NCBI GenBank assembly: GCA_965242525.1
Contig: OZ251459.1
Span: forward strand, 3,744,001 to 3,808,000
DNA from: an uncultured Candidatus Binatia bacterium
Lineage (GTDB): Bacteria > Desulfobacterota > Binatia > UBA9968 > JAJDTQ01
Direction: 5' to 3'
Length of the DNA: 64,000 bases
Made by a program: the position numbers and the translations under genes. Under the pieces are notes generated by a model that saw only the letters and a program-made list of their open reading frames with translations, had not been told where the DNA came from and made no database searches. Below are positions 1 to 64,000 of this stretch, piece by piece (position 1 is the first letter of the stretch; each line of letters begins with the position of its first letter).

Positions 1-871
1 TGCCGGGGCGGTTCTTCTTCATCTGCACCGGGGAGAGCGTCACGTCACGGGCCCCCGCCTCGAACAGACGGTCGAGCACGTAGTCGTAGATCTCCGGGTT
101 CATGTCGTCGATGTGGGTCTCCATGACGAGCATCCGCTCATGGCCGAGGGCCGGCGCGCTCTCGCCCAGGACCACCCGCAGCACGTTGGGCCGGTCGGGA
201 AACTCCATGGCGCCCGCGCCGTAGCCCGTCCTTTCGATGCGCATTTCGGGAAGTTCGCCCGGCTGCGCGACAAGGGCCGAAAGGATGGCCGCGCCGGTGG
301 GGGTGACGTTCTCCCGGTCCAGGTCCGTCCCCTGGACCGGAAACCCCTTCAGCAACTCCAGCGTGGCCGGGGCGGGTGCCGGAAGCGCCCCGTGCCGGGA
401 ACCGACGAGGCCCCGGCCCAAGGGGACCACGGAGCAGGCGAAGCGGTGGACGTCCAGGCGGCAGGCGCCGACGGCGGCAGCCACCACGTCCACGATGGAA
501 TCGACCGCGCCCACTTCGTGGAAGTGGACGTCGTCCGGCGGGACCCCGTGGACCTTGCCCTCGGCCTCGGCCAGCCCGGAGAATATGGCGAGGCTCCGGG
601 ACTTCACCTCCGCGGAGAGGCGGCTGCGCTCGATCAGCCGCCGGATGCCTGCCCAGCTTCGCTCCGGCTGGGCCTCTCCGGGCAGGACCTGGAACCGGGT
701 CGCCCGGATCCCGTTGACCACCTTCTTGCCCACCCGGATGCGGAAGCCGACGCCCGGCAGCTTGTCCAGCTCTTCCTGGAGCACCCTGCGCGGAAGCCCC
801 AGGTCCATCAGCGCGGCCACCGTCATGTCCCCGCTGATGCCCGAGACCAGATCGAAGTACGCGACCCTCAT
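1..871 (-). CDS. larC: Nickel pincer cofactor biosynthesis protein LarC (3' end runs off the window)
   Basis: Not in the ORF track. Manual minus-strand translation from ATG at 871 gives MRVAYFDLVSGISGDM...AEGKVHG...VHFHEVGAVDSIVD...PAPAPAT...VTPTGAA...ETHIDDMNPE...MKKNRPG, which are LarC signature motifs. Confidence 0.93.
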   Translation of the reverse strand, partial: MRVAYFDLVSGISGDMTVAALMDLGLPRRVLQEELDKLPGVGFRIRVGKKVVNGIRATRFQVLPGEAQPERSWAGIRRLIERSRLSAEVKSRSLAIFSGLAEAEGKVHGVPPDDVHFHEVGAVDSIVDVVAAAVGACRLDVHRFACSVVPLGRGLVGSRHGALPAPAPATLELLKGFPVQGTDLDRENVTPTGAAILSALVAQPGELPEMRIERTGYGAGAMEFPDRPNVLRVVLGESAPALGHERMLVMETHIDDMNPEIYDYVLDRLFEAGARDVTLSPVQMKKNRPG

Positions 872-936
872 GCGAAGTGATGCCTACGAACTCGCTCGGA
901 CCGTGTCAAGGGTGCGGACGGTCCATCCATGTTCGG

Positions 937-1079
937 GGAACCTCCGAACAACCGAGACATCCGGGATGGATTCCCGATTCCTTCACCCTGACGCCCCTAT
1001 TTCCGTTCGTCCCGAGCGTAGCGAAGCGAAGTCGAAGGACGCTCTCATGCCCCCTCTGCCCCGATCGTTCGGATGTTCC
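937..1079. repeat. MITE-like element containing the PSTSLRYAQDER-type REP core
   Basis: Ends GGAACCTCCGAAC ... GTTCGGATGTTCC form a 13-bp inverted repeat with 1 mismatch. Internal CCGTTCGTCCCGAGCGTAGCGAAGCGAAGTCGAAGGACGC. Close homologue at 26516-26687. Confidence 0.8.
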
Positions 1080-1128
1080 TTTACTTGAAGGTCGAAGGCT
1101 GTTATCTTGCAGACTCTGCCTGAACGGT

Positions 1129-1204
1129 GGGGCCGTAGCTCAGCTGGGAGAGCGCCAGGTTCGCAATCTGGAGGTCGTGGGTTCGACCCCCATCGGCTCC
1201 ACCA
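1129..1204 (+). tRNA. tRNA-Ala (anticodon CGC)
   Basis: 76 nt. Acceptor stem GGGGCCG/CGGCTCC with G3:U70, D arm TAGCTCAGCTGGGAGAGC, anticodon arm CCAGG-TTCGCAA-TCTGG, T loop GTTCGAC, encoded CCA. Confidence 0.97.
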
Positions 1205-1253
1205 ACTCCACCTTCCACATCCGGGGGCGCGTCCGTCCCGACCCCCGTCCTCC

Positions 1254-4200
1254 CTACTCCGTTTCGAAGCCTTGATCCTGGAACTTTAGTGTGCGCCCGT
1301 TCTCCGTGACCGTGCGAACGACGTGGTCCGGCGCGCCGTCGGGGAGTTCGGCTTCGATCTCCAAAGTCACCACTACCTTCGCTCCGACGAGGCCGGAGAG
1401 ATGCGCGACCACTTCCTCGGCGATGCGGCTCGCGTCCCGGCCCACACGGGCGGTGTCCAGGGTCACCGCGCCGTGGAAGCGACGGACCTTCTTTTCAGGA
1501 GTCGGCGGCGCCGGTTGCGCGTCCCGCACCGCGTCCACCCCGGCGCCGGCAGGGGCTTCGGCGGTCGAGGGCAAGGGCGGGGGCGTTTCCGCGTCCAGTT
1601 GCCGGCGGGCGGCTGACGGTTCGACCAGCAAGGCCGCGCTCTCCGGCGGTACGCCGGCGGCCTGTCCGCCCGCCCGCAGGCCGCGATAGCGCCCCGCGGC
1701 CTCGTCATGGCTGTCGGCGAACGCGAAGGCGTCGGTCTCCCAGGTCAGCAGCGCCAGGCCGCCCTCGACCGCCCGTGCGAGCACCTCAGGGCCGGCCAAG
1801 CGGGGCAGGTACGGATAACGGGCGAAGTCCTCCACGAGTTGCCGAACCGCCACGTGCTCGCCGCGCCACAGCGGCACTTCGTCCATGTGCCTGCGCAGGA
1901 CGGTGGCGCCGAGGGACGCAACCAGCAACTCGTCGTTGCGCAGCCGCTTGCCGGCGCGCTCCGCCAGCGCGCCCGCCCCCGTCAGGCGAATGGCCTGCCA
2001 GGACAGCGCCGATTGCGGCGTGGCCTGCTCCGGCGCCAGCAGCCACTGGTACGCCTCCGGCAGCCGCGCGACCACCGTGTCGTCGGCCGCCTGGAGCCGG
2101 GTCTCCGCCTGCCGGGTCTGGTGGGGGTCCAGGTTGAGGTCCTCCTTGTCCTTCAGGATCGAGGTCCAGGCCAGGTACTGGCGCAGGGCCTCGTCCAGGT
2201 CCTGGTAGCGCACCCGGTCCGCGGCCAGGAAGACCAGGGTGTTGCGGTACAGCCGGGGCGCGCTGCCGCGGGATTCCAGGATCGCCCCGGCCGCGGCCTC
2301 GGCCGCGTTGCCCGGCTCCCGGGAAAAGAGGTGCTCCGCGGACAGCACCACCAGCCGCGCATCCAGTTCGTCGGGCACGTCCGCGCCGGAGCGGGGCAGG
2401 GCGTGGATGCGGTCGAAGTCTCCGCGGGCGCGCAGGTCCGCCTTCAGCCGATCCTCCAACTCCTTCGCCGCCGGGTCCGGATTGCGCCGCAACTCCTCGG
2501 CCCGGTCCTCGGCGAGCTTGGTCACCGTGGGCTGCGTGGCGTACCACACCCGCGCGCCGTCCTGGTAGAGGTAGGTGGCGGCCGCGGCCAGACGGCGCAG
2601 CGCGTCGCCGAAGAGCGCCGGGGTCTCCCCCGGCATGACGCAGCCGAGCTTGACCCGTCCGTCGTCGATGCCGCGGTGGGCCGCCGCGGTGGTGGGGGCG
2701 GATCCGAGATAGACGGTGCGCGCCACCCGCCGCGCCGCGGAGAGCTTGCCGAGGCTCGGGGTTTCGGCATCGATCCTGAGGGGCAGCGAGTTCGGGCCGT
2801 CCACGTCCTTCTCGATCACCGGCGTCCAGTGCTCCGGGAGGTAGCGCGTGAGCTCGTTCTGCACCCGCGGGTCTTCGATGGGGATGGTGGAGGGCAGGAT
2901 GAGGGAGTTGCGGTCGCCGCTCTCCCACAGGCTGTGGACCACCGCGGCCATCAGGCGCAGCACGCCGCGGGTGCGCTGGAACCGGGCCAGCGCGGACCAG
3001 TCCGTGTAGAGGCGGTCGAAGATCTCGGGATGGATGGGGAAGGCGGCCCGGATGCGCCGCTCGTAGTCCGCGGAACGGCATTCGGAAGGGAACTCCACGC
3101 GCTGCGCACGGTAGGCGTCCGCGAACGCCCGGGCGGTCACGTCGCGCTGCTTGAACGCTTCCGGCCCTTCGAGAGGCTCGAACAGACGCCGCCGCACGAT
3201 CTCGAAGCCTTCCTCCGCGCTCGCGGCCCGCCAGGGGGATTCCACCCGCGCCACCACGTTGCGAAGCCGGTCCAGGGCTTCGCGCCCGCGGAGGCCGCCC
3301 ACCTCCGCGTCGTCCGCCTCGGCATGGGGCGAGCCGGCGCCCGACGGCGACGCATCGGAGGACGGCAGCGAGACCACCAGCAGGCAGTCCTTCGTCACCT
3401 TCACCGCCTCGGTGAGCGCCTGGGCAAAGGTGAACTGGGTCTCGAAACTGCCCGCGGGCAGGTCGCTGCCGTCGTGGAGCTGGCGCGCATAGGAGACCCA
3501 CTCGTCGATGAGCACCAGGCACGGCCCGTGGCTTTCGAGCAACTCCCGCAGCACGTCGCCGGGGTTGGTGGCGCGCTCGTCGTCGGCCCGCACCCGCTCG
3601 AAGGCCTCGGCGCCGCCGAGCTGGTGCGCGAGTTCGCCCCACAGCGTGCGCACCACCGTGCCGTCCGGCTTGGTGACCGGGTTGCCGGGCGAGATCTTGT
3701 TGCCCACCAGCACCACGCGGCGCACCGCCGCCACCGCATCGGCATCGGCCGCGGCCAACACTTCGTCGGCGCCCGTCAACTCCCGGGGCGCGACGCCCGA
3801 GAACAGGTGGTACAGGGCCAGCATGGAGTGGGTCTTGCCGCCGCCGAAGTTGGTCTGGAGTTGCACCACCGGGTCGCCGTCCCGTCCGGCTAGGCGCCGC
3901 ACCGCGGTGGCAAGCAGCCCCTTCAGGCTCTCGGTCAGGAACGTGCGCCGGAAGAACTCGTGGGGGTCCCGGTACTCGTCCGCGCCCTCGCCCAGGTGCA
4001 CCTGCCACAGGTCCGCGGCGAACTCCGCCTGCTGGTAGCGCCCGCTCGCCACGTCCGGGTGCGGCGTCGCCACCTCGCGCCAGGGTTTGAGCGCCCCGCT
4101 CCCCGCCGCCTCCACCAGCGCGCCGGCCGCCTTGCGCTTCTCGCCGCGCACCTGCTCGTCGAACATCAGCCGGCGAAGCTCCCTCTTGATCTTTGCGACC

Positions 4201-4589
4201 TCGCCGGCCTGCGGCGCCGACACCGCGGCGAGCAGCCGCTCCGCCGAATCCATCGCCCGGTCCGCATCGTCGCCCGAGAAGCGTTCCTGGTGCGCCCACT
4301 TGTTGCGCCACTCGCGCAACTCCGACACCAGACTCCGTTCGCTGAAGCCCAGGGTGTGCCGAAACACGTCGTTCCAGGTCTCCCACATCAGCCGGAGCAG
4401 CCCGGAGACGTCCCACTCCTCCATCGGCCTGTCCGCCAACATCGGGTCCTCGACGAAGCGCCGGATGGCGTCCATGCGCACGGCCTGGACCTTGACCCGC
4501 TCTGTGACCTCACGGGCAACGAAGGGCGCAAGCCCGGCGCGGAGCAGTTCCATCGCCTTGCCGACGCGGTCGTGGTTGGTGGTGGCCAT
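1254..4589 (-). CDS. DUF499-family AAA+ ATPase with N-terminal Swt1-like HEPN domain
   Basis: 1111 aa. RNKWAH (Rx4H HEPN-like), EFAADL, Walker A QTNFGGGKTH, Walker B LVLIDE, FPIHPE, FQRTRGVLR. Confidence 0.9.
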   Translation of the reverse strand: MATTNHDRVGKAMELLRAGLAPFVAREVTERVKVQAVRMDAIRRFVEDPMLADRPMEEWDVSGLLRLMWETWNDVFRHTLGFSERSLVSELREWRNKWAHQERFSGDDADRAMDSAERLLAAVSAPQAGEVAKIKRELRRLMFDEQVRGEKRKAAGALVEAAGSGALKPWREVATPHPDVASGRYQQAEFAADLWQVHLGEGADEYRDPHEFFRRTFLTESLKGLLATAVRRLAGRDGDPVVQLQTNFGGGKTHSMLALYHLFSGVAPRELTGADEVLAAADADAVAAVRRVVLVGNKISPGNPVTKPDGTVVRTLWGELAHQLGGAEAFERVRADDERATNPGDVLRELLESHGPCLVLIDEWVSYARQLHDGSDLPAGSFETQFTFAQALTEAVKVTKDCLLVVSLPSSDASPSGAGSPHAEADDAEVGGLRGREALDRLRNVVARVESPWRAASAEEGFEIVRRRLFEPLEGPEAFKQRDVTARAFADAYRAQRVEFPSECRSADYERRIRAAFPIHPEIFDRLYTDWSALARFQRTRGVLRLMAAVVHSLWESGDRNSLILPSTIPIEDPRVQNELTRYLPEHWTPVIEKDVDGPNSLPLRIDAETPSLGKLSAARRVARTVYLGSAPTTAAAHRGIDDGRVKLGCVMPGETPALFGDALRRLAAAATYLYQDGARVWYATQPTVTKLAEDRAEELRRNPDPAAKELEDRLKADLRARGDFDRIHALPRSGADVPDELDARLVVLSAEHLFSREPGNAAEAAAGAILESRGSAPRLYRNTLVFLAADRVRYQDLDEALRQYLAWTSILKDKEDLNLDPHQTRQAETRLQAADDTVVARLPEAYQWLLAPEQATPQSALSWQAIRLTGAGALAERAGKRLRNDELLVASLGATVLRRHMDEVPLWRGEHVAVRQLVEDFARYPYLPRLAGPEVLARAVEGGLALLTWETDAFAFADSHDEAAGRYRGLRAGGQAAGVPPESAALLVEPSAARRQLDAETPPPLPSTAEAPAGAGVDAVRDAQPAPPTPEKKVRRFHGAVTLDTARVGRDASRIAEEVVAHLSGLVGAKVVVTLEIEAELPDGAPDHVVRTVTENGRTLKFQDQGFETE

Positions 4590-4612
4590 GGGGTCCTCCG
4601 TTTATCCTGCTT

Positions 4613-5185
4613 CTATCCGGCATCGGGCGGCATCGCCGCTTGCAGGCGTTCGACTCCTTCCAGGAAAACCTGGAAGCTGCGCGAACGGTTCTCCCGCGAC
4701 AGATGGCTCGCCATGCGCCTTGCCCCCAGACGCTTCTGGAACTCGGGTATCTGCTTGGCGATAGCCTTGGAGGGATGGACGACGGTATCCGGATTCCGGT
4801 ATTGCGCTCGGTTCAGTTCGCGGAGCGGGCGTCTTCGAGATTCCGGGAACGCCCGCACGAGCGCTTCCGGGTCACCGACGTACCAGGCTTCGAGCTCCCG
4901 GCAGACCACCCGAACGAGCGCATCGGGATGCCCGGCACTCCGGCACAGGTCGGCCAGCCTCGCCTTGAGTTGCCGACAGTCCGCGCTGTCCTGATCCCGC
5001 GCCACGACGAAACCCACGCCAGGCTCCCGCCAAGCCCGCAGCTTCCGCGGGATGCTCCTCTCCAAATCCTGCTTTCCGTCGTGGGGGACGCACTGGAACC
5101 GAAGTGCGGGAAAGAGCCTCGGCAGGAGACCGTCCAGCAAATCCGCCATCGACGGTTCCTCCACCAGAAAGACGATCTTCGTCAT
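4613..5185 (-). CDS. DUF4276-like TOPRIM-fold protein (partner of the upstream ATPase)
   Basis: Start MTKIVFLVEEPS overlaps the ATPase stop (ATGA). Motifs VVARDQD, ELEAWY and NRSRSF. Confidence 0.8.
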   Translation of the reverse strand: MTKIVFLVEEPSMADLLDGLLPRLFPALRFQCVPHDGKQDLERSIPRKLRAWREPGVGFVVARDQDSADCRQLKARLADLCRSAGHPDALVRVVCRELEAWYVGDPEALVRAFPESRRRPLRELNRAQYRNPDTVVHPSKAIAKQIPEFQKRLGARRMASHLSRENRSRSFQVFLEGVERLQAAMPPDAG

Positions 5186-6357
5186 TGCGGATCCGCGCCT
5201 TCGAACAGCCGCTGTCGCCAAAGCGCGCCGGGGAGGTCTCCTTCTTCGACCAGACCGCGCAGGAGTTGGCTGTCGCTTCCGCGCCGAACCACGGAGAACC
5301 CGTTCACCTTTTGCAGCCAGTAGATCTCGTCGAGTTTCGCGCCGCTCAGGAAATCGGGCGAGTGGGTCGAAACGAATGCCTGCCCGCCCCGGCGTGCGTA
5401 GTCCCTGAATTCTTCGATCAACTCGCCGAGCAGCGAAGGATAGAGCTGGTTCTCCGGCTCTTCTATGGCGAGGAGCGGATGTGGCTTCGGGTCGTGGAGC
5501 AACACCAGATAGGCGAACATCTTGATCGTGCCGTCCGAGACGTAGCGGGCGATGAACGGGTCCTTGAAGCTGCCGTCCCGGAACCGCAGCACCAAGCGGC
5601 CGTCCTCCGTAGGCTTCGCCTCTACAGCCTTCACCCCAGGGACGCGCGCGCGCATGGCTTCGAGCACACGCTTGAACTGCTTGGGGTGATGCTCGTACAG
5701 GTATTGGGCAACCTGCGCCACGTTGTCCCCTCGGCTAGAAAGATGTTCGGCATAACCGGCCTCAGCGCTTGGCCTCGCATCGGCGATATGAAAGTTCGAA
5801 ATGTGCCAGTTCTCGATCAGGCTTCGGAATTCCGAGACGACACGAAACTCTCGGAACTGGCCAAGGCCCTTGATCGCCAGGATGCTGGGATCGTCCAGCT
5901 CGTATTCTTCCCGCTCTTCGTCCGCGCCCGTCCCGTAAACAGACTCGTTCGTGATTGCTGTACCCTTGCCATTCGAGAAATCGACGAAGTGCCACGGGCG
6001 ACCGGACCCCTGACCTCTCCGATAGCGTAGCACCTCACGACCAACCACCACTCGGCTACCGTCAGCCGCTATTTCGAGTATGTACGTGGCCAGACGGCCA
6101 CCGCTCTCTCGAAACTTCACCGTAATCGCGATTGGACCTCGTTTCCCACGACTGACCAGTTCCCGGAACCCGCCGCGCCGAGCGACCGCGGAAGCGGCGT
6201 TGCCGGCGAGGGCATCCTTCAGGAACGTGAACACGTCGAACAGCGTCGATTTACCCGTTCCGTTTGCGCCGATGACTACAGCCATGGGAGGCAGCATCGT
6301 CAGTCCGACGTGACGGAACACGCGGTAATTCTTGATCTCTATCTGTTCGATCTGCAT
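5182..6357 (-). CDS. ABC/AAA_21-type ATPase
   Basis: Walker A GANGTGKS, signature SDGT, Walker B IEEPEN, H-loop STHS. Confidence 0.9.
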   Translation of the reverse strand: MQIEQIEIKNYRVFRHVGLTMLPPMAVVIGANGTGKSTLFDVFTFLKDALAGNAASAVARRGGFRELVSRGKRGPIAITVKFRESGGRLATYILEIAADGSRVVVGREVLRYRRGQGSGRPWHFVDFSNGKGTAITNESVYGTGADEEREEYELDDPSILAIKGLGQFREFRVVSEFRSLIENWHISNFHIADARPSAEAGYAEHLSSRGDNVAQVAQYLYEHHPKQFKRVLEAMRARVPGVKAVEAKPTEDGRLVLRFRDGSFKDPFIARYVSDGTIKMFAYLVLLHDPKPHPLLAIEEPENQLYPSLLGELIEEFRDYARRGGQAFVSTHSPDFLSGAKLDEIYWLQKVNGFSVVRRGSDSQLLRGLVEEGDLPGALWRQRLFEGADPQ

Positions 6358-6441
6358 TGAAGCCCGTCCTTACGAGATTCGTTGAACAAGACAGCGGCCA
6401 AGCTCGTAGCTCGGCGTCCAGGGAGGGATCGTCCCAACCGG

Positions 6442-6459
6442 GTGGTTGGTGGTGGCCAT
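6442..6459 (-). pseudogene. Remnant of the DUF499 gene 5' end (MATTNH)
   Basis: ATGGCCACCACCAACCAC is identical (18/18) to 4589-4572 and overlaps the upstream stop as TAATG. Confidence 0.75.
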
Positions 6460-8024
6460 TATTGCAGTTCCCTCCAGAGGCCGATTCGCTCCTCCAGCCC
6501 TCGGACCAGGTCGCCAACCTGGTATCCCATGGTCTCCGCCTCTTGCCGGCCAACGATCCTGGCCAAGTCCGCGACGCTCCTGTTCAGGCGACGGGCAAGT
6601 TCGCTCACCATCCGTTTTGCAGGCGCTCCCTTCTCCAAACTACGCGCCATCAACTGCTCGATAGCCCGCATCTGCTCTTCGATGTCGCCGGCGGACATAC
6701 CCAAGGAGGTTTCGTAGGCGTCAGGCCGGCGTTCCAGCACCTCCCAGACCCACTGCTCGGGTGGCCCATCGCTTGGCAGAAACAGCGGGCGGAAACCGTG
6801 ACCGTAGCGTTCGGCTATGCTTCTCAATTCCTCCTCCCGGTCCCTCGAATCGCCATCCAACACGAAAATGAAGCTCGAGAGGCCACGGAACTTGCCGAGC
6901 GCCCGGATGTGCGCCGGAAACTCGTCCCTGCCCGTGTTCCGGCCAATCAGGAAGTCGTCCGGGCGTAGTTGCAGCCGCGGCTGCAGGACATCGAGCACGC
7001 CAAGGAGGACTCCCTCCGCCACTTCGTCCTCGCAAAGGATGGAGAGTTGCTCGCGGGATTGACCGTACAGGGCCTTCTGGAAGATGTCCCGATGCGGTGG
7101 CAGCATCTGGACATCCAACGTCCGTTCGTCTCGATCCAGGAACAGCCTGCCTTCCGGAGGCACACTGTCGAGCACCACCGGACTGTGCGACGCCACGATG
7201 ATCTGCAATCTCTGGCGCAAGGCCAACCGCTGAAGCTCCAGCATGAGCTGCTGTTGCGTATAGGGGTGCAGGCCGGTCTCTATCTCGTCGATCAACACGA
7301 GCGCGTCTTCAAGGCCGGAGACGTCCCTGGAAATGCGCAATACCGTGCGTTCGCCGGAAGACATGTGGAACTCCGAATAGCGGGCATCCTCGTTGTCCTT
7401 TGCCTCCGCAAACAGAATGTCCCGCCCTTCGGCGCTGATGACGGACACTTGCCGGTAGCGCTGGGGCAAGATACTGTCGGAGAGCCGGAGCAGGTCCGGC
7501 GTTATGGTCGATGAAAGGTAGTTCTTGCGCATGAGCTGAAGCACGCCTCGCGTATCCGCAGGATTCGTGAGGTTGGGCAGCGTCCGCAGATAGACCTGTC
7601 GCGTGGGCTGCTTCGCCCCCCTGCGTCCCATGAAGCCCCGACTCCACGTTTTGCGCCGCCGCCACGTCATGGAAGTCCGCTCGCCGCCATCCACGTAGAA
7701 GTAGGCGAACTCAGCCTCCTCGATGCGATCCGACAGGGCGCCTCGCAGCCGATCGGTGAAGGCCGGAAACAGGCTGGCCGGCCGGAGCGCCGAGGACGCG
7801 ACGCCAAGCGGCTGGTACGCGCATGCGCAGGCGAGCAGCACCGTGGTCTTGCCGCAGCCATTGCCTCCCGCCAAAACCGATACGGGATAACGCAAAACCA
7901 CCCGCAGATCCTTGACGCCGCGGAAGTTCCTGACCCGAACCTCTTCCAGGCTGAAGTCACGTTGCGGATTCGTTGCCCGCAACACATTCCAAACGGTAGC
8001 CAGCTCTGCGCCAATCAACGACAT
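6459..8024 (-). CDS. OLD-like ABC ATPase fused to a C-terminal TOPRIM domain
   Basis: Likely start MSLIGAEL (8024). Walker A GGNGCGKT, MSSGE, LIDEIE, ASHS, then LCED...LDGD TOPRIM motifs. Confidence 0.82.
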   Translation of the reverse strand: MSLIGAELATVWNVLRATNPQRDFSLEEVRVRNFRGVKDLRVVLRYPVSVLAGGNGCGKTTVLLACACAYQPLGVASSALRPASLFPAFTDRLRGALSDRIEEAEFAYFYVDGGERTSMTWRRRKTWSRGFMGRRGAKQPTRQVYLRTLPNLTNPADTRGVLQLMRKNYLSSTITPDLLRLSDSILPQRYRQVSVISAEGRDILFAEAKDNEDARYSEFHMSSGERTVLRISRDVSGLEDALVLIDEIETGLHPYTQQQLMLELQRLALRQRLQIIVASHSPVVLDSVPPEGRLFLDRDERTLDVQMLPPHRDIFQKALYGQSREQLSILCEDEVAEGVLLGVLDVLQPRLQLRPDDFLIGRNTGRDEFPAHIRALGKFRGLSSFIFVLDGDSRDREEELRSIAERYGHGFRPLFLPSDGPPEQWVWEVLERRPDAYETSLGMSAGDIEEQMRAIEQLMARSLEKGAPAKRMVSELARRLNRSVADLARIVGRQEAETMGYQVGDLVRGLEERIGLWRELQ

Positions 8025-8062
8025 GTCGGTTCCCAAAGGCACACTTCGGTGGTTGTTGGTCC

Positions 8063-11000
8063 TCAAGCGGTTGCGCTTGGCTGTTCGAGCAGGGTCCCCT
8101 GCTCGCCGCGCTCTTCGCGTGCGAGGCGGGCGATCTCCGGCCAGCTCTGGACGAGCGCGTTGTAGGACGAGGCTTCCGCGGCGCGGCTCCGGCGCTCGGC
8201 GACAGCGTAGAGGCGGTAGGCGAGCTCGCGGGCGGTCTCGGCGACCCCGCCGAGTTTGCGGACGAGTCCCGCGGCCGCGGTCTCGCCCCCGGTTTCGAGG
8301 GCGCGAACGAGTTGATGGACCGTTTCCCAAGCGGTCAGCCTCGGGTCCGCGGCCGGGTCCCAATCCGCGGAAAGCTCCTCGGGCTCCAGCAACCGGACCT
8401 TGCCCGCCTTCGATGCGAGGACGCCGGCCTCCACCAGTCCGCCGACGCTGGTGTTCTTGGCCTTGGAGAGCGTCTCCGCGGCGCCGTACTCGCCCGCTTC
8501 GAATCCGTGCTGCTCGAACCACGCCAGCGCCCAACGGCTGTCGGCGTCGAAGTCGCCCTCCTGCTCCGCAAGGGTTTCGTCCAGGGTCTGGTTGATGAGC
8601 GCCAGCGCCTCCCGGACCGACACCGACTTGCCGGAGGCGTCCAGCACCCTGGCGTAGCGGGTATAGACCGCCATGCCGGGGCCGATGGCCGCCTGCGCCA
8701 GATCCACCGGCGCGATGTTGCCGGATTGCAGGTGGGCGAGGGCAGCGGGAAGCTCGGCTTTGAGCGCCGCCACGAACTCCCGGCGGGTGGCGAGGGAGGC
8801 GTCGGCCGGGCGTTTGCGGCAGACGAGGACGATGGAGGATGCGAGGGCGTTGGCGCCCATCCCGATCATGCGATTGCCGAGCTCAGTACGCATCGGCCAG
8901 GTACCGGTAACGGCGAAACCGGCACGGATCACGGCGTCGAGGAAGGTCTCCCATCCATTGCTGACCCCTGGGAGCGCGGGCGTCCCGCCCGCATTCGTCC
9001 TGCGGATACTCTCCGATTGCTTGAACGCATAGTAGATCGTGACCGGAAAGGAGGGATATGTCTGTTCGGCGAGGCGCTGCATGGCCCGCGTCATCCCGTC
9101 AAGAAAGAAGGTTTCGGCCTCGTCCTTGCCCCCGTGCCGGTAAGGAGTAGCGACCAGTTCCTCCGCCTTCGGGACGGCGAGCGTGGCGAAGAGATCGGGG
9201 AACGTCGAGCGTAATGACCGGCGCAGCCAGACGTAGAAGAAGTCGGACAGATCCGCGTAGCCGACGTTGTCGTAGTAGGGCGGGTCAGTTGATACCAACT
9301 TCCAAGTCGACAAATCTTGTTGAGCAGTAGCATCGAGCTGACAGGATCGCCCGAGTGTTCCACTTCGAAATTGTTTTTCTACGACTTCATAGACGGACTT
9401 CGTAGTTCCGAAGACATCGCCTCCGGCTCCGGCAAGAGGATTGGTCTCTGCGAAATCCCATACCATCGGCAGCGCTTGGCGACTGAATGTACCGACAAGC
9501 TTGTCTCGTTGTTCCCACCGACACAGGCCGGTGTTTCGGTCACACGCCTTGCTCTGCGCGAAGGCCAGATACACTCCCACCGCCTCGGCATACGCTGTTG
9601 CGCTCGTGCCACCGTCACGCAGGGGGAGATCGTCCCCTGGGAGCGCGGGCGTCCCGCCCGCATTTTCCTTGAGCGGGCGGGACGCCCGCGCTCCCAGGAT
9701 GTCCTGCTTGATCCGCGCGATTGCTTCCGTCACCAAGTCGGAGAAGGTGGTCAACGCGACCAGTTGGCGGGGGGTGAAGAGGTCCCCCCAGATCGTCAGG
9801 CCGTAGGGCACGCAGGTTCCGCCGGTGAGCCTCGCCGGAACGTCGCCGTCCGGCCGCCACTCCGGCTCCGCCTCCCGGGCGCGCTCCTCATGCTCCGACG
9901 TGGGCGCCAGATAGACGCGCCCGTGATCTCCCTCCGCGACGATGGCCATCAACCGGGCGCCCATGCGGCCAGCCTTCCCTTCGGCCTTGATGTAGTCACC
10001 GGCGACCGGCATGTCGGACATCAGGCAGCGGAAATTCGCGCCGCGGCCCAGCTTGGTTCCTTGTGTGGGCGGGAAGCCCGCGTCCTCCCGGGACACGCCG
10101 TTCCCGGAATGCATGGATTCCCGCTTACGCGGGAATGACGAGGATGGGGTCGGGATGTCCGCGCTACCAGGAGCGCCGGCCTTTGGTGCGCCGGTTCCAG
10201 GAGGACCTACCTTCACCGTGAAGCGGTAGCCGTCCTCCCCGACTACCGGCTCGACATACGCCTCCTTGCCCTTCTTCGTCGAGAGCATGAAGGTCGAGGC
10301 CAGCGGTACGTCCACGTCCCGGAACGCCGGGTTCGGGCTCTTGACCGTGCGTGCCCACAGCCACGCGATGACGGTCAGCTTCCGGCCCACGTACCGTTCC
10401 AGGTCCGGCCGCTCCCGCGCCATCGCCGCGGTGACCTCGACCTTCGGATACAGATGCCCGATGCGCTTTTCGGCCTCGTCGCGCATCCATCGACCGTAGT
10501 AGCGCACGTCCTCGGCCAGCCCTTGCGCGCCCTTCCAATCCTCCCGCTCAATCAGCGACTCCTTGGCGGCCGGTGCGTCGGGGCGGGCCTCGGGGTTCAC
10601 CGGCGGGCGGCCGGCGAACTTCGGCGGGATCTCGATCATCGCCTTGTTGATGAGCACCGCCACCGGGTTCAAGTCCGAGGCATGGGCTTCCAGCCCCAGG
10701 CGCTGCGCTTCCAGCGGCAGCGCGCCGCCGCCCGCGAACGGATCGTGGAAGGCCGGCAGCCGGTCGGGGTCGAACAGTTCGTCCGCCCGCGGATGGTCGC
10801 GATTCTCCGCGCAGGTCCGCCGCCAGCTTGTCCGGATCTCGTCGCGGGCGGCCTGCAACAGCGCCTCGTTCGTGGTGTTCTCCCACTTCACCAGTTCCTC
10901 GATGAGGCGGAACAGCCGCCGCCGTTCCTTCTCCTGGGCTTCCTCCGTGGGGAACCGGTCCGGCGACGCGGAGGGGTCGTCCACCATCTGCGCGAAGATC

Positions 11001-11158
11001 ACCGCCCGCGCCGCGGCCAACGGGCGCCGCGCCCACCACAGATGCAGCGTGCTCGGATGCCCGTGCCGGATGGACTTCTCCCGCGCGGAAGCCGCATTGA
11101 CGGCGTCGAGTGGCAGCGCCACTTCGATGAGCTTCTTCCGTTCGTGTGATCGGATCAT
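8063..11158 (-). CDS. DUF1156-family adenine-specific DNA methyltransferase
   Basis: [21 protein letters not shown] motif DPFAGGG, catalytic TDPPYYD. Start placed at MIRSHE (11158). Confidence 0.92.
9636..9698. repeat. Perfect palindrome (26-bp arms, 11-nt loop, 63 bp) in frame inside the methylase
   Basis: CCTGGGAGCGCGGGCGTCCCGCCCGC-attttccttga-GCGGGCGGGACGCCCGCGCTCCCAGG. Single arms recur at 8967-8992, 20384-20409 and 46390-46415. Confidence 0.9.
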
Positions 11159-11269
11159 CAAATTCAGTACCAGTGCAGTCGATGACACATACTGAATACC
11201 GAGATCATACAAGCATTGACCAGAAGTTCCGATATTAAACTGCGGCCTCATGTACCGATCATTCTTCGG

Positions 11270-12448
11270 TCACCCGTCTGGAAGCGCATCTGCCGCATCG
11301 TAACCTTCTTTGGTTACTTTGAATACTTCACCTTTGTGTCCGGCATCCTTGATGTACCGCCGCCGTCGCAGCTCTTCAAGACCCTCTTCCCAACGAGCGA
11401 GTGTTCGTGGTTTCTCATCCTGATTCATTACTTTTCCATTCACTTGAATCCAGGTACCTCCAAGAGTACCCATTAAAAAGATAAAGCCATCAGCCTTCAC
11501 AGCTTCTCGCAAGATGGCCTTAGCTTCTTCCGAGAGTCCAGAGGCTGTCGATGGTATTTCGTGTGCCTCGGTAATGCTGGTTGTTCCCCCTTTCCAATCG
11601 ACGTTTCCCAGTGCAACCGGCAATGCTCGAAGGATTTCTCTGAGTGCCTGGAGCCGAGTATTCGGTGTTTTCCAGACATAGGGCTTCAAGAGTTCGGGAA
11701 CCCCTACCGTTCCACCTCCGGAATTCTCAAACAACAATGTGACGATGACAAATTTATCTCCCTTTTTACGCTTTTCCTGGATAGCGTAAGTTATCTCCGT
11801 CTCCAGATAACCTTCATCCTTGAAGAATGGAGTAATAAAAAACACCACGGCGCATGAATCTTGCATGCCCTGAAGAATTGCACGTTCAACCGGTGAACCG
11901 GCAGGCATTGCTTCTTCATCAAGCCAAGGCTCGTAGCCTAATGCCTCCAGTGTATCCTTGAAATCAATGACCATGTCCTTGTCTGAACCTTTATGGCTCA
12001 AGAATATCTTCTTCGAGTCACTGGTAGCCATGTCAGTCTCTCCTCCGCAGATGATGCAGTAGTACCTGTCCCTTTGATCTGCCTTGATGGTTTCTCCACA
12101 GCATCGAAAGTGCAGAACTTTCAAATGATCATCTGTGTCCACCGGGGATACTATGGGATCAGGGATGTTGGAAGCCACCTCAACACGGAAAAATTCATTT
12201 GATGTGCTCTTGAGTTGCCGTTGGAATTTTTCCAATTCAGGGCGAACGACAACATCGGTTACGGCTGACTGGATGTAGTCTATCTGTTCTGGAGTCCACC
12301 AGCAATCGTGCTCATTGTGGCAACAGTAGGGACAAAACGAAATGGGTTTGTCGCTGCCGGAACCGAAAAGCACCTTGAAGCGTTGTCGGCATGAGGGGCA
12401 CTCCTGTGACAGGAAACCGTCGGAATCCGTATCGAATCTCACTTCCAC
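11270..12448 (-). CDS. TIR-domain protein with N-terminal Cys-rich Zn-ribbon region and C-terminal wHTH-like tail
   Basis: CPSC/CPYC/CC/CIIC, then KIFLSHKGSDK...PWLDE...G...AVVFFITP...YLETEITYA (TIR with conserved Glu). Visibly AT-richer than the flanks. Confidence 0.85.
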   Translation of the reverse strand: MEVRFDTDSDGFLSQECPSCRQRFKVLFGSGSDKPISFCPYCCHNEHDCWWTPEQIDYIQSAVTDVVVRPELEKFQRQLKSTSNEFFRVEVASNIPDPIVSPVDTDDHLKVLHFRCCGETIKADQRDRYYCIICGGETDMATSDSKKIFLSHKGSDKDMVIDFKDTLEALGYEPWLDEEAMPAGSPVERAILQGMQDSCAVVFFITPFFKDEGYLETEITYAIQEKRKKGDKFVIVTLLFENSGGGTVGVPELLKPYVWKTPNTRLQALREILRALPVALGNVDWKGGTTSITEAHEIPSTASGLSEEAKAILREAVKADGFIFLMGTLGGTWIQVNGKVMNQDEKPRTLARWEEGLEELRRRRYIKDAGHKGEVFKVTKEGYDAADALPDG

Positions 12449-12692
12449 TGCGATGATCCTCGTAAATCTGGTGGATTCCTGTCGTTTGCCCTTACGGGGT
12501 ACTGAACTCCGTTCGGCTGGATCCTGAGTTTGGGCTCACCTTGTACATTATTCTACAATTCGCGGCGCGTTGTAGGGATGCCGAAGCTGTGCCGATGCTT
12601 CAGTTCCGCTCGAAGCTTCATCATACCCGAAAATGAGTGCCGCACTCAACACTCTACTCCCCGGAATACTTGCAGTCCCGCTCGATTCGCCG

Positions 12693-13904
12693 TCATGCCT
12701 GCGCCCTCACCGTGCAATGGACCCTGTTCGGCTCGACCTGGAACTCAGGCTCCGGTTGGCCGTTGGCCAGCAACTCCCGCCGTGCGGCGGGGATGCCGAA
12801 CCCGTATCGCTGCACCAGACCGAGCACGCGCATCGCCTCTGCAAGGATCGGGTTGCGGTAATCCACGACTCCGGGCTGGCCGAAGGCGCTCGTGGTCACG
12901 GCGCCGTAAGGGCCGCCGGGGCTGATGATCTCGATACGGTCGTCGAACCAGTACACCCGGACAGGGGCGTTCGTGCCCTCATAGGTCCGGTGCATGACCG
13001 CGTTGCGGACGAGTTGTTGCAGGGCGCCGAGGGGATAAGCGGAGCGGCGAGTTTCGACGGGGCCGGACGTGAAGTCCACCGCGGTGCGGTTGTGGGCGAT
13101 GAGCTTGTCGTCCAGCCGGCGGATCACGTCGGCCACCGGCCCGTCACATCGGGCTTCGTCAACCACCTCTCCGCCCCATTCGTTTCCGCCGATCCGAAGG
13201 AACTGGATATAGGCGCCCTGCAGGTGCTCCTGCGGGCGCTTGCCCAGGACGAGGACCCCTGCCACAGTAGGAATCGGGTCCTCGCCCGAGACGATCATCT
13301 TGGCCGCGGCCAACCGCTCCTCGGGCGTCCGGTCGTTTGCGGCCAGGGTCTCGGGGTCGATGGCGGCCGGCAGATATTCGTCCTTGAAGAGGCCCACTCT
13401 CAGATCCGCAAGGCCGGCAGTGTAAACCGGCCGCGCGTCGAAATGCGGGTCGTGGTGCCTGCGCTTCTCGTTCAGTATCCTCTCGTCCTGCGCACTCGCA
13501 ACGGCGCGGCGCGGTCCCACGCGGATCCAGGTCCGTCCCCGGTAGCGAACCGGCGGAGAGTCCGAGGGCAGGACGGTGACGACCGCAACGTCATGCCCGA
13601 AAAGATGGTGCTTGCCAACGGTCAAGGACGGCGGCGGCACGATGTTTCCATCGGTCTTGACGTCGGCAAGCTGCCGCAACAGTTCATCCGTGACCTCGAT
13701 ACCGCTGGGCCTGCCGCCGTCGTCCGCTCCCACGAAGACGACGCCCGGACGCCGGTGGTCCGGCAGGTCGTTGGCGAAAGCGCAGACCGCTTCCCGGACC
13801 CTCGCCGGGGAGTCGCCCTGCAACGACTCCTTTCGTTCGACCCGATCGGATTCGAGGTCCGCCATCATGGCTTCGAGTTCATCATCCGAATAGGCGTCCG
13901 TCAT
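12693..13904 (-). CDS. AlbA_2/Schlafen-domain protein with HATPase_c_4 (RecG C-terminal-like) domain
   Basis: ESDRVERKE, VCAFAN, VFVGADDGG, NAVMHRTY, IEIISPGG, YRNPILAE, YGFGI. Confidence 0.85.
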   Translation of the reverse strand: MTDAYSDDELEAMMADLESDRVERKESLQGDSPARVREAVCAFANDLPDHRRPGVVFVGADDGGRPSGIEVTDELLRQLADVKTDGNIVPPPSLTVGKHHLFGHDVAVVTVLPSDSPPVRYRGRTWIRVGPRRAVASAQDERILNEKRRHHDPHFDARPVYTAGLADLRVGLFKDEYLPAAIDPETLAANDRTPEERLAAAKMIVSGEDPIPTVAGVLVLGKRPQEHLQGAYIQFLRIGGNEWGGEVVDEARCDGPVADVIRRLDDKLIAHNRTAVDFTSGPVETRRSAYPLGALQQLVRNAVMHRTYEGTNAPVRVYWFDDRIEIISPGGPYGAVTTSAFGQPGVVDYRNPILAEAMRVLGLVQRYGFGIPAARRELLANGQPEPEFQVEPNRVHCTVRAQA

Positions 13905-14031
13905 CGCGGTTACCCCCGCTTGTGCATGCCTCTTATCGGCGTTCCTCATGAAGCGGCTCGGCTATCGTTCGTCTGCCCACCGCAGCCGCAGTTTCAGGGC
14001 GTTCAGACGATTCCACGGCAGAAGCTCCTTA

Positions 14032-14814
14032 TTACTGCTTCCTCACATACCGGGACCACTCATTGATATCCACCTTGTCATCCGAAAACAGGCCGCGCAT
14101 GTCCTTGGCCTGGGGCAAAGGCCCACGTCCCAAGGGAGAGAACGAATCGACCTTGATCGACGTAGGTTCTCCCCGAACGTTGAACCTCACTTCGCCGCTC
14201 ACCGACAGGCGGCAGCCCAGATATTCGATCACCTGGTCCAGCGTCTCCCGGTCGCACCTGCACTGGATCCGGCGATCGGTGATGGCATCGTAAATGGCGA
14301 ACTGTACTCCGCCGTGTATGGAGAGAGCTTCCAGGGCGCCTTCTACGGAACCGATGGCAATCGACGTCGTCCCCATGAGCTGGTCCACGTGCACGACAAG
14401 GCGACTCGTAAGGGGTACTCGTTGCGCCGGTGTCGATCCTTCGCCTCCGAAGACGGCAATGGAGCCCGTATCGGGGGCAACGGAAACTGCGAGAGCCTTC
14501 GCCCGCTTGAGGGCGTCGTCCGTAAAGTGATCCGGGCGGCTTGGCTCCTTTTCGATCTTGCTGAGTCCGGAGAGAGCAGTGGCGATAATCCTGTCTGCAC
14601 AATCGGGTCCATATCGAGGTTCCGGATCCGGTCTTACGGCCAGACTGGCGCTGCCCATTCGCAAGTCCGATATAAACCAGTGAAGGTCCCGTGCGCCGGA
14701 TACGGCGAACTCCAGTTCGGACAACAGACCGGACAGCTCCCCGGCGGCACTGATAAAAACCTCGAGCGGGATATCGTCTCCCGTGAGATTCAATCCGATG
14801 TTCCGATTATCCAT
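14032..14814 (-). CDS. Hypothetical protein (260 aa)
   Basis: Clean ORF that fills the slot below a promoter-like sequence. The C-terminal part looks beta-rich (possibly OB-like). No family recognised. Confidence 0.7.
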   Translation of the reverse strand: MDNRNIGLNLTGDDIPLEVFISAAGELSGLLSELEFAVSGARDLHWFISDLRMGSASLAVRPDPEPRYGPDCADRIIATALSGLSKIEKEPSRPDHFTDDALKRAKALAVSVAPDTGSIAVFGGEGSTPAQRVPLTSRLVVHVDQLMGTTSIAIGSVEGALEALSIHGGVQFAIYDAITDRRIQCRCDRETLDQVIEYLGCRLSVSGEVRFNVRGEPTSIKVDSFSPLGRGPLPQAKDMRGLFSDDKVDINEWSRYVRKQ

Positions 14815-14854
14815 TGGTGCGGCCGCTCCAATACGGCGTGACCGGTGGAAATGA

Positions 14855-15025
14855 CTTCGCGCCGACCCCGTTGGCTCCCATTATACACCCGTCGTCCTTG
14901 CCCGTCGAGTCTGGCTTCAGCCGAAGAAATGGCCAGGTTTCCCGGTTCCCTCACCTCGGCGCATCCCTTCACGCCAGCATCTCGTGCAGCTCGTAGTTCA
15001 CGCTCACCACCCCGAAGTTCGGCTC
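14855..15025 (-). repeat. Diverged 171-bp copy of the helicase 3' end plus downstream promoter (other copy 19113-19283)
   Basis: Ungapped alignment by eye gives about 26 mismatches in 171. Encodes EPNFGVVSVNYELHEMLA* versus helicase EPDFGAVSVNYKLDDLLARGEEPG*. Confidence 0.92.
14880..14908 (-). promoter_or_regulatory. Putative sigma70 promoter TCGACG-N17-TATAAT
   Basis: Consensus -10, 17-bp spacer, about 65 bp upstream of the 14814 start. Conserved in the second repeat copy. Confidence 0.65.
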
Positions 15026-15048
15026 ACCGTGCGAATAGGCGTCCGTCG

Positions 15049-16758
15049 TCATGCGAAGTCCGACCTCCACAAGTGCACCGCTCGTCCCGCAAGCCTGCGC
15101 TGGCGTTCGTCCATCAACTCCGGCGTCCATCGTTCGGGCGCCATCTCCGGGATCCGCCGGGTGAGGGCATAGGCGCTATTGCCATAGGCGTCGAGCTTGT
15201 CGGCATAGGGGCCGTTCCCCACGTTGCGGTTGGCGGCGGGTTCCAGGAGAGTGAGGTTGCCGAGCCGATAAACGGATGCTTCCCATCGTTCGGCGGGGAG
15301 AGCCTCTCTCCATGCCTCCGCTGGATTCTCCGGGAGGATATGCTCGATGCTGCCGGGGTCGGTCTCCGGATCGCAGGCATGGCCCGCGGCGTCTTGTTCG
15401 AGCCGCGCGAGGATATACTTCGCGAGCTTTTTCCTCTGGCCGCGGGTGTTGACCACAAGCAGGGCGAAGTTCTGCCGTGTCCTTTCGTCGTCCACGTAGA
15501 TCGGCTTGAGATGCTCGAACACGGCGGCCGGAGTGCGAGCATCGCCGTCCATGACCGCTTTCGCGGCACGGTGGTAAGCCGGTTCGAGGGCGTTGGTGTT
15601 GAGGCCGCTGACCACCGTGTAGCGGAACGAGATCACGCTGACGAGTTTCAACACGCGGACGAAGTCGTTTCCGTCCAGGGACTCCCAAGCGGCGAACAGC
15701 AGCGGCATGGCCTGCCGCACCCGGAACAGGTTGAGGTCGCGGATGTATTCCTTCGCATCGGGCAAGTCCATCCAGTAACCGTGGTTCGGGTCCGAGACCG
15801 CGGCGAACAACTCGGCGCGGCCTTCGAGATCGTCAAGGAGCTGGAACACATCGGCCGCCGTCCTCGTCCGGTCCCGCACCAGCTTGAACAGACGCTGGCT
15901 CCGAACCTTCGGCTGCTCGCAAAGCAGGTGGTAGCGAAGGAACTCCGGGAAACGCTCCTGGTCCACCGTGGCCATGAGCGACCGCCAGCGGCGATGGAGG
16001 GCTTCGAGATCGGTAGGAACGCTGATCCGGGAGAACAGGTAGTTCTTGAGCAAGTCGGTAGTCGTCAACTCCAGGCCGCGCGCATTGAGCGTCTCGAAGA
16101 CGGTATAGGCGTTCAGCTCGTCTTCCACCGTGATCAGGATGAAGAGAAGCTGACGGGCCACCGTCTCGGAGAGAAGGCCGGCCACGGCCTGACCGTCGTC
16201 GCGCAATTCATCCAGGGTGTCGAGTTGCTTGCCAAAGTAACGGAAACAATCCCGGAGGAGGCGGTTCGACTTCGGCAACCCCCTCGGGTTGCGCGGCTCC
16301 CTGAGTTGGACCAGGTAGTCCTGGTAGAAGGCGTTGTCCGTTTCGTTCAGGTAGAGGCGGCTGCTTTCGATGAGCGACGCCGGGTCTTTCTCCCCAACGA
16401 AGCGGTTGCGGAGCTCCTGTCCCCGTTCCCTGTTCGCGTCGGACTCGATTCCGCGTTCGGCCAAGGCCCACAGCCTGGCGATCACCGCGAGCGCGAGAAG
16501 GCTGAGCGTGGCGAGACGCTGCTGGCCGTCGATGACGAGGAACTCGCGGTCGTTCTTCCCTTCGACGACGAGGGCGCCCAGGTAATGGCGGTCTTCCGGG
16601 CGCGGCCTCAGATCGACGAGGTCGTTCCAGAGGTCCTCCCACTGTTCCTCCGACCAGGAGTAGTCGCGCTGGTACGGAGGGACCCGATACGACCTGCCGT
16701 TGCCGATCAACTCCAGGTAGTTGATCGTGCGAGTATCCAGGATGTTCGTTCCTGCCAC
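15049..16758 (-). CDS. GmrSD-type DUF262 + DUF1524/HNH protein (type IV restriction-like)
   Basis: VPPYQRDYSW, IDGQQR, VFETLNARG, C-terminal IEHILP...LGNLTLL...N. Confidence 0.9.
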   Translation of the reverse strand: MAGTNILDTRTINYLELIGNGRSYRVPPYQRDYSWSEEQWEDLWNDLVDLRPRPEDRHYLGALVVEGKNDREFLVIDGQQRLATLSLLALAVIARLWALAERGIESDANRERGQELRNRFVGEKDPASLIESSRLYLNETDNAFYQDYLVQLREPRNPRGLPKSNRLLRDCFRYFGKQLDTLDELRDDGQAVAGLLSETVARQLLFILITVEDELNAYTVFETLNARGLELTTTDLLKNYLFSRISVPTDLEALHRRWRSLMATVDQERFPEFLRYHLLCEQPKVRSQRLFKLVRDRTRTAADVFQLLDDLEGRAELFAAVSDPNHGYWMDLPDAKEYIRDLNLFRVRQAMPLLFAAWESLDGNDFVRVLKLVSVISFRYTVVSGLNTNALEPAYHRAAKAVMDGDARTPAAVFEHLKPIYVDDERTRQNFALLVVNTRGQRKKLAKYILARLEQDAAGHACDPETDPGSIEHILPENPAEAWREALPAERWEASVYRLGNLTLLEPAANRNVGNGPYADKLDAYGNSAYALTRRIPEMAPERWTPELMDERQRRLAGRAVHLWRSDFA

Positions 16759-16882
16759 CGGGAGTATCCCTTCCGATCCTTCACGCGGACCTCAATCGCT
16801 GCCGTTCCTCCAACACCACCCCCGGGGAGACGGCAGAGTCGGGCGCGTATCGATTGGTCACCTTCGCCACGTTCCGTCCGTA

Positions 16883-17353
16883 TCAACCATCATCCAGCGC
16901 GTCTTTCAGTGTTCCACCGCACCGCACCAGCGCGACTCGTCTCGTTTGTCCGCGCAGGCGGACTTTGCGGGAGCGGAATTCGTTTCGCTGCCTGATCCGA
17001 AGATCCCTCCCGTGAGCGAGAACCGGGACGAACTGGAACGCGCTGTCGTCCGGAAGCCATGCCTCCACGGTTTCAGCCCCACCCTGCAGTTGGTCGACGA
17101 CCTCCGCTGCATCGAAACGCCCGCTTTTCAACTCGATCGGAGCGACCCAGGCTTTGGTATTCTTCTCACCGACGAAAACGTAATCGCACCGCTTCCGGTC
17201 ATCCGGAATATGCAGATCGTGACAATCGAGATCGACCAGTACCCTCTTCACCCTGGCTATACTGACGGAAAGCGTACATCCTTCCTTACTGCAAGAGTTG
17301 AAACGGCACCGGTCGGGAACGGTGTCGGAGACGACCGCAACGAGGCCCTTCAT
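16883..17353 (-). CDS. Small putative PD-(D/E)xK nuclease-fold protein
   Basis: Start MKGLVAV overlaps the ATPase stop (ATGA). KRCDYVFV...PIELKSG...QLQGG. Confidence 0.6.
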   Translation of the reverse strand: MKGLVAVVSDTVPDRCRFNSCSKEGCTLSVSIARVKRVLVDLDCHDLHIPDDRKRCDYVFVGEKNTKAWVAPIELKSGRFDAAEVVDQLQGGAETVEAWLPDDSAFQFVPVLAHGRDLRIRQRNEFRSRKVRLRGQTRRVALVRCGGTLKDALDDG

Positions 17354-18906
17354 CCGCGGGTGCTTTCTTGCGCACGGTTGAAAATGGCGGCGCTTGCGTT
17401 GTACAGCGCCTCGCTCACGACGCCGTAATCGGTGGGATACATGCCGGTTTCCGGATTGAACGGCACTTCCTCCACGACCGACCCCTTCGGTCGCTTCGTA
17501 GGCTTGAACAGCCACGCGCCGACCTCGTCCGGGCTGAGCGCGACGTCGGCCCCTGTAATTCCCGCCTGCCGGTTCGCGGGCAAGGAAGAAAGTCCGACGA
17601 GGTTGCCGATCTGTTCGAGAAACCACTCGCTGTGCGTCGTCATGACGATACGCACGCCGGCACGAACCAGCCTCGCCAGTTCGAGCGCAAACGCCGCCTG
17701 CATGGCAGGGTGCAGGTGAGCTTCCGGCTCCTCGATGATGAGCAACTCACCAGGCCGGACCACGTACCGCAGATACAGCACGACCGGCGCGAGTTCCGAC
17801 ACCATGGACGAAGCCCGCATCAGCGGCAGGTCGTCCTTCCAGCCCTCGGGGCGATAGGCGAACGTCGGGTAGCCGGTCTCCGAACGCTCCAGACGAACCC
17901 TTCCCTGGAGGATGTTCTTTTCCAGAAACGCCTCGAGCTTGGGCGCCGGTTTCCCGAAAGGACGCCTTGCAACGGGCCTTCCCGGTGCGCTCATTTCAAT
18001 CAGTTGGCTCAGAAAATCCCCCAACACGCCGGACAGCATCGGGACGTCACGAGAAGGGCGGAGTCCTGCGGTCGTGGCGTTCTGGACCAACGTGCTCACG
18101 ACCACCTGATGACTGTGCATGACACCGGTGCGGTCGGCTGGCAGGTAGTACGCGTTTCGGGAGACCGGGCCAAGCAGGGAAGCGAATATGGGCCTCGGTA
18201 AAAACCTCAAGAGGGAGTCCAACTCTTCGTCATCGTCTTCTTCTTCTGTTTGAAACATCCCGAGCTCCATCACATGCGTCACATTTTCGGGCGAAATTCC
18301 GGACGTCAACGAGATTGTCCTGGGAACTTCGCTGGACAAGTGAATTTCTTTCTGGCCGAATTCGAGTTGATATCGAACCTGCCCGGCGTCGGTTTCCTGT
18401 GGAAGATGCATCCTGACGCTTGTACGGGGATGAGTGTCCACACGCCGCACCAACTCACCAAGACGATCGACACCGAAACATCGACATATCTCCTGCTCCA
18501 GACTGCCCTCAAGACCCTTGTACCGTTCCAGCATTTCCCGGATAGATACGGCAAGGTTTTCAGGGAATGTCGGAAGCACGGCGTTTTCCGACACTTTCGA
18601 AAGCCAATCCTTCAGGTTTCTCCGCATTGAAGGAGTGATCGGGCGAACGGGTTCGAACGGCGGCAAACGGATAGAACCACGGAGTAGGCGGTATCCTCGG
18701 CGGTCATAAGGAAAACTATTCTGCCCGCCGAAACACTGGTGCAGGGCGTAGATCAGAATCGCCAAATAGGATTTGCCGGTGTTGCTCGGGCCGATGAACA
18801 CCGTGAGCGGCCGCAGGTCCACGCTGGCTTTGGCGATCGGCCCGAAATTGGTCACGTCGAGGCGATAATCGCCGACTATTTGCGACTCAGGGGCGGACGT
18901 GTTCAT
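17350..18906 (-). CDS. ABC/AAA_15/21-type ATPase
   Basis: NFGPI, Walker A GPSNTGKS, LPADR, ASSMVSE, IIEEPEAHLHP, TTHS. Confidence 0.9.
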   Translation of the reverse strand: MNTSAPESQIVGDYRLDVTNFGPIAKASVDLRPLTVFIGPSNTGKSYLAILIYALHQCFGGQNSFPYDRRGYRLLRGSIRLPPFEPVRPITPSMRRNLKDWLSKVSENAVLPTFPENLAVSIREMLERYKGLEGSLEQEICRCFGVDRLGELVRRVDTHPRTSVRMHLPQETDAGQVRYQLEFGQKEIHLSSEVPRTISLTSGISPENVTHVMELGMFQTEEEDDDEELDSLLRFLPRPIFASLLGPVSRNAYYLPADRTGVMHSHQVVVSTLVQNATTAGLRPSRDVPMLSGVLGDFLSQLIEMSAPGRPVARRPFGKPAPKLEAFLEKNILQGRVRLERSETGYPTFAYRPEGWKDDLPLMRASSMVSELAPVVLYLRYVVRPGELLIIEEPEAHLHPAMQAAFALELARLVRAGVRIVMTTHSEWFLEQIGNLVGLSSLPANRQAGITGADVALSPDEVGAWLFKPTKRPKGSVVEEVPFNPETGMYPTDYGVVSEALYNASAAIFNRAQESTRG

Positions 18907-19137
18907 GTTCGTCTCCCGTATCAACCGTCTGCCGGGAACTGCACGCTGTCTTCAACATCCTCTCGAACCCCAGGCCGGCCGCGGTTTCGCAGAACCGGAT
19001 CTCTTCTTCATCTGCGGTCTGGATGGCGGTCCATTCCTCTTGCAGGAAAGTATCCTCGATACCGCGAACTACGAGCCGCCGAAACGCAGGTTCGCATCCG
19101 ATCGAGCGGCGCCTTCGCGCCGACCCCGTTGGCTCCC

Positions 19138-19166
19138 AGTATACAACCGTCGTCTTTGCCCGTCGA
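19138..19166 (-). promoter_or_regulatory. Putative sigma70 promoter TCGACG-N17-TATACT just downstream of the helicase stop
   Basis: Same -35, same spacing and a near-consensus -10 as the copy at 14880-14908. Confidence 0.6.
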
Positions 19167-19208
19167 CCCTGGCTTCGGCCGGGCAAGCGGCCAGGTTTCC
19201 CGGAGCCG

Positions 19209-22200
19209 TCACCCCGGCTCCTCCCCTCGCGCCAGCAGATCGTCCAGCTTGTAGTTGACGCTCACCGCCCCGAAGTCCGGCTCCCGCTCGAAGGGCTCGC
19301 GCACGTAGCGCACCCGGGGTTCCCCTTCGTCCGGGAACACGACGATGGCCAGGATGAAGTCCTCCGGTTTGTTCAGGGCGGTGAGGATCTCGTTCTTGGT
19401 CACCGTGACGCTGTCTGCGTCCGCAACGCGCCCCTTCACCTCGATGAAGCGCAGCCGGCCGGTTCCGGGGACGCGGCTCTCGATGTCGTAGCCGAGCTTT
19501 TCGGTCTCGCGGTCCACCGGCTCGAACCCGAGCCGGCGCTCGACCTCCATCACCACGGCGCGCGCCCGGGCTGCGGACGCCTGGGTGTCCGCTACCCGCG
19601 GCGTTGCCGGGCCTCCTCCGGTCATGGCGGCGACCAGCCCCATGGGCGCGACCACGAGGCCGCCGATGACCACCGGCGGCAACGCCGAAATCCGCGCTTC
19701 GCCGTCGAGTCGGGCCATGCGCCGTTCCAGGCGTTCCTGCAGGTCGTCCGCACGCCGGCGCGCCTCGCCGGAGTTGAGCCGCGCCCCCGCCTTGCCGGCC
19801 TGCTCCTGGAGCTTGAGCTGGTCGGCGCGGTGGTCCCAGTAGGCGATCTCCTTGGTCAGGCGTTCCTTGACCGCGGCCCGGGTCTTGTCGATCCACGCCA
19901 GGCGGCGGTCGCGGACCTCTGCGGCGTGCTCGGGCGCCACGTGGGCGATGGCCTCGCGCCGCGCCGTCTCCTCCAGCCCGGGGGCGATCCACGCGCACTC
20001 GGGCCGGTCGAGGACGTCGGCCGCGGCCGGTTCGCCTTCCGCGAGCGGGCGGTAGTCGAGGTACGGCGCGTGGCGGAGACGGTGCGCGTTTCCGGCGGCG
20101 TCGAGCTCCACGTACAGCATGCGCCGGGAGATCGTGCGGCCCTCGCCGTCCGGCAGGGGACTGGCGTCCCGGATGGCGTGCTCCAAGGTGAACAGCACGC
20201 GGGTGTCGAGTCCGGGGTCGCGTTCGTCCACCAGGACCGCGCCGCGCCGGAGGAGGCCGCGCCCGCGCTCCAGGGTGAGGTCCAGGACGGCGTCCAGGAG
20301 GGGATGCCCCGGGCAGAGGAAGGCGGCGGGGGGTTGCGTTCCCGCGGGAGGGGCGGTTTGGGTCTCCGCGGCGGAAGTTGCAAGCGGGCGGGACGCCCGC
20401 GTTCCCAGGGAGGACGGGGCGGAAGGCTCTTGGGGGCGGGGCGGCGGCGTTCCCGGGGAGGCCGGGCCGGAAGGCTCGCGGGAACGGGCCGCCCGCGTGT
20501 CCGGCGGGGCCAGCAGGGCCTTGTCGAAGACAATGCGCTCGTAGCGTTGCAACACCGGCTCGCCGGCGCCGTTCCGACGGTCCCGGTTGCGTACCGGGGC
20601 GGGGACGTGGGTGACCTCGTAGCGGCGCGGTTCGCGCTGGCGCACGGCGCCGCCGAGGCGGCGGAAGGCTTCGAGGAAGAACGACTCCACGTAGTGCGGC
20701 TGCAACCGGCGGGCCTCGGCGCGTTCCATGTCTTCCCGCACGCGGGCCACGCGGGTCGAATCCATTGCGTCGTGGGCGAGGGCCCGCTCCTCGACCAGCG
20801 CTTGCAGGCGCGGGCGGTCCACCGCCTGGCTCACCGCGCGGGCGAGCCGCGCCCGCACATCGGGACGGTCGCCGTAGCGGACCGCCTCGACCAGCAGGTC
20901 GCGCAGGCGGCTGCCCTCGAACCGGAGCTTGCCGAGCACGTCGAAGACCTGGCCGCCGAGGGCGTGCCGGGCCTGCTCCAGCTTGTCCAGGAGTGTCCGG
21001 TACACGTCGCCCTCGCGGGTCTCCTCCGCCACCAGGTTCCACAGGTGGCAGACCTCGGTCTGGCCGATGCGGTGGATGCGTCCGAAACGCTGCTCCAGGC
21101 GGTTCGGGTTCCAGGGCAGGTCGTAGTTCACCATCAGGTGGGCGCGTTGCAGGTTGATGCCCTCGCCGGCCGCGTCGGTGGCGAGCAGGATACGGACTTG
21201 CGGGTCGTACAGGAACGCCTCCTGGGCCTTGCGGCGTTCTTCCCGGCCCGTGCCGCCGTGGATGACGGCGATGGCTTCGGGGCGGCCGAGGAGCGTCCCG
21301 ATCCGCCGTTGCAGGTAGTCGAGGGTGTCCCGGTGCTCGGTGAACAACACCAGCTTCTGGCCGGGCGAGGGAACCGGCGGCGGGATGGCGCCGCTGCCGT
21401 AGGGGGCGGGGTCTTCGGCCACGTGGCCGCCGGCGTCCAGCCCGGCCGGCGTGAAGACCTCCCCCAGCAGGCTCGACAGTTCCCGCCACTTGGCGTCGCC
21501 GCCGCTGCGGAGTACCTGCCCCGCAAGCGCTTCGAGGCGCTTGAGCGATGCGATCTCGGCGTCGAGCTCCGCGATGGTGCTTGCTGCGGTGGCCTGATCC
21601 AGCACCGCGGCCTCCGCGGCTTCGAGCTCGGCGCCGGGGGCCTCGTCGAGGTCCTCCACGTCCTCGGCTTCAAGCAGCGGCCCGCCGTCCGCAAGGGAAG
21701 GTGCGCCGGGACCCAGGGGGCGCACGTCCTCGGCGTCGAGAGGCGGACCGCCGCCCCTGAAGCCATGCGTCTCCGCGGCGCCGCGCCCTGCGCCGCGTTC
21801 GAGGAGCGCCAACTCCCGCAGTCGGCTTTCCAGCCGTTCGCGCCGCCTTCGCAACGACTGGTAGATGGCCTCCGGGGACGAGGCAAGGCGGCGTTGCAGG
21901 ATGGTGAGGGCAAAGCCGACGGCGCCGGCGCGCTTGTCGTTCTGCAGCGCCTCGGCACGGTTGAACTCGCCGCGCACGTAGTCGGTGACCTCCTCGTACA
22001 GGCGGGCCTCCGGGGCCGAAAGCCGGTAGGGCACGCTGTAGGCGATGCGCTCGGGAAAGAGCGGCCGGCCGTCGAACTTCCGCAGGTTCTCCTTCACCAT
22101 GCGGCGCATCAGGTCGGAGACGTCCACTTGGTGCACTCCGTCCCGGAAGCGGCCCTCGAAGCGGTCGCCGTCGAGCAGCGACATGAAGAGCTGGAAGTCC

Positions 22201-23030
22201 TCCTCCTTGCCGTTGTGCGGCGTCGCCGTCATCAGCAGGAAGTGGCGAGTGAGGCTCGACAGAAGCCGTCCCAGCCGGTACCGCTTGGTGTACTTGACCT
22301 CGCCGCCGAAGAAGGCGGCCGACAGCTTGTGCGCCTCGTCGCACACCACGAGGTCGTAACCGCAGTCCGGCGCCCTGAGCTTGGCCTGGATGTCCTCGCT
22401 TCGGGCCAGCTTGTCCAGCCGCGCGATGGCCAAGTCGTTTTCGAGGAACCAGTTGCCGGTGCGGGCGGCCTCCAGCTTGTCGTTGGTCAGGACCTCGAAG
22501 GGGAGTTGAAAGCGGCGGTACAGTTCGTCCTGCCATTGCTCGGCCAGGTTCCCGGGACACACCACCAGGCAGCGCTGCAAGTCTCCTCGGGCCATCAGCT
22601 CCTTGACGAGCAGCCCGGCCATGATGGTCTTGCCGGCGCCCGGGTCATCGGCCAGCAGGAAGCGGAGCGGCTGGCGCGGCAGCATGGCTTCGTAAACCGC
22701 GGTGATCTGGTGCGGCAGCGGCTCCACCAGCGACGTGTGGACCGCCAGCAGCGGATCGAACAGGTGCGCGAGGCGGATGCGCTGCGCCTCGGACACCAGA
22801 CGGAACATGGCCCCGTCTCCGTCGAAGCTCCACGCGCGCCCCTGCTCGACCACCTCGAGCCGCGCCTCGTCGTGACGGTAGAGCAACTCGTTCGCCACCT
22901 TGCCGCCCGGCGTCTCGTAGGTCAGCTCGATGGCCTCCGACCCGTACCACTGCACGCTGACCACGGTGACCGGACCGTCGGCAAGAACGCCGCGCAGAGT
23001 GGCCTGGGAACGAATGTCTTCCAGTTTCAT
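19209..23030 (-). CDS. SNF2-family helicase with C-terminal DUF3883 (PD-(D/E)xK) nuclease domain
   Basis: LADDPGAGKT, DEAH, TATPH, QRFGRIHRIGQ, C-terminal GYDIES...FIEVKG. Confidence 0.93.
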   Translation of the reverse strand: MKLEDIRSQATLRGVLADGPVTVVSVQWYGSEAIELTYETPGGKVANELLYRHDEARLEVVEQGRAWSFDGDGAMFRLVSEAQRIRLAHLFDPLLAVHTSLVEPLPHQITAVYEAMLPRQPLRFLLADDPGAGKTIMAGLLVKELMARGDLQRCLVVCPGNLAEQWQDELYRRFQLPFEVLTNDKLEAARTGNWFLENDLAIARLDKLARSEDIQAKLRAPDCGYDLVVCDEAHKLSAAFFGGEVKYTKRYRLGRLLSSLTRHFLLMTATPHNGKEEDFQLFMSLLDGDRFEGRFRDGVHQVDVSDLMRRMVKENLRKFDGRPLFPERIAYSVPYRLSAPEARLYEEVTDYVRGEFNRAEALQNDKRAGAVGFALTILQRRLASSPEAIYQSLRRRRERLESRLRELALLERGAGRGAAETHGFRGGGPPLDAEDVRPLGPGAPSLADGGPLLEAEDVEDLDEAPGAELEAAEAAVLDQATAASTIAELDAEIASLKRLEALAGQVLRSGGDAKWRELSSLLGEVFTPAGLDAGGHVAEDPAPYGSGAIPPPVPSPGQKLVLFTEHRDTLDYLQRRIGTLLGRPEAIAVIHGGTGREERRKAQEAFLYDPQVRILLATDAAGEGINLQRAHLMVNYDLPWNPNRLEQRFGRIHRIGQTEVCHLWNLVAEETREGDVYRTLLDKLEQARHALGGQVFDVLGKLRFEGSRLRDLLVEAVRYGDRPDVRARLARAVSQAVDRPRLQALVEERALAHDAMDSTRVARVREDMERAEARRLQPHYVESFFLEAFRRLGGAVRQREPRRYEVTHVPAPVRNRDRRNGAGEPVLQRYERIVFDKALLAPPDTRAARSREPSGPASPGTPPPRPQEPSAPSSLGTRASRPLATSAAETQTAPPAGTQPPAAFLCPGHPLLDAVLDLTLERGRGLLRRGAVLVDERDPGLDTRVLFTLEHAIRDASPLPDGEGRTISRRMLYVELDAAGNAHRLRHAPYLDYRPLAEGEPAAADVLDRPECAWIAPGLEETARREAIAHVAPEHAAEVRDRRLAWIDKTRAAVKERLTKEIAYWDHRADQLKLQEQAGKAGARLNSGEARRRADDLQERLERRMARLDGEARISALPPVVIGGLVVAPMGLVAAMTGGGPATPRVADTQASAARARAVVMEVERRLGFEPVDRETEKLGYDIESRVPGTGRLRFIEVKGRVADADSVTVTKNEILTALNKPEDFILAIVVFPDEGEPRVRYVREPFEREPDFGAVSVNYKLDDLLARGEEPG

Positions 23031-23079
23031 GTTCTTCGGTCTCGCTTCCGGTGGGCGACCGATCCAATCATACCATTAC

Positions 23080-23464
23080 GGAACCCCTGAACAATCGGGA
23101 CAGGGGGCATGAGGCGTCCTTCGACTTCGCTACGCTACGCTCAGGACGAACGGGGACAGGAGTGTCGGCAAGCTCAACGACTCCGGGTATCCCTTCCAGG
23201 CAAGCGACTCTCCCGGGAACGCGGGCGTCTCGCCCGCACCGGCGGCATGCGCCGGTCTCCGGCAGCGCGCTCCCAAGATCTCCGCCGACGCCCACGCCCC
23301 TCGCCCTGCCCCGAGGTTTCATGTATGGAAACCCTGAACGATTACTCCCGTTCGTCCTGAGCATAGTGAAGACCCTCCGTTCGTCCTGAGCGTAGCGTAG
23401 CGAAGTCGAAGGACGCGCTTTCCACAGGCAGATGGGGTTCAAGCCGGAATTGTTCAGAGTTTCC
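23080..23464. repeat. Cluster of REP/MITE copies at the island boundary
   Basis: GGAACCCCTGAACAATC end, several CCGTTCGTCCTGAGCGTAGC cores in both orientations, GGAAACCCTGAACGAT...ATTGTTCAGAGTTTCC inverted ends, and a degenerate GGGAACGCGGGCGTCTCGCCCGC arm. Confidence 0.8.
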
Positions 23465-23519
23465 GTAGCGCACTCGTCCGGACGATCATGCGCTCTCGAG
23501 CACCACAGGGAGGCACCCC

Positions 23520-24692
23520 ATGAGCGGCAACCTTCGAGGCAGGTACGCCATTGCGGGAGTGGGGCAGAGCGCCCTGGGCAAGGTCCCGGAGCTTGGCCCC
23601 ATCGGGCTGTTTGCGGTGGCGGCCCGGAACGCCATCGAAGACGCGGGCCTGACCAAGGCGGACGTGGACGGGCTCATCACCCGGGGCCCGGACGACGTGT
23701 ACTGCCACCACCAGCGCGTGGGCGAGGCCCTGGGCCTGGACGTCGCCTACAGCACCTCCACGGACAACGGCGGCGCGAGCCAAGTGCTGGGCGTGGCCAT
23801 GGCCTGCATGGCCATCGACGCGGGCCTGTGCCACACGGTCATCGTCGGGTTCGGACGGGACACCTGGTCCCGGACGCACCGCACCGCGGCCGCCCGCCGG
23901 CGGGTGAGCATCGGCATCCAGAACCAGGGCGAGTTCGGACCGGAGTTCGGCTGGTTCGGCGCCCCGGCCAACTACGCGGTGTCCGCCAGACGCCACATGC
24001 AGCTATACGGCACCACCCGGGAGCAACTGGGGAGCATCGCCCTGGCGTTCCGCGGCCACGCGAGCCGGAACCCCCACGCCTTCTTCCGGAAGCCCCTGAC
24101 CATGGAGGAATACCTGAACGCGCGGCTCATCGTCGATCCGCTCTGCCTCTACGACTGCAGCATCTACATCGACGGCGCCGGCGCGGTGGTGGTGACTTCC
24201 GCGGAACGCGCCAGGGACCTGAAGAACCCTCCGGCCTACGTCATGGGGTTCGGCTTCGGGAACCGTCTCAGCGGCTGGTTCGAGCACGACAACATGCTGA
24301 CCACCGGCGCCAGGGAGGCGGGCGAGGCGGCCTACCGCATGGCCGGCATCGGCCCCGGGGACGTGGACACCGCGCAGCTCTACGACTGCTTCACCCAGAT
24401 GGTGCTGCTCCAACTGGAGGACTACGGCTTCTGCAAGAAGGGCGAGGGAGGCCCCTTCGCCGCTTCCGGAGCGCTGGCCCTGGACGGCGCCCTGCCCACC
24501 AACACCTCGGGCGGACAGCTTTCGGAGGGGCATACCGAAGGGATGCTCCAGATCCTGGAAGGGGTCCGGCAGGTCCGGCGCGAGCACGCGCCCGACCGAC
24601 AGGCCCCCGACGCCGAGGTGGCACTGGTCAGCGGCCACGGCGGCAACACCGCCTGCCAGTCGGCGCTGATCCTGGCGCGGGAGGCGTCATGA
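23520..24692 (+). CDS. Thiolase-like protein (SCP2/Ltp2 type)
   Basis: AIAGVGQ, HASRNPHA, DGAGAVVVT, QLYDCFT, NTSGGQLSEGH. The N-terminal catalytic Cys appears absent (NGGAS). Confidence 0.9.
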   Translation: MSGNLRGRYAIAGVGQSALGKVPELGPIGLFAVAARNAIEDAGLTKADVDGLITRGPDDVYCHHQRVGEALGLDVAYSTSTDNGGASQVLGVAMACMAIDAGLCHTVIVGFGRDTWSRTHRTAAARRRVSIGIQNQGEFGPEFGWFGAPANYAVSARRHMQLYGTTREQLGSIALAFRGHASRNPHAFFRKPLTMEEYLNARLIVDPLCLYDCSIYIDGAGAVVVTSAERARDLKNPPAYVMGFGFGNRLSGWFEHDNMLTTGAREAGEAAYRMAGIGPGDVDTAQLYDCFTQMVLLQLEDYGFCKKGEGGPFAASGALALDGALPTNTSGGQLSEGHTEGMLQILEGVRQVRREHAPDRQAPDAEVALVSGHGGNTACQSALILAREAS

Positions 24693-25099
24693 GCGACTAC
24701 GCCAAGCCCTTGCCCGTTCCCACGGTGGAGTCGGAGCCGTTCTGGGAAGGCTGCAAGCGCCACGAACTGCTGCTGCCCCAGTGCCGCCAATGCGCCGGTT
24801 ACCGGTTCCCGCCGGCCCCCACCTGCCCGCACTGCTGGAGCACCGAGTGGGACTGGCGGAAGGCCTCGGGCCGGGGCGTCATCTACTCGTTCGGGGTCTA
24901 TCACCGGGTCTATCACCCCGGCTTCGAAAGCGAGGTCCCCTACGTGCTCGCCGTGGTCGAACTGGAGGAAGGGCCGCGGCTCGTGAGCAACGTGGTGGGC
25001 CGGAAGCCGGAAGACCTCCGTTGCGGCCTTCCCGTGGAGGTGGTGTTCGAGGACGTCACCCCGGACGTAACGCTCTACAAGTTCACTCCCGCGGATTAG
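24689..25099 (+). CDS. DUF35 Zn-ribbon/OB-fold protein
   Basis: ATGA-coupled to the thiolase. CRQC...CPHC, GVIYSF, PYVLAVVELEEGPRL. Confidence 0.9.
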   Translation: MSDYAKPLPVPTVESEPFWEGCKRHELLLPQCRQCAGYRFPPAPTCPHCWSTEWDWRKASGRGVIYSFGVYHRVYHPGFESEVPYVLAVVELEEGPRLVSNVVGRKPEDLRCGLPVEVVFEDVTPDVTLYKFTPAD

Positions 25100-25109
25100 A
25101 GCCGCCTCT

Positions 25110-25268
25110 GGACAATCGAGACATCCGGGATGGGTTCCCTCACCCTGACCCTCCCATCCCCGTTCGTCCTGAGCGTAGCGGAGCGAAGTTTCCCCATTCA
25201 TCCTGAGCGTAGCGGAGCGGAGTCGAAGGACGCGCTCTTGCCTCTGTCCCGATCGTGCAGCGGTTCCC
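25110..25268. repeat. Degenerate MITE/REP copy between convergent genes
   Basis: GACAATCGAGACATCCGGGATGG...two TCCTGAGCGTAGCGGAGCG cores...GTCGAAGGACGCG. Confidence 0.75.
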
Positions 25269-25280
25269 GGAGCCGCGCCG

Positions 25281-26021
25281 TCAGCGCGCCGTCTCGGTGA
25301 GCGTCTGGACGAGGGAGTCCGCCTGGTCGTTCCTGAACTTCCCCGAGAACAGGATGTCCGCAGGCAGGATGCCGGGCTGTCCGTAATAGGTCTCGTTGCG
25401 GCTCCGGTTGACGATGACCCCCCCGCCCTCCACGGACAGGCCCCCGAACAGTCCCTTGAGACGGGCAAACGAGAAGATGTCGAACACTTCGGCCTTGGCT
25501 CCGATGCCTTCCGGACCCACGCCGATGCTCGCGTCGGCGCCGAGATGGAGCTTGTCGTCCAGGAACCGCCTCAAGCCCGCATCCGTCATGATCATGAGGA
25601 TGACCTGCCCGGTGGCGAAACCGAACTGGAAACCGATGGATCCCGCGAGCAGGTCGTAGAAGGCCGGCTGGCTCCAGTTGCCGTCCCGGTCCTGGGCCAG
25701 GAGCACGCCGTGGCCGGTGTAACCGCCCACGAAGAAGCCTCCCTTGTACATGGCCGGCACGATCAGCAGTCCCTTGGCGTAACGCAGGTTGGCCCGGAAC
25801 CACGTCATCCGTTCATCCTTCTGGAAGTCCCGGAAGGTCCACAGGGCCCTGGTGACCGTTCTCTCGAGGTCCTGCCTCGCCGTTTCGTCGGAGTCCTGGG
25901 GCGCTGTTTCGTCGGAGTCCTGGGGCGTCGGTTCGTCGGGACCCTGGGGCGTCGGTTGCGCGCCGACCGGCGCCGCGGACAACGTGACGAACAGAAGCAC
26001 GACGGCAAGCGATACGCGCAT
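25281..26021 (-). CDS. Lipid-binding SYLF (Ysc84) domain protein, secreted
   Basis: Signal peptide MRVSLAVVLL, AKGLLIVP, KGGFFVGG, WSQPAF, GSIGFQFG, KGLFGGLS. Short PQDSDET tandem repeat after the signal. Confidence 0.88.
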   Translation of the reverse strand: MRVSLAVVLLFVTLSAAPVGAQPTPQGPDEPTPQDSDETAPQDSDETARQDLERTVTRALWTFRDFQKDERMTWFRANLRYAKGLLIVPAMYKGGFFVGGYTGHGVLLAQDRDGNWSQPAFYDLLAGSIGFQFGFATGQVILMIMTDAGLRRFLDDKLHLGADASIGVGPEGIGAKAEVFDIFSFARLKGLFGGLSVEGGGVIVNRSRNETYYGQPGILPADILFSGKFRNDQADSLVQTLTETAR

Positions 26022-26143
26022 AGGGCGCCCCTTCTTCCGGTGTTCTTCCGGTAATGAGCGGCAAGCGTGGACGGCCCGTCTCTCCTCTGCGGGCCAACCG
26101 CTCCCGCTTGCCCGTCTCGGACTCGGCAACCGATTCCGACATT

Positions 26144-26254
26144 CGGAAACCCTGAACGATTCCGGCTCGAACTCCATCTCCCTTCGGGAAAGCGCGTCCT
26201 TCGACTTCGCTTCGCTACGCTCAGGACGAACGGGGTAATCGTTCAGGGTTTCCG
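26144..26254. repeat. MITE-like element with perfect 17-bp terminal inverted repeats
   Basis: CGGAAACCCTGAACGAT ... ATCGTTCAGGGTTTCCG enclosing the REP core. Confidence 0.85.
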
Positions 26255-26311
26255 TTCACCATTCTACCGGGATTCCGATCCAATATCACGCAGAACCGCA
26301 AAAGCCCGCCC

Positions 26312-26498
26312 CGTCATTCCCGCAAGCACTCCACCCTCGCCATTCCCACAGGTGCCCCGCTCCCCGTCATTCCCGCAAGCACCCCACCCCTCGTCATTCC
26401 CACAGGCGCCCCACTCTCCGTCATTCCCGCAAACGTCCCACCCTCGTCATTCCCGCAGGCGCCCTACTCCCCGTCATTCCCGCGAAAGCGGGAATCCA
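26312..26498 (+). repeat. Seven-unit tandem array (26-27 bp period) of CGTCATTCCC half-sites ending in a full GTCATTCCCGCGAAAGCGGGAATCCA palindrome
   Basis: Units start at 26312, 26338, 26365, 26392, 26419, 26445 and 26472. Confidence 0.88.
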
Positions 26499-26515
26499 TC
26501 CCTTGAAAACGCTGA

Positions 26516-26687
26516 AGGAACCTCTGAACAATCGAGACACCCAGGATGGATTCCCGATTCCCTCACCCTGACGCCCCTATCCCCGTTCGTCCTGAGCGTA
26601 GACTCCCATCCCCGTTCATCCTGAGCGTAGCGAAGCGAAGTCGAAGGACGCGCTCATGCCCCCTGTCCGGATCGTTCAGAGGTTCCT
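26516..26687. repeat. MITE-like element with perfect 14-bp terminal inverted repeats
   Basis: AGGAACCTCTGAAC ... GTTCAGAGGTTCCT; homologous to 937-1079. Confidence 0.85.
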
Positions 26688-26783
26688 GAAACGGAAGCGA
26701 GCATCGAACATTCCCGCCCCCGCTTCCACTTCCGCGAAGACATGCTTTCGCGGGAATGCCAGGGTCGCGCTTCGCCAGAGATC

Positions 26784-28499
26784 CTAACCGCGCAGCATAA
26801 AGTAGCGGTGCCCCCCGGCCGCCACCTCCTTCACCACCCGATCCTGCCAGTCGGTCCTGCCGGCGCCGTAAATGGACTCGACCGCGCTCCAGGCCAGGAC
26901 CACCACGGAGCCCGGATGCTCTTCCAGGAACCGGGCCACGGCGTCTTCCGTGGCCAGGAACTCGACCTTGCGCCGGGTATGGTAGGTGAAGGCCGCCACC
27001 TTGCCGCGCTCCCGGTGCGAGACCGCGACTCCGAAGACCTGCTCCGAACCCATTTGCTGCCGGATCCAGCGCCCCACCGGCTCGTAGCTCTTCACCGGGT
27101 CGAACTTCGGCATGATCCAGCTAAACGCCAGGAAATAGAGGGGGACCGTCACCACCGCGATACGGAGCAGGGCCTGCGGCAGGTCCGGATAACGCCGGGC
27201 GCGCAGGACCCATAGCCCTCCGGCCAGGCTCAAGGCGCCGACCGCCAGCCCCGGGCCGCGAAGGCTCGTGAAGACGAAAGCGTGCAAAGGCTCCAGGGCC
27301 AGCCACGGGGCGAGCAGGCCGGAAAAGAGGCTGGCGGCCGCCAGGCTCCCGCCCATGAGGACGAGGGCCGCGGCCGCCGCGGTGATGGAGGCGGCGGCCC
27401 AGCGGCGCTCCCACGTGTCGAGGACTTCCCGGCCGCGGACGGCGATCCACTGGCCCAGGAGCAGCGCAGCCGCGGGATACGCGGGAAGCAGGTAGAGCTG
27501 GCGTTTGGTGACCGCAAGGGAGAGGAAGACGAAGAACGCTCCCAACCACCACAACAGCAGTTGCCGTCGGGGGTCGCGCCATGCCCCGCAGCGATGGACG
27601 CGCCAGAGCGCCAACGGCAACAGCAGGCTCCACGGCGCCAAGTCCAACCACACGTTCACCGCATAGTAGTAGAGCGGTCTCACGTGGCCGCGAACGCCGC
27701 TTCCGAAACGGGCGAAGTTCTGCAGCCAGAGCTCCTCGACGACGCTGCCCGCGCCCGCCTGGTGGGCGCAGGCAACGAACCAGGCCAAGTAGATGGCAAG
27801 GCTCACCAGGCCGAGGGGCGCCAGCGCCGCCAGCCGGCGCCATTCCCGGCGCGTCCCGTGCCACAGGGCCAGCACCAGTCCGGGCAGCAGGAGCCCCAGG
27901 GGTCCTTTGGTCAGCATGGCCAGCCCGAGCAGTGCGAAGCCCGCGACACGCAGCTTCCAGGACGGTTCGGAGTCCGCGCCGGCAGCGTAGGCGAACAGCC
28001 CCGCGGCGATGAAGAGGCCGAACAGCATGTCGGGGCGGTAGCCGATGGCCTGGAGCGCGAACTGCGGGAACGTCAGCAGCAGGAAACCGGCCCACAACCC
28101 CGCGGACGGCCCGAACCAGCGCGAGCCCGCGAAGCAGGTGACGAGCGAGAGCGCGATGGCCCCGATAGCGGAAGGCAGCCGCAGGGAGAACGCGCTCATC
28201 TCCCCGAACACCGCGGACGAAGCGGCCCCCGCCCAGTAGAGCAACGGGGGATAATCGACCCAGACCTCCCCCATGCGGCGGGGCGTCACCCAATCGCCGC
28301 TCAGGAACATGGCCTGGGCCACGTCCGCCACGTTGGGCTCGTTGGGAAACCAGAGGTCCCGCCACCCGAGGCCGGTGACGTAGAGGAGCGCGCCGATGGC
28401 GGCCAGGAGCAGGAAACGGTGGTGTTCGAGGACCCCGGTCACGGCCTCGCGCCCGGGCGAGCCGGGACCGGGGTTGGGCGGGCTGTCTTTGGGCGACAT
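26784..28499 (-). CDS. ArnT/GT39-like integral membrane glycosyltransferase
   Basis: GDWVTP, YPPLLYW, LRLPSA, LTKGPLG, YLLPAYP; many TM segments. Confidence 0.88.
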   Translation of the reverse strand: MSPKDSPPNPGPGSPGREAVTGVLEHHRFLLLAAIGALLYVTGLGWRDLWFPNEPNVADVAQAMFLSGDWVTPRRMGEVWVDYPPLLYWAGAASSAVFGEMSAFSLRLPSAIGAIALSLVTCFAGSRWFGPSAGLWAGFLLLTFPQFALQAIGYRPDMLFGLFIAAGLFAYAAGADSEPSWKLRVAGFALLGLAMLTKGPLGLLLPGLVLALWHGTRREWRRLAALAPLGLVSLAIYLAWFVACAHQAGAGSVVEELWLQNFARFGSGVRGHVRPLYYYAVNVWLDLAPWSLLLPLALWRVHRCGAWRDPRRQLLLWWLGAFFVFLSLAVTKRQLYLLPAYPAAALLLGQWIAVRGREVLDTWERRWAAASITAAAAALVLMGGSLAAASLFSGLLAPWLALEPLHAFVFTSLRGPGLAVGALSLAGGLWVLRARRYPDLPQALLRIAVVTVPLYFLAFSWIMPKFDPVKSYEPVGRWIRQQMGSEQVFGVAVSHRERGKVAAFTYHTRRKVEFLATEDAVARFLEEHPGSVVVLAWSAVESIYGAGRTDWQDRVVKEVAAGGHRYFMLRG

Positions 28500-28612
28500 G
28501 CGTCAGGGGCCGGGAGCCGTCCGGGCAGGCGAGTCCGGGCAGGCGAATCGCAGCCAGAGGCAGGGAAGCCGAAAAGTCTCCCGGCTCTCCGTCCCGATTC
28601 CCCCGGCGCGCG

Positions 28613-29461
28613 TCAGCCGTGGGACCGGGTGAACTCCAGCGTCCGTTCGCACACGTTCTCGGTGGTCTGGTCCGGCGGCATGACGTTCCAGAACTCCGGG
28701 TGGGGCAGGCACTCGCGCAGGTAGTGGGCCCCCGACGTGGCGTGGGACGGGTCGTCCCCCGGTATCACCAGGGCCGGCGCCTTGACCCCCATGAGCTCCT
28801 CCGGCTGGGCGCCGGTGGCGGTGTCCCGATCGAACATGTCCGGCCCGGTGGCGGCGACGATCCCCAGGTAGCGATCCTGGTCCTGGGCCGCGAACCCCTC
28901 GGCGAACTCGCCGTCCCGGGCGATGACGGAAGCCCACGGACCGGACTCGGGATCGGTCCAGAACGTGGTCCCCTTGCGCGCCCGGTCCACCACCGCCCGG
29001 AGACCGTTCTCCCGCACGAAGCGCAGGTGGTCGGCGAACCGCGCGTGGTTCGAAACCTTCCAGCGGTATCCCCCCACCGGCCAGTGGAGGACCAGGCCGC
29101 GGGTCCTCTCGGGATAGTGGACGCCGAAGGAAAGGGCCACCGAGCAGCCCATGCAACCGCCCATGACGAAGGCCGAATCCACCTGGAGGTGGTCCAGGAG
29201 CTGCATTCCCTGCCGTGCGTAGGCGGCCCAACCGAGGCGCTCCACCCGGCCGCCCGACTCCCCCGACTCGCGCCGGTCGTAGGCGATCACCCGGTGTTGC
29301 GAGGCCAGCCTGGCCAGGGCGTCGATGCCGGTCCAGGCGCTGGCCGCGCGCCACTTCTCGATGGTGGAATCGAACCCTCCGGGCGCCAGCATCAGGAGCG
29401 GCGTTCCCGATCCCCAGGTTTCGTAATGGACCTCGATACCATCGAGGACGGCGGTTGACAT
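28613..29461 (-). CDS. Alpha/beta hydrolase-fold protein
   Basis: YETWGSGTPLL, VIAYDRR, nucleophile elbow GGCMG (Cys in place of Ser). Confidence 0.85.
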   Translation of the reverse strand: MSTAVLDGIEVHYETWGSGTPLLMLAPGGFDSTIEKWRAASAWTGIDALARLASQHRVIAYDRRESGESGGRVERLGWAAYARQGMQLLDHLQVDSAFVMGGCMGCSVALSFGVHYPERTRGLVLHWPVGGYRWKVSNHARFADHLRFVRENGLRAVVDRARKGTTFWTDPESGPWASVIARDGEFAEGFAAQDQDRYLGIVAATGPDMFDRDTATGAQPEELMGVKAPALVIPGDDPSHATSGAHYLRECLPHPEFWNVMPPDQTTENVCERTLEFTRSHG

Positions 29462-29555
29462 GGAGTTCCTCCCGAAACGCCCGTCCGCGCGCACGCGCGT
29501 GCCGGGCTTGCATGGTGTTGCCCAAGGCTTAGCCGAACCGCGGGAGCCAGTCAAG

Positions 29556-29750
29556 GAAACCCTGTTCGATCCGGGAAGGAGAGGGCGTCCTTCGACTTCG
29601 CTTCGCTACGCTCAGGACGAACGGGGATGGGACGCTTCGCTATGCTCAGGACGAACAGGGATGGGATGCTTCGCTACGACCGACGAATGGGGACGGAAGG
29701 GTCACGTGTGGGAATGCCCTCGCACATGGTTCGATGGTTCAGGGTTTCCT
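29556..29750. repeat. MITE/REP copy with tandem decaying cores
   Basis: GGAAACCCTG...CAGGGTTTCC ends; repeated CTTCGCTACGCTCAGGACGAAC. Confidence 0.75.
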
Positions 29751-29957
29751 CGAATTGGTGGTGGCCACGGCGGAGCCCAGCCCCACCAGCGCGAAAGTCG
29801 AAGTCCAACCCGGGAGACTCCACGCGACCGGCGCGGCGCCGGGCCTGCGGCCATTGACCGGCTTCGGCGTCGGGTCCTATAATCAGCTTGCGCTGGCGCG
29901 GCCGGCAGGGTCACGACCCGGGCGGCCGCTTGGCGACGCCTCGCCTTGGAGGAACCC

Positions 29958-30887
29958 ATGCTCATCGACTGGCATTCACACCACACCGCCCCGGAACTGG
30001 TAGAAGCGTTCCGCAGGAAGACCGGGAAAGCGCCGAAAGTCGATCCTTGCGACTCGGCCGACTTCGAGGGGAGGCTCGCGGAGCTCGACCGGGCGGGGAT
30101 CGAGTTCCAACTGGTCTGCCAGGGGGCCAGCGAGGACGCGGACCAGCTCGACGCGGCCGACGCCATGGAGACGGCGCGCCTGTCCAACGACGTGCTGGCG
30201 GAGCGCATCGCGGGGCACACCGACCGGTTCGGCGGCGTCACCGCACTGTCCCTCAAGAACGTGCGGGAGTCGGTGGACGAGATCGAACGCATGGCCTCCC
30301 GAGGCTTCCGGGCGGTGCTCATCTACCCGCGCGTGGACGGCGAGATGAAGGTGGACCTGCCGGAGCTCGACCCGGTTTTCGCCAAGGCGTCGGAGCTGGG
30401 GCTGCCGCTCTTCCTCCACGGCAGCGGGGGGGCCAAGGACCCCACCCTGGGCAGGCTGGAGGACGGCGGCGCCGGCGTGGCCTACAGCGTGCTGTCGGAC
30501 GCGAGCGTGAACGAGTGCGTCATGCGCATGATCGCCAGCGGCCTCTTCGACCGTTACCCGAACCTGAAGGTGGTGATACGCAGCGGCGGCGGGGGCATCC
30601 CCCTGCTGGTCCAGCGGATGTTCTGGAAGCACAAGGGGCCGGATGGCGAGAAGCGGTACTCGGAAATCTTCCTGGAGCACTTCCTCATCGACACAGCCAG
30701 CGTCCGGCCCAACGCGCTGCCCTTCCTGCGCGAAGTGATGGGCGCCGGCGGCGTGGTCTTCGGCTCGGACTACTGCGGCGGCCTGGGGCCTCTCCACAAG
30801 GCGCTGGCGGTGGTGGACTCGCAGCCCGACGCGCCGGAAGTGCGCTCCTCCACGGAGCGGACCTCCCGGACCCTGTTGCGACTCTGA
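29958..30887 (+). CDS. Amidohydrolase_2 family protein
   Basis: IDWHSH, LPLFLH, FDRYPNLKV, VVFGSDY. Confidence 0.88.
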   Translation: MLIDWHSHHTAPELVEAFRRKTGKAPKVDPCDSADFEGRLAELDRAGIEFQLVCQGASEDADQLDAADAMETARLSNDVLAERIAGHTDRFGGVTALSLKNVRESVDEIERMASRGFRAVLIYPRVDGEMKVDLPELDPVFAKASELGLPLFLHGSGGAKDPTLGRLEDGGAGVAYSVLSDASVNECVMRMIASGLFDRYPNLKVVIRSGGGGIPLLVQRMFWKHKGPDGEKRYSEIFLEHFLIDTASVRPNALPFLREVMGAGGVVFGSDYCGGLGPLHKALAVVDSQPDAPEVRSSTERTSRTLLRL

Positions 30888-30948
30888 GGCAGGTGGGGGG
30901 CGGGACGCCTGGCCGTGGAATCCTGCCCACCCGAAAGCCGGAAGCGCG

Positions 30949-31335
30949 CTATTCCTTCCGGGTGGTGAGTTCGATCTTGTAGCCGTTGGGGTCTTCGATG
31001 AACGCGATGACCCCGCCGCCGTGCTTCATGGGACCGGCGTCCCGGGTGACCTTCACCCCTTTCCTGCGCAGTTCGTCACAGGTGGCGTACACGTCGGGCA
31101 CCCCGATGGCGATGTGGCCGAAGCCGTCCCCCAGGTCGTACTCGTGCGTGTCCCAGTTGTAGGTGAGCTCGATGACCGCGCCGTCGTCCTCGGACCCGTA
31201 GCCCACGAAGCAGTTGGTGAAGCGCCCGGACTCGTAGTCCTTCTTCTTCAACAACTGCATCCCCAGCCCGTCGCAGTAGAAGGCGAGGCTTTCGTCCAGG
31301 CGCTTGACCCGTATCATGGTGTGAACGATTCTCAT
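30949..31335 (-). CDS. gloA: Lactoylglutathione lyase (glyoxalase I)
   Basis: HTMIRV, IELTYNW, GFGHIAI, AFIEDPNGYKIEL. Confidence 0.95.
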   Translation of the reverse strand: MRIVHTMIRVKRLDESLAFYCDGLGMQLLKKKDYESGRFTNCFVGYGSEDDGAVIELTYNWDTHEYDLGDGFGHIAIGVPDVYATCDELRRKGVKVTRDAGPMKHGGGVIAFIEDPNGYKIELTTRKE

Positions 31336-31380
31336 GCGGTCCTCCTTCGTCGCGGCCGTCGTTCCGTTGCCGTCCGCCGG

Positions 31381-31995
31381 TCACTCGCCCATGCGCGACG
31401 GGTCGGCCACCACCTGGCGGATCTCCCAGCCCTTCGACCGGGTGAAGGCCACGTGGCTGAATTCGCAGGGTTTCAGGTGGAACGTGCGGTACTGGTTCAG
31501 CGGCGTCCCGCTGATGCGGCACAACACCGAGAGTATGGGGAAACTGTGGCTGACCACGACGATGACGTGGCCGTCGTCGTGGTTCCCGACGATGCGGTTG
31601 AGCGCGGACCAGGCCCGACGGTCCACGTCGAGCAACCGTTCGCCTCCGGGCAGCCATAGGCCCTCGGGTTGCGAACGCCACCGCTCGATCCATCCGTCGA
31701 ACTTCTCCTTCACCTCGACGAACGTGAGTCCTTCCATCTCGCCGTGGTCGAGCTCGCGCAGGTCCGGCTCGATCCTCACCGCGACTCCGTGGGGCTCCCC
31801 CACGATCTCGGCCGTCTGCCGGGCCCGCCGCAGTCGGCTCGAATAGACCGCGTCGATGCGGCGGCGGCCCAGGTGCGCGGCCACCTCGCCGGCCTGCCTG
31901 TGGCCGACCTCGTTGAGCTCGATGTCCGAGCTCCCCTGGCACCGGCCTTCCCGGTTCCAGCGGGTCTCGCCGTGGCGCAACAGGAAGATCTGCAT
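31381..31995 (-). CDS. Histidine phosphatase family protein (CobC/GpmB-like)
   Basis: LRHGET, SSRLRRARQTA, PGGE, VVSH. Confidence 0.92.
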   Translation of the reverse strand: MQIFLLRHGETRWNREGRCQGSSDIELNEVGHRQAGEVAAHLGRRRIDAVYSSRLRRARQTAEIVGEPHGVAVRIEPDLRELDHGEMEGLTFVEVKEKFDGWIERWRSQPEGLWLPGGERLLDVDRRAWSALNRIVGNHDDGHVIVVVSHSFPILSVLCRISGTPLNQYRTFHLKPCEFSHVAFTRSKGWEIRQVVADPSRMGE

Positions 31996-32003
31996 GGTCC
32001 GGG

Positions 32004-33905
32004 TCAGATGAACTCGGGATGGACCTCGATGTTCGCGTTGGCCTTCAGGTGCTCGATCAACTGCCGGAAGGCGCGTTGGCGCTTCTCATCGCGCAAGCGC
32101 CGCGTCAGCTCTTCCTTCTCCCCGGCCAGGCCCGCGGGGTCGGCCTCCACCGTCTTCCTCAGCACCATGACGTACACGGAATCGCCCTGGACGTAGGCGG
32201 TCTCGGCCACCGGTTTCTCCCCGGACAGGGTGAGCCCGCCGAGGGGCAGGGGAAGGAAACCGATCTCGGGTATCTCCGCCTGCTTGCGCGGGAACAGGCC
32301 GGTGTCCTCCACGGTGAGGCCGTGGCCGGCCGCAACCTTGCCGAGGTCCGGCGATTCCCCGAGCTCCGCCAGGATGGCGTCCGCCCTGGACCGCGCCAGG
32401 TCCCGCGCCTTCCTCCGGGTCAGCATCTCCTCCACCTTGTCCCGGACCTCTTCCAGGGGCGGGACCGCGGGCTCCACCCGCTCGGACACCTGCATGATGT
32501 ACAGGGCGTCGGAAGCGGACACGATGGGGCCCACCCGGTCCGGTTTCAGGGAAAGGGCCGTGCGGTAGAACTCGTCCACGCCGCCGATCTCGTCCAGTCT
32601 TTCGCCCGGGCTGAACAGCCGCGTCTCCGAGGTCCCGAGCCCCCGCTGCGAGGCCACTTCCGCCAACGGCGCCCCGTCCAGGACCCGTTCCCGGTCTTCC
32701 TCCGCGGCGCGGGCGGCCCTGGCCCCGCCGCGCTCGCGCCTGAGGGCCTCGACGATCTCTTCGCGCACTTCCGCAAGCTCGACGGTCCCTTCCTCCTGCT
32801 TCTCCACCGCCTTCAGCAGATGCAGACCGAGGGCGCTTTCCACCACTTCGCTGACCTCGCCCTCCGCCAGCGCGAACAGCGCCGTGTCCAGGGCCGGCGC
32901 CAGTTGGCCCCGGCCCACGAAGCCCATGTCGCCCCCCTGGGCCGCGCTCTCGTCCCGGGAGTGCTGCCTGGCGAGCTCGGCGAAGTCGGCGCCCTCCTCG
33001 GCCTGTTTCCGGACGTCTTCGAGTTCCTTTCGCGCCTCTTCCCCGGCTTCCGGCGACGACTCTTGCGCCGGCGCGGGGATGAAGACCTGGCTGAACTTCA
33101 CCCTCTCCGGCCTGCGGAACCGGCGGTCGCGATAGACGTCGTAGTATGCCTGGACGTCCTCGTCGGTGACTTGGACATCCGCGGCGAAATGTTCCACCGA
33201 GTACGCCACGTAAGTGGCCTTGACCTTGAGGGGCTCCCGCAGCAGCCGCCCGTTCCGGTCGTAGTACTCCCGGATCTCCTCCTCATCGAGGGTCACCTCC
33301 CGGAGGAAGTCGTCGGTCTCCAGGCGAACGAAGTCCAGCGCGATCTCCTCGTTGTCCAGCCGGTAGCGCTCTTCCACCTCGGATGCCGTGACCGGCACCG
33401 AGTGTTGCACCAGGTCCCGGAGCTTTTGGATCACCAGCGCTTCGCGCTGCCGGGTCTCGAACTCGCCCGGAGTGAGCCCCTGTGCGCGCAACGCCCGTTG
33501 GTAAACTTCCTTGTCGAAACCGCCGCCGGCACGGAAGGCCGGGTTGCCCGCGATTCCGTCCGCCAGCTCCTCGTCGGTGACCCGCAAACCGAGTCCTCGG
33601 GCCGCCTGCAGCAACAGCCGCTGGTCGATGAGCTCGCCCAGCAACTGGCCCCTGAGGTTGAGGGCCTCGATGTCCGCGGGGGAGATCTGCCCTCCGGCCA
33701 ACTGCCGATAGGTTTGCAGCATCCGGTAGTAGTCGCGCTCCAGCTCCGTATAGGTGATCTTCTCCCCGTTCACCTGGGCGATGGTGACCACCTGGTCCTG
33801 TCCCCCCTGGGGACCCACGCCGACCATGACGAAGGCGAGCACGCCGACCCCGAGCAGGAGCAGCACCAGCCACGACCGTTTCCTCTTCCGCAGCACGTCC
33901 AGCAT
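32004..33905 (-). CDS. PpiD-like SurA N-terminal + parvulin PPIase chaperone
   Basis: N-terminal TM anchor, AQVNGEKI, FAELARQHSRD...GGDMGF. Confidence 0.9.
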   Translation of the reverse strand: MLDVLRKRKRSWLVLLLLGVGVLAFVMVGVGPQGGQDQVVTIAQVNGEKITYTELERDYYRMLQTYRQLAGGQISPADIEALNLRGQLLGELIDQRLLLQAARGLGLRVTDEELADGIAGNPAFRAGGGFDKEVYQRALRAQGLTPGEFETRQREALVIQKLRDLVQHSVPVTASEVEERYRLDNEEIALDFVRLETDDFLREVTLDEEEIREYYDRNGRLLREPLKVKATYVAYSVEHFAADVQVTDEDVQAYYDVYRDRRFRRPERVKFSQVFIPAPAQESSPEAGEEARKELEDVRKQAEEGADFAELARQHSRDESAAQGGDMGFVGRGQLAPALDTALFALAEGEVSEVVESALGLHLLKAVEKQEEGTVELAEVREEIVEALRRERGGARAARAAEEDRERVLDGAPLAEVASQRGLGTSETRLFSPGERLDEIGGVDEFYRTALSLKPDRVGPIVSASDALYIMQVSERVEPAVPPLEEVRDKVEEMLTRRKARDLARSRADAILAELGESPDLGKVAAGHGLTVEDTGLFPRKQAEIPEIGFLPLPLGGLTLSGEKPVAETAYVQGDSVYVMVLRKTVEADPAGLAGEKEELTRRLRDEKRQRAFRQLIEHLKANANIEVHPEFI

Positions 33906-34153
33906 GTCGAAAGACTCCTCCCGGCAGGGTGATCCACACGTTCGCATAGGCTCCGGCGGCCCCTTGCCGGGACGAGGGCGCGGGACCGCCGGCGGCGCGA
34001 ACCAGAGCCATTATAGGCGTCCGCCGCGGCCATGTGAAGGGGAGTCCTGCCGGGCCTCGGCGAACGCCGCTTTGCGGTGGGTTGGTGTTTGTGCCGCAAA
34101 TCGGTATCTGGTATCCTTGTCGGGTTCCACGTTTCGGTTGCGAGAGGGGTTGC

Positions 34154-35191
34154 ATGAGTTTTCTCAACAGGTTCTATGGTCTCGTCTCCAACGATCTGGC
34201 CATCGATCTGGGCACTGCGAACACCCTGATCTACGTCAAGAACGAGGGTGTGGTCTGCAACGAGCCCTCGGTAGTGGCGATACAGAAGAACGGACGCGGG
34301 GACAAGAAGGTCCTCTCCGTCGGCGCCGCCGCCAAGAGGATGCTCGGCCGCACGCCCGCGAGCATCATCGCCATTCGTCCGTTGCGGGACGGCGTGATCG
34401 CCGACTTCGAGACCACCGAGGCGATGCTCGAATACTTCATCAAGCAGGTCCACCGACGCCGCCCCCTGGTGCGCCCCCGGGTCATCGTCGGCGTTCCCTT
34501 CGGCATCACCGAGGTCGAGAAGCGGGCCGTCCGGGAATCCGCGGAGTCCGCGGGGGCCCGGGAGGTCTATCTCATCGAGCAGCCCATGGCCGCGGCCATC
34601 GGCTCGGGACTGCCCGTCACCGAGCCCTCCGGCAACATGATCGTGGACATCGGCGGGGGGACCACCGAGGTCGCGGTCATCTCCCTGGCGGGCATCGTCT
34701 TCTCCAAGTCCATCCGGGTGGGGGGCGACCGGCAGGACGAAGCCATCGCCCAGTTCATCAAGCGGCGCCACAACCTGATGATCGGGGAGCGGACCGCGGA
34801 GCTCATCAAGATCACCATCGGCTCGGCCTACCCCGGCGAGGAAGTCCGGACCATGGAGATCAAGGGTCGGGACATCGTGGCGGGCATACCCAAGACCGTC
34901 TTGATCTCCGACGACGAGATACGCGATTGCCTGCTGGACCCCGTGAACCAGATCATGGACGCCATTCGCGTCTCCCTGGAGCACACCCCTCCGGAGCTTG
35001 CGTCGGACATCGTCGATCGGGGCGTAGTGCTGGCCGGCGGCGGATCGTTGCTCAGGAACCTCGATTCGCTGATCAGCGAAGAGACCGGGCTCCCGGTGAC
35101 CCGGGCCACCGATCCCCTGACATCGGTGGTGATGGGAGCGGGCATGGCCCTGGACGAGATCGACCTGCTCAAGGACGTGGCGCTCAACTGA
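34154..35191 (+). CDS. mreB: Rod shape-determining actin homologue MreB
   Basis: [32 protein letters not shown]. Confidence 0.97.
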
Positions 35192-35207
35192 AAGGACGAA
35201 AGACAAC

Positions 35208-36194
35208 GTGCCGGAAGCCAGGGAAGGGAGAACTGCGGACCCGCCCCGGTCGTCGCAATACCCCGCCGACTACCACGAGCCGGACACCCGTTCGAGCAAG
35301 GCCGGCTTCCTGGCGGTATCGGCGCTGCGCCGGTACCGCATCCCCATCCACTGCCTGCTGACGCTGGCCCTGGCGTTCTACGTGGTCACCGTCTCGTCCA
35401 CCGCTCCGGGGGAACGGGACCCGGTGGTCCGGCTCCTGTCGTATTCCGTCAGGCCGCTCCAGAAAGCCCTCCACTCGGTGGGCGCCACCGTGCGCAGCCT
35501 GCAGGTCAACTACCTTGCCTTCAAGGACCTCTGGAACGAGAACCGGAGCCTGAAGAAACAGCTTGCCGCCCTGGCGGCCGAGCGCAACCGGCTCTTCGAG
35601 GCCAAGCTCGCCAACGACCGCCTGATGGACCTGCTGGAGATCAAGACCCGCATATTGCGGGAATCCGTGGCGGCCACGGTCACCGGCAACAGCGCCAGTA
35701 GTTGGTTCCGCACCATCACCGCGGACAAGGGCTTGGCGGACGGCATCCATCCGGGCATGGCGGTCATCACCCCGAGGGGGGTGGTGGGCAAGGTCGTGTC
35801 CGTGGACCGCGACACCGCCAAGGTGATGCTGTTGACGAACCACAAGAGCGGTCTCGACGTCATCACCCAGCGGACCCGGGTCCGCGGCATCGTCTCCGGG
35901 TCGGTGAGCGGGGAAGCCGTGGTCAAGTACATGGGCCGGAACGGAGACGTCCGTCCCGGCGACCGGCTCATTACCTCCGGGCTGGACGGGACCTTCCCCA
36001 AGGGACTCCTGGTGGGAACCGTCGCGGACGTGGGAGACAACGCCACCGGGCTCTTCCAGCGGGTGCGCATCTCGCTGGCGGTGGACCCGCTGGTGATGGA
36101 GGAGGTGCTGTTCATCTCCGACAAACCCAGGCCCGTGGTCTCCTCCACCCTGGACGACGAGGGGGAACGGGCCTCGCCTTCGGCTACCCCATGA
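35208..36194 (+). CDS. mreC: Rod shape-determining protein MreC
   Basis: Coiled coil, DKG..DG, GVVGKV, TSGLDGTFPKG; follows mreB. Start uncertain. Confidence 0.92.
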   Translation: MPEAREGRTADPPRSSQYPADYHEPDTRSSKAGFLAVSALRRYRIPIHCLLTLALAFYVVTVSSTAPGERDPVVRLLSYSVRPLQKALHSVGATVRSLQVNYLAFKDLWNENRSLKKQLAALAAERNRLFEAKLANDRLMDLLEIKTRILRESVAATVTGNSASSWFRTITADKGLADGIHPGMAVITPRGVVGKVVSVDRDTAKVMLLTNHKSGLDVITQRTRVRGIVSGSVSGEAVVKYMGRNGDVRPGDRLITSGLDGTFPKGLLVGTVADVGDNATGLFQRVRISLAVDPLVMEEVLFISDKPRPVVSSTLDDEGERASPSATP

Positions 36195-36712
36195 AGGTGT
36201 CCCTGGTCTTCTTCGGCATCGGTCTGGTCTTCGTCCTCCTGCAGTCCACGACCCTGCATCTGGTCACCGGGACGCCGATCATCCCCGACCTCACCCTGAC
36301 CCTCTGCGTCTATTGGGCCATGAACCGGCCGCGGGCGGAAGCCGTGTGGGCCACGTTCCTGCTGGGATATACCGTCGACGTCCTGTCCAGCCCGGAACCC
36401 GGAGTGAACGCGTTCGCCTTCGCAGCGGTGTTCCTGGCGGCCTACCTGGTCTTCCGCTACATCTGGGCCACCGGGCCGGTGGCCGGCGTGGTGACCGTGT
36501 TCGCGGCCATATGGCTGAAGACGGGCGTGCTGCTGTTCGTTTCCCCGCTGTTCGAGCTGTCCGCGGACGCCTGGGCGGTGGTGGCCGGCGCGGTGCTGCA
36601 GGAGGCCCTCATCTCCGCGGCCCTGGCCCCGCCGCTGTTCCTGATGCTCCGCTCCATCCAGGTCCGCATGGAAACCGTGCGGAAGTCGCCTTCCCTCGAT
36701 GCCGCCTCGTAG
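36191..36712 (+). CDS. mreD: Rod shape-determining protein MreD
   Basis: Hydrophobic ORF from ATG 36191 (ATGA overlap), with PDL and LG..D motifs; operon position. Confidence 0.88.
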   Translation: MKVSLVFFGIGLVFVLLQSTTLHLVTGTPIIPDLTLTLCVYWAMNRPRAEAVWATFLLGYTVDVLSSPEPGVNAFAFAAVFLAAYLVFRYIWATGPVAGVVTVFAAIWLKTGVLLFVSPLFELSADAWAVVAGAVLQEALISAALAPPLFLMLRSIQVRMETVRKSPSLDAAS

Positions 36713-38582
36713 GCCCAACGCCAGATCCCTGTCCGAGTTCCAACGACGAACACGCATCTTTGCGCTATTCGTCGTGCTGGCCTTCGTCTTCCTCACGCAC
36801 CGCCTCTGGGTGCTCCAGGTGCTGCAGGGCAACCACTACACCACCATGTCCGAGCACAACCGGATCCGGCTGGAACGCATCCCCGCGATCCGCGGCATGG
36901 TGTTCGACCGAAGCAACCGGCTGCTGATCAACAGCCGCCCGTCCTTCGACATACGGTACCTGCCCGACGAAACGGAGGAGCCGGAAGCCACCCTGCGGCG
37001 CCTCGCCGACATGGTGGACGGCGACGCGCAGAGCTTCCTGGCCGCGGCCGGCCGCGCCAGGGACTCCGAAGGCGTCACCCTGCTTCGTGACGTGGACTGG
37101 CCGTCGGTGGTGGCGGTGGAGACGCGCCGGCTGGACCTTCCGGGCGTGTCCGTGAGCGTCCGGGCCCGGCGCAGCTACCTGACCCGCGAGATGACGGCCC
37201 ACCTGCTCGGTTACCTGGGAGAGGTCAACGCCGGGCAGTTGCAGCAACTCCGCAAACGGGGCTACCGGCGCGGGGACGAGATCGGACAGTCCGGCCTCGA
37301 GAAGAGGTGGGAATGGCAGCTCGCCGGGCGCAGCGGGGTCGAAAAGGTGGAGGTGAACGCAACCGGCCAAAAGGTGCGCATGATCGACCGGCTCAAGGCC
37401 ACTCCGGGCCACAACATCGAGTTGACCCTCGACATGGAGGTCCAGCAGGTGGCCTATGATGCCTTGAAGGACAGGGAGGGCGCCATCGTCGTCCTGGAGA
37501 CGGACACCGGCGCGGTGGTGGCGATGGTGAGTTCTCCCGCGTTCGACCCCAACTCGTTCGCCCGGGGGTTGACTTCCGGGGAATGGCGTCAACTGATGGA
37601 CGACCGGGAGACCCCGCTGCACAACCGGGCGTTGCAGGGACAGTTTCCGCCGGGCTCGACCTTCAAGATCGTGACCGCGTTGGCCGCCCTGGAGGAAGGC
37701 GTCATCTCCACCGACCGGCGGCTGTTCTGCGGCGGCTCCTACGAGGTGGGAGACCGCGTCCTCCGGTGCTGGAACAAGTACGGACACGGCCACGTGGACA
37801 TGCACCAGGCCCTGGTGCAGTCCTGCGACGTTTACTTCTACCGGTTGGCCCAGCGGCTCGGCGTGGACAAGATCGCCCGGTACGCGCGCGGTTTCGGCTT
37901 CGGCGCGCCCACCGGCATCGAGCTCGACGGAGAAAGCCCCGGACTGGTCCCCGACCGGGCGTGGAAGAGGCGTCGTTTCGGCACCCCCTGGTACCCCGGC
38001 GAGACCCCGCTGGTGGCCATCGGGCAGGGTTTCCTCGGGGTCACCCCCCTGCAGATGGCGAGCCTGACCGCCACCGTGGCCAACGGCGGGACCGTGTATC
38101 GGCCGTGGTTCGTGCGCCGGGTGCTGTCGCCGGAAGGCCAGGTCATGGAAGAGTACGGCCCGGTGCGGAAGGCCACCCTGGAGATGAAGGACGAGAGCCT
38201 TGCGCTGGTGCGCCGGGCGCTCTTCGACGTGGTCCACCACCAGCGGGGCACGGGCAAGAGGGCGCGCTCGGAAGCTGTGGAGGTGGCCGGCAAGACCGGG
38301 ACCGCACAGGTGGTCCAGATGGTGGGGGAAGTGGTCAAGAGCGAGGACCTGCCCTACGAGGTCCGGGACCACGCGTGGTTCGTGGCCTACGCTCCGGCCA
38401 AGGACCCCAGGATCGCCGTCGTCGCCCTGGTGGAGCACGGCGGGCACGGCGGAGCCGCCGCGGCGCCCATCGCCAAGGAGGTCATCGAAGCCTATTTCCA
38501 CGTCGAAAGCGACGAAGAGGCGGATGGCGACATGGTCGTCCTGGCCGACGATACGAGCCTCCGGACCGCCCATGCAGATTGA
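36699..38582 (+). CDS. mrdA: Penicillin-binding protein 2
   Basis: RG...DR, PPGSTFK (SxxK), SCD, KTGTAQ, DHAWF. Confidence 0.95.
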   Translation: MPPRRPNARSLSEFQRRTRIFALFVVLAFVFLTHRLWVLQVLQGNHYTTMSEHNRIRLERIPAIRGMVFDRSNRLLINSRPSFDIRYLPDETEEPEATLRRLADMVDGDAQSFLAAAGRARDSEGVTLLRDVDWPSVVAVETRRLDLPGVSVSVRARRSYLTREMTAHLLGYLGEVNAGQLQQLRKRGYRRGDEIGQSGLEKRWEWQLAGRSGVEKVEVNATGQKVRMIDRLKATPGHNIELTLDMEVQQVAYDALKDREGAIVVLETDTGAVVAMVSSPAFDPNSFARGLTSGEWRQLMDDRETPLHNRALQGQFPPGSTFKIVTALAALEEGVISTDRRLFCGGSYEVGDRVLRCWNKYGHGHVDMHQALVQSCDVYFYRLAQRLGVDKIARYARGFGFGAPTGIELDGESPGLVPDRAWKRRRFGTPWYPGETPLVAIGQGFLGVTPLQMASLTATVANGGTVYRPWFVRRVLSPEGQVMEEYGPVRKATLEMKDESLALVRRALFDVVHHQRGTGKRARSEAVEVAGKTGTAQVVQMVGEVVKSEDLPYEVRDHAWFVAYAPAKDPRIAVVALVEHGGHGGAAAAPIAKEVIEAYFHVESDEEADGDMVVLADDTSLRTAHAD

Positions 38583-39669
38583 CCGCCGACTCATCGCCAG
38601 CTTCGACTGGCCCCTGTTCCTCCTGTCCGTGGCGCTGGCCGTGGTGGGGATCCTGACCATCTACAGCGCCAACTGCAACGCCAACGACGAATGCTCTCGT
38701 TACCTGGCCACCCGCCAGTCCTACTGGCTGGTCATCGGCGTGGCGTCCATGGCCGCGGCGTTCTCGGTGGATTACCAGCGGTTGGACCGTTGGACCTACC
38801 CCCTCTACGCCGCGGTCCTCGTCTTCCTCGCCCTGGTGCTCGCGGTCGGCACCACCAGCGGGGGAGCCCAGAGGTGGCTCGACCTGAAGGTCTTCCTGTT
38901 CCAGCCCTCGGAGTTCGCCAAGGTCGCGCTCGTGCTGCTGCTGGCCAAGACCCTGCGCCACTACGAGCCCGGCTATCCCCTGATGGACCTGTGGGCCCCT
39001 CTCCTGCTCTGTGCGCCGGTGCTCGCCCTGGTGCTGCTGCAGCCGGACCTGGGCACCGCGGTGCTGATCCTGCTCATCGCCGTGACCGTGGTCGTCATGT
39101 CCGGACTGCGCGGGCGGTCGTTGCTGTACCTGGCCGTTGCGGCCGTCGCCGCCCTGCCCGCGGGCTGGCAGTTCCTGAAGCCCTACCAGAAGACCCGCAT
39201 CTGGACCTTCATGAACCCCGAGTCGGACCCCCTCGGGGCCGGCTACCACGTGGTCCAGTCCAAGATCGCCATCGGCTCGGGCCAGGTCTGGGGCAAGGGG
39301 TACCTGCAAGGAAGCCAGAACCGGCTGGAGTTCCTCCCCGAGCAGCATACGGACTTCGTCTTCTCCGTGTTCGCCGAGGAGTGGGGGTTCTCCGGCTGCG
39401 TGCTGCTGCTCGCCGGCTACGTGCTGCTGATCCTCCTCTCGCTCAGGGCGGTGCGGCGGGCCCAGGACCGCTTCGGGGCGCTGCTGGCCACGGGCATGGG
39501 GGCCATCCTGTTCTGGCAGTTCACCATCAACATCGGGATGGTGACCGGGCTCCTGCCCGTGGTGGGGATTCCGCTGCCGCTCCTGAGCTACGGAGGGTCG
39601 TCGCTGGTGACGACCCTGGTGGCGGTGGGCCTGCTCATCAGCGTGAGCATGAGACGCTACCCCCGTTAG
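38572..39669 (+). CDS. rodA: Rod shape-determining SEDS protein RodA
   Basis: QPSEFAK, QPDLGT, IAIGSG, LPEQHTDF, SYGGSS. Confidence 0.95.
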   Translation: MQIDRRLIASFDWPLFLLSVALAVVGILTIYSANCNANDECSRYLATRQSYWLVIGVASMAAAFSVDYQRLDRWTYPLYAAVLVFLALVLAVGTTSGGAQRWLDLKVFLFQPSEFAKVALVLLLAKTLRHYEPGYPLMDLWAPLLLCAPVLALVLLQPDLGTAVLILLIAVTVVVMSGLRGRSLLYLAVAAVAALPAGWQFLKPYQKTRIWTFMNPESDPLGAGYHVVQSKIAIGSGQVWGKGYLQGSQNRLEFLPEQHTDFVFSVFAEEWGFSGCVLLLAGYVLLILLSLRAVRRAQDRFGALLATGMGAILFWQFTINIGMVTGLLPVVGIPLPLLSYGGSSLVTTLVAVGLLISVSMRRYPR

Positions 39670-39738
39670 CCCGCGCCCGGACCCGGGCCAGGGAACGTCT
39701 GGACAATACCGCCCCGGGTTCCCTCTCTCCCGCCCCTT

Positions 39739-39764
39739 CGGCCATGACCGGAAGGCAGGGAGGC
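39739..39764 (+). repeat. 26-bp exact direct repeat (second copy 40772-40797)
   Basis: CGGCCATGACCGGAAGGCAGGGAGGC at both positions. Confidence 0.9.
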
Positions 39765-39835
39765 GGCTCGGCTTGAAGGCCGTTCGGTTGACGGCTATTC
39801 TATCGTCAGCGACGATGGACGGAGGCTGTGAAGGC

Positions 39836-40303
39836 ATGAACGCACTCGAAGAATACGCAGATCCCGTTGTCGTGCCAGCCAGCGAGCCGGTCAGACTTGC
39901 ACGGCTCATGGCGTTGACGACTTCCGAAGGGTTCGACGACGTGGCGTTGGCCCGGCGGGTGGCGGACGGACTGCCCACCTCAGTGGTGAAAGAGTTCGCC
40001 GGATTGCTCGGTCGTTCCCGAATCATCGGCCCGGTCGTTCCCGAGGCCACGTTCCGGCGGCTCGAAAGGCGCGGGAAGCCCTTGCCGCGGGAACACAGCG
40101 AACGCATCTACGAGCTGGGACGGGTGATCGATGCCGTAGGACGCGCGTTCCACGGGGACGTGGAACGCATCGACCGTTTCCTCGAGCGTCCGCATCCGTT
40201 GCTGGACGGCGCTACGCCCCTGGACATGGCCCGCTCCTGTTCGGCCGGCGCCCATGCCGTGTTGAACCTGCTGCGCCGCGCCGAAGCGGGCGTTGCAGTG
40301 TGA
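39836..40303 (+). CDS. Xre/MbcA/ParS-family antitoxin
   Basis: GLP, SERIYELGRV, FLERPHPLLDGATPLD, GA..V..LL...EAG. Confidence 0.88.
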   Translation: MNALEEYADPVVVPASEPVRLARLMALTTSEGFDDVALARRVADGLPTSVVKEFAGLLGRSRIIGPVVPEATFRRLERRGKPLPREHSERIYELGRVIDAVGRAFHGDVERIDRFLERPHPLLDGATPLDMARSCSAGAHAVLNLLRRAEAGVAV

Positions 40304-40367
40304 CGCACGCGCTCACACGCTACCGCAACAGCCTCCAAGTGATGAACACGTTATATCCGGCGTGGGT

Positions 40368-40539
40368 GTGACACCTGCTCGCACCCTCCCCGAAACCCTC
40401 ACGGCCTACCGGATCGGCGACCTCGGTGGTCGCACGAATGGAACGAAACGTCGTCATCAACGCAAACCACCCGGACTTCCCGCGCATCCGACACGGCATC
40501 GAAACCCGCGTCTGGTGGGACCAACGGCTTTTCCGTTGA
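40368..40539 (+). pseudogene. RES-domain toxin remnant with a large internal deletion
   Basis: N-terminal LTAYRIGD is joined out of frame to C-terminal VVARMERNVVINANHPDF...WWDQRLF*; the catalytic middle is missing. Confidence 0.8.
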
Positions 40540-40554
40540 GCTACGAACCGATGA

Positions 40555-40654
40555 GGAACCCCTGAACAATCGAGACATCCGGGATGGATTCCCTCACCCT
40601 GACCATCCTGTCCCCGTTCGTCCTGAGCGTAGCGAAGCGAAGTCGAAGGACGCG
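40555..40654. repeat. Partial MITE/REP copy
   Basis: GGAACCCCTGAACAATCGAGACATCCGGGATGG...GTCGAAGGACGCG. Confidence 0.8.
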
Positions 40655-40823
40655 AGCTCGGCATCGACGTGGACGGCGTCCTCCGGGACATGAGCGCCCG
40701 CGGCGCGCAGTCCATCCTCTCGGTATTGACCCCGCGGGGTCCCCTCGTTAGGGTGGTACAGGACACAGGACCGGCCATGACCGGAAGGCAGGGAGGCCGT
40801 TCAGCCGGGAACGGCCGAGGGAG

Positions 40824-41249
40824 ATGGAAATGGGCGAAATCGCGGTCAACGTCGTGTTGGAGAATACGGGAGACCGGGCATTTTTCGAGCGAGGGCACGG
40901 CCAGGAATCCGATATCCGCCGCACCAGCGTCGAAGCCATCGTCGATACGGGAGCGGTCATGACGTTCCTGCCCCAGAACGTCGTCGAGGGTCTCGGGATA
41001 CGCAACCGGGGGACCGCGACCGTGACCTATGCGGACGAGCGCAAGGAGGAACGACCCATAGCGGGTCCCGTGACCCTGCACGTCTGCAACCGCTTCATGA
41101 ACACCGATTGCGTCGTCGGGCCTCCGCTCAGCGAGCCGCTGGTTGGCCAGATCGTCCTCGAAGCGCTTGACCTGATCGCGGATTGCACGAACCGCACCCT
41201 GACCCCGCGCCCCGAGTCGCCGGACTACCCTCTGATCAAGGTGAAATGA
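40824..41249 (+). CDS. Clan AA (retropepsin-like) aspartic protease
   Basis: AIVDTGA, YAD, EPLVGQIVLEALDL. Confidence 0.88.
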   Translation: MEMGEIAVNVVLENTGDRAFFERGHGQESDIRRTSVEAIVDTGAVMTFLPQNVVEGLGIRNRGTATVTYADERKEERPIAGPVTLHVCNRFMNTDCVVGPPLSEPLVGQIVLEALDLIADCTNRTLTPRPESPDYPLIKVK

Positions 41250-41324
41250 TTCCAGTTCGGCCACTGAATAGTAGAGACGAGAATCTCAAATTAAGCAAAC
41301 AACTTCACTTTAACGAGGTCATTG

Positions 41325-43670
41325 ATGAAAACCAAAACAGACAATAATGAACCATGCCCGCAAGTATTTGCTGCATTTCCGAGCAAACCACCGGAATTAT
41401 ACGATACTGTTAGGCGTGCGATTGGGAAAGCAGATAGTTCTGACAGTCAGTTAAGTTTTCATGCATGGCCGGAGAGCGATATTGCGGGACGGCCATTAAG
41501 CCAACCAATAGTGAGTGGTATAGAGAACGCCGCATTTGTTGTCGCCGATGTCACCATACTCAATTTCAACGTGACATATGAAATAGGATTTGCTATCGGT
41601 ACAAAGCGGCGTGTGTATCTTATTCGTAATCAAACCTTGAGGCAGGATGATGACAGTATTTCGAGGGTAGGCATTTTCGACACACTGGGGCATGTTGGAT
41701 ATGGCGACTCATTGGAATTAGCTAGGATTTTGACGTCAGGCATCGATCAAACACCCTTGGAGACCAATTTTCCACTGGACCAAAAAACGCCTGTCTATAT
41801 CCTAGAAACACCGTACCGGAACGACGATATGGGATACATTGTATCGCGAACGAAAAAAGCAAGACTTCAGTATCGAAGTTTCAATCCGTCTGAAGAAGTA
41901 AGAATGGCAGCGATCGACAGCGTAAAGCATGTAGCTAGTTCTCATGGTGTTATCTTGCCGTTGCTATCAACGGCGATGCGAGACGCCAGTATTCACAATA
42001 TCCGTGCGGCGTTCGTTGCCGGCTTAGCTCACGGAATGAGAAAACCGACGCTTATTTTGCAGGGTCAAGAGGGACCTGTGCCTTTAGATGTTCGAGATTT
42101 TGTGAAGAGCTACCGACACTTGAATGAAATCGACGAATACATACAGCAATTTGCTTTGGAAGTAGTTGACTCAATGCAAAATGTGGAACCGGCTGCGACA
42201 CCGACTAGGGATACGCTCGCACGATTAACTATCGGTGATCCAATGGCGGAGAATGAGTTTCAGATCTTAGATAATTATTATCTTCGACGCGACGAGTTTG
42301 GTCGATCTATCCGCGGGGAAGTCAACATGGTTGTTGGAAGGAAGGGATCAGGGAAGACAGCCTTGTTTTCCCAGGTTCGTAACGAACTCAGGCGAGACAC
42401 CTCTCGGATTGTGGTCGATCTCAAGCCAGAGGGCTATCAATTGGTCAAGCTAAAGGAGTTTGTGCTCGATCACCTCACTGGTGGAGCCAAGGAGCACTTG
42501 ATTACAGCCTTCTGGGAGTATCTCTTACTCCTGGAAGTCGCCTATAAGCTTCTTGAGAAGGACCAGACTCGCTATATGCGAGATCATGATATACATCCTC
42601 ACTACAAGAAACTACAGGATACCTACCAGAAATCTCCAAATGTAATATTGGGCGACTTCTCTGAACGACTTCGTGAGTTATCATCCCACGTCTCAGATGA
42701 GTACTACGCAAAGGCCCAAAAATACAACGACGGCCGCCTAACATCAGACGAGATCACCGAGGTTTTACATTCTAGAAATATTAAGGAACTTCGAGGAAAC
42801 ATTTCTCGCTATCTGGAGTACAAGGCAGGAGTATGGATTCTATTTGATAACCTGGATAGAGGCTGGAATGTTCCTCGTCCTACAACTAGCGATATTTTAA
42901 TCTTACGTTGCCTCATGGATGCAGGCCGGAAAATTCAGCGAGAAATGCAGCGAGAGGGGCACGATTTTCACTGTGTGGTGTTCATTAGGAATGACGTCTA
43001 TCAGTTGCTAATGAACCAAAGCCCTGATTTTGGCAAAGAGATGCGCGTATCACTTGATTGGAGTGACGCAGAAGTACTCAGGGAAGTCATCAGGCTACGA
43101 CTTGTTTACAATGGATTTCCGTCAGAGACAAAGTTTAGTGTCGTTTGGCCGAAAATCTGTATAAGTCACTACAGAGGGGAAGAGACGTCTCAGTATATGA
43201 TTGATCGCTGTTTGATGCGTCCACGAAATCTATTGAAAATCCTGAATCACTGCAAGGGCTCTGCGGTGAACTTAGGGCACGATCGCATTGAAGCTGACGA
43301 TATAAAGAAAGGAATACTTAGCTATTCATATGATCTATTGATCGAAGCCAGTCAGGAATTGGCAAACATTGATCCACAAGCTGAGGATGTTATTTATCGT
43401 TTTATTGGAGAGAGCTGGAGTTTTTCCGAGGGTGAGATGCTAGAGCTTTTGAAGCAACATGATTTACGAGAAGATCAGTGTGATTCGGTATTAACTTTTC
43501 TCCTCTATTTTGGCTTTCTCGGTATTCGAGTTGATAATGATGATCCTCTATACATTTTTCATGTTGGATACGACATGAAACAATTACAGATGCGTATAGA
43601 AAAGAACAAACATCATCTGAACTACACGTTGAACCCGGCTTTCTGGCCTGCGCTAGGCGTTGGCCCGTAA
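41325..43670 (+). CDS. Low-GC P-loop ATPase (Sll1717-like) with N-terminal nucleoside-deoxyribosyltransferase/TIR-like domain(s)
   Basis: FVVADVT..NFNVTYEIGFA, IGDPMAENE, Walker A GRKGSGKT, Walker B ILFDNLD, FIRND, RPRN. Strongly AT-rich relative to the window. Confidence 0.75.
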   Translation: MKTKTDNNEPCPQVFAAFPSKPPELYDTVRRAIGKADSSDSQLSFHAWPESDIAGRPLSQPIVSGIENAAFVVADVTILNFNVTYEIGFAIGTKRRVYLIRNQTLRQDDDSISRVGIFDTLGHVGYGDSLELARILTSGIDQTPLETNFPLDQKTPVYILETPYRNDDMGYIVSRTKKARLQYRSFNPSEEVRMAAIDSVKHVASSHGVILPLLSTAMRDASIHNIRAAFVAGLAHGMRKPTLILQGQEGPVPLDVRDFVKSYRHLNEIDEYIQQFALEVVDSMQNVEPAATPTRDTLARLTIGDPMAENEFQILDNYYLRRDEFGRSIRGEVNMVVGRKGSGKTALFSQVRNELRRDTSRIVVDLKPEGYQLVKLKEFVLDHLTGGAKEHLITAFWEYLLLLEVAYKLLEKDQTRYMRDHDIHPHYKKLQDTYQKSPNVILGDFSERLRELSSHVSDEYYAKAQKYNDGRLTSDEITEVLHSRNIKELRGNISRYLEYKAGVWILFDNLDRGWNVPRPTTSDILILRCLMDAGRKIQREMQREGHDFHCVVFIRNDVYQLLMNQSPDFGKEMRVSLDWSDAEVLREVIRLRLVYNGFPSETKFSVVWPKICISHYRGEETSQYMIDRCLMRPRNLLKILNHCKGSAVNLGHDRIEADDIKKGILSYSYDLLIEASQELANIDPQAEDVIYRFIGESWSFSEGEMLELLKQHDLREDQCDSVLTFLLYFGFLGIRVDNDDPLYIFHVGYDMKQLQMRIEKNKHHLNYTLNPAFWPALGVGP

Positions 43671-43746
43671 TTGCCCACCGCTGATTCTTGATGAAGCCAC
43701 CTTCCGGTTTCCCCAGGGAAAAGAAGACGGCCATATGCCGATAGAA

Positions 43747-46700
43747 TTACATTTGTCGCGATACTGCCTCTCCCTGGAGTTTCTCGCCATCGTTAAGGGT
43801 TGAAAAGGATGTTCGGGTTGTAGCTAATAGTATCGTCCTAATCCGTCTTGCGGTATCGGTAAAGTGCTGGACTTCCTCTGGCCACAGCGGGCGGCCGAGG
43901 ATGTCGCGTTCGCGGTAGGAGAGCCATTTCTTGAGGACTTGGTAGCCGCCGAGTTTGTAGTTCCAGACCGCGGCGGGGACGTTGCGCCAGAAGGCGCGGT
44001 CGTTGAAGTACACGTCGAGCGTCGTGTCACCGAGGGCAGGGAGCGTATCGCGCATGGCGACGCGTTCGTCCAGTGTAAAAGCACGTTCGACGATCCGGCC
44101 TTGGCCAGGCATGACCGCGTCGCCGGTTCCGTAGTGGCCCCAGCCGGTGGTGAGGGCGAAGTTGTCGCCGGTCATGTTGCGCCCGTCCGTGGTGGCGGGC
44201 ACGGCGATGGCGGTTATCTCCGGGCGTAACGCGCCCGTGGTGACGCCGGAGACCGGCGTCTCAAGGTCGAGCAGGGCTGCGAGTTGGCGGCCCCGGGCGG
44301 CGGAGCGGGCGAGCGCATCAGCCACGTGGCTGTCCGGAAAGGCAGGACTTTGTTCGGTTGTGGGCGGGCGCCCCGCGGTCCCGGGAGCATGCCAGCCGGG
44401 AAGCGGGATGCGTGGGTACTCCATGCGGAGCGCCCCGGCGTTGGCCTCCCGGTAGGCGGGATCGTGAAGGGTGGCGAGGACGTGATGGAACAGGTCCTCG
44501 ACGCCAAGGCCGAGGCGTTTGAGGTAGCGTTCCGCCACGCCTGAAATGTTGGGGCGGCGGGTCTCGATAGTATTGTTTTCGGTACTTTCGTCGTTGCGAA
44601 GGTAAGCGGAAAAGAAACAAGTCGCATTCCCTATCAAATCATGACAACCGAGATGATCGGTCACACAGGCTCGTGGTTCAGCCGCTCCCTTTTGCGGCCG
44701 TTTGTTGAACGAGAGCCACAAATTTCCTGCGAAAACGTGCGGGCGATAATCCGCTCGCTTCTCGTCCAGCAGTTTCGTCTCCGCTTCCCAATACACCCAC
44801 CGATGGTCGAACGGGCGATACGCGAATCGAATGAACCCGGACTCGTCTGGGCCGCCCCGCGCAAGCAACGTCTCCCGGACAGCGCGCGGGTCGAACCGTG
44901 CCGTGGTCTTCATCACCGCGGGATAGCGCCGGGCGATCTCCTCATGGCTCAGGGCAGGGTCGAAGTAGTCCGTGATGCGCGCCTTCAGCCGTTCGAGGTC
45001 GGTATCGACGAGAAACCCGTCGCGGCTGGTCTTGACCCCAGGGAAGGACACCGGGAACAGCTCCGGCAACGCCGGCCAGTCGAACCAGTCCTCGCTCACC
45101 GCCGTTTGCACGAACGGCAGGCCCAGGGGCAGGAGCGGCGACACCTCGGCATACACCGCGTCCGGCGCCGCTTCCGCGGTTTCCAGCAACTCCTCCCGCT
45201 TCGCCTGACCCCACAGATGGCGGAAACCCACCGCTTCCGCCGGCGCATGGTCCGCCTTGCGCACCAGCGTCGCTATCGCCGTCCCCACCTGGATCCCCAC
45301 AGGGTCCCCTTCCGTCGAAAAGATGCTCGGGTCCGGCGTCCCGTCCGGCGCTACCTTCCCGGTCTTGTACTTGTCACCGTTCAGGCAGTCGATGCGCACC
45401 GCGTCGAACACTTCCAGGTACCGTTCCCGCATCCCCGTGAACGACAGGCCATCGAGCCACGAGTAGTTGGAGATGAAGCAGACCACGCCACGACCGGTCT
45501 TCTCCGCGATGCGCCGTTCCGCCATGCGGAAGAAGCGCACGTACAGGTCGTTCAACCCCTGTCCCTCCGGCCTTCGTACCCGCTTCGTCCTTCGGTAGGA
45601 TTCCGACAGTTCCCGCTCCTCGTCCACCGCCATGCCGGCAAAGCCGTTGTAGGGAGGGTTGCCCAGGATCACCAGGATGGGCCTGTCCTGTTTCACCCGC
45701 TCCGCCCGGTCCCGCTCTTCCTCCAGCTCGGGGAAGGGCAGCGGCTTGATGGTGTGCGGCTCCCAGCCGGTCAAGGCGTTGGTGAGGAAGACCCCGGGCC
45801 GTTCCTCCCCGTCATCCTTCAGGGGCGCGTCCAGGTCCTGCATGGTCAGTCCCACTTGCAGGTGAGCCACCACGAAGGGAGCGGGCATGATCTCGAAACC
45901 GAACACCCGCTCGGTGGCCGCCTGCTTCACCCGCGCCCCGGCCAACGCTCCCAGGCCGCGGCCTTCCAGGTTGGCGGCGATGCGGCGCAAGACCTCTGCC
46001 AGGTAGGCCCCGGTGCCGCAGCACGGGTCCAGCACATAGACGTTCTCCGCAGCCAGCCCCTCGGCAATGCCCAGGTCGTCCTTCAAGGCCCGGTCCACGC
46101 GGGTCACCATGTAGCGCACCACTTCGGAAGGGGTGTACCAGACGCCCAGTTGCTTGCGCAGGTCGGGGTCGAAGGCTTCGAGGAAGGGTTCGTAGAAATA
46201 GGGCACGGCCTCGCCTTCGTTGAAGCGGGCGAAGAAGGCCGCGTGGTCCACCCGGTCGAGTGCAGCGGCGGTCCAGTTCAGGACCTCGACGAGACCCAGC
46301 GGCTGCAGGCGGCCGGGGTCGGATAGTTGCTGGAACAACGCTCGGAGCACCGGCGCGCGCAGGTGCCATACCGCATCATGCCAATTGAAGCGGGCGGGAC
46401 GCCCGCGTTCCCAGGGGGGAGACGTTGGCAGGGACGTTCGGACTGCGGCCCTTGCCCACAGCACCCAGGCGGAGAAGACGCCGTAGAACAGCGTCTGCAC
46501 CAGGGTCGAACGGAAGAAGCGCGCGCCTTTCTCTCCCTCGAAGCGCACTCCCAACGCCTCTTCCAGCGCCTTGCGTACCGCCTCCAACGAGGGGGCGTCG
46601 CCCGCAGCCTCGACACGGGCCAAGCCGTCCCGGGCATAGGAGGCCAGCAGCCAAGCCAAGTCCCTGGGTTCGGTCAACGCTGCCCGATGCGACAGTGCCC

Positions 46701-47235
46701 GGCACAGGTACTCGCCCAACCCCGCGCCGACTTCCCGGGCAAAGATGCGGGGATGCTCCAACTTGCGGTGGAAGTCGTCCGCGCTTTCCGCCAGCCGGAA
46801 GGTTTCGAGCTTCGCCGGACGACCTGCCGCGTCTTCGCCCACCAACACGAAGTCGCGGGTGTTGGTCACCAGCACCAGCCGGTAGCGGCCCCGATAGCGG
46901 CTTACCTGACCGCCCGCTGCCGTGAGCCATGCGTCGTCGTCCGCGGCCTTCACTTCCACCACACCGCGTTCCGGCGTCTGGCCTTCGCGCGGTTGGCCCC
47001 GCTGGACTTGCTTCGCTGCGTAGAGGCCGAAGTCGGGATGGCCCGCGCCCTGGTCGGCAAGCTCCTGGACGCAGAACACCTTGGGCTTGAGGGCTGCGCC
47101 CGCGGCGTTCAGCAGGTTCGCCAGCGGTCCGTAGCTGGACCGCTCCCCGGTGGCGCCGCCCGAAGCTCGCACCCGACCCAAGTCGGCAAAATAGGTCTCT
47201 ACCGCTATGATCAGGTTCACGTTCGCTGCCATCAT
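43747..47235 (-). CDS. Single-chain R-M enzyme (type IIG / type ISP-like: nuclease + N6-adenine MTase + specificity domain)
   Basis: PDF...EVK nuclease motif, GVWYTP, LDPCCGTG, GNPPY, NDLYVRFF, YRPFD, GGYQVLKKWL. Confidence 0.88.
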   Translation of the reverse strand: MMAANVNLIIAVETYFADLGRVRASGGATGERSSYGPLANLLNAAGAALKPKVFCVQELADQGAGHPDFGLYAAKQVQRGQPREGQTPERGVVEVKAADDDAWLTAAGGQVSRYRGRYRLVLVTNTRDFVLVGEDAAGRPAKLETFRLAESADDFHRKLEHPRIFAREVGAGLGEYLCRALSHRAALTEPRDLAWLLASYARDGLARVEAAGDAPSLEAVRKALEEALGVRFEGEKGARFFRSTLVQTLFYGVFSAWVLWARAAVRTSLPTSPPWERGRPARFNWHDAVWHLRAPVLRALFQQLSDPGRLQPLGLVEVLNWTAAALDRVDHAAFFARFNEGEAVPYFYEPFLEAFDPDLRKQLGVWYTPSEVVRYMVTRVDRALKDDLGIAEGLAAENVYVLDPCCGTGAYLAEVLRRIAANLEGRGLGALAGARVKQAATERVFGFEIMPAPFVVAHLQVGLTMQDLDAPLKDDGEERPGVFLTNALTGWEPHTIKPLPFPELEEERDRAERVKQDRPILVILGNPPYNGFAGMAVDEERELSESYRRTKRVRRPEGQGLNDLYVRFFRMAERRIAEKTGRGVVCFISNYSWLDGLSFTGMRERYLEVFDAVRIDCLNGDKYKTGKVAPDGTPDPSIFSTEGDPVGIQVGTAIATLVRKADHAPAEAVGFRHLWGQAKREELLETAEAAPDAVYAEVSPLLPLGLPFVQTAVSEDWFDWPALPELFPVSFPGVKTSRDGFLVDTDLERLKARITDYFDPALSHEEIARRYPAVMKTTARFDPRAVRETLLARGGPDESGFIRFAYRPFDHRWVYWEAETKLLDEKRADYRPHVFAGNLWLSFNKRPQKGAAEPRACVTDHLGCHDLIGNATCFFSAYLRNDESTENNTIETRRPNISGVAERYLKRLGLGVEDLFHHVLATLHDPAYREANAGALRMEYPRIPLPGWHAPGTAGRPPTTEQSPAFPDSHVADALARSAARGRQLAALLDLETPVSGVTTGALRPEITAIAVPATTDGRNMTGDNFALTTGWGHYGTGDAVMPGQGRIVERAFTLDERVAMRDTLPALGDTTLDVYFNDRAFWRNVPAAVWNYKLGGYQVLKKWLSYRERDILGRPLWPEEVQHFTDTARRIRTILLATTRTSFSTLNDGEKLQGEAVSRQM

Positions 47236-47434
47236 CCCGGATCCACCACCAAAAAGGGGAGCACCTCGTTGGCGCCCGCAGTGGAGCGGGCCAAGATGGA
47301 GTTGCAAGAGAGAAGAACCATCACCAACGAGGTGCAAGTATCAAGAGGCAAGGACTGTTGGGAATCCAGTACCGGGAAGAGAAGGATGGTGGACGAGTAT
47401 GTGGGGATGTGAGCGGGGGGACAGTGTTGGCGAG

Positions 47435-47458
47435 ACAGCCGGAGGCGTCCAGTACCAT
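47435..47458 (-). pseudogene. Possible VapC/PIN toxin 5' remnant (MVLDAS)
   Basis: ATG overlaps the antitoxin stop (TGATG) and reads MVLDAS, a typical PIN N-terminus; similarity is lost after that. Confidence 0.55.
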
Positions 47459-47688
47459 CAGCGTGATTCTCGTTCTTCGCGGAGGACGTCGGCAGGCGAA
47501 CGGTCGAGCAAAACCTCGGGTTGCTCGGCGATGGTCCGAAGCAGTTCCTGGCGGCTCGGCCGCGAGAGGGACTTCTCGATTTCTCGCAGGACGTAGAGGG
47601 ACATGGACACGCCCTCCATGGCCGCACGGGCTTTCAACCGACGGTGCAGCGCATCCGGGACGTTACGGACCTGGATCATCGTTGCCAT
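47458..47688 (-). CDS. FitA/VapB-like ribbon-helix-helix antitoxin
   Basis: MIQVRNVPDALHRRLKARAAMEGVSMS; C-terminal DVLREER. Confidence 0.85.
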   Translation of the reverse strand: MATMIQVRNVPDALHRRLKARAAMEGVSMSLYVLREIEKSLSRPSRQELLRTIAEQPEVLLDRSPADVLREERESR

Positions 47689-47749
47689 GCAGCAAGTATG
47701 AAAACTTGCAAATCGTATGTCAACTCGCTTCGGCGGCAGAGTCGGGAGA

Positions 47750-48001
47750 GCGTCCTTCGACTTCGCTTCGCTACGCTCAGGACGAACGGAGGGTTATGGA
47801 TTCCCGCTTTCGCGGGAATGACAGAGGGTGGGCGTCTGCGGAATGACGGGGAGGGGGTATCCGTGACGCCAAACCGAGGACGGCATGGTCGGAATGGGAG
47901 GAAATCCCACCTCATCGCGGGGTGAGGAGGGTCACGTGAGGGAATACATCTCTCCGTGACTCCGTTGTTCAGGGTTTCCTTGACCGTTGTTCAGAGTTTC
48001 C
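47750..48001. repeat. REP/MITE cluster at the right edge of the second accessory patch
   Basis: REP core at 47750-47790, TGGATTCCCGCTTTCGCGGGAATGAC palindrome, two TTGTTCAG(G/A)GTTTCC ends. Confidence 0.75.
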
Positions 48002-48011
48002 CCGGCGGGGT

Positions 48012-48335
48012 TCAGGCCATGGCCTTGTCGATCTCGCTCACCAAGCGGGCCTTGGGGGCCGCGCCCACGACCTGGCCCGAAAGCTCGCCCTGCTTGAAGA
48101 TCATGAGGTTGGGGATCCCCCGCACGCCGTAGCGGCCGGGCGTCTCGGGGTTCTCGTCCACGTTGATCTTCACGACCTTGAGCCTGCCGTCGTACTCTTG
48201 GGCCAGCTCTTCCAGCACCGGCGCAATGGACTTGCACGGGCCGCACCACGGCGCCCAGAAGTCCACCAGCACCGGCACCGGCGCCTGGATCACCTCGGCT
48301 TCGAAGTCGTTGTCCGCTATGTGGGATATGGCCAT
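48012..48335 (-). CDS. trxA: Thioredoxin
   Basis: [14 protein letters not shown]. Confidence 0.97.
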
Positions 48336-48398
48336 CGAGAGTGTCTCCTTCCGTTCCGTCGATGCGACGTCGTGTGACGTGTCCGAGCCGCCAAGCCG

Positions 48399-49889
48399 CT
48401 AGATTTCCCGGAGCAGGTTCAGGATCGTGCGTACGCCGAAACCCGTTCCCCCTTTCGGGCATATGGGGCGCTCCTTGGCAGCGAACGCGGGTCCGGCGAT
48501 GTCCAGGTGCGCCCAGGGGGTCTCCCCCACGAACTCTTGCAGGAACAGGGCCGCGGTGACGGCGCCGGCCGAGCCGCCGCCCACGTTCTTGATGTCCGCC
48601 ACCTGGCTCTTGATGTCCTCGCGGTACTCGGCCGCGAGAGGCAAACGCCAGAGGCCTTCGCCCGCGTCCCGGCCGCACGCGATGAGCTTGTCCGCGAGCT
48701 CCTCGTCGTTGCTGAAGAGTCCCGCCAGCTCGTTGCCCAGAGCCACGATGCAGGCGCCCGTGAGGGTGGCGAGGTCGATGATGCAGTCGGGCTTCTCGCG
48801 GGCCGCCAGCAACAGCGCGTCCGCGAGTATGAGCCGCCCTTCGGCGTCGGTGTTCACGACCTCCGCGGTCTTGCCGTTGGGGTAGCGGATGACGTCCCCG
48901 GGTTTCTGCGCGCCGCCGCCGGGGAGGTTGTCCGTGGCCGGGGCCATGCCCACCACTTCGGCGTTGGGCGCCAGATCGGGCAGCGCGCTCATGACGCCGA
49001 TGACCGCGGCGGCCCCCGCCATGTCCAGCTTCATGGTCTCCATGGAGCGCGCCGTCTTGAGGGAAAGTCCGCCGGAGTCGAAGGTGATCCCCTTGCCGAT
49101 GAGGACCACCTTCTTGCGGGGCTTGCCCCCGGGCCGGTAGCGCATACGGATGAACCGGGGCTCCTCCCGGCTTCCCCGGTTGACCGCCAGCAGGCCCGCC
49201 AGCTTCAACTGCTCGATCCTCCTCCGGCCCCACACATCGACCTTCAGCCCCTCGCCGCGGCAATGGGCCGCGGCCTGCTCCGACAGGTAGCTCGCGGTGG
49301 CCGAGGACGGCGGCTCGTTCACCAGGTCCCGGGCCAGGCAGACGGCCGACGCGGTGGCCTTGGCGCTCCTCAGGGCCCGGGCCAACGCGCTGTTCCTCCC
49401 GGACGAGGTCCGTCCGAGCACCAGCGTGCGCAGTCGTCCCGAGTGGTTGCCGTTGGACCTGTACCGGGTGAAGCGGTAGGCGTTGAGGAGGGCGCCCTCG
49501 GCCGCCGCGCCCGCCACCGGTTCGGTCTCCCGGTCCGGCGGCAGCAGGAAGACCGCCTCGTCGGCCCACAGGCGCCCGGCCTCCCTGGCGGTGACGGCCC
49601 CGGCCACGCGCCAGGCATGGATCCCCCCTTGGGGTCCGTCCTCTTCCTGCTTGCCGACCCCCACCAGCAACACGTGGGCGGCCGGCAGCAGGCCGTGGGT
49701 GGCCGCCAGCAGCGAGGTCCCGCGTCTGCCGGCGAATCCGCTCTTCTTGGCCAACGCGCGGAGCCGGCCCTGGAGCGGACCGTCGAGGCTCGGCGCGAGG
49801 CTTTCCTCGAAGCCCCCGTCCGTGACCGGCACGGCCAGCAGCGCGGTCTTGACCTGCGCCGGAGCGACTTCTCTCAGCCTGGTTTCCAT
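48399..49889 (-). CDS. pepA: Leucyl aminopeptidase (M17)
   Basis: GKGITFDSGG, MKLDMAGAA, NTDAEGRL, DLATLTGA, WAHLDIAG. Confidence 0.95.
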   Translation of the reverse strand: METRLREVAPAQVKTALLAVPVTDGGFEESLAPSLDGPLQGRLRALAKKSGFAGRRGTSLLAATHGLLPAAHVLLVGVGKQEEDGPQGGIHAWRVAGAVTAREAGRLWADEAVFLLPPDRETEPVAGAAAEGALLNAYRFTRYRSNGNHSGRLRTLVLGRTSSGRNSALARALRSAKATASAVCLARDLVNEPPSSATASYLSEQAAAHCRGEGLKVDVWGRRRIEQLKLAGLLAVNRGSREEPRFIRMRYRPGGKPRKKVVLIGKGITFDSGGLSLKTARSMETMKLDMAGAAAVIGVMSALPDLAPNAEVVGMAPATDNLPGGGAQKPGDVIRYPNGKTAEVVNTDAEGRLILADALLLAAREKPDCIIDLATLTGACIVALGNELAGLFSNDEELADKLIACGRDAGEGLWRLPLAAEYREDIKSQVADIKNVGGGSAGAVTAALFLQEFVGETPWAHLDIAGPAFAAKERPICPKGGTGFGVRTILNLLREI

Positions 49890-49898
49890 GGACTTGGG

Positions 49899-50474
49899 TC
49901 AGAAGCGGTGAGGGGTCCGAATGAGGTTCATGAACTCGCTGCGGGTCTTCTCCTGGGTCTGGAAGGCGCCGAGGAGGGCGCTGGTGATGATGGTGGAGTT
50001 CTGTTTCTGCACGCCGCGCATGCGCATGCACATGTGCTCGGCTTCCATCACCACGCCGGCGCCCAGCGGGTCGATGCGTTCCATGATCGTCTGGGCGACC
50101 TGGTTGGTGAGCCGCTCCTGGACCTGGAGGCGGTGGGCGTAGGCGTCCACCAGCCGCGCGAGCTTGGAGACCCCCACGATCTTGTGGCGCGGGATGTAGG
50201 CCACGTGGGCCTTGCCGTGGAAAGGCAGCATGTGGTGCTCGCAGAGGGAGTAGAAGTCGATGTCCTTCTCGACGATCATCTCCTGGTAGTCTTCGGCGAA
50301 CAGCGCGCCGTTGATGATGTCGTCCGGGTCCTCGCGGTAGCCGCTGGTGAGGAACTCCCAGGCCGCGGCCACCCGCGCCGGCGTCTTCTGGAGACCTTCC
50401 CGGTCCGGGTCTTCCCCGAGGGTCGTCAGTATGGCCCGGACGTGCGCTGCGAGGGAATCCACGGGTTTCTCCAT
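49899..50474 (-). CDS. folE: GTP cyclohydrolase I
   Basis: [38 protein letters not shown]. Confidence 0.97.
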
Positions 50475-50585
50475 GCGGTCGGCAGGTCTCGGAAGGGACA
50501 CCGGGGCAACTTAGCATCTGCCCCAAGGCCGGTCAAATCCACGCCCGGAATTGTGGTTGGCCCCGGAACCCCTTAGAATGGAGCC

Positions 50586-52991
50586 ATGGTCAAGCCGCCC
50601 GTCATCGCAACCGGGGACGACGACTCCCACCTGGTAACCTTCGAGGAGATCAGCCGGTTCGTCGAAGAGGCCGAAGACCTGCCGGGATGCCTCAACAGCA
50701 TCACGGGCATCGTGGCCAAGCGCATGCAGACCGAGGTCTGCTCGGTCTATCTGCTCGACCCCGAAAGCGACCGGCTGACCCTCAGCGCCACCCGGGGCCT
50801 GGACCAGGCCGCGGTGGGCCGGGTTTCCATGAGCGTCGGCGAAGGCCTGGCGGGACTGGTGGTGGAGACGCGGCAGCCCGTGATGGTCACGGACGCGCCG
50901 GCGCACCCGCGCTTCCTGTACTTCCCGGAGACCGGCGAGGAACGCTACCACTCCTTCTTCGCCGTCCCCGTCAGCAGCCAGAAGACGCCCATCGGCGTGC
51001 TGGTGGTGCAGACCTCGCGTCCGCGGGAGTTCACGCCCCAGGAAGCCAGGCTCCTCAAGGCCATATCGGCCCAGGTGTCCACCATCATCCTGCACGCCCG
51101 CCTGGTGGACTCGCTCAAGGACAAGGAACGCGAGCGCAAGCAGTCCCGCCAGCGCATGGTCACCGCGCTGAAAAGGCTCAGGTCCTACGAGGGGCGGGGC
51201 AAGGAGCGCACCAGCGAGCCCCCGAGGAAGTTCCGCAGCCGTTTGACCGGGCTCGCCGCCTGCCCCGGTTTCGCCTACGGCAAGGCCCACATCCTGCAAC
51301 GGCGCATCGACCTGGCCGCCATCGAGAGGACCCGGGCCGCGGACCCCCGGGCGGAGGTCGCGCTCTTTCGCTCCGCGGTGCAACGCTCCGCGGCCCAGAT
51401 GGAAGAGATCAAGACCCGCATGACCGCCCTCATCTCCGACGAGGCGGGCGCCATCCTGGACGTGCACCGGCTGATCCTGAACGACCCCGTGCTGCAGGAC
51501 GAGATCGAGAGTCGGATCCTCGAAGAGGGGCTGACGGCCTACTATGCGGTCAGCGACGTCTTCCGCCGGCACATGCGCACCGTGAGCGAAGTGGATGACC
51601 GGTACCTGAAGGAGCGCACCGCGGACATCCGCGACGTGGCCGAGAGGCTGCTGGACAACCTTTCCGGCTCCGGGGACCGGCGCCTCGTGGCCCCGGAGGA
51701 ACGGGCCGTCCTGGTGGCCGAAGACCTGTCCCCCGCGGACCTGGCGCTCATCGAAGGGGACCTGTTCCAGGGCATCGTGCTGGCCACCGGCGGCGTCACC
51801 TCCCACGCCTCGCTCTTGGCCAAGTCCTTCGAGATCCCCACGGTGGTGGCCGCGGAGTCGCTGCTGGAAAGCGTCCGGAAAGAGGACTCGCTGATCGTCG
51901 ATGGCAACTCCGGGGTCGTGTTCGTCAACCCCAACAAGGAGATCGTGGACGAGTACGCCCGGCTGGAGCGCCACTACCTCGCCGTCAACCGCGAGCTCGA
52001 CGAGATGCGGGACCTGCCGGCCGAGACCACCGACGGGCACCGGGTCCGCCTGCTCGCGAACATGGGACTGCTCACCGACATCCGGTTCGCGCAGGTCCAC
52101 GGGGCCGAGGGCATCGGCCTGTACCGCACCGAGATCCCGTTCCTCGCCTACCACGACTTCCCCACCGAGGCCCAGCAGTTCGCGCTCTACCAGCGGGTGG
52201 TGGAAGGCATGGCGGGCAAGCCCGTGACCATCCGCACCCTCGACATCGGCGCCGACAAGTACCCTCCCTACGTGAGCGTCGCCCGTTCCGAGCCCAACCC
52301 GTTCCTCGGATGGCGCTCCATCCGCATCTCCCTGGAGGTGTCGAAGACGTTCGAGATGCAGCTCCGGGCCATACTGCGCGCGGGGGCGCTGGGGCCGGTG
52401 CGGCTGCTGATCCCCATGGTCTCGAGCCTGGAGGAGATCCTCCGGGTCAAGGCCATGGTGCGCGAGGCGAAGGCGGACCTGGCCCGCCTCCGCCTCCCCT
52501 TCGATGCGGACATGGAAACGGGGATCATGATCGAGGTGCCGTCCGCGGTGCAGGTGGCCCACCGGTTGTTGGATGAGGTGGACTTCGTCAGCATCGGGAC
52601 CAACGACCTGATCCAGTACCTGCTGGCGGTGGACCGCGGCAACCGCAAGGTGGCCTCGCTCTACGAGCCCTTCCACCCCGCGGTCCTCTCCGCCCTCCAC
52701 CAAGTCATCCGGGCCGCCAAGGACAAGGGCAAGCGGGTGGCCATGTGCGGCGAGATGGCCGGGGACCCGCTGTCCACCCTGCTGTTGATGGGCATGGGGC
52801 TCGAAGAGTTCAGCATGGAGTCCCTGTCCATCCCCGTGGTCCGGAAGCTGGTGCGCTCGGTGAGCTACGAGAGGGCCGGCGCCATCGGACGCACCGCCCT
52901 CCGGATGGACAGGGTGGACGAGATCAAACGCTACCTGTTCAGCGAGATGCGCGCCCTGGGCTTGGTGGAGCTGCTGGAGCTCTACCGCTAG
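50586..52991 (+). CDS. ptsP: GAF-domain PEP-protein phosphotransferase (EI-Ntr)
   Basis: N-terminal GAF, TSHAS, GIGLYRTE, SIGTNDL, MCGEMAG. Confidence 0.95.
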   Translation: MVKPPVIATGDDDSHLVTFEEISRFVEEAEDLPGCLNSITGIVAKRMQTEVCSVYLLDPESDRLTLSATRGLDQAAVGRVSMSVGEGLAGLVVETRQPVMVTDAPAHPRFLYFPETGEERYHSFFAVPVSSQKTPIGVLVVQTSRPREFTPQEARLLKAISAQVSTIILHARLVDSLKDKERERKQSRQRMVTALKRLRSYEGRGKERTSEPPRKFRSRLTGLAACPGFAYGKAHILQRRIDLAAIERTRAADPRAEVALFRSAVQRSAAQMEEIKTRMTALISDEAGAILDVHRLILNDPVLQDEIESRILEEGLTAYYAVSDVFRRHMRTVSEVDDRYLKERTADIRDVAERLLDNLSGSGDRRLVAPEERAVLVAEDLSPADLALIEGDLFQGIVLATGGVTSHASLLAKSFEIPTVVAAESLLESVRKEDSLIVDGNSGVVFVNPNKEIVDEYARLERHYLAVNRELDEMRDLPAETTDGHRVRLLANMGLLTDIRFAQVHGAEGIGLYRTEIPFLAYHDFPTEAQQFALYQRVVEGMAGKPVTIRTLDIGADKYPPYVSVARSEPNPFLGWRSIRISLEVSKTFEMQLRAILRAGALGPVRLLIPMVSSLEEILRVKAMVREAKADLARLRLPFDADMETGIMIEVPSAVQVAHRLLDEVDFVSIGTNDLIQYLLAVDRGNRKVASLYEPFHPAVLSALHQVIRAAKDKGKRVAMCGEMAGDPLSTLLLMGMGLEEFSMESLSIPVVRKLVRSVSYERAGAIGRTALRMDRVDEIKRYLFSEMRALGLVELLELYR

Positions 52992-53154
52992 GCGCCTGCC
53001 TGCCCGAAACCGCCAACGGCGTGACGACTCGGCCGCGCCCGTTGACACCCTCCCGCCCGTCCGTTCCCTTCCCGCCCTGCGCCAAGTAGCCGCAGCCTCT
53101 GGATTATCCGTCGGCGCCGCGGGATGGCACGGCCGTTGCTCCCTTGGTGCCGGC

Positions 53155-53895
53155 ATGAAGAAGGCATCTCCCTGCACCGAGTCGGGCGGCTTTCCCCCCG
53201 CGGAAGGAAACGATCCCGGGGAACACGTGGTCACCGCCTACCTTCCCCTGGTGAGGCGAATGGCCCGCCAACTCCACCGCCGGCTGCCGGCCAACACGGA
53301 CCTCGAAGCGCTGGTGCACTCCGGCGTGGTCGGCCTGCTGGAAGCCGCGGAGCGGTTCGACCCCGACCGGGGCGTGTCGTTCTACGTGTACGCCCGGCAC
53401 CGCATCTACGGCGAGATGATCCAGTGCCTGCGCTCCCTGGACTGGGTGAGCCGGTCCATCCGCGCCTGGGGGCGCCGGGTCGCCGCGGCCCGCAGGCGCC
53501 TGGCCCGGGACCTCTGCCGCGAAGCCACTTCCGAAGAGCTGGCGCACGAGCTGTCGGTGTCGTTGGAGGCCTACCACAAGATCAACTACCGGGTCAGCGA
53601 GTACGGGTGGATGAGCCTCGACGACCCGTCGCAGCACCTCGTGCTCGAAGGGAACGCCCAGGGACAGGGGATCTACCAGGACCCGCTGGACTTCGTGGAG
53701 CGCCGCGACCTGGTGGAGAAGCTGAAACGGGCGGTGGCGCAGCTTCCGGAACGCGAACGGCTGGTGGTCACCCTGCGCCACTACCGGGAACTCAAGTTCA
53801 GGGAGATCGGCGAAGGGCTCGGAGTGACCGAGGCGCGGATTTGCCAGATCTACGTGCAAGCGCGCAAACGGCTCCGGCAGGCCCTGGACCATTGA
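53155..53895 (+). CDS. FliA/WhiG-family (sigma-28) RNA polymerase sigma factor
   Basis: YLPLV, GLLEAAERFDP, LRSLDWVSRS, EIGEGLGVTEARICQI. Confidence 0.92.
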   Translation: MKKASPCTESGGFPPAEGNDPGEHVVTAYLPLVRRMARQLHRRLPANTDLEALVHSGVVGLLEAAERFDPDRGVSFYVYARHRIYGEMIQCLRSLDWVSRSIRAWGRRVAAARRRLARDLCREATSEELAHELSVSLEAYHKINYRVSEYGWMSLDDPSQHLVLEGNAQGQGIYQDPLDFVERRDLVEKLKRAVAQLPERERLVVTLRHYRELKFREIGEGLGVTEARICQIYVQARKRLRQALDH

Positions 53896-53978
53896 GCCGC
53901 GCCGCCGCGCCTGCGGCGGAGGGGAAACGCCGCCCGCAACGGAGCCCGCGGCTCACGGGCCGCCCGCCCCGGGGGTGG

Positions 53979-55346
53979 TCAGCCGTCCGCCTTCAGGACG
54001 GCGATCTCGTCCTCGATGACCTGCCGTCTCGGCGAGTCCGGCGGGTATTGCTGGGCGGCGCGCTCCAGCGAGCCGACCGCCTTGCCGGTCTCGTCCCGCA
54101 GCAGGTGGAACTGCGCCAGGTAGTAGTGGGCCTTGCCCGGCTGGTTCAGCTTGCGGTAGGCGTAACCCAGGCGCCGGGCCGCCTCGGGCCAGAAGGACGC
54201 GAGCTGGCGCGCCCTCAGGTAGGAACGGACCGCCTGCCGGAAGCGCGATTGCCTCTCGAACAGGCGCCCCTGGTACAGGTGGGTGACCGGGTCGTCGGGT
54301 TCGCGCTCCAGCATGGCCTCGAAGGCCGCGTGGGCCCTGGAGGGTTCGCCGGTTCGGCTGTACGCCCGTCCCAGGTCCCGGTGCACGCTCGGCAGGGACG
54401 GGTCCAGCCGCGCCGCCCGCTCGAGCATGTCCCGCGCCGCGCGCCACCGGCCGGTGGCGGCGTAGGCCGCGCCCAGCAGATGCGCCGGCGCGGCCGCTTG
54501 CGGGTCCTTTTCATGGGCCTTCTTCCGACGCTCGACCACCGCGTTCGGCTCGCTTCGCAACTCGATCAGGAGCTTCAGGCGTTCGACGCCGTCGGCGCCC
54601 TTGAACCGCGGACGGGTGAGCCCGAGGCCCCGGATGGAAGCGGCCATGTTGGCGATCCGCTGCTCGGTCAGTGGGTGGGACATGAGGTAGGTGGGGGTTC
54701 CCACCGGGTTCAGGAGCTTCTCGCGGTACAGCTTCTCCATGAAGTCCACCGCGGCCTGGGGGTCGTAACCCGCCCGCGCGAGGTAGCCGACCCCCAGGTT
54801 GTCGGCCTGCTCCTCCATCTGCCGACTGAACTCCAGTTGCCGCGTCATGGAGATCGCCGGCGCGGCCAGGACCGCAGGCCCCAGGACCGGGGCCAGGAAC
54901 ACCCCCAGCATTCCCAGGAGCACGGTCTCGTCCGGCGCGGCCAGGGCGGCGAAGTGCCGCGCGTTCACGTGGACGATCTCGTGGGCCACCACCGACGCCA
55001 ACTCGTCGGTGCTCTCCACCTTCTGGATCAGCCCCGAGTGGAGGAAGATGTTCCCGCCGGGGACCGCAAAGGCGTTGGTGGAGGCGTCCTCCACCACGAA
55101 GAACCGGTACGGGTACCGGGTGTTGCCCACCGCGTCGAGGATACGGCGGCCGATGCGATCCACGTACAGCTCGATCTCGGGGTCCTCGATGAACTTGAGA
55201 CGTTTCCGGGCCTCCCGGCGGATCTCGCGGCCGATGCGGATCTCTTCTTCCTGGGAAAGGGCATGGACGGGGGGAACGCGCAGGCCTGCCGCCGCGCACC
55301 CCGCGACCACCAGCGCCGCGACCCAGCAGTGGAAGGCCCTCCGCAT
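53979..55346 (-). CDS. M48 metalloprotease with TPR repeats (BepA-like)
   Basis: NAFAVPGG, HEIVH, EEQAD, SHP; C-terminal TPR-like helices. Confidence 0.9.
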   Translation of the reverse strand: MRRAFHCWVAALVVAGCAAAGLRVPPVHALSQEEEIRIGREIRREARKRLKFIEDPEIELYVDRIGRRILDAVGNTRYPYRFFVVEDASTNAFAVPGGNIFLHSGLIQKVESTDELASVVAHEIVHVNARHFAALAAPDETVLLGMLGVFLAPVLGPAVLAAPAISMTRQLEFSRQMEEQADNLGVGYLARAGYDPQAAVDFMEKLYREKLLNPVGTPTYLMSHPLTEQRIANMAASIRGLGLTRPRFKGADGVERLKLLIELRSEPNAVVERRKKAHEKDPQAAAPAHLLGAAYAATGRWRAARDMLERAARLDPSLPSVHRDLGRAYSRTGEPSRAHAAFEAMLEREPDDPVTHLYQGRLFERQSRFRQAVRSYLRARQLASFWPEAARRLGYAYRKLNQPGKAHYYLAQFHLLRDETGKAVGSLERAAQQYPPDSPRRQVIEDEIAVLKADG

Positions 55347-55428
55347 GTCTCGAAGTCTATCCGACCCCCCGGAACGGGTCAATACGCCGGCCGCGGCCTC
55401 GCGGAGCGGCAAGGGCCGGCCGCTCCGA

Positions 55429-57510
55429 TCAGTCCCAACCCAGCCAGACGAACAGGTCCCCGGGCGGGAAGGGCAGATGGAGCATCATGTCGAAGATGCC
55501 GGCAAAGAAGAGGTAGGCCACCGCGGTCAGGACCACGGAGACGAGCCAGCCCTCCCGGGCGCCGAGCTTGAGGTAGAGGAAGGTCGCCACCAGCGACGAC
55601 CACACGAACCCGATGAGCCATATGGAGAGGAAGAACCCCACCACCCAGGCGCCGATGGCAAGGGTCCGCCTGCGGGTCTCCGCGGGCGGGATCTCCTCGA
55701 CATCCTCCACCCCCTCCTCCCCGTGGACCACCACCCTGGACCGGGTCATGATCTCCTTCCCGAACACCGCCAAGCTGACGGCGAAGGCCGGAAGCCCGAT
55801 GATGAGCGGGAACAGGGCCGCGCGCTCCTCGTCCGCGCCGAAGCCGAAGAAGCACTCGCGCAGCACGTAGGCGAACAGCGCGACGAAACACAGGGCGAAG
55901 ACCCCGTTGGCCACGCGCTCGTTGCGCGAGACCGCCTCCGTGGTCTTGGTGATCCCGGGCACTGCGAAAGCGGCTTCGTGGCGCTCGGCCCGCTTCCGTT
56001 CCCGGTAGGCCTGGAACAGGGGGTAGAACAGCCCGGCGAGGATGAGCAACATGATGACCAGCACCCCCGGCCGCAGCAGGAACCCGGCCCCATAGACCTT
56101 GGTCGCGATGAAGAGGTTGTTCTCCGCGATGCCGCCGAGGACGAGACCCAGCAGCAGCGGCGGCCGCTGCCAGTCGAACTTGACCATCAGCCACCCCACC
56201 AGCCCGAACACCAGCACCATGACGATGTCCCCGAACGCATTGTTGACGGCGAAGCCGCCCAGGTAGATCAGCATCAGGAGGAACGGGATCAGGTAGGTCC
56301 CCTTGACGAACGTGATCCTCGCCAAGTGGTTCAGGAACAGCAGGCACACCGCGACCGTGATGACGTTTGAGACGACGATGATCCAGACGAAGGAGAACGT
56401 CAGGTCCAGGTGCTTCTCGGGGTCGAGCAGGTCCGGCCCCGGCACGATGCCCTGGATGATGAAGGCCCCCAGCAGTATGGCCATGGAGACGCTGCCGGGC
56501 ACGCCGAAGGCGATGGTCGGCACCAGCGAGCCGCCCTCCTTGGAGTTGTTGGCGGCGCCGGGTCCGAGGACGCCCTCGATGGCGCCCTTGCCGAAGCGGT
56601 CCTTGTCCCCGGGCGAGCTCTGCACCGCGTGGGCGTAGGCCACCCACTGGGCCGGCCCGCCCCCGAGTCCCGGAATGAGGCCGATGTAGGAGCCGATGGC
56701 GCTGCACGACAGCACCAGCTTCCAGTGGCGGAAGGTGTCGATGACGCCCTGCATGACGCCGCCCAGCTTGCCGGTGGACTGGCGCGCGATGCTGGTCCCC
56801 TGGACCGACAGGTCGATGATCTCGGGGATGGCGAACAGGCCCACGGTCACCGACACCAGCGAAAGGCCGTCCCAGAGGAACAGCGCCGCGTCTTCGCCGA
56901 TGACCGGATCGAGGGTGAAGCGCGGCACGCTCTCGATGGGGTCCAGGCCGATGGTGGAGAGGACGAGCCCGAAAGCGCCGGTGCACAGGCCCTTGAGGAT
57001 GTTGCCGCCGCTCAGGGACGCCACGAAGGTGATCCCCAGCAGGGCGAGCATGAAGAACTCCGAGGAGCCGATGGAAAGCACCAGCGGCTGGACGATGGGT
57101 ATGGCCAGGGCCAGGGCGAAGGCGCCGAAGACGGCCCCCACCAGCGAGCTCATGAGCGCGGCCCCCAGGGCGCGGCCGGCTTCGCCCTTCTTGGCCATGG
57201 GGTGGCCGTCCACGATGGTGGCCGCGGTGATGCCTTCGCCAGGCACGCCGAAGAGGATCGAGGTGATGTCCCCGGTGGTGGCGGTCACCGCGTTCGAGCC
57301 CAGGAGGAACGCGAACGCGGTGGTGGGGTCCATCTTGTAGATGAACGGCAGCATGAGCGCCAGCGTGGTGGCCCCGCCGAGTCCGGGCAGGATGCCCACC
57401 ACGAAACCGATGGCGATGCCGATCAGCATGAAGATGAACGGGTCCTGCCCCGCGGCGGTGAACGGCAGGATGTTGGCCAGGCCGGCGAAGAACGAGTGGA
57501 AATGGTCCAT
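55429..57510 (-). CDS. Tripartite tricarboxylate transporter TctA with fused C-terminal TctB-like domain
   Basis: GILPGLG, VPGE, DGHPMA, GAANNS, GVPGS; about 170 extra hydrophobic residues ending LPFP.G. Confidence 0.9.
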   Translation of the reverse strand: MDHFHSFFAGLANILPFTAAGQDPFIFMLIGIAIGFVVGILPGLGGATTLALMLPFIYKMDPTTAFAFLLGSNAVTATTGDITSILFGVPGEGITAATIVDGHPMAKKGEAGRALGAALMSSLVGAVFGAFALALAIPIVQPLVLSIGSSEFFMLALLGITFVASLSGGNILKGLCTGAFGLVLSTIGLDPIESVPRFTLDPVIGEDAALFLWDGLSLVSVTVGLFAIPEIIDLSVQGTSIARQSTGKLGGVMQGVIDTFRHWKLVLSCSAIGSYIGLIPGLGGGPAQWVAYAHAVQSSPGDKDRFGKGAIEGVLGPGAANNSKEGGSLVPTIAFGVPGSVSMAILLGAFIIQGIVPGPDLLDPEKHLDLTFSFVWIIVVSNVITVAVCLLFLNHLARITFVKGTYLIPFLLMLIYLGGFAVNNAFGDIVMVLVFGLVGWLMVKFDWQRPPLLLGLVLGGIAENNLFIATKVYGAGFLLRPGVLVIMLLILAGLFYPLFQAYRERKRAERHEAAFAVPGITKTTEAVSRNERVANGVFALCFVALFAYVLRECFFGFGADEERAALFPLIIGLPAFAVSLAVFGKEIMTRSRVVVHGEEGVEDVEEIPPAETRRRTLAIGAWVVGFFLSIWLIGFVWSSLVATFLYLKLGAREGWLVSVVLTAVAYLFFAGIFDMMLHLPFPPGDLFVWLGWD

Positions 57511-57746
57511 GCCTTGGTCTTCGGGGGTCGAGGGTTCGAGTCGAAACGGAAGAGCGTCGTGCCCGCGTCAGCCCAGGGGGCCCGCGGGCGGTCACCCGTC
57601 ATGGGAGAGGTAATGGACTGGCCTTTATCGCGTAAATCCGGGAACCTGTCAAGCGCGGCCCCGGGTTTCGGGAAAGCCCGCGCCGCCCGCGGACCGGCTA
57701 CCCTGGCGCGGACGGCGGGGACGGAGACGCGGCCCTCCGGGCCGGT

Positions 57747-58181
57747 TCACGGCGGTCCGGACGCCAGCGACTCGTAGCTCGCGCCCTCGCCGTTCTCCCG
57801 GCTCACCGGAAGCCCCAGGCCGGCCCAGCCTTCGGCCACCACCTGCCCGTAAGGGTCGCGCAGGCCGCCGAACCCGCCGCGGACGCTGGCCACGTCCCGG
57901 TAACCCTGCCGCTCCAGCAGGTTTGCCGCATTGACGGACCGGGGTCCCGCCTGGCAGCCGAGCATCAGCTTCCGGTCCCTGGGGAAATGCTTCGCCACCA
58001 CGTCGAGGAAGTCCGGGTTGTATACCATGCCCTGGGCGGGGTCGTGGAACGCGATGGGGATGTTGACGGCCCCTTCGGGATGGCCCGCGGCGAACTCCTC
58101 CACCGTGCGCACGTCGATGTACACGCTTTCGGCGTCCTGCCGCAGGGCGTCGCATGCCTCCTGGGGCGAAATCTCTTTCAC
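57747..58181 (-). CDS. Rhodanese-like protein
   Basis: IDVRTVEEF..GHPEGAVNIP, CQAGPRS. Confidence 0.92.
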   Translation of the reverse strand: MKEISPQEACDALRQDAESVYIDVRTVEEFAAGHPEGAVNIPIAFHDPAQGMVYNPDFLDVVAKHFPRDRKLMLGCQAGPRSVNAANLLERQGYRDVASVRGGFGGLRDPYGQVVAEGWAGLGLPVSRENGEGASYESLASGPP

Positions 58182-58200
58182 GGTCCTCCCTCCTCGGTCT

Positions 58201-58974
58201 TCACATGCCCATGACGTTGTAACCCGCGTCCACGTGCACCGTTTCCCCGGTGACGCCGCTCCCCAGGTCGCTGGCCAGATAGACCGCGGTCCTGCCGATC
58301 TCCGCGGGGTCCACGTTGCGCTTGAGCGGCGCGCGCTCGCTGGCGTAGCGGAGCATGTCCCGGAACCCGGCGATGCCGGCCGCGGCCAAGGTCTTCACCG
58401 GGCCCGCGGAGATGGCGTTGACCCGGATCCCCTCCGGGCCCAGGTCGTAAGCCAGGTAGCGGACGCTCGCCTCCAGGGCCGCTTTCGCCACGCCCATGAC
58501 GTTGTAGTTGGGGACCACCTTCTCGGACCCCATGTAGGTCAGGGTCACCACCGAGCCGGCGCGCCCCTTCATCAGCCCGGCGGCGTGGCGCGTCAGCGCC
58601 ACCAGCGAATAGCTGCTGATGTCCAGCGCGGTGTGGAACCCCGCGCGCCCGGTCTGCAGGTAGGGTCGGGACAGGTCTTCCTTGTCGGCGTAGGCGATGG
58701 CGTGGATCAGGATGTCGAGACCTTCCCAGCGGCGGCCCACCTCCTCGAAGACCGCCTCGATCTCTTCGTCCCGGGTGACGTCGCACGGCAGCACCAAGTC
58801 CGAGCCGATGCCTTCCGCCAGCGGCCTCACGCGCTTCTCCAGGACTTCGCCGGCGTAGGTGAAAGCGAGCTCCGCCCCCTGGGCGTGCAGCTCCCGCGCC
58901 ACCGCCCAGGCAATGCTCCGGTCGTTGGCCACGCCGAAGATCAACGCCTTCCTGCCCGCAAGGATTCCGGCCAT
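58201..58974 (-). CDS. fabI: Enoyl-ACP reductase
   Basis: GVANDRSIAW, ISSYS, PNYNVMGVAKAALE, NAISAGP. Confidence 0.96.
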   Translation of the reverse strand: MAGILAGRKALIFGVANDRSIAWAVARELHAQGAELAFTYAGEVLEKRVRPLAEGIGSDLVLPCDVTRDEEIEAVFEEVGRRWEGLDILIHAIAYADKEDLSRPYLQTGRAGFHTALDISSYSLVALTRHAAGLMKGRAGSVVTLTYMGSEKVVPNYNVMGVAKAALEASVRYLAYDLGPEGIRVNAISAGPVKTLAAAGIAGFRDMLRYASERAPLKRNVDPAEIGRTAVYLASDLGSGVTGETVHVDAGYNVMGM

Positions 58975-59600
58975 TTCCGCTCCCTCGCCTCCTCCGCCCT
59001 GGAGGACGGCTGTTTCAGCCCCCTTTGCCAGAGGTGCTCCGTCTCCCCCAGGTTCGCGCCCACCCATCGCCCGAGGACGAAGAACAGGTCGCTCAACCGG
59101 TTGACGTAGCGGAGGGGCCACTCGCCTACGGTCTCCAGCCGCGACAGCCGGAGGATCTCCCGCTCGGCCCGCCGGCACACCGTGCGGCACTGGTGCAGTT
59201 GCGCGCTGACGGGTCCGCCTCCGGGCAGCACGAACGACTCCAGCGGCCGAAGCTCCTTCTGGCGCTCGTCCATGATCCGTTCGAGCCGGGCCACCTGCTC
59301 CCCGCCCATTCGGTGCATGCCCTCGTGGACGAAATCCTCCGGCGTAGCGAGCTCGCCGCCCAGGTCGAAGAGCTCCTGCTGGACGTCCCGGAGCACCGCG
59401 TCGAGCCCGCGGCGCAGTTCAGGCGTCCCCTTCCCTTCCCGGTTCCACGCCCGGGCCAGGCCCACCACCGCGTTGAGCTCGTCGATGGCGCCGTATGCCT
59501 CGATCCTGGCCGAGTCCTTGGGCGCGCGCTTGCCGCCCACCAGGGCGGTGGTTCCGTCGTCGCCGGTGCGCGTATAGACGCGGTTGATCCTGATGGCCAT
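58941..59600 (-). CDS. PduO-type cob(I)alamin adenosyltransferase
   Basis: VYTRTGDDGTT, YGAIDELN, FVLPGG, RTVCRRAER, YVNRLSDLFF. Confidence 0.94.
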   Translation of the reverse strand: MAIRINRVYTRTGDDGTTALVGGKRAPKDSARIEAYGAIDELNAVVGLARAWNREGKGTPELRRGLDAVLRDVQQELFDLGGELATPEDFVHEGMHRMGGEQVARLERIMDERQKELRPLESFVLPGGGPVSAQLHQCRTVCRRAEREILRLSRLETVGEWPLRYVNRLSDLFFVLGRWVGANLGETEHLWQRGLKQPSSRAEEARERKWPESLRAGRR

Positions 59601-59838
59601 CCCGAAAACCCCGACAGCGCTCAGGGTACAGGCTTCGAGGGAAAAATGCGAACCACGGGATGGATGCGAACCACGGGACCGTCCGATGCAGGACGCCGCC
59701 GGAGGGAGAGCGTGATTCCAACGGGGAACGACACCGGAGGAGGGGCGGCACGGGAAGACGAGGGGCGATGAAGGGTGGCGATGGAAGGGGGGCGATGGCG
59801 CGGACCATCGCCCATGCCGGTTCCCCGAAACCGTCACC

Positions 59839-59869
59839 GCGGGGGGAGGAGTGGACTCCATCCCCCCGC
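59839..59869. terminator. GC-rich hairpin downstream of the (GC)15 peptide gene
   Basis: GCGGGGGGAGGAGT/ACTCC(A)TCCCCCCGC inverted repeat; no U-tract. Confidence 0.3.
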
Positions 59870-59936
59870 CTCCGCGCGCCCCGACGACGGATCCTCACCT
59901 GCCGTTGGGGTCACCGTCCTCCGGACGTAGAGTATG

Positions 59937-60230
59937 TCAGTATGTCGTGTCGAATCCGAGCGACTCCATTTCCGGCGCAGTGCCGGACTCCAACGCATCC
60001 GCCGCGGCGCCGATCAGGTCGGCCACCGAATCGTCCGAATCGCTCGTGCAGCCACAGCCGCAACCACACCCGCAGCCGCAGCCACATCCGCACCCACAAC
60101 CGCAACCGCACCCACAGCCGCATCCGCATCCGCAACCGTGGATCTCCAGATCCAGGTCTTCGTCACGGGCGTCGAGCAGCCATGTGGTCGCCGCGGCGCC
60201 GGCCAAGTCGGAATCGTTGATGGTTTGCAT
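59937..60230 (-). CDS. 97-aa acidic peptide with central (Gly-Cys)15 tract; RiPP-precursor-like or metal-binding
   Basis: AAGGAG RBS 8 nt before ATG. The repeat (60048-60137) uses all 4 Gly codons and both Cys codons with no non-synonymous change. Confidence 0.85.
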   Translation of the reverse strand: MQTINDSDLAGAAATTWLLDARDEDLDLEIHGCGCGCGCGCGCGCGCGCGCGCGCGCGCGCTSDSDDSVADLIGAAADALESGTAPEMESLGFDTTY

Positions 60231-60443
60231 CTCTCGTTCTCCTTCCGTGTCGTGTTGTGGTCCAAAGCCCGCCTACACAGGAAAAGATCGACCGGTGGGG
60301 GGTGGACTTTAGCGGCGACCCCACCCGCGGGAGCGATTTTCCGCGCGGCCCGGGAGCCCGGCCCACGGGTCCGCGGACGTCAGGGAACGGACCGGGACCC
60401 CGGCCCTCTTCCCTGTCGGGCGCCCGAGGTGTTAGAAGGAGGC

Positions 60444-60884
60444 GTGGCGTCCACCCGCACACGGGTCGTCCTGGTCCTGCTGGGGCTGACCGTCCTTACG
60501 GGCTGCCTCCGGGAGGAGGAGATGAAGATGGTCTATGCCCAACGCTGTGCGAGCTGCCACGGCCCGGGCGGGAGGGGCGACGGTCCCGTGGTCCGGGCGC
60601 TCTCGGTGAAGGCGCCGGACTTCCGCGACACGGTGGCCAAACTGGACGTGATCGAGATCCGCCGCATCATCAAGGAGGGCAAGGGCATCATGCCGGCCTT
60701 CCGGCCGGTCCTGGAGAAGCACCAGATCCAGGACATGGTGCGCATGGTGCGGATGCTGAGCATGGAGGGGCGCGAGACCGAATGGTGGGAGAGGTTCGAG
60801 CCTCTCGTCTGGGCCCACTGCTCGGTGCCCTGGCAGTACGTGTACGAGTACCCCGCCCCGGGCAACGACAAGGGGAAACCCTGA
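60444..60884 (+). CDS. Monoheme cytochrome c, probably a lipoprotein
   Basis: AAGGAGG immediately before GTG (short spacing, start uncertain), lipobox-like LTGC, CASCH, axial Met in IMPAF. Confidence 0.88.
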   Translation: MASTRTRVVLVLLGLTVLTGCLREEEMKMVYAQRCASCHGPGGRGDGPVVRALSVKAPDFRDTVAKLDVIEIRRIIKEGKGIMPAFRPVLEKHQIQDMVRMVRMLSMEGRETEWWERFEPLVWAHCSVPWQYVYEYPAPGNDKGKP

Positions 60885-61145
60885 ACGATCATCCCCGTTC
60901 GTCCTGAGCCTGGCGCCCTGTTCTTGTCATGCACGGCGAATATGTCCCGCGCCGCATCTCTGCTGACAGAGCGACTGTTACAGGGTACTGGCAACAATTA
61001 ACCCCGTTCGTCCTGAACCTGGTGAAGCATCCGTCCTGAGCTTGGCGCAGCATCCCCGTTCGTGCTGAGGTAGCACGAAGCATCCCCGTTCGTCCTGAGC
61101 GTAGCGAAGCGAAGTCGAAGGACGCGCTCGAAGGACGCGCTTTCC
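60874..61145. repeat. REP/MITE cluster with tandem decaying cores
   Basis: GGAAACCCTGAACGAT overlaps the cytochrome stop; about 5 CCCGTTCGTCCTGA cores. Confidence 0.8.
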
Positions 61146-61206
61146 CGCAAGGAGAGGGAGTCCGGGCCGGAACGGATCGGACGTTCCGGGGGATCGTAAC
61201 GCAGTG

Positions 61207-62529
61207 TCAGGCGGCCGCGCCCGCAGGCGCCGGTCCCAGCGGGGGCGCCGCCTTCCTGGGCCGGATGCCCAGGGCGAACGCCGCGGCCATGAGTCCCATC
61301 CACCCACCGGCGAAGAACGCCATCTCGTATTCGCCCACGTAGTCGTAGAGCAGGCCGCCGCCGTTGGCCATCAGGGAACCGCCTATCTGGTGCGCCAGGA
61401 AGATCCAGCCGTAGATCCGCCCGATGGACTGCTTGCCGAAGGTCTGGCCCGCGATGGCGACCACCGGGGGAACGGTGGCGAACCAGTCGAGCCCATAGAC
61501 GACGGTGAAGATGAAGAGCCCGGGCACGTCGGTCACGAACGTCAGGTAGAAGAGCGCCGCTCCCCGCAGCGTGAACACCGCGGCGATGAGCTTCCGCGGG
61601 TCCACCTTGTCGGTCAACCATCCGGAGAACAGGGTGCCGACGATGTTCAGGCCTCCCATGACCGCCATGGCTGTGGCCACCGTGGCCGCCTCGAATCCGC
61701 GCTCCAGCGCGTGCGGCAGCAGATGGGTCCCGATGAGCCCGTTGGCGGTGCCGCCGCAGATGGAGAAGACCCCGCACAGGAGCCAGAAAGTGGGGGTCTT
61801 GACCGCGTCCCGGATGCCCATGACCCGGCCTACGGGCTTCGGGGCGTCCGTATTCGGCCCTGCCGGGGCGGGTTCGGCCCCGGGTCCCTCGTCGTAGGGC
61901 TCCAGCCCCACGTCCCCGGGTTTGTCGCGCATGAACATCCACACCAGCACCGCGGCAGCGGCGGTGCAGGCCACTAGCACGTTCGTGCCCGTGCGCCAGC
62001 CGACGTAGGCGACCAGCGCCAGCATGAACGGGATGAAGACGATCTGTCCCGAGGAGCTGCCGCTGCTGAGGATGCCCACCGCGAGTCCGCGCCGGGCGTT
62101 GAACCACCGATGCGCCACGGAAGCGGAGAGCACGCCGGACATGCCGCCGGCCCCGAGCCCCACCATGACTCCCCAGGTGAGCCAGAACTGCCACAACTCG
62201 TTCACGTAAGTGGCGCTGTACAGCCCCCCGGAGAGCAGGATCAGCGAGGTCAGCATCACCCGGCGCGGCCCGTACTTGTCGAGGATCCAACCCACCACCG
62301 GGGCGGCGACCCCGTAGAGCAGGAGGTTGATGGAAATCCCGAAGGTGATGGCGAACCGGGACCATCCGAAGTCCGCTTCGAGGGGATGGATCAGCACGGT
62401 GGGGACCACGCGGATGCCGGCCCCGTTGAAGCTGGAGAAGAAGGTGACGGCCACGATGAGCCACCCGTAATGGAAGGGCAGCGAGATGGGCGGGCGCGGC
62501 TTGGCCTGGGGGTTCCCGGGATAGTCCAT
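61207..62529 (-). CDS. MFS transporter
   Basis: GWILDKYGPRR (motif A), WFNARRGLA, GWLTDK; about 12 TM segments. Confidence 0.92.
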   Translation of the reverse strand: MDYPGNPQAKPRPPISLPFHYGWLIVAVTFFSSFNGAGIRVVPTVLIHPLEADFGWSRFAITFGISINLLLYGVAAPVVGWILDKYGPRRVMLTSLILLSGGLYSATYVNELWQFWLTWGVMVGLGAGGMSGVLSASVAHRWFNARRGLAVGILSSGSSSGQIVFIPFMLALVAYVGWRTGTNVLVACTAAAAVLVWMFMRDKPGDVGLEPYDEGPGAEPAPAGPNTDAPKPVGRVMGIRDAVKTPTFWLLCGVFSICGGTANGLIGTHLLPHALERGFEAATVATAMAVMGGLNIVGTLFSGWLTDKVDPRKLIAAVFTLRGAALFYLTFVTDVPGLFIFTVVYGLDWFATVPPVVAIAGQTFGKQSIGRIYGWIFLAHQIGGSLMANGGGLLYDYVGEYEMAFFAGGWMGLMAAAFALGIRPRKAAPPLGPAPAGAAA

Positions 62530-62611
62530 TGGATCTCACTTTCCGGGGGAGCGGGGAGACGGGGGAAACGAAGGTCCCTGCGAAGGCCCCGTCCCCGTCC
62601 CCCGGTCCCGG

Positions 62612-63589
62612 CTATTTCGGCAACGCGTCGCGCATGGCCTGGGTGTATTTGGTGTAGCTCTTGACGTAGTTGTCCAGGTCGCTCTCCGCGGCCTTGGAGT
62701 CCCCCGGCACGATGGGGCTCTTGGACTTGGCCAGGAACTCCCGGTATTCCGGATCGTTCATGGCCTTGACGAAGAGGTCCTCCAGGATCTTCTTCCGGTC
62801 GTCCGGCAGACCCGGTGGCGCCACGATGCTGCGGCCCACGTAGAGGCGGAGGTCGATGCCCTTCTCCTTTGCCGTCGGGGTGTCCGGAGCGTTGACCGGC
62901 CTCTGGTCGTGCAGGTGCAGGACCGGCCTCACGTCGCCCGACTTGATGTAGGAGGCGGTGGTGGGGTGGTCGATGGGCTGGAGATAGACGTCGAAGTCGT
63001 TCCGGATCATGGCCGGTATGCCCTCGCTGGTGCCGCGGTACCCGGACACCACGTCCATCTTGATGCCGAGCTCCCTGGCCGCCACGAACGTGGGGATCCA
63101 GCGCGACACGCCGATGCCCTCCACGCCCCACTTCACGCGGTCCGCCTTCTGGAGGTCTTCGAGGGTGTGGAAACGGGAGTCCTTGCCGACGATGAGGCTG
63201 TAGGGCTCGGCTCCCACCCGCGCGATGTAGGTGAACTTGGTGACGTCGTAGCCGGTCTTCTCGGCGCCGCTGATCAACTGCTTGCCGAGCATGCCGTCGG
63301 TGAACAGGTGGCCCAGGGTGTAGCCGTCGGGCCTCGCCTTGTACATGGCCACCGTGCCGATGACCAGTCCGCCGCCGGTGATGTTCTTGACCACGATATG
63401 GACGCCCTCGGGCAGGTACTTCCTCATGGTCCTGCCAATGGCCCGGGCCAGCCGGTCGAACCCGCCGCCGGGAGACCCCGCGACGATGATGGTGATGTTC
63501 TTCTTCGGGAAGTCGGCAGCCGCAACGGTCCTCGACTGCGCCAAGCCCACCAGGGCCGCCAGCAATGTCAACGCAACCCATTTCCTCAT
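62612..63589 (-). CDS. Tripartite tricarboxylate transporter substrate-binding protein (TctC/Bug)
   Basis: Signal peptide, FPKKNITIIV..PGGGFD, PDGYT, YRG, APPGLP. Confidence 0.92.
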   Translation of the reverse strand: MRKWVALTLLAALVGLAQSRTVAAADFPKKNITIIVAGSPGGGFDRLARAIGRTMRKYLPEGVHIVVKNITGGGLVIGTVAMYKARPDGYTLGHLFTDGMLGKQLISGAEKTGYDVTKFTYIARVGAEPYSLIVGKDSRFHTLEDLQKADRVKWGVEGIGVSRWIPTFVAARELGIKMDVVSGYRGTSEGIPAMIRNDFDVYLQPIDHPTTASYIKSGDVRPVLHLHDQRPVNAPDTPTAKEKGIDLRLYVGRSIVAPPGLPDDRKKILEDLFVKAMNDPEYREFLAKSKSPIVPGDSKAAESDLDNYVKSYTKYTQAMRDALPK

Positions 63590-63812
63590 GACGTCCTCCT
63601 TGTCCGTGGCTTCGCACCCGCCCGATTCCCGGGATTCCCGAGGTTTCGGGATTCCCAAGAGAAACACCATCCGGGAAGGTGTTGTCAAACCCTATTCTCG
63701 CGGGGGGTTCTTGCGCAGGTCCTCGGACCGCCCCGGAACGGGAGGCCGTCGGCCCGGCGTGGCGCGGCTGTCCGGCAGGGGTTCGCCCCCCGATCCGGCG
63801 AGAGTCAGGCAA

Positions 63813-63911
63813 GGAAACCCCGGACGATCCGGCAAGAGCAAGGCAAGGAAACCCCGGACGACGATTCCCCGTTCGTCCTGAGCGTAGCGAAGCGAAGTCG
63901 AAGGACGCGCT
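63813..63911. repeat. REP/MITE copy
   Basis: Two GGAAACCCCGGACGA ends, then the full REP core. Confidence 0.78.
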
Positions 63912-64000
63912 TATCGCCATCCGCTCAAGTGAAGTCCGGCGGTTCGCGTATCGGATCCCGCGGGGGCAGTTGCAGTTCCACTCCGCCCAAGGGGGCGAAG

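Follow-up and report, generated by a model that had tools for sequence, protein, structure and literature searches.

Truncated core-gene ends at cassette joints suggest core-gene-anchored arrival of embedded defence genes in a Candidatus Binatia Hma locus

The three core genes of an Hma (Helicase-Methylase-ATPase; Type-1 BREX-related) restriction-like system, encoded on the minus strand at positions 1254-23030 of the 64,000-nt stretch analysed here (the window; uncultured Candidatus Binatia bacterium, GCA_965242525.1 OZ251459.1:3744001-3808000), are separated by two slots of accessory genes, and the joints between these genes carry truncated copies of core-gene ends. Together with similar scars in related loci, this suggests that core-gene-anchored recombination, and not a dedicated integrase, brought in the extra genes. 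The best explanation would be that Hma loci exchanged DNA through a single homologous crossover within a core gene, the other end being joined illegitimately, which resembles homology-facilitated illegitimate recombination (HFIR); we regard this route as probable, with moderate confidence.

The genes hmaA, hmaB and hmaC are each present once, on one strand and in the order A-B-C, and both Pfam and PADLOC assign them as a SNF2/DEAD helicase, a DUF1156 N6-adenine methyltransferase and a DUF499 ATPase (Table 1). Six co-oriented accessory genes lie between hmaA and hmaB (slot 1) and three between hmaB and hmaC (slot 2), an arrangement described by an earlier sequence-only reading of this DNA and confirmed by the ORF, Pfam and PADLOC layout. 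HEC-01, HEC-04 and HEC-06 match their PADLOC family models and lie between hma genes. Judged by its gene content, the locus is an otherwise ordinary, if heavily loaded, representative of a known anti-phage system, and the extra genes are best explained as likely independent anti-phage modules that filled the slots stepwise. For HEC-04 the listed ORF extends to 8534, and the start of the profile agrees with an in-frame ATG at 8024. The 247-aa ORF is a probable partner of the neighbouring ABC-type ATPase; because of a 277-nt overlap with the ATPase ORF, a later true start is probable. The TIR gene lies in a low-GC stretch (0.49-0.51 in the GC profile) and has its own promoter-like site at 12649-12620.

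Table 1. Features of the Hma locus and its border in the window
Feature	Position	Strand	Evidence and remarks
tRNA-Ala(cgc)	1129..1204	+	ARAGORN, Rfam; directly adjoins hmaC stop; possible island boundary
hmaC, DUF499 ATPase with N-terminal HEPN_Swt1 (core; slot 2 anchor)	1254..4589	-	Pfam HEPN_Swt1 2.2e-33, DUF499 1.4e-27; PADLOC HmaC 1110.9 bits
HEC-01 partner gene (DUF4276)	4613..5221	-	Pfam DUF4276 7.1e-11; PADLOC HEC-01 model PDLC04143 1.9e-54
HEC-01 ABC-type ATPase (AAA_21/AAA_15)	5182..6357	-	Pfam; PADLOC PDLC04144 8.8e-171
Scar, exact first 18 nt of hmaC including ATG	6442..6459	-	Overlaps HEC-04 stop codon
HEC-04 (ABC ATPase)	6459..8024	-	PADLOC HEC-04 8.6e-35, residues 196-646 on profile positions 27-450
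Degraded hmaC 5' scar, 11/12	8049..8060	-	Just past hmaB stop
hmaB, DUF1156 N6-adenine methyltransferase	8063..11251, likely start 11158	-	Pfam DUF1156 2.8e-32; PADLOC HmaB 1500 bits; product P0001, 1031 aa
TIR-domain gene	11270..12448	-	Pfam TIR_2 1.7e-16
Schlafen AlbA_2 + HATPase_c_4 gene	12693..13949	-	Pfam
260-aa gene, family not assigned	14032..14814	-	Zero Pfam or PADLOC matches; atlas score 0.97 to clusters of hypothetical proteins
Scar, truncated hmaA 3' end (~84 nt, own stop codon) + 96 nt intergenic	14855..15035	-	Self-comparison
GmrSD-type nuclease (HEC-06)	15049..16758	-	Pfam GmrSD_N 3.8e-38, GmrSD_C 7.2e-25; PADLOC HEC-06 4.2e-208
247-aa ORF	16883..17626	-	Weak PADLOC PDC-M47B 2.3e-6; Pfam none
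ABC-type ATPase, PD-T4-4_A-like	17350..18924	-	Pfam AAA_15 4.4e-20; PADLOC PD-T4-4_A 8.2e-35
Resident repeat copy: true hmaA 3' end + downstream promoter-like site	19113..19292	-	Self-comparison
hmaA, SNF2/DEAD helicase with C-terminal NOV_C (core; slot 1 anchor)	19209..23030	-	Pfam SNF2-rel_dom, ResIII, Helicase_C, NOV_C; PADLOC HmaA 1602.5 bits

The slot 1 scar aligns with the resident hmaA end over 181 nt at 84% identity (E 8.5e-50, self-BLAST), spanning the last ~84 nt of hmaA and the 96 nt downstream. The diverged helicase 3' end and promoter that had been placed at 14855-15025 is therefore real and reaches 15035, its promoter being recognized by consensus. A search of 4300-23600 gave four sigma-70-like sites where 2.2 would be expected, and the two top-scoring ones on the minus strand fall inside the repeat copies, at 14908-14880 in the scar (10/12, TCGACG-17-TATAAT) and at 19166-19138 in the resident copy (9/12, TCGACG-17-TATACT); as consensus matches only, these are putative promoters. 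The intergenic part of the repeat occurs twice in the window and in none of 79 related loci, which points to a lineage-local event.

In slot 2, the scar at the end of HEC-04 is identical to the start of hmaC (4572-4589) at 18 of 18 positions, and with up to three mismatches the 18-mer is found at these two places alone in the 64 kb (0.01 expected), while by itself it reaches E 0.05 in a self-BLAST of 27 kb. A weaker DUF499 5'-end copy had been proposed at 8049-8066 and was recovered as an 11/12 match at 8049-8060. Allowing one mismatch, the hmaC 12-mer has four occurrences in the window where 0.24 would be expected; one marks the start of hmaC, one follows the HEC-04 stop and one the hmaB stop. 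The last of these is where hmaC begins in compact loci, the hmaB-hmaC spacing being 0-17 nt in those relatives, and it may be the older of the two hmaC 5' scars.

The window was compared with 79 related loci fetched from many phyla (80 loci in all, one genome per species, most of the 79 being metagenome-assembled). Core genes are 52-82% identical at the protein level across the 79 loci and border regions that vary from nothing to about 9 kb (slot 1, 8-8795 nt; slot 2, 0-9023 nt). With HMMs specific to core-gene ends, significant truncated extra copies were detected in 14 of the 80 loci, giving the variable cargo in the same two slots with recurrent end-scars that the sequence-only reading had predicted; the 18-mer and 12-mer of the window are below the length that these HMMs detect. 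Extra hmaA 3' ends are present in the window, L059, L046, L072 and L019; extra hmaB 5' ends in L018, L031, L038 (two), L040 and L052; extra hmaC 5' ends in L036, L049, L044 and L018 (E 0.012 in L018, whose junction is common with L049); and an extra hmaB 3' end in L009. An unbiased scan with whole-gene HMMs yielded 14 fragments besides the genuine genes, 12 of which include a slot-facing terminus, a bias with a binomial estimate of 7e-12 or less. The 5' end and interior of hmaA and the 3' end and interior of hmaC contributed none of the 14; the two non-terminal fragments match hmaB HMM positions 114-205 (L007) and 2223-2296 (L037).

It could be argued that the 181-nt element is a promoter module duplicated under selection and that the short hmaC-like words are coincidental, as both copies of the repeat hold the best minus-strand promoter-like sites of the region and the 18-mer on its own is weak. 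In a control with 18-mers, hmaA 3' ends gave no excess (one forward versus three reverse-strand matches of at least 14/18, n=46); hmaC 5' ends gave five forward versus no reverse-strand matches (n=25), of which at least one (L056) looks like chance. However, the ~84 nt of hmaA coding sequence and the stop codon are superfluous for a promoter, the short words fall exactly on the predicted joints, and the far longer homologous scars of other loci disfavour this account, making it highly improbable. Serial joining of two strain variants through a shared core-gene end during assembly is more improbable still: most of the related loci are metagenome-assembled, but the window copies are diverged and truncated rather than identical, the listing for the window's gene product places it on a 4.15-Mb contig, and scars are also found in an isolate genome (L072) and in single-chromosome assembly records (L009).

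The scars are co-oriented and positioned at cassette joints. In L072 the order is hmaA, PtuA/PtuB (Septu), scar and older genes; in L038 each of the two hmaB 5' scars is directly ahead of the first gene of a cassette; in L036 the scar lies between PDC-M68 and HEC-03; and in L018 and L049 it immediately follows the hmaB stop, ahead of HEC-01. Homology between scar and resident gene ends at a start or stop codon, except for the hmaA scar of the window, which continues 96 nt into intergenic DNA. The scars measure between 12 and about 280 nt, arguing against one fixed recombination site.

That spread, with no common border sequence, bears on whether a recombinase or mobile element acting in trans at specific sites (a tyrosine recombinase, a REP-associated transposase or an IS) made the joints. 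The reported absence of integrase and transposase was upheld: no integrase or transposase Pfam match, including Phage_integrase for an IntI tyrosine recombinase, was obtained in the 15 ORFs of the locus or in 28 further-scanned ORFs (26 from the flanks and two re-scanned from the locus), and a general repeat search of the window showed neither an attC-like array nor imperfect inverted repeats that recur from joint to joint. An Rfam search of the window returned the tRNA alone, whose 3' end is not repeated elsewhere in the window. Mobility-associated genes do make up 3.1% of Hma-embedded genes (Payne et al., bioRxiv 10.1101/2024.01.29.577857), a DDE transposase lies in a slot of L072, tyrosine recombinases occur in L054, L055 and L021, and REP-like elements are present within hmaA and hmaB of the window. 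Yet the tyrosine recombinases sit between inverted hmaB copies, away from scars, the REP-like elements are away from the joints, and among the ORFs tested in nine other scar-bearing loci, eight loci have no recombinase, L072 being the ninth. A trans-acting enzyme is thus very unlikely.

The scars, their recurrence, the terminus bias, the variable slots and the absence of an adjacent recombinase are consistent with the core genes acting as recombination anchors. This proposal of the sequence-only reading stands insofar as the scars are real, recurrent and slot-facing, and no recombinase lies beside those of the window; the HFIR-like route itself we infer. Under this scenario, DNA from another Hma locus would first undergo a homologous crossover within a core gene, and an illegitimate joint, slightly inside the resident copy of the gene, would then attach its other end. 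The product would be a full-length, possibly chimeric core gene followed by the new cargo, the truncated slot-facing end of the resident gene and the older cargo. In slot 1, an hmaA-anchored event would have put the ATPase, the 247-aa gene and GmrSD beside hmaA, with 14855-15035 as what is left of the former hmaA 3' end and the promoter-like site that follows it; from there the predicted promoter could still drive the older block (260-aa gene, Schlafen and TIR). In slot 2, two hmaC-anchored events would have brought HEC-04 first and HEC-01 second beside hmaC, with 8049-8060 and 6442-6459 as remnants of the hmaC 5' end. A locus resembling the starting point may exist, as L050, whose slot 1 is 622 nt, has an hmaA end and downstream sequence that align with the L059 scar and the 200 nt downstream of it, and so resembles L059 before the insertion. 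Short scars are probably favoured, for with longer direct repeats the new cargo could be looped out again by homologous recombination.

Looping out also offers another way to the same end structure. A repeat-flanked cassette excised as a circle by RecA could re-enter, Campbell-type, by a single homologous crossover in a core-gene end, leaving a full gene and a truncated copy as a direct repeat flanking the new cargo without any illegitimate joint. The 181-nt repeat of the window is long enough for RecA, and the scars of L036 (56/57) and L044 (33/35) are near-identical to the resident ends. Other scars, in the window, L018, L049 and L044, are only 12-44 nt, at or under the usual minimum length for efficient RecA recombination; moreover, the first circle would still require an illegitimate event, and a circular form was not observed. 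We consider this route rather unlikely.

It is also possible that the whole array, or big blocks of it, was imported ready-made by two-sided homologous recombination or whole-locus transfer, with the scars recording events elsewhere. L018 and L049, from different phyla according to their record titles, share the hmaC scar, HEC-01 and hmaC at ~90% nucleotide identity, indicating that scars travel with blocks. Identity between the two is 90% over hmaA and over hmaB-3'/HEC-01/hmaC and 79-83% over the remaining hmaB; this mosaic structure of the core genes counts in favour of the core-gene-anchored route proposed above. The position of the locus beside a tRNA gene would also fit import, as would the majority of filled slots in which no scar was detected (slot 1, 39/46; slot 2, 21/25); with scars detected in no more than 7 of the 46 filled slot 1 regions and 4 of the 25 filled slot 2 regions, most cargo turnover may be ordinary two-sided homologous replacement. 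As the source of the window's scars, import is nevertheless unlikely, for it relocates their origin, leaving it unexplained, and the intergenic repeat confined to the window speaks against it. An expectation that scars would group with alleles of other strains was not borne out: among 16 scars with a resident end to compare, eight have the end of the resident gene itself as their best match (rank 1) and the others are too short to resolve. Intragenomic duplication of the resident core-gene end is therefore a possible source of scars.

The order of acquisition may be less uniform than the "roughly chronological" array first proposed. Slot 2 of the window, with the 18/18 copy near hmaC and the 11/12 copy farther off, fits an order with the newest cassette next to the anchor, but of the two hmaB 5' scars in L038 the one closer to hmaB has diverged further (58/94, versus 80/105 for the other), which counts against such a simple order; each is a single case.

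More broadly, we suggest tentatively, as an idea somewhat short of probable, that core genes serve as recombinase-free landing pads in Hma and, by extension, in BREX, DISARM and type I R-M systems with embedded genes. Any DNA with one hma gene end might deliver its adjoining module by one-ended homologous recombination, and only insertions with short scars would persist as longer repeats loop out. The scars and duplicated promoters would then record how the arsenal was assembled, by a host-encoded route to defence-island growth without mobile-element machinery. If general, this route would allow embedded systems to travel with their host system independently of transposases, make scars useful for marking cassette limits and detecting new defence genes, and hint at ways of loading new modules into Hma-like loci in the laboratory.

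Embedding of defence genes in Hma was published in 2024 as 'guilt-by-embedding', with embedded genes in 931 of 1,485 systems and an origin that 'remains to be explored' (Payne et al., bioRxiv 10.1101/2024.01.29.577857). The window resembles those loci in its three core genes, their order and its co-oriented modules, including HEC-01, HEC-04 and HEC-06, but its six slot 1 genes exceed their criterion of at most three embedded genes per slot. As accessory stacking in Hma was already published, the novelty is narrower than the title of the sequence-only reading ("cassette-stacking defence locus") implies. What is new relative to the main text of Payne et al., where remnant, scar, truncat- and recombination have 0 occurrences, is the core-gene-end scars at cassette joints, a concrete and testable answer to the published question of why defence genes nest in other defence systems. 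Hma corresponds to the Type-1 BREX-related (BR) DUF499-centred systems, an alternative name for the gene set of DUF1156 methyltransferase, DUF499 ATPase with HEPN, and helicase (NAR 2026, PMC12839542); the passages of that classification that mention embedded nucleases give no acquisition route. PrrC in EcoprrI and BrxU in BREX are likewise second-line defence genes nested in a restriction-like system, although in the discussion of Payne et al. these are functional pairings and acquisition scars are not described there.

The closest parallel in route is with T6SS effector-immunity arrays, for which HFIR was proposed with an explicit comparison to integrons and with reference to Rhs C-terminal displacement and CDI orphan modules (Kirchberger et al. 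2017, PMC5361080). Both have a conserved anchor gene, remnants between modules and no integrase, and for Hma, too, insertion beside the anchor and displacement of older modules are proposed. What is displaced in T6SS arrays is a toxin gene's variable end, and immunity genes are what stays behind, whereas in Hma whole defence modules lie among three enzyme genes, either side of a slot may anchor, and the core genes are intact. Hma differs from integrons in that an IntI-type integrase, attI and an attC array were not found in the Pfam and repeat searches, its junctions vary in length and the promoter is duplicated with the scar. The integron-like features would be addition beside a fixed point, the shifting of older cassettes and a resident promoter that would read into the array.

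The Hma locus of the window (1254-23030, ORF listing) comprises twelve genes, all of them oriented along the minus strand: helicase hmaA, methyltransferase hmaB and ATPase hmaC of a three-gene anti-phage system, with accessory genes (cargo) between hmaA and hmaB (slot 1) and between hmaB and hmaC (slot 2). The sequence-only reading had counted six and three co-oriented accessory genes, as the Pfam and PADLOC gene calls also give (table). For the 260-aa slot 1 gene, atlas matches were clusters of hypothetical proteins only. The locus is GC-rich (about 0.60-0.75), and its GC content falls to 0.49-0.51 at 11001-12500; this region, that of the TIR gene, has no flanking core-gene remnant and is probably the most recent or most foreign cargo.

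Features of the window's Hma locus and of related Hma loci (L handles)
Feature	Locus	Position (nt)	Strand	Assignment, match or context
hmaA	window	19209-23030	-	SNF2/DEAD helicase with NOV_C end (Pfam); PADLOC 1602.5 bits
hmaB	window	8063-11251	-	DUF1156 methyltransferase (Pfam); PADLOC 1500 bits
hmaC	window	1254-4589	-	HEPN_Swt1 and DUF499 ATPase (Pfam); PADLOC 1110.9 bits
Slot 1, ABC-type ATPase	window		-	PD-T4-4_A-like, 8.2e-35 (PADLOC)
Slot 1, 247-aa ORF	window		-	weak PDC-M47B match (PADLOC)
Slot 1, GmrSD nuclease	window		-	HEC-06, 4.2e-208 (PADLOC)
Slot 1, 260-aa gene, no family	window		-	atlas score 0.97 to hypothetical-protein clusters
Slot 1, Schlafen-AlbA_2/HATPase_c_4	window		-	Pfam
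Slot 1, TIR	window		-	Pfam
Slot 2, HEC-04	window		-	8.6e-35 (PADLOC)
Slot 2, HEC-01 pair	window		-	8.8e-171 and 1.9e-54 (PADLOC)
hmaA-end copy	window	14855-15035		copy of 19113-19292
tRNA-Ala(cgc)	window	1129-1204		50 nt from hmaC stop
Palindromic REP-like 23-mer, doublet and singlet	window	8965-8995, 9634-9698		in frame inside hmaB
REP-like 23-mer	window	20384-20410		inside hmaA, within tandem 48-nt repeats 20367-20510
REP-like 23-mer, further sites	window	23215-23237, 46390-46412		
Second repeat family	window	937-1080, 23080-23166, 23343-23429, 25101-25267, 26144-26254, 26517-26687, more to 63907		31-nt core 11 times, 0 expected
Second repeat family, copies just outside both locus ends	window	990-1042, 23114-23166		inverted, 87% complementary
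Second restriction-like gene	window	43747-47337		N6_Mtase and Type_ISP_C, 1196 aa; about 20 kb from Hma locus
hmaB with different in-frame insert	L077	1860-5531		same hinge as transposase-like insert of L023 and L060
Inverted partial second hmaB (about residues 38-870)	L054	5668-10001		tandem tyrosine recombinase genes
Inverted partial second hmaB (about residues 38-870)	L055	5616-10001		tandem tyrosine recombinase genes
Inverted partial second hmaB (about residues 38-870)	L021	9624-15593		one tyrosine recombinase gene
Inverted partial second hmaB (about residues 38-870)	L045	2402-10001		no tyrosine recombinase detected
hmaB and hmaC each split, segment between inverted	L009	10001-18687		breaks at hmaB residues ~624/652, hmaC ~682/685
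Tandem hmaB genes	L044	7033-12883		35-nt hmaC 5' scar between
Complete hma set, then another hmaB	L026	3523-12901		
259-aa ORF, family unassigned	L059	6598-7377		runs into hmaA 3' scar, stops at its stop codon
Most of Hma locus	L018, L049	1540-16466, 4400-18344		~90% nucleotide identity to each other
hmaA 3' end scars (E)	five loci			L059 2.4e-27, L019 3.2e-19, L046 1.7e-14, L072 3.2e-11, window 3.1e-8
hmaB 5' end scars (E)	five loci			L018 1.3e-30, L031 4.6e-17, L038 8.7e-15 and 3.4e-5, L052 2.8e-7, L040 6.4e-6
hmaC 5' end scars (E)	four loci			L036 2e-10, L049 3e-5, L044 3.1e-4, L018 0.012
hmaB 3' end scar (E)	L009			6.5e-12
Joint	L072			PtuA/PtuB (Septu), scar
Joints	L038			PbeA-like block, scar, GmrSD-like gene, scar, DUF4062/HATPase_c_4 gene
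Joint	L036			PDC-M68, scar, HEC-03
Joint	L046			scar, AbiL pair
Joint	L059			scar, HEC-03
Joint	L018, L049			hmaB stop, scar, HEC-01

Truncated leftover copies of core-gene ends (scars) had been proposed at the cassette joints of the window, and three were confirmed. The largest, in slot 1, is a 181-nt copy of the hmaA end (84% identity, E 8.5e-50; repeat search, self-BLAST and alignment) that starts 13 nt past the GmrSD stop. It consists of ~84 nt from the very end of hmaA, in frame and closed by an earlier stop codon of its own, and then 96 nt of hmaA-downstream DNA. The intergenic part of this repeat is confined to its two copies in the window and absent from all 79 related loci, and an Rfam gathering scan of 1-27000 returned the tRNA alone, with no known RNA element in the repeat. 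Four sigma-70-like sites lie in 4300-23600 (2.2 expected), and of those on the minus strand the two best, by consensus match, fall one in each repeat copy (TCGACG-17-TATAAT, 10/12; TCGACG-17-TATACT, 9/12); such a promoter-like site kept in the scar would maintain transcription of the older block. In slot 2, the first 18 nt of hmaC have an exact second copy at 6442-6459, overlapping the HEC-04 stop, and with up to three mismatches this 18-mer has only two sites in 64 kb (0.01 expected). Its 12-nt core, with up to one mismatch, has four sites (0.24 expected), three of them being the hmaC start, the position past the HEC-04 stop and 8049-8060 just past the hmaB stop, where hmaC starts in compact loci. 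HMMs of the gene ends found no further scars at the joints ATPase pair/GmrSD, Schlafen/TIR and TIR/hmaB (best E 3-7).

Related loci (n=79, with flanks of up to 10 kb) were collected by a profile search of genome contigs with an HmaB alignment, and their core genes were positioned by tblastn. They span many phyla at 52-82% protein identity, with no close relative of the window among them. In compact loci 0-17 nt separate the hmaB stop from the hmaC ATG; slot 1 exceeds 300 nt in 46 of 59 measurable loci and slot 2 in 25 of 52. Using nhmmer with filters off and HMMs for the four slot-facing gene ends, we found extra copies, truncated and co-oriented, with at least one significant scar in 14 of 80 loci (the 79 and the window). 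Among fully visible slots, scars occur in 7/46 filled slot 1 and 4/25 filled slot 2 regions, with an additional hmaC scar between the two hmaB genes of L044. Several other strong matches were excluded as real genes, namely second full copies (L026, L044), inverted copies (L021, L045, L054, L055, L009, L068) and genes that a contig end truncates (L039, L079). The variable cargo with recurrent end-scars anticipated by the sequence-only reading is borne out. Most related loci are metagenome-assembled; the scars are diverged, and one isolate genome (L072) and records whose titles describe single chromosomes have them too. A crude and noisy 18-mer scan for very short scars, with at least one chance match, was positive for hmaC 5' ends (forward 5, reverse 0, of 25) and hmaB 5' ends (6 and 1, of 46) and negative for hmaA 3' ends (1 and 3, of 46). 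One match, in L056, was rejected as the start of a cargo gene.

The remnants are biased toward the gene ends that face the slots. A whole-gene HMM scan (E <=0.01) gave 14 fragments other than genuine genes, after removal of rows for real genes that a contig end truncates or an insertion interrupts (L008, L014, L035, L039, L040 second row, L045, L064, L069, L074, L076). The slot-facing terminus is present in 12/14: the five hmaA fragments all stop within HMM positions 3575-3581 (of 3582), among the hmaB fragments five begin at positions 3-27 and one is the 3' end, and the single hmaC fragment begins at position 1. The other two are non-terminal (L007, positions 114-205; L037, positions 2223-2296), and none of the 14 derives from an outer end or from the interior of hmaA or hmaC. 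For this bias, a simple binomial calculation gives <=7e-12. Examination of neighbouring genes placed the scars at cassette joints, and homology between scar and resident gene ends at the start or stop codon, the sole exception being the hmaA scar of the window. The 259-aa ORF of L059 may be chimeric.

L050, with a slot 1 of 622 nt, resembles a pre-insertion state of L059: the L059 scar and the next 200 nt align to the hmaA end and downstream DNA of L050 (70.7% over 396 nt), and their hmaA genes share 83.5% identity. L018 and L049, from different phyla by record titles (Solirubrobacteraceae and Isosphaeraceae), share ~90% identity across hmaA and across hmaB-3'/HEC-01/hmaC, and 79-83% across the remaining hmaB. 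This patchwork indicates that core genes are mosaic and that blocks including scars move between lineages; the identity over most of the locus points to a recent passage of the entire locus from one phylum to another. A HEC-01 junction common to all was rejected: L018 and L049 share one, and that of the window differs and is thus independent or heavily remodelled.

At the hmaB site of the window's REP-like repeats, relatives carry a whole in-frame Y1_Tnp (REP-associated transposase-like) domain, in uninterrupted ORFs of 3675 and 3579 nt in L023 and L060, and PF01797 occurs in 11 of 120 HmaB clusters among the matches listed. The L077 insert resembles, by eye, a small candidate endonuclease domain. 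The inverted hmaB pairs, with tyrosine recombinase genes between or beside the copies in three of four loci (two in tandem in L054 and in L055), look like an invertible specificity switch, by analogy with type I hsdS shufflons. L009 has its hmaB 3' scar and HEC-01 downstream of hmaC. Given L044 and L026, core genes themselves can be cargo.

Pfam detected no integrase or transposase domains in 15 locus ORFs or in 28 further ORFs (26 in the flanks and two locus ORFs re-scanned); these were greedily picked at >=120 aa and many lack any Pfam match. The absence of such genes claimed from the sequence was upheld among them. Among the ORFs examined in nine further loci with scars, a slot transposase was seen in L072 alone. 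Scar lengths range from 12 to ~280 nt with no common border, both of which argue against a site-specific enzyme. The tRNA-Ala beside hmaC is a typical island insertion point; a tRNA-linked island with an att repeat was rejected, the tRNA 3' end having no second copy in the window. The second repeat family may be a miniature mobile element.

Since each scar duplicates the end of an hma gene, the arrival of cargo must have involved another hma-bearing DNA and not random spacer insertion. A homologous crossover in a conserved hma gene would be accompanied by a presumably illegitimate junction at the opposite end, and the terminal piece of the resident gene would stay behind the new module. The scars are too short, and the relatives too distant, for a grouping of scars with foreign alleles to show; of 16 scars that have a resident end for comparison, 8 are nearest to that end itself. 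Closely related donors would give this result, and intragenomic duplication, or loop-out and re-entry, fits it equally. Homologous recombination between longer direct repeats would delete new cargo, and we infer this to be why scars are short. Most filled slots are scar-free, so cargo may usually enter by plain two-sided replacement. The chronological order proposed for the cassettes agrees with slot 2 of the window, where the match is 18/18 by the newest cassette and 11/12 farther away, and fails in L038. For integrase-free stacking anchored in core genes, the recurrent scars are indirect but consistent support.

The simplest route for the Hma scars is that proposed for T6SS effector-immunity arrays, a crossover in a conserved gene plus an illegitimate joint (Kirchberger et al. 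2017, PMC5361080). In the parts of the Hma and defence-embedding literature available to us, neither core-gene remnants in Hma nor homology-facilitated illegitimate recombination for embedding was found; a 2025 review covers the embedding approach and, in the portion available, gives no mechanism. Hma has been renamed Type-1 BREX-related (NAR 2026, PMC12839542). Payne et al. (bioRxiv 10.1101/2024.01.29.577857) permitted up to three embedded genes per slot and reported them in 931 of 1,485 Hma systems, with 96.7% co-oriented with the flanking system, and protection against phage by HEC systems; the significance of embedding, they write, "remains to be explored". Their main text does not use remnant, scar, truncat- or recombination. 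The window locus belongs to this known system and is heavily loaded, and embedding itself is known; the recurrent, terminus-specific scars are absent from the main text of that preprint and from the other literature covered.

Follow-up and report, generated by a model that had tools for sequence, protein, structure and literature searches.

In the 64,000-nucleotide stretch of uncultured Candidatus Binatia DNA analysed here (the window), a 97-aa open reading frame (ORF) places 15 consecutive Gly-Cys pairs between an acidic leader and an acidic tail, and it is a real protein-coding gene under selection. The gene is a C-terminally truncated member of a small peptide family that is genetically coupled to an operon encoding a multinuclear non-haem iron oxidase (MNIO), a partner protein and type I secretion components. 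In our judgement, it is probable that the 97-aa peptide is a trans-encoded substrate of this MNIO and that its Cys residues are converted to thiooxazole-type heterocycles, which would bind copper or another soft metal.

The ORF lies on the minus strand (59937..60230) and reads MQTINDSDLAGAAATTWLLDARDEDLDLEIH, followed by (GC)15 and then by the tail TSDSDDSVADLIGAAADALESGTAPEMESLGFDTTY. Its parts and immediate surroundings are the following:

60237..60246, minus strand: Shine-Dalgarno-like stretch GGAAGGAGAA, 6 nt before the ATG and identical in the orthologue at locus L004.
59937..60230, minus strand: whole ORF, comprising leader, (Gly-Cys)15, acidic tail and stop codon, defined by its translation and its homologues.
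60138..60230, minus strand: leader of 31 aa, defined by family alignments, in which W17, L19, E29 and H31 are invariant and L26 is nearly so.
60048..60137, minus strand: core of 15 Gly-Cys pairs, the presumed modification site, with variation solely at codon position 3.
59940..60047, minus strand: acidic tail (linker) of 36 aa, whose last residues align with the beginning of a paralogue's C-terminal domain.
59853..59936, minus strand: decayed in-frame remnant of a lost C-terminal domain, with two stops read through (..DPNGR, stop, GSVVGARGGGGMES), found by tblastn with the paralogue.

There are eight D/E against one K/R among the 31 residues of the leader, and nine against none among the 36 residues of the tail. 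On inspection, the N-terminus (MQTINDSDLAGAAATTW..) is acidic and has neither a basic n-region nor a hydrophobic core, and hence no Sec signal peptide. Within the core, the codon counts are TGC 10, TGT 5, GGC 5, GGT 4, GGA 3 and GGG 3; the variable sites of its 6-nt period are the two third codon positions and nothing else, such that all of the variation is synonymous. The remaining five frames across the core translate into irregular mixes (VADADAAV.., QPQPQPHP.., AATAATTP..). Given that only third positions vary and that the other five frames are irregular, the Gly-Cys frame is the maintained one. The anatomy reported in the first-pass annotation (a 31-aa acidic N-region, exactly 15 GC dipeptides, a 36-aa acidic tail and a good RBS) was reproduced from the sequence, and its view that the gene is under protein-level selection is borne out by the synonymous-only variation of the core, by the irregularity of the other frames and by the constraint on leader and core relative to L004 and in populations, which is described below. 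Searches with the 97-aa peptide returned no Pfam family and, in NCBIfam, only a 17-bit chance match against a cut-off of 250 bits. Scans of the surrounding DNA found no promoter or terminator sites between 59500 and 60700 and no Rfam matches between 58500 and 62000.

The peptide has relatives, but they are few. A search of 5.8 billion proteins returned 1159 candidates, of which 14 are homologues at E <= 0.01, and when the first 38 residues were used as a profile, just 27 representatives came up among 1.84 billion proteins. In a scan of genome contigs with one genome per species, 17 of 44 candidate stretches were confirmed, and judging by the record titles, 13 of them lie in Candidatus Binatia, two in Thermodesulfobacteriota and two in Deltaproteobacteria MAGs. 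The genome that carries the window also encodes a paralogue of about 190 aa (C1:1579205-1579504, E 7.6e-29, 63% identity); this second gene, like the truncated status of the first, had been overlooked in the earlier annotation. The aligned homologues have a leader that is near-invariant across the family, and the GCGC with which the core opens (HGCGCGC) is invariant together with the four leader residues named above. The leader consensus is ..[AV]x[PT]W[LM]L......LDLE[IV]H, followed by GCGCGC and (X-Cys)n, and its length is 31 residues in 15 of 19 alignment rows. Beyond HGCGCGC, the X of the X-Cys pairs is mostly Gly and otherwise Ser, Ala, Asp, Asn, Thr or Glu, with 12 to 18 Cys per member. 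The general layout is an acidic leader, an X-Cys run, an acidic linker and, in most members, a variable C-terminal domain. Among 401 genomes sampled from the class, 27 contain the family: 26 of the 27 genomes of the window's genus (its own included) and one other, which accounts for the sole match among the 374 other genomes of the class and is weak (E 7.9e-5). These counts point to a small family that is essentially confined to a single Candidatus Binatia genus.

The surroundings of the peptide gene say little about its function. Its neighbours include genes for a PduO-type adenosyltransferase (PF01923), FabI (PF13561) and a rhodanese (PF00581), while a divergent ORF carries a CASCH haem motif and has no Pfam match at E 0.01. 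These are the PduO, fabI, rhodanese and divergent cytochrome c genes named in the first-pass annotation, which had also been right in reporting no adjacent modifying enzyme: a Pfam scan of the eight neighbouring ORFs (55429-63688) found no maturase, nor any MNIO (PF05114). As no maturase adjoins the gene, any modification of the peptide would have to act in trans. The cytochrome c, PduO, FabI and rhodanese were considered as functional partners and rejected, as they accompany the family only in this genome and at L004 and are absent from the other 17 loci. The MFS gene further upstream, with the opposite-strand cytochrome c ORF between it and the peptide gene, is also encountered in group B loci. 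Copper genes were seen neither beside the peptide gene nor beside the MNIO operon.

A candidate maturase comes into view when the loci of the relatives are considered. Genes were called around 19 family loci and then clustered, and at three loci (L020, L053 and L055) the family gene lies directly upstream of a set of MNIO operon genes. At a further locus (L054), a membrane protein occupies the same position. The gene orders are as follows:

L020: family gene, MNIO (PF05114, E 3.4e-70), 260-aa partner without Pfam family, 761-aa ABC, HlyD, then SDR and S9 peptidase.
L053 (genome G257): precursor, S9 peptidase, MNIO, partner, ABC, HlyD, TauD.
L055 (genome G249): precursor, MNIO, partner, ABC, HlyD, TauD, SDR, S9 peptidase.
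L054 (genome G325): a four-helix membrane protein of about 150 aa ("cl1") in the precursor position.

Other loci have parts of this set beside the family gene: genes for cl1, HlyD and TauD in seven loci, and MFS genes, cl1 and an S9 peptidase gene in seven loci. In the 98.96%-complete genome of the window, exactly one protein matches PF05114 (E 6.7e-74), and it belongs to an operon of the same kind:

C1:381884-382759, minus strand: MNIO, 78% identical to that of L020.
C1:381067-381897, minus strand: partner, 60% identical to that of L020.
C1:379260-381107, minus strand: ABC, 75% identical to that of L020.
C1:377921-379267, minus strand: HlyD, 75% identical to that of L020.
C1:376953-377882, minus strand: TauD-family dioxygenase (TauD), behind HlyD.
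C1:376185-376913, minus strand: SDR, behind TauD.

On contig C1, this operon (G000:C1:376185-382759) and the peptide gene are 3.42 Mb apart; were the contig circular and closed, the distance would be 0.73 Mb. No precursor is found upstream of it, where repeat elements and an amidohydrolase-like ORF are present instead. Two operon types can be distinguished, an "accessory" type, whose 761-aa ABC protein has an N-terminal C39-like domain, and a "core" type, whose ABC protein of about 604 aa lacks that domain. Accessory-type operons have a cis precursor in L020, L053 and L055; L054 has cl1 in its place, and L056 has neither the one nor the other. The operon of the window's genome is of the core type, and a cis precursor was seen at none of the core-type operons. 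Since the only operon of this genome has no neighbouring precursor, both of its family peptides (the 97-aa and the ~190-aa one) would be served in trans. The tie of the orphan window gene to the operon thus runs through the loci of its relatives, and the cis relatives belong to the paralogous accessory type.

The distribution of the two components in the genus is consistent with such an arrangement. A search for the partner protein in the 401 genomes of the class gave 25 with a match, every one of them in the window's genus; of the remaining genomes of interest, G081 has neither partner nor precursor, and in G331 (76% complete) precursors were found and a partner was not. Precursor and partner share a contig in 18 of the 25 genomes with both, at a distance of less than 5 kb in three (G204, G249 and G257) and of at least 58 kb in the other 15, which indicates that a trans arrangement is normal in the genus. 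Moreover, 20 of these 25 genomes have one partner match, and thus apparently a single operon, yet carry one to three dispersed family genes. Kin are not independent and both components are confined to one genus, so their co-occurrence comes close to a single phylogenetic event; the cis loci constitute the real link. Scanning the neighbourhoods of homologues together with the window's own genome did lead to a candidate maturase, and the genetic coupling of the family to the MNIO, partner and type I secretion operon is shown.

The type of enzyme gives some indication of the chemistry to be expected. Against the NCBIfam models, the MNIO of the window's genome scores 204.2 bits for BufB (cut-off 310), 178.2 for HvfB (cut-off 360), 99.8 for ApyH, 50.3 for ChrH and 41.6 for MbnB (TIGR04159; cut-off 325). 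As its scores are under the curated cut-offs of BufB and HvfB, the chemistry of those enzymes is not confidently transferable. Among proteins of solved structure, its best matches are 3BWW (E 9.6e-36), TglH (3.6e-18) and MbnB (about 5e-6), and in the parts of PMC12668002 available to us, 3BWW is placed among MNIO-PME1 loci with products assigned as 5-thiooxazoles. The same parts of that paper describe FonB as favouring a Cys-Gly dyad (PMC12668002), and this dyad is the context of every Cys in the window core. Overall, the linkage to an MNIO and its partner points to an oxidative conversion of Cys to thiooxazole or to oxazolone/thioamide pairs.

The partner gene lies behind the MNIO gene and overlaps it (stop/start) in 30 of 30 loci. 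The partner has no match in Pfam, NCBIfam or the PDB sequences, with neither a DUF2063 nor an MbnC signature, but the three highest-ranking Foldseek matches of its AlphaFold model (pLDDT 78.8) are to TglI (8hi7_A, E 1.8e-4) and NGO1945 (3dee, E 3.3e-3). The model thus suggests a TglI/NGO1945-like protein, which, given that no DUF2063 signature is found, would be a "PME-type 2" partner in the terms used in the available part of PMC12452194. When complexes of the MNIO, the partner and residues 1-50 of the precursor were predicted, the scores were 0.74, 0.74 and 0.72, as against 0.65 for a control with the MNIO replaced and 0.00 for two controls with unrelated peptides; in view of the former control, the prediction was given no weight in either direction. 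With regard to export, HlyD scores 328.9 bits against TIGR01843 (type_I_hlyD; cut-off 208.65) and is therefore a type I secretion adaptor, and the ABC protein is HlyB-like at 555.5 bits, under the cut-off of 725.55. The dedicated ABC protein and HlyD adaptor are present in the operon and not in the window gene's own neighbourhood. A search for AMO/PmoA (PF02461) gave no matches in the window's genome, and the control likewise matched no genome.

Taken together, these observations favour the trans-encoded MNIO substrate. In the mechanism that we envisage, the partner protein would bind the conserved leader, and the MNIO would then turn the Cys residues in the Gly-Cys repeat, by oxidation, into 5-thiooxazoles or into pairs of oxazolone and thioamide, with a dense chain of N,S donors as the product, which could bind Cu(I) or another soft metal. 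A metal-binding end product had already been suggested in the first-pass annotation, and it remains plausible. Further points count against the proposal: neither the operon nor the peptide gene was seen to have a copper gene at its side, and the C-terminal domain has been lost, such that the gene could be heading to decay.

It is also conceivable, although we regard it as unlikely, that the peptide is an unmodified, metallothionein-like buffer of metal or sulfur, in which free thiolates bind soft metals, with the MNIO operon acting on the cis-encoded relatives alone. Fifteen thiols in Cys-X-Cys spacing between acidic, soluble flanks would suit such a role, and there is no maturase next to the gene, the operon of this genome being of the core type, for which a cis precursor was never seen. 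Nevertheless, the best conserved part of the family is the leader, with its W17, L19, E29 and H31, which is easier to reconcile with a recognition sequence than with a metal site, and the 20 apparently single-operon genomes retain dispersed family genes. Furthermore, none of the metallothionein family models in Pfam and NCBIfam match the 97-aa peptide, and the Cys-X-Cys spacing is the sole trait shared with them.

The truncation of the gene raises another possibility, namely that it is a functionless, decaying N-terminal leftover of a gene that once encoded about 190 aa; we likewise hold this to be unlikely and rank it after the buffer. When the window was searched by tblastn with the paralogue, ..MESLGFDTTY-stop-HTLRPEDGDPNGR-stop-GSVVGARGGGGMES aligned in frame, through the stop, with ..MSSMGFDPIAAATGELYDPNGDESFFVTGTRGMGEMGS of the paralogue, which marks the window copy as a family member shortened at its C-terminus. 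The remnant of the domain past the stop, with a second stop inside it, is what decay would leave behind, and the orthologue at L004 is also truncated: its stop lies seven codons further on, and the remaining domain is gone in both copies. What argues against a loss of function is the unequal conservation of the segments between these two loci. Nucleotide identity is 95% in the leader, 92% in the repeat (with one 6-nt indel) and 83% in the tail, and it is 76%, with indels, in the post-stop remnant and 84% in the 100 nt upstream; in other words, the flanks are at 76-84% whereas the leader is at 95%. The L004 orthologue has 14 GC pairs written with other synonymous codons, and its leader differs at five of 31 codons, four of these differences being synonymous.

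Population data agree with this picture. The 23 sequencing runs listed, none of them RNA, are all contig sets, and five of them contain at least half of the sequence words. Three runs labelled sponge metagenome or metagenome (X4, X6 and X7) show in-frame deletions of 6 nt within the repeat. Their substitutions are synonymous in the leader (3/3) and in the repeat (3/3), while the nine differences in the tail comprise three synonymous and six non-synonymous ones, the latter being compatible with decay of that segment. Considering the identity to L004 by segment, together with the six of six synonymous differences in leader and core, these two parts have remained under purifying selection since the loss of the C-terminal domain. 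The in-frame hexamer indels and the retained RBS also speak against a decaying remnant.

The C-terminal domains of the longer members suggest yet another reading. The same N-terminus precedes differing domains, among them a Gly/Ala-rich type, the type of the paralogue, an Ala-rich type and others. The Gly/Ala-rich domain has two Cys and often ends in ..ETLLVVH, an ending common to the long members of one type; the window peptide has no C-terminal domain. Five members share a domain with the motifs SxHYxGxAxDxR and HxHxE, and its profile matches Hedgehog N-domains in the PDB (hmmsearch, E 2.8e-4). With the confident C-terminal ~100 residues of the model of this domain (mean pLDDT 62.6 for the whole model), Foldseek returned the Hedgehog N-domain 6dmy_B (E 9.2e-4), with VldE and an endolysin lower in the list, a fold that we take to be that of LAS zinc hydrolases. 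A Pfam search with 22 family members left 21 without a family and gave one sub-threshold chance match, and the ESM Atlas returned no usable match for the C-terminal part of the paralogue. Behind the Gly/Ala-rich type, a gene for a 4-TM protein is found in eight loci, and a Sel1-repeat protein gene lies behind the paralogue.

The conserved N-terminus could serve a polymorphic effector family as a module for secretion or targeting, in which leader and Cys-rich run together would bring about the export or delivery of variable, toxin-like C-terminal domains, the window copy being one without cargo; we consider this improbable, and it is compatible with MNIO modification. The exchange of C-terminal domains behind one N-terminus, including one that resembles a Hedgehog-N/LAS zinc hydrolase, the 4-TM and Sel1-repeat genes that follow, and an HlyD adaptor of the type I secretion kind that scores over its cut-off would all be in keeping with it. 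On the other hand, the toxin and immunity roles are predictions, nearly all of the members scanned have no Pfam family, the fold match comes from a model of which only the C-terminal ~100 residues are confident, and the module by itself leaves the MNIO and partner genes unexplained. A combination of this reading with the preferred one can be imagined. On this view, which we regard as unlikely, the family would consist of "metallophore-tagged" polymorphic effectors, each with an MNIO-made poly-thiooxazole, chalkophore-like N-terminal tag and a variable C-terminal effector, exported by type I secretion and hijacking the metallophore uptake of competitors. The 97-aa peptide would then be the free tag, an oligomer of 15 aminomethyl-thiooxazole units that would chelate copper on its own and with high capacity, in a symbiont that occurs in sponge metagenomes. 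The effector types would include a LAS/Hedgehog-type cell-wall hydrolase, a Gly/Ala-rich membrane-active domain and others.

Finally, the first-pass annotation had proposed a RiPP precursor carrying YcaO-made poly-thiazoles or radical-SAM thioethers, and of this proposal the precursor anatomy (conserved leader, Cys-rich core and follower) and the modification in trans are supported, while the chemistry is very improbable: despite the resemblance of the Gly/Cys-rich core to TOMM cores, YcaO (PF02624) has no matches in the 98.96%-complete genome (the control was positive in five of 14 genomes), no radical SAM or YcaO gene adjoins any of the 19 family loci, and the family is linked to the MNIO and partner operon instead.

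Returning to the MNIO substrate, its interest would lie in several directions. Research on MNIO enzymes is expanding quickly, and MNIO clusters number tens of thousands according to the part of PMC12668002 available to us. The characterised Cys-modifying MNIO systems involve Sec-exported precursors or methanobactins with two Cys, whereas the substrate proposed here would be leader-dependent and has Cys at every second residue over 30 residues. Complete processing of the Gly-Cys run would yield an oligomer of alternating heterocycles, unusual in its density and in its capacity for metal, and its formation would put to the test the way in which an MNIO threads its substrate and processes it iteratively. 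More generally, this case illustrates how family-wide context allows a maturase to be assigned to "orphan" Cys-repeat ORFs, and it suggests a chemistry of copper or soft metals as a candidate for uncultured Binatia with DNA in runs labelled sponge metagenome. Among the papers listed by the respective literature searches, none joins MNIO or thiooxazole with type I secretion or HlyD, and none mentions Binatia or Binatota.

Several known systems resemble parts of what we describe. Class IIb siderophore-microcins (MccE492, H47) join a metal-chelating moiety to an antibacterial ribosomal polypeptide and use ABC/HlyD-type export, and the metallophore-tagged effectors considered above would be a genetically fused analogue of them. 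In those microcins, however, a catecholate is attached post-translationally at the C-terminus, whereas here the chelator would arise from the protein's own N-terminal Cys repeat, and antibacterial activity is predicted only. Bacterial metallothioneins (SmtA/BmtA, MymT) are short, rich in Cys-X-Cys and bind soft metals, but no sequence match to them was found, and the conserved leader and the linkage to a maturase set the peptides described here apart. For methanobactins (MbnA, MbnBC), the available part of PMC9060507 describes a leader-dependent MNIO modification of Cys that creates a bidentate N,S copper ligand in a secreted peptide. Leader-dependent modification of Cys by an MNIO is also what we propose here; in contrast, the MNIO lies far below the MbnB cut-off (41.6 against 325 bits), the partner has no MbnC signature, there are 15 Cys instead of two, and the export genes are those of type I secretion.

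The closest comparison is with the captophorins, that is, the bufferins (Buf1/DUF2282 and Buf2), oxazolin/HvfA and fontiphorin, which the accessible parts of two papers describe as Cys-rich, modified by MNIOs to 5-thiooxazoles and copper-binding (PMC12668002, PMC12452194). Common to both are an MNIO nearest to BufB/HvfB and 3BWW, an overlapping partner gene and a repetitive, Cys-rich substrate with a small residue after Cys. The differences are considerable, as the family described here has an acidic leader and no Sec signal peptide, and its partner is without DUF2063 (PME-type 2), while that of captophorins is of PME-type 1 in the same sources. There is no DoxX gene, and the operon contains type I secretion ABC, HlyD, TauD and SDR genes; the core consists of (X-Cys)n, such that every second residue is Cys, and not of EGKCG or DUF2282; and the precursors are mostly dispersed in the genome and have variable C-terminal domains. 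None of the bufferin/oxazolin signatures that we looked for (Sec signal, DUF2063 partner, DUF2282, EGKCG or Cys-Lys, and scores above the BufB/HvfB cut-offs) was found.

A nearer counterpart may exist in the "adjamnio-I" group, for which Table 2 of PMC12452194 gives 100 sequences of 122-293 aa with 8-21 Cys and PME-type 2, and for which the available part of that paper gives no motif, chemistry or function. The cis-encoded members found here have 178-270 aa, 12-16 Cys and the same gene order, while the 97-aa window peptide falls under the length range of that group. Thus, the family may coincide with adjamnio-I, the two having been compared by description only. MNIO-modified Cys-rich peptides are already known; what sets the present variant apart is the type of leader, the type of partner, the export genes, the density of the core, the dispersal of the genes and the variability of the C-terminal domains.

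Two transporter genes lie around the peptide gene, which encodes a leader, fifteen Gly-Cys dipeptides and an acidic tail; the MFS gene has counterparts at other loci of the leader-(X-Cys)n precursor family:

Window 55429-57510, minus strand: TctA (PF01970) and TctB (PF07331) in a single 693-aa ORF (Pfam)
Window 61207-62529, minus strand: MFS transporter gene
L012 7208-9841 and L017 7206-9839: MFS transporter genes

Judging by its Pfam domains, the 693-aa ORF is a fusion of the large and small subunits of a tripartite tricarboxylate transporter. The family gene is preceded, on its own strand, by an MFS gene at our own locus, at L004 and at seven "group B" loci, the last with two to three copies. 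In the window, the MFS gene and the peptide gene have between them an ORF on the other strand (60446-60884) that carries a CASCH haem motif.

Another neighbour of family genes is cl1, a protein of about 150 aa that has no family assignment in Pfam or NCBIfam. Four membrane helices are predicted in it, and it was found at eight loci:

L007 10596-11042, L012 10606-11202, L054 10373-10831 and five more loci: cl1

It lies directly 3′ of family genes that carry a Gly/Ala-rich C-terminal domain, and at L054 it immediately precedes the gene for the MNIO oxidase. Judged from gene position only, cl1 may be regarded as immunity-like; no copy was found in our own genome by tblastn (E 1e-8).

A larger membrane protein (695-739 aa), with no Pfam family, is 68% identical between our genome and the sister genome represented by L005:

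G000:C1:371377-373596 and L005 7507-9594: large membrane protein

Its gene is about 5 kb away from our own MNIO operon and, at L005, immediately 5′ of the orthologue of our second family gene, a proximity to both that is possibly a coincidence.

Among the precursors encoded beside an MNIO operon, that of L055 has a leader of 46 residues with a four-fold (DALQR) repeat, whose insertion point is after the start:

L055 9949-10107, minus strand, with 10109-10411 on the opposite strand: locus of the extended-leader precursor

Elsewhere, in five metagenomic members (P0024, P0029, P0030, P0031 and P0033), the leader-(XC)n module is fused to a C-terminal domain of the Hedgehog-N/LAS zinc-hydrolase type, which matches no Pfam family.

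We also observed a short repeat element:

Window 61090-61140 and 63870-63900; L022 6760-7300; L002 ~1900-2100: short repeat element

Its translations, containing LRLRFATLRTNG and PFVLSVAKRSRRT, recur across many spurious ORFs, some of which adjoin the MNIO operon and both family genes. The 16-mers of the element are present about 350-530 times in our 4.2-Mb genome, and it looks REP/MITE-like.
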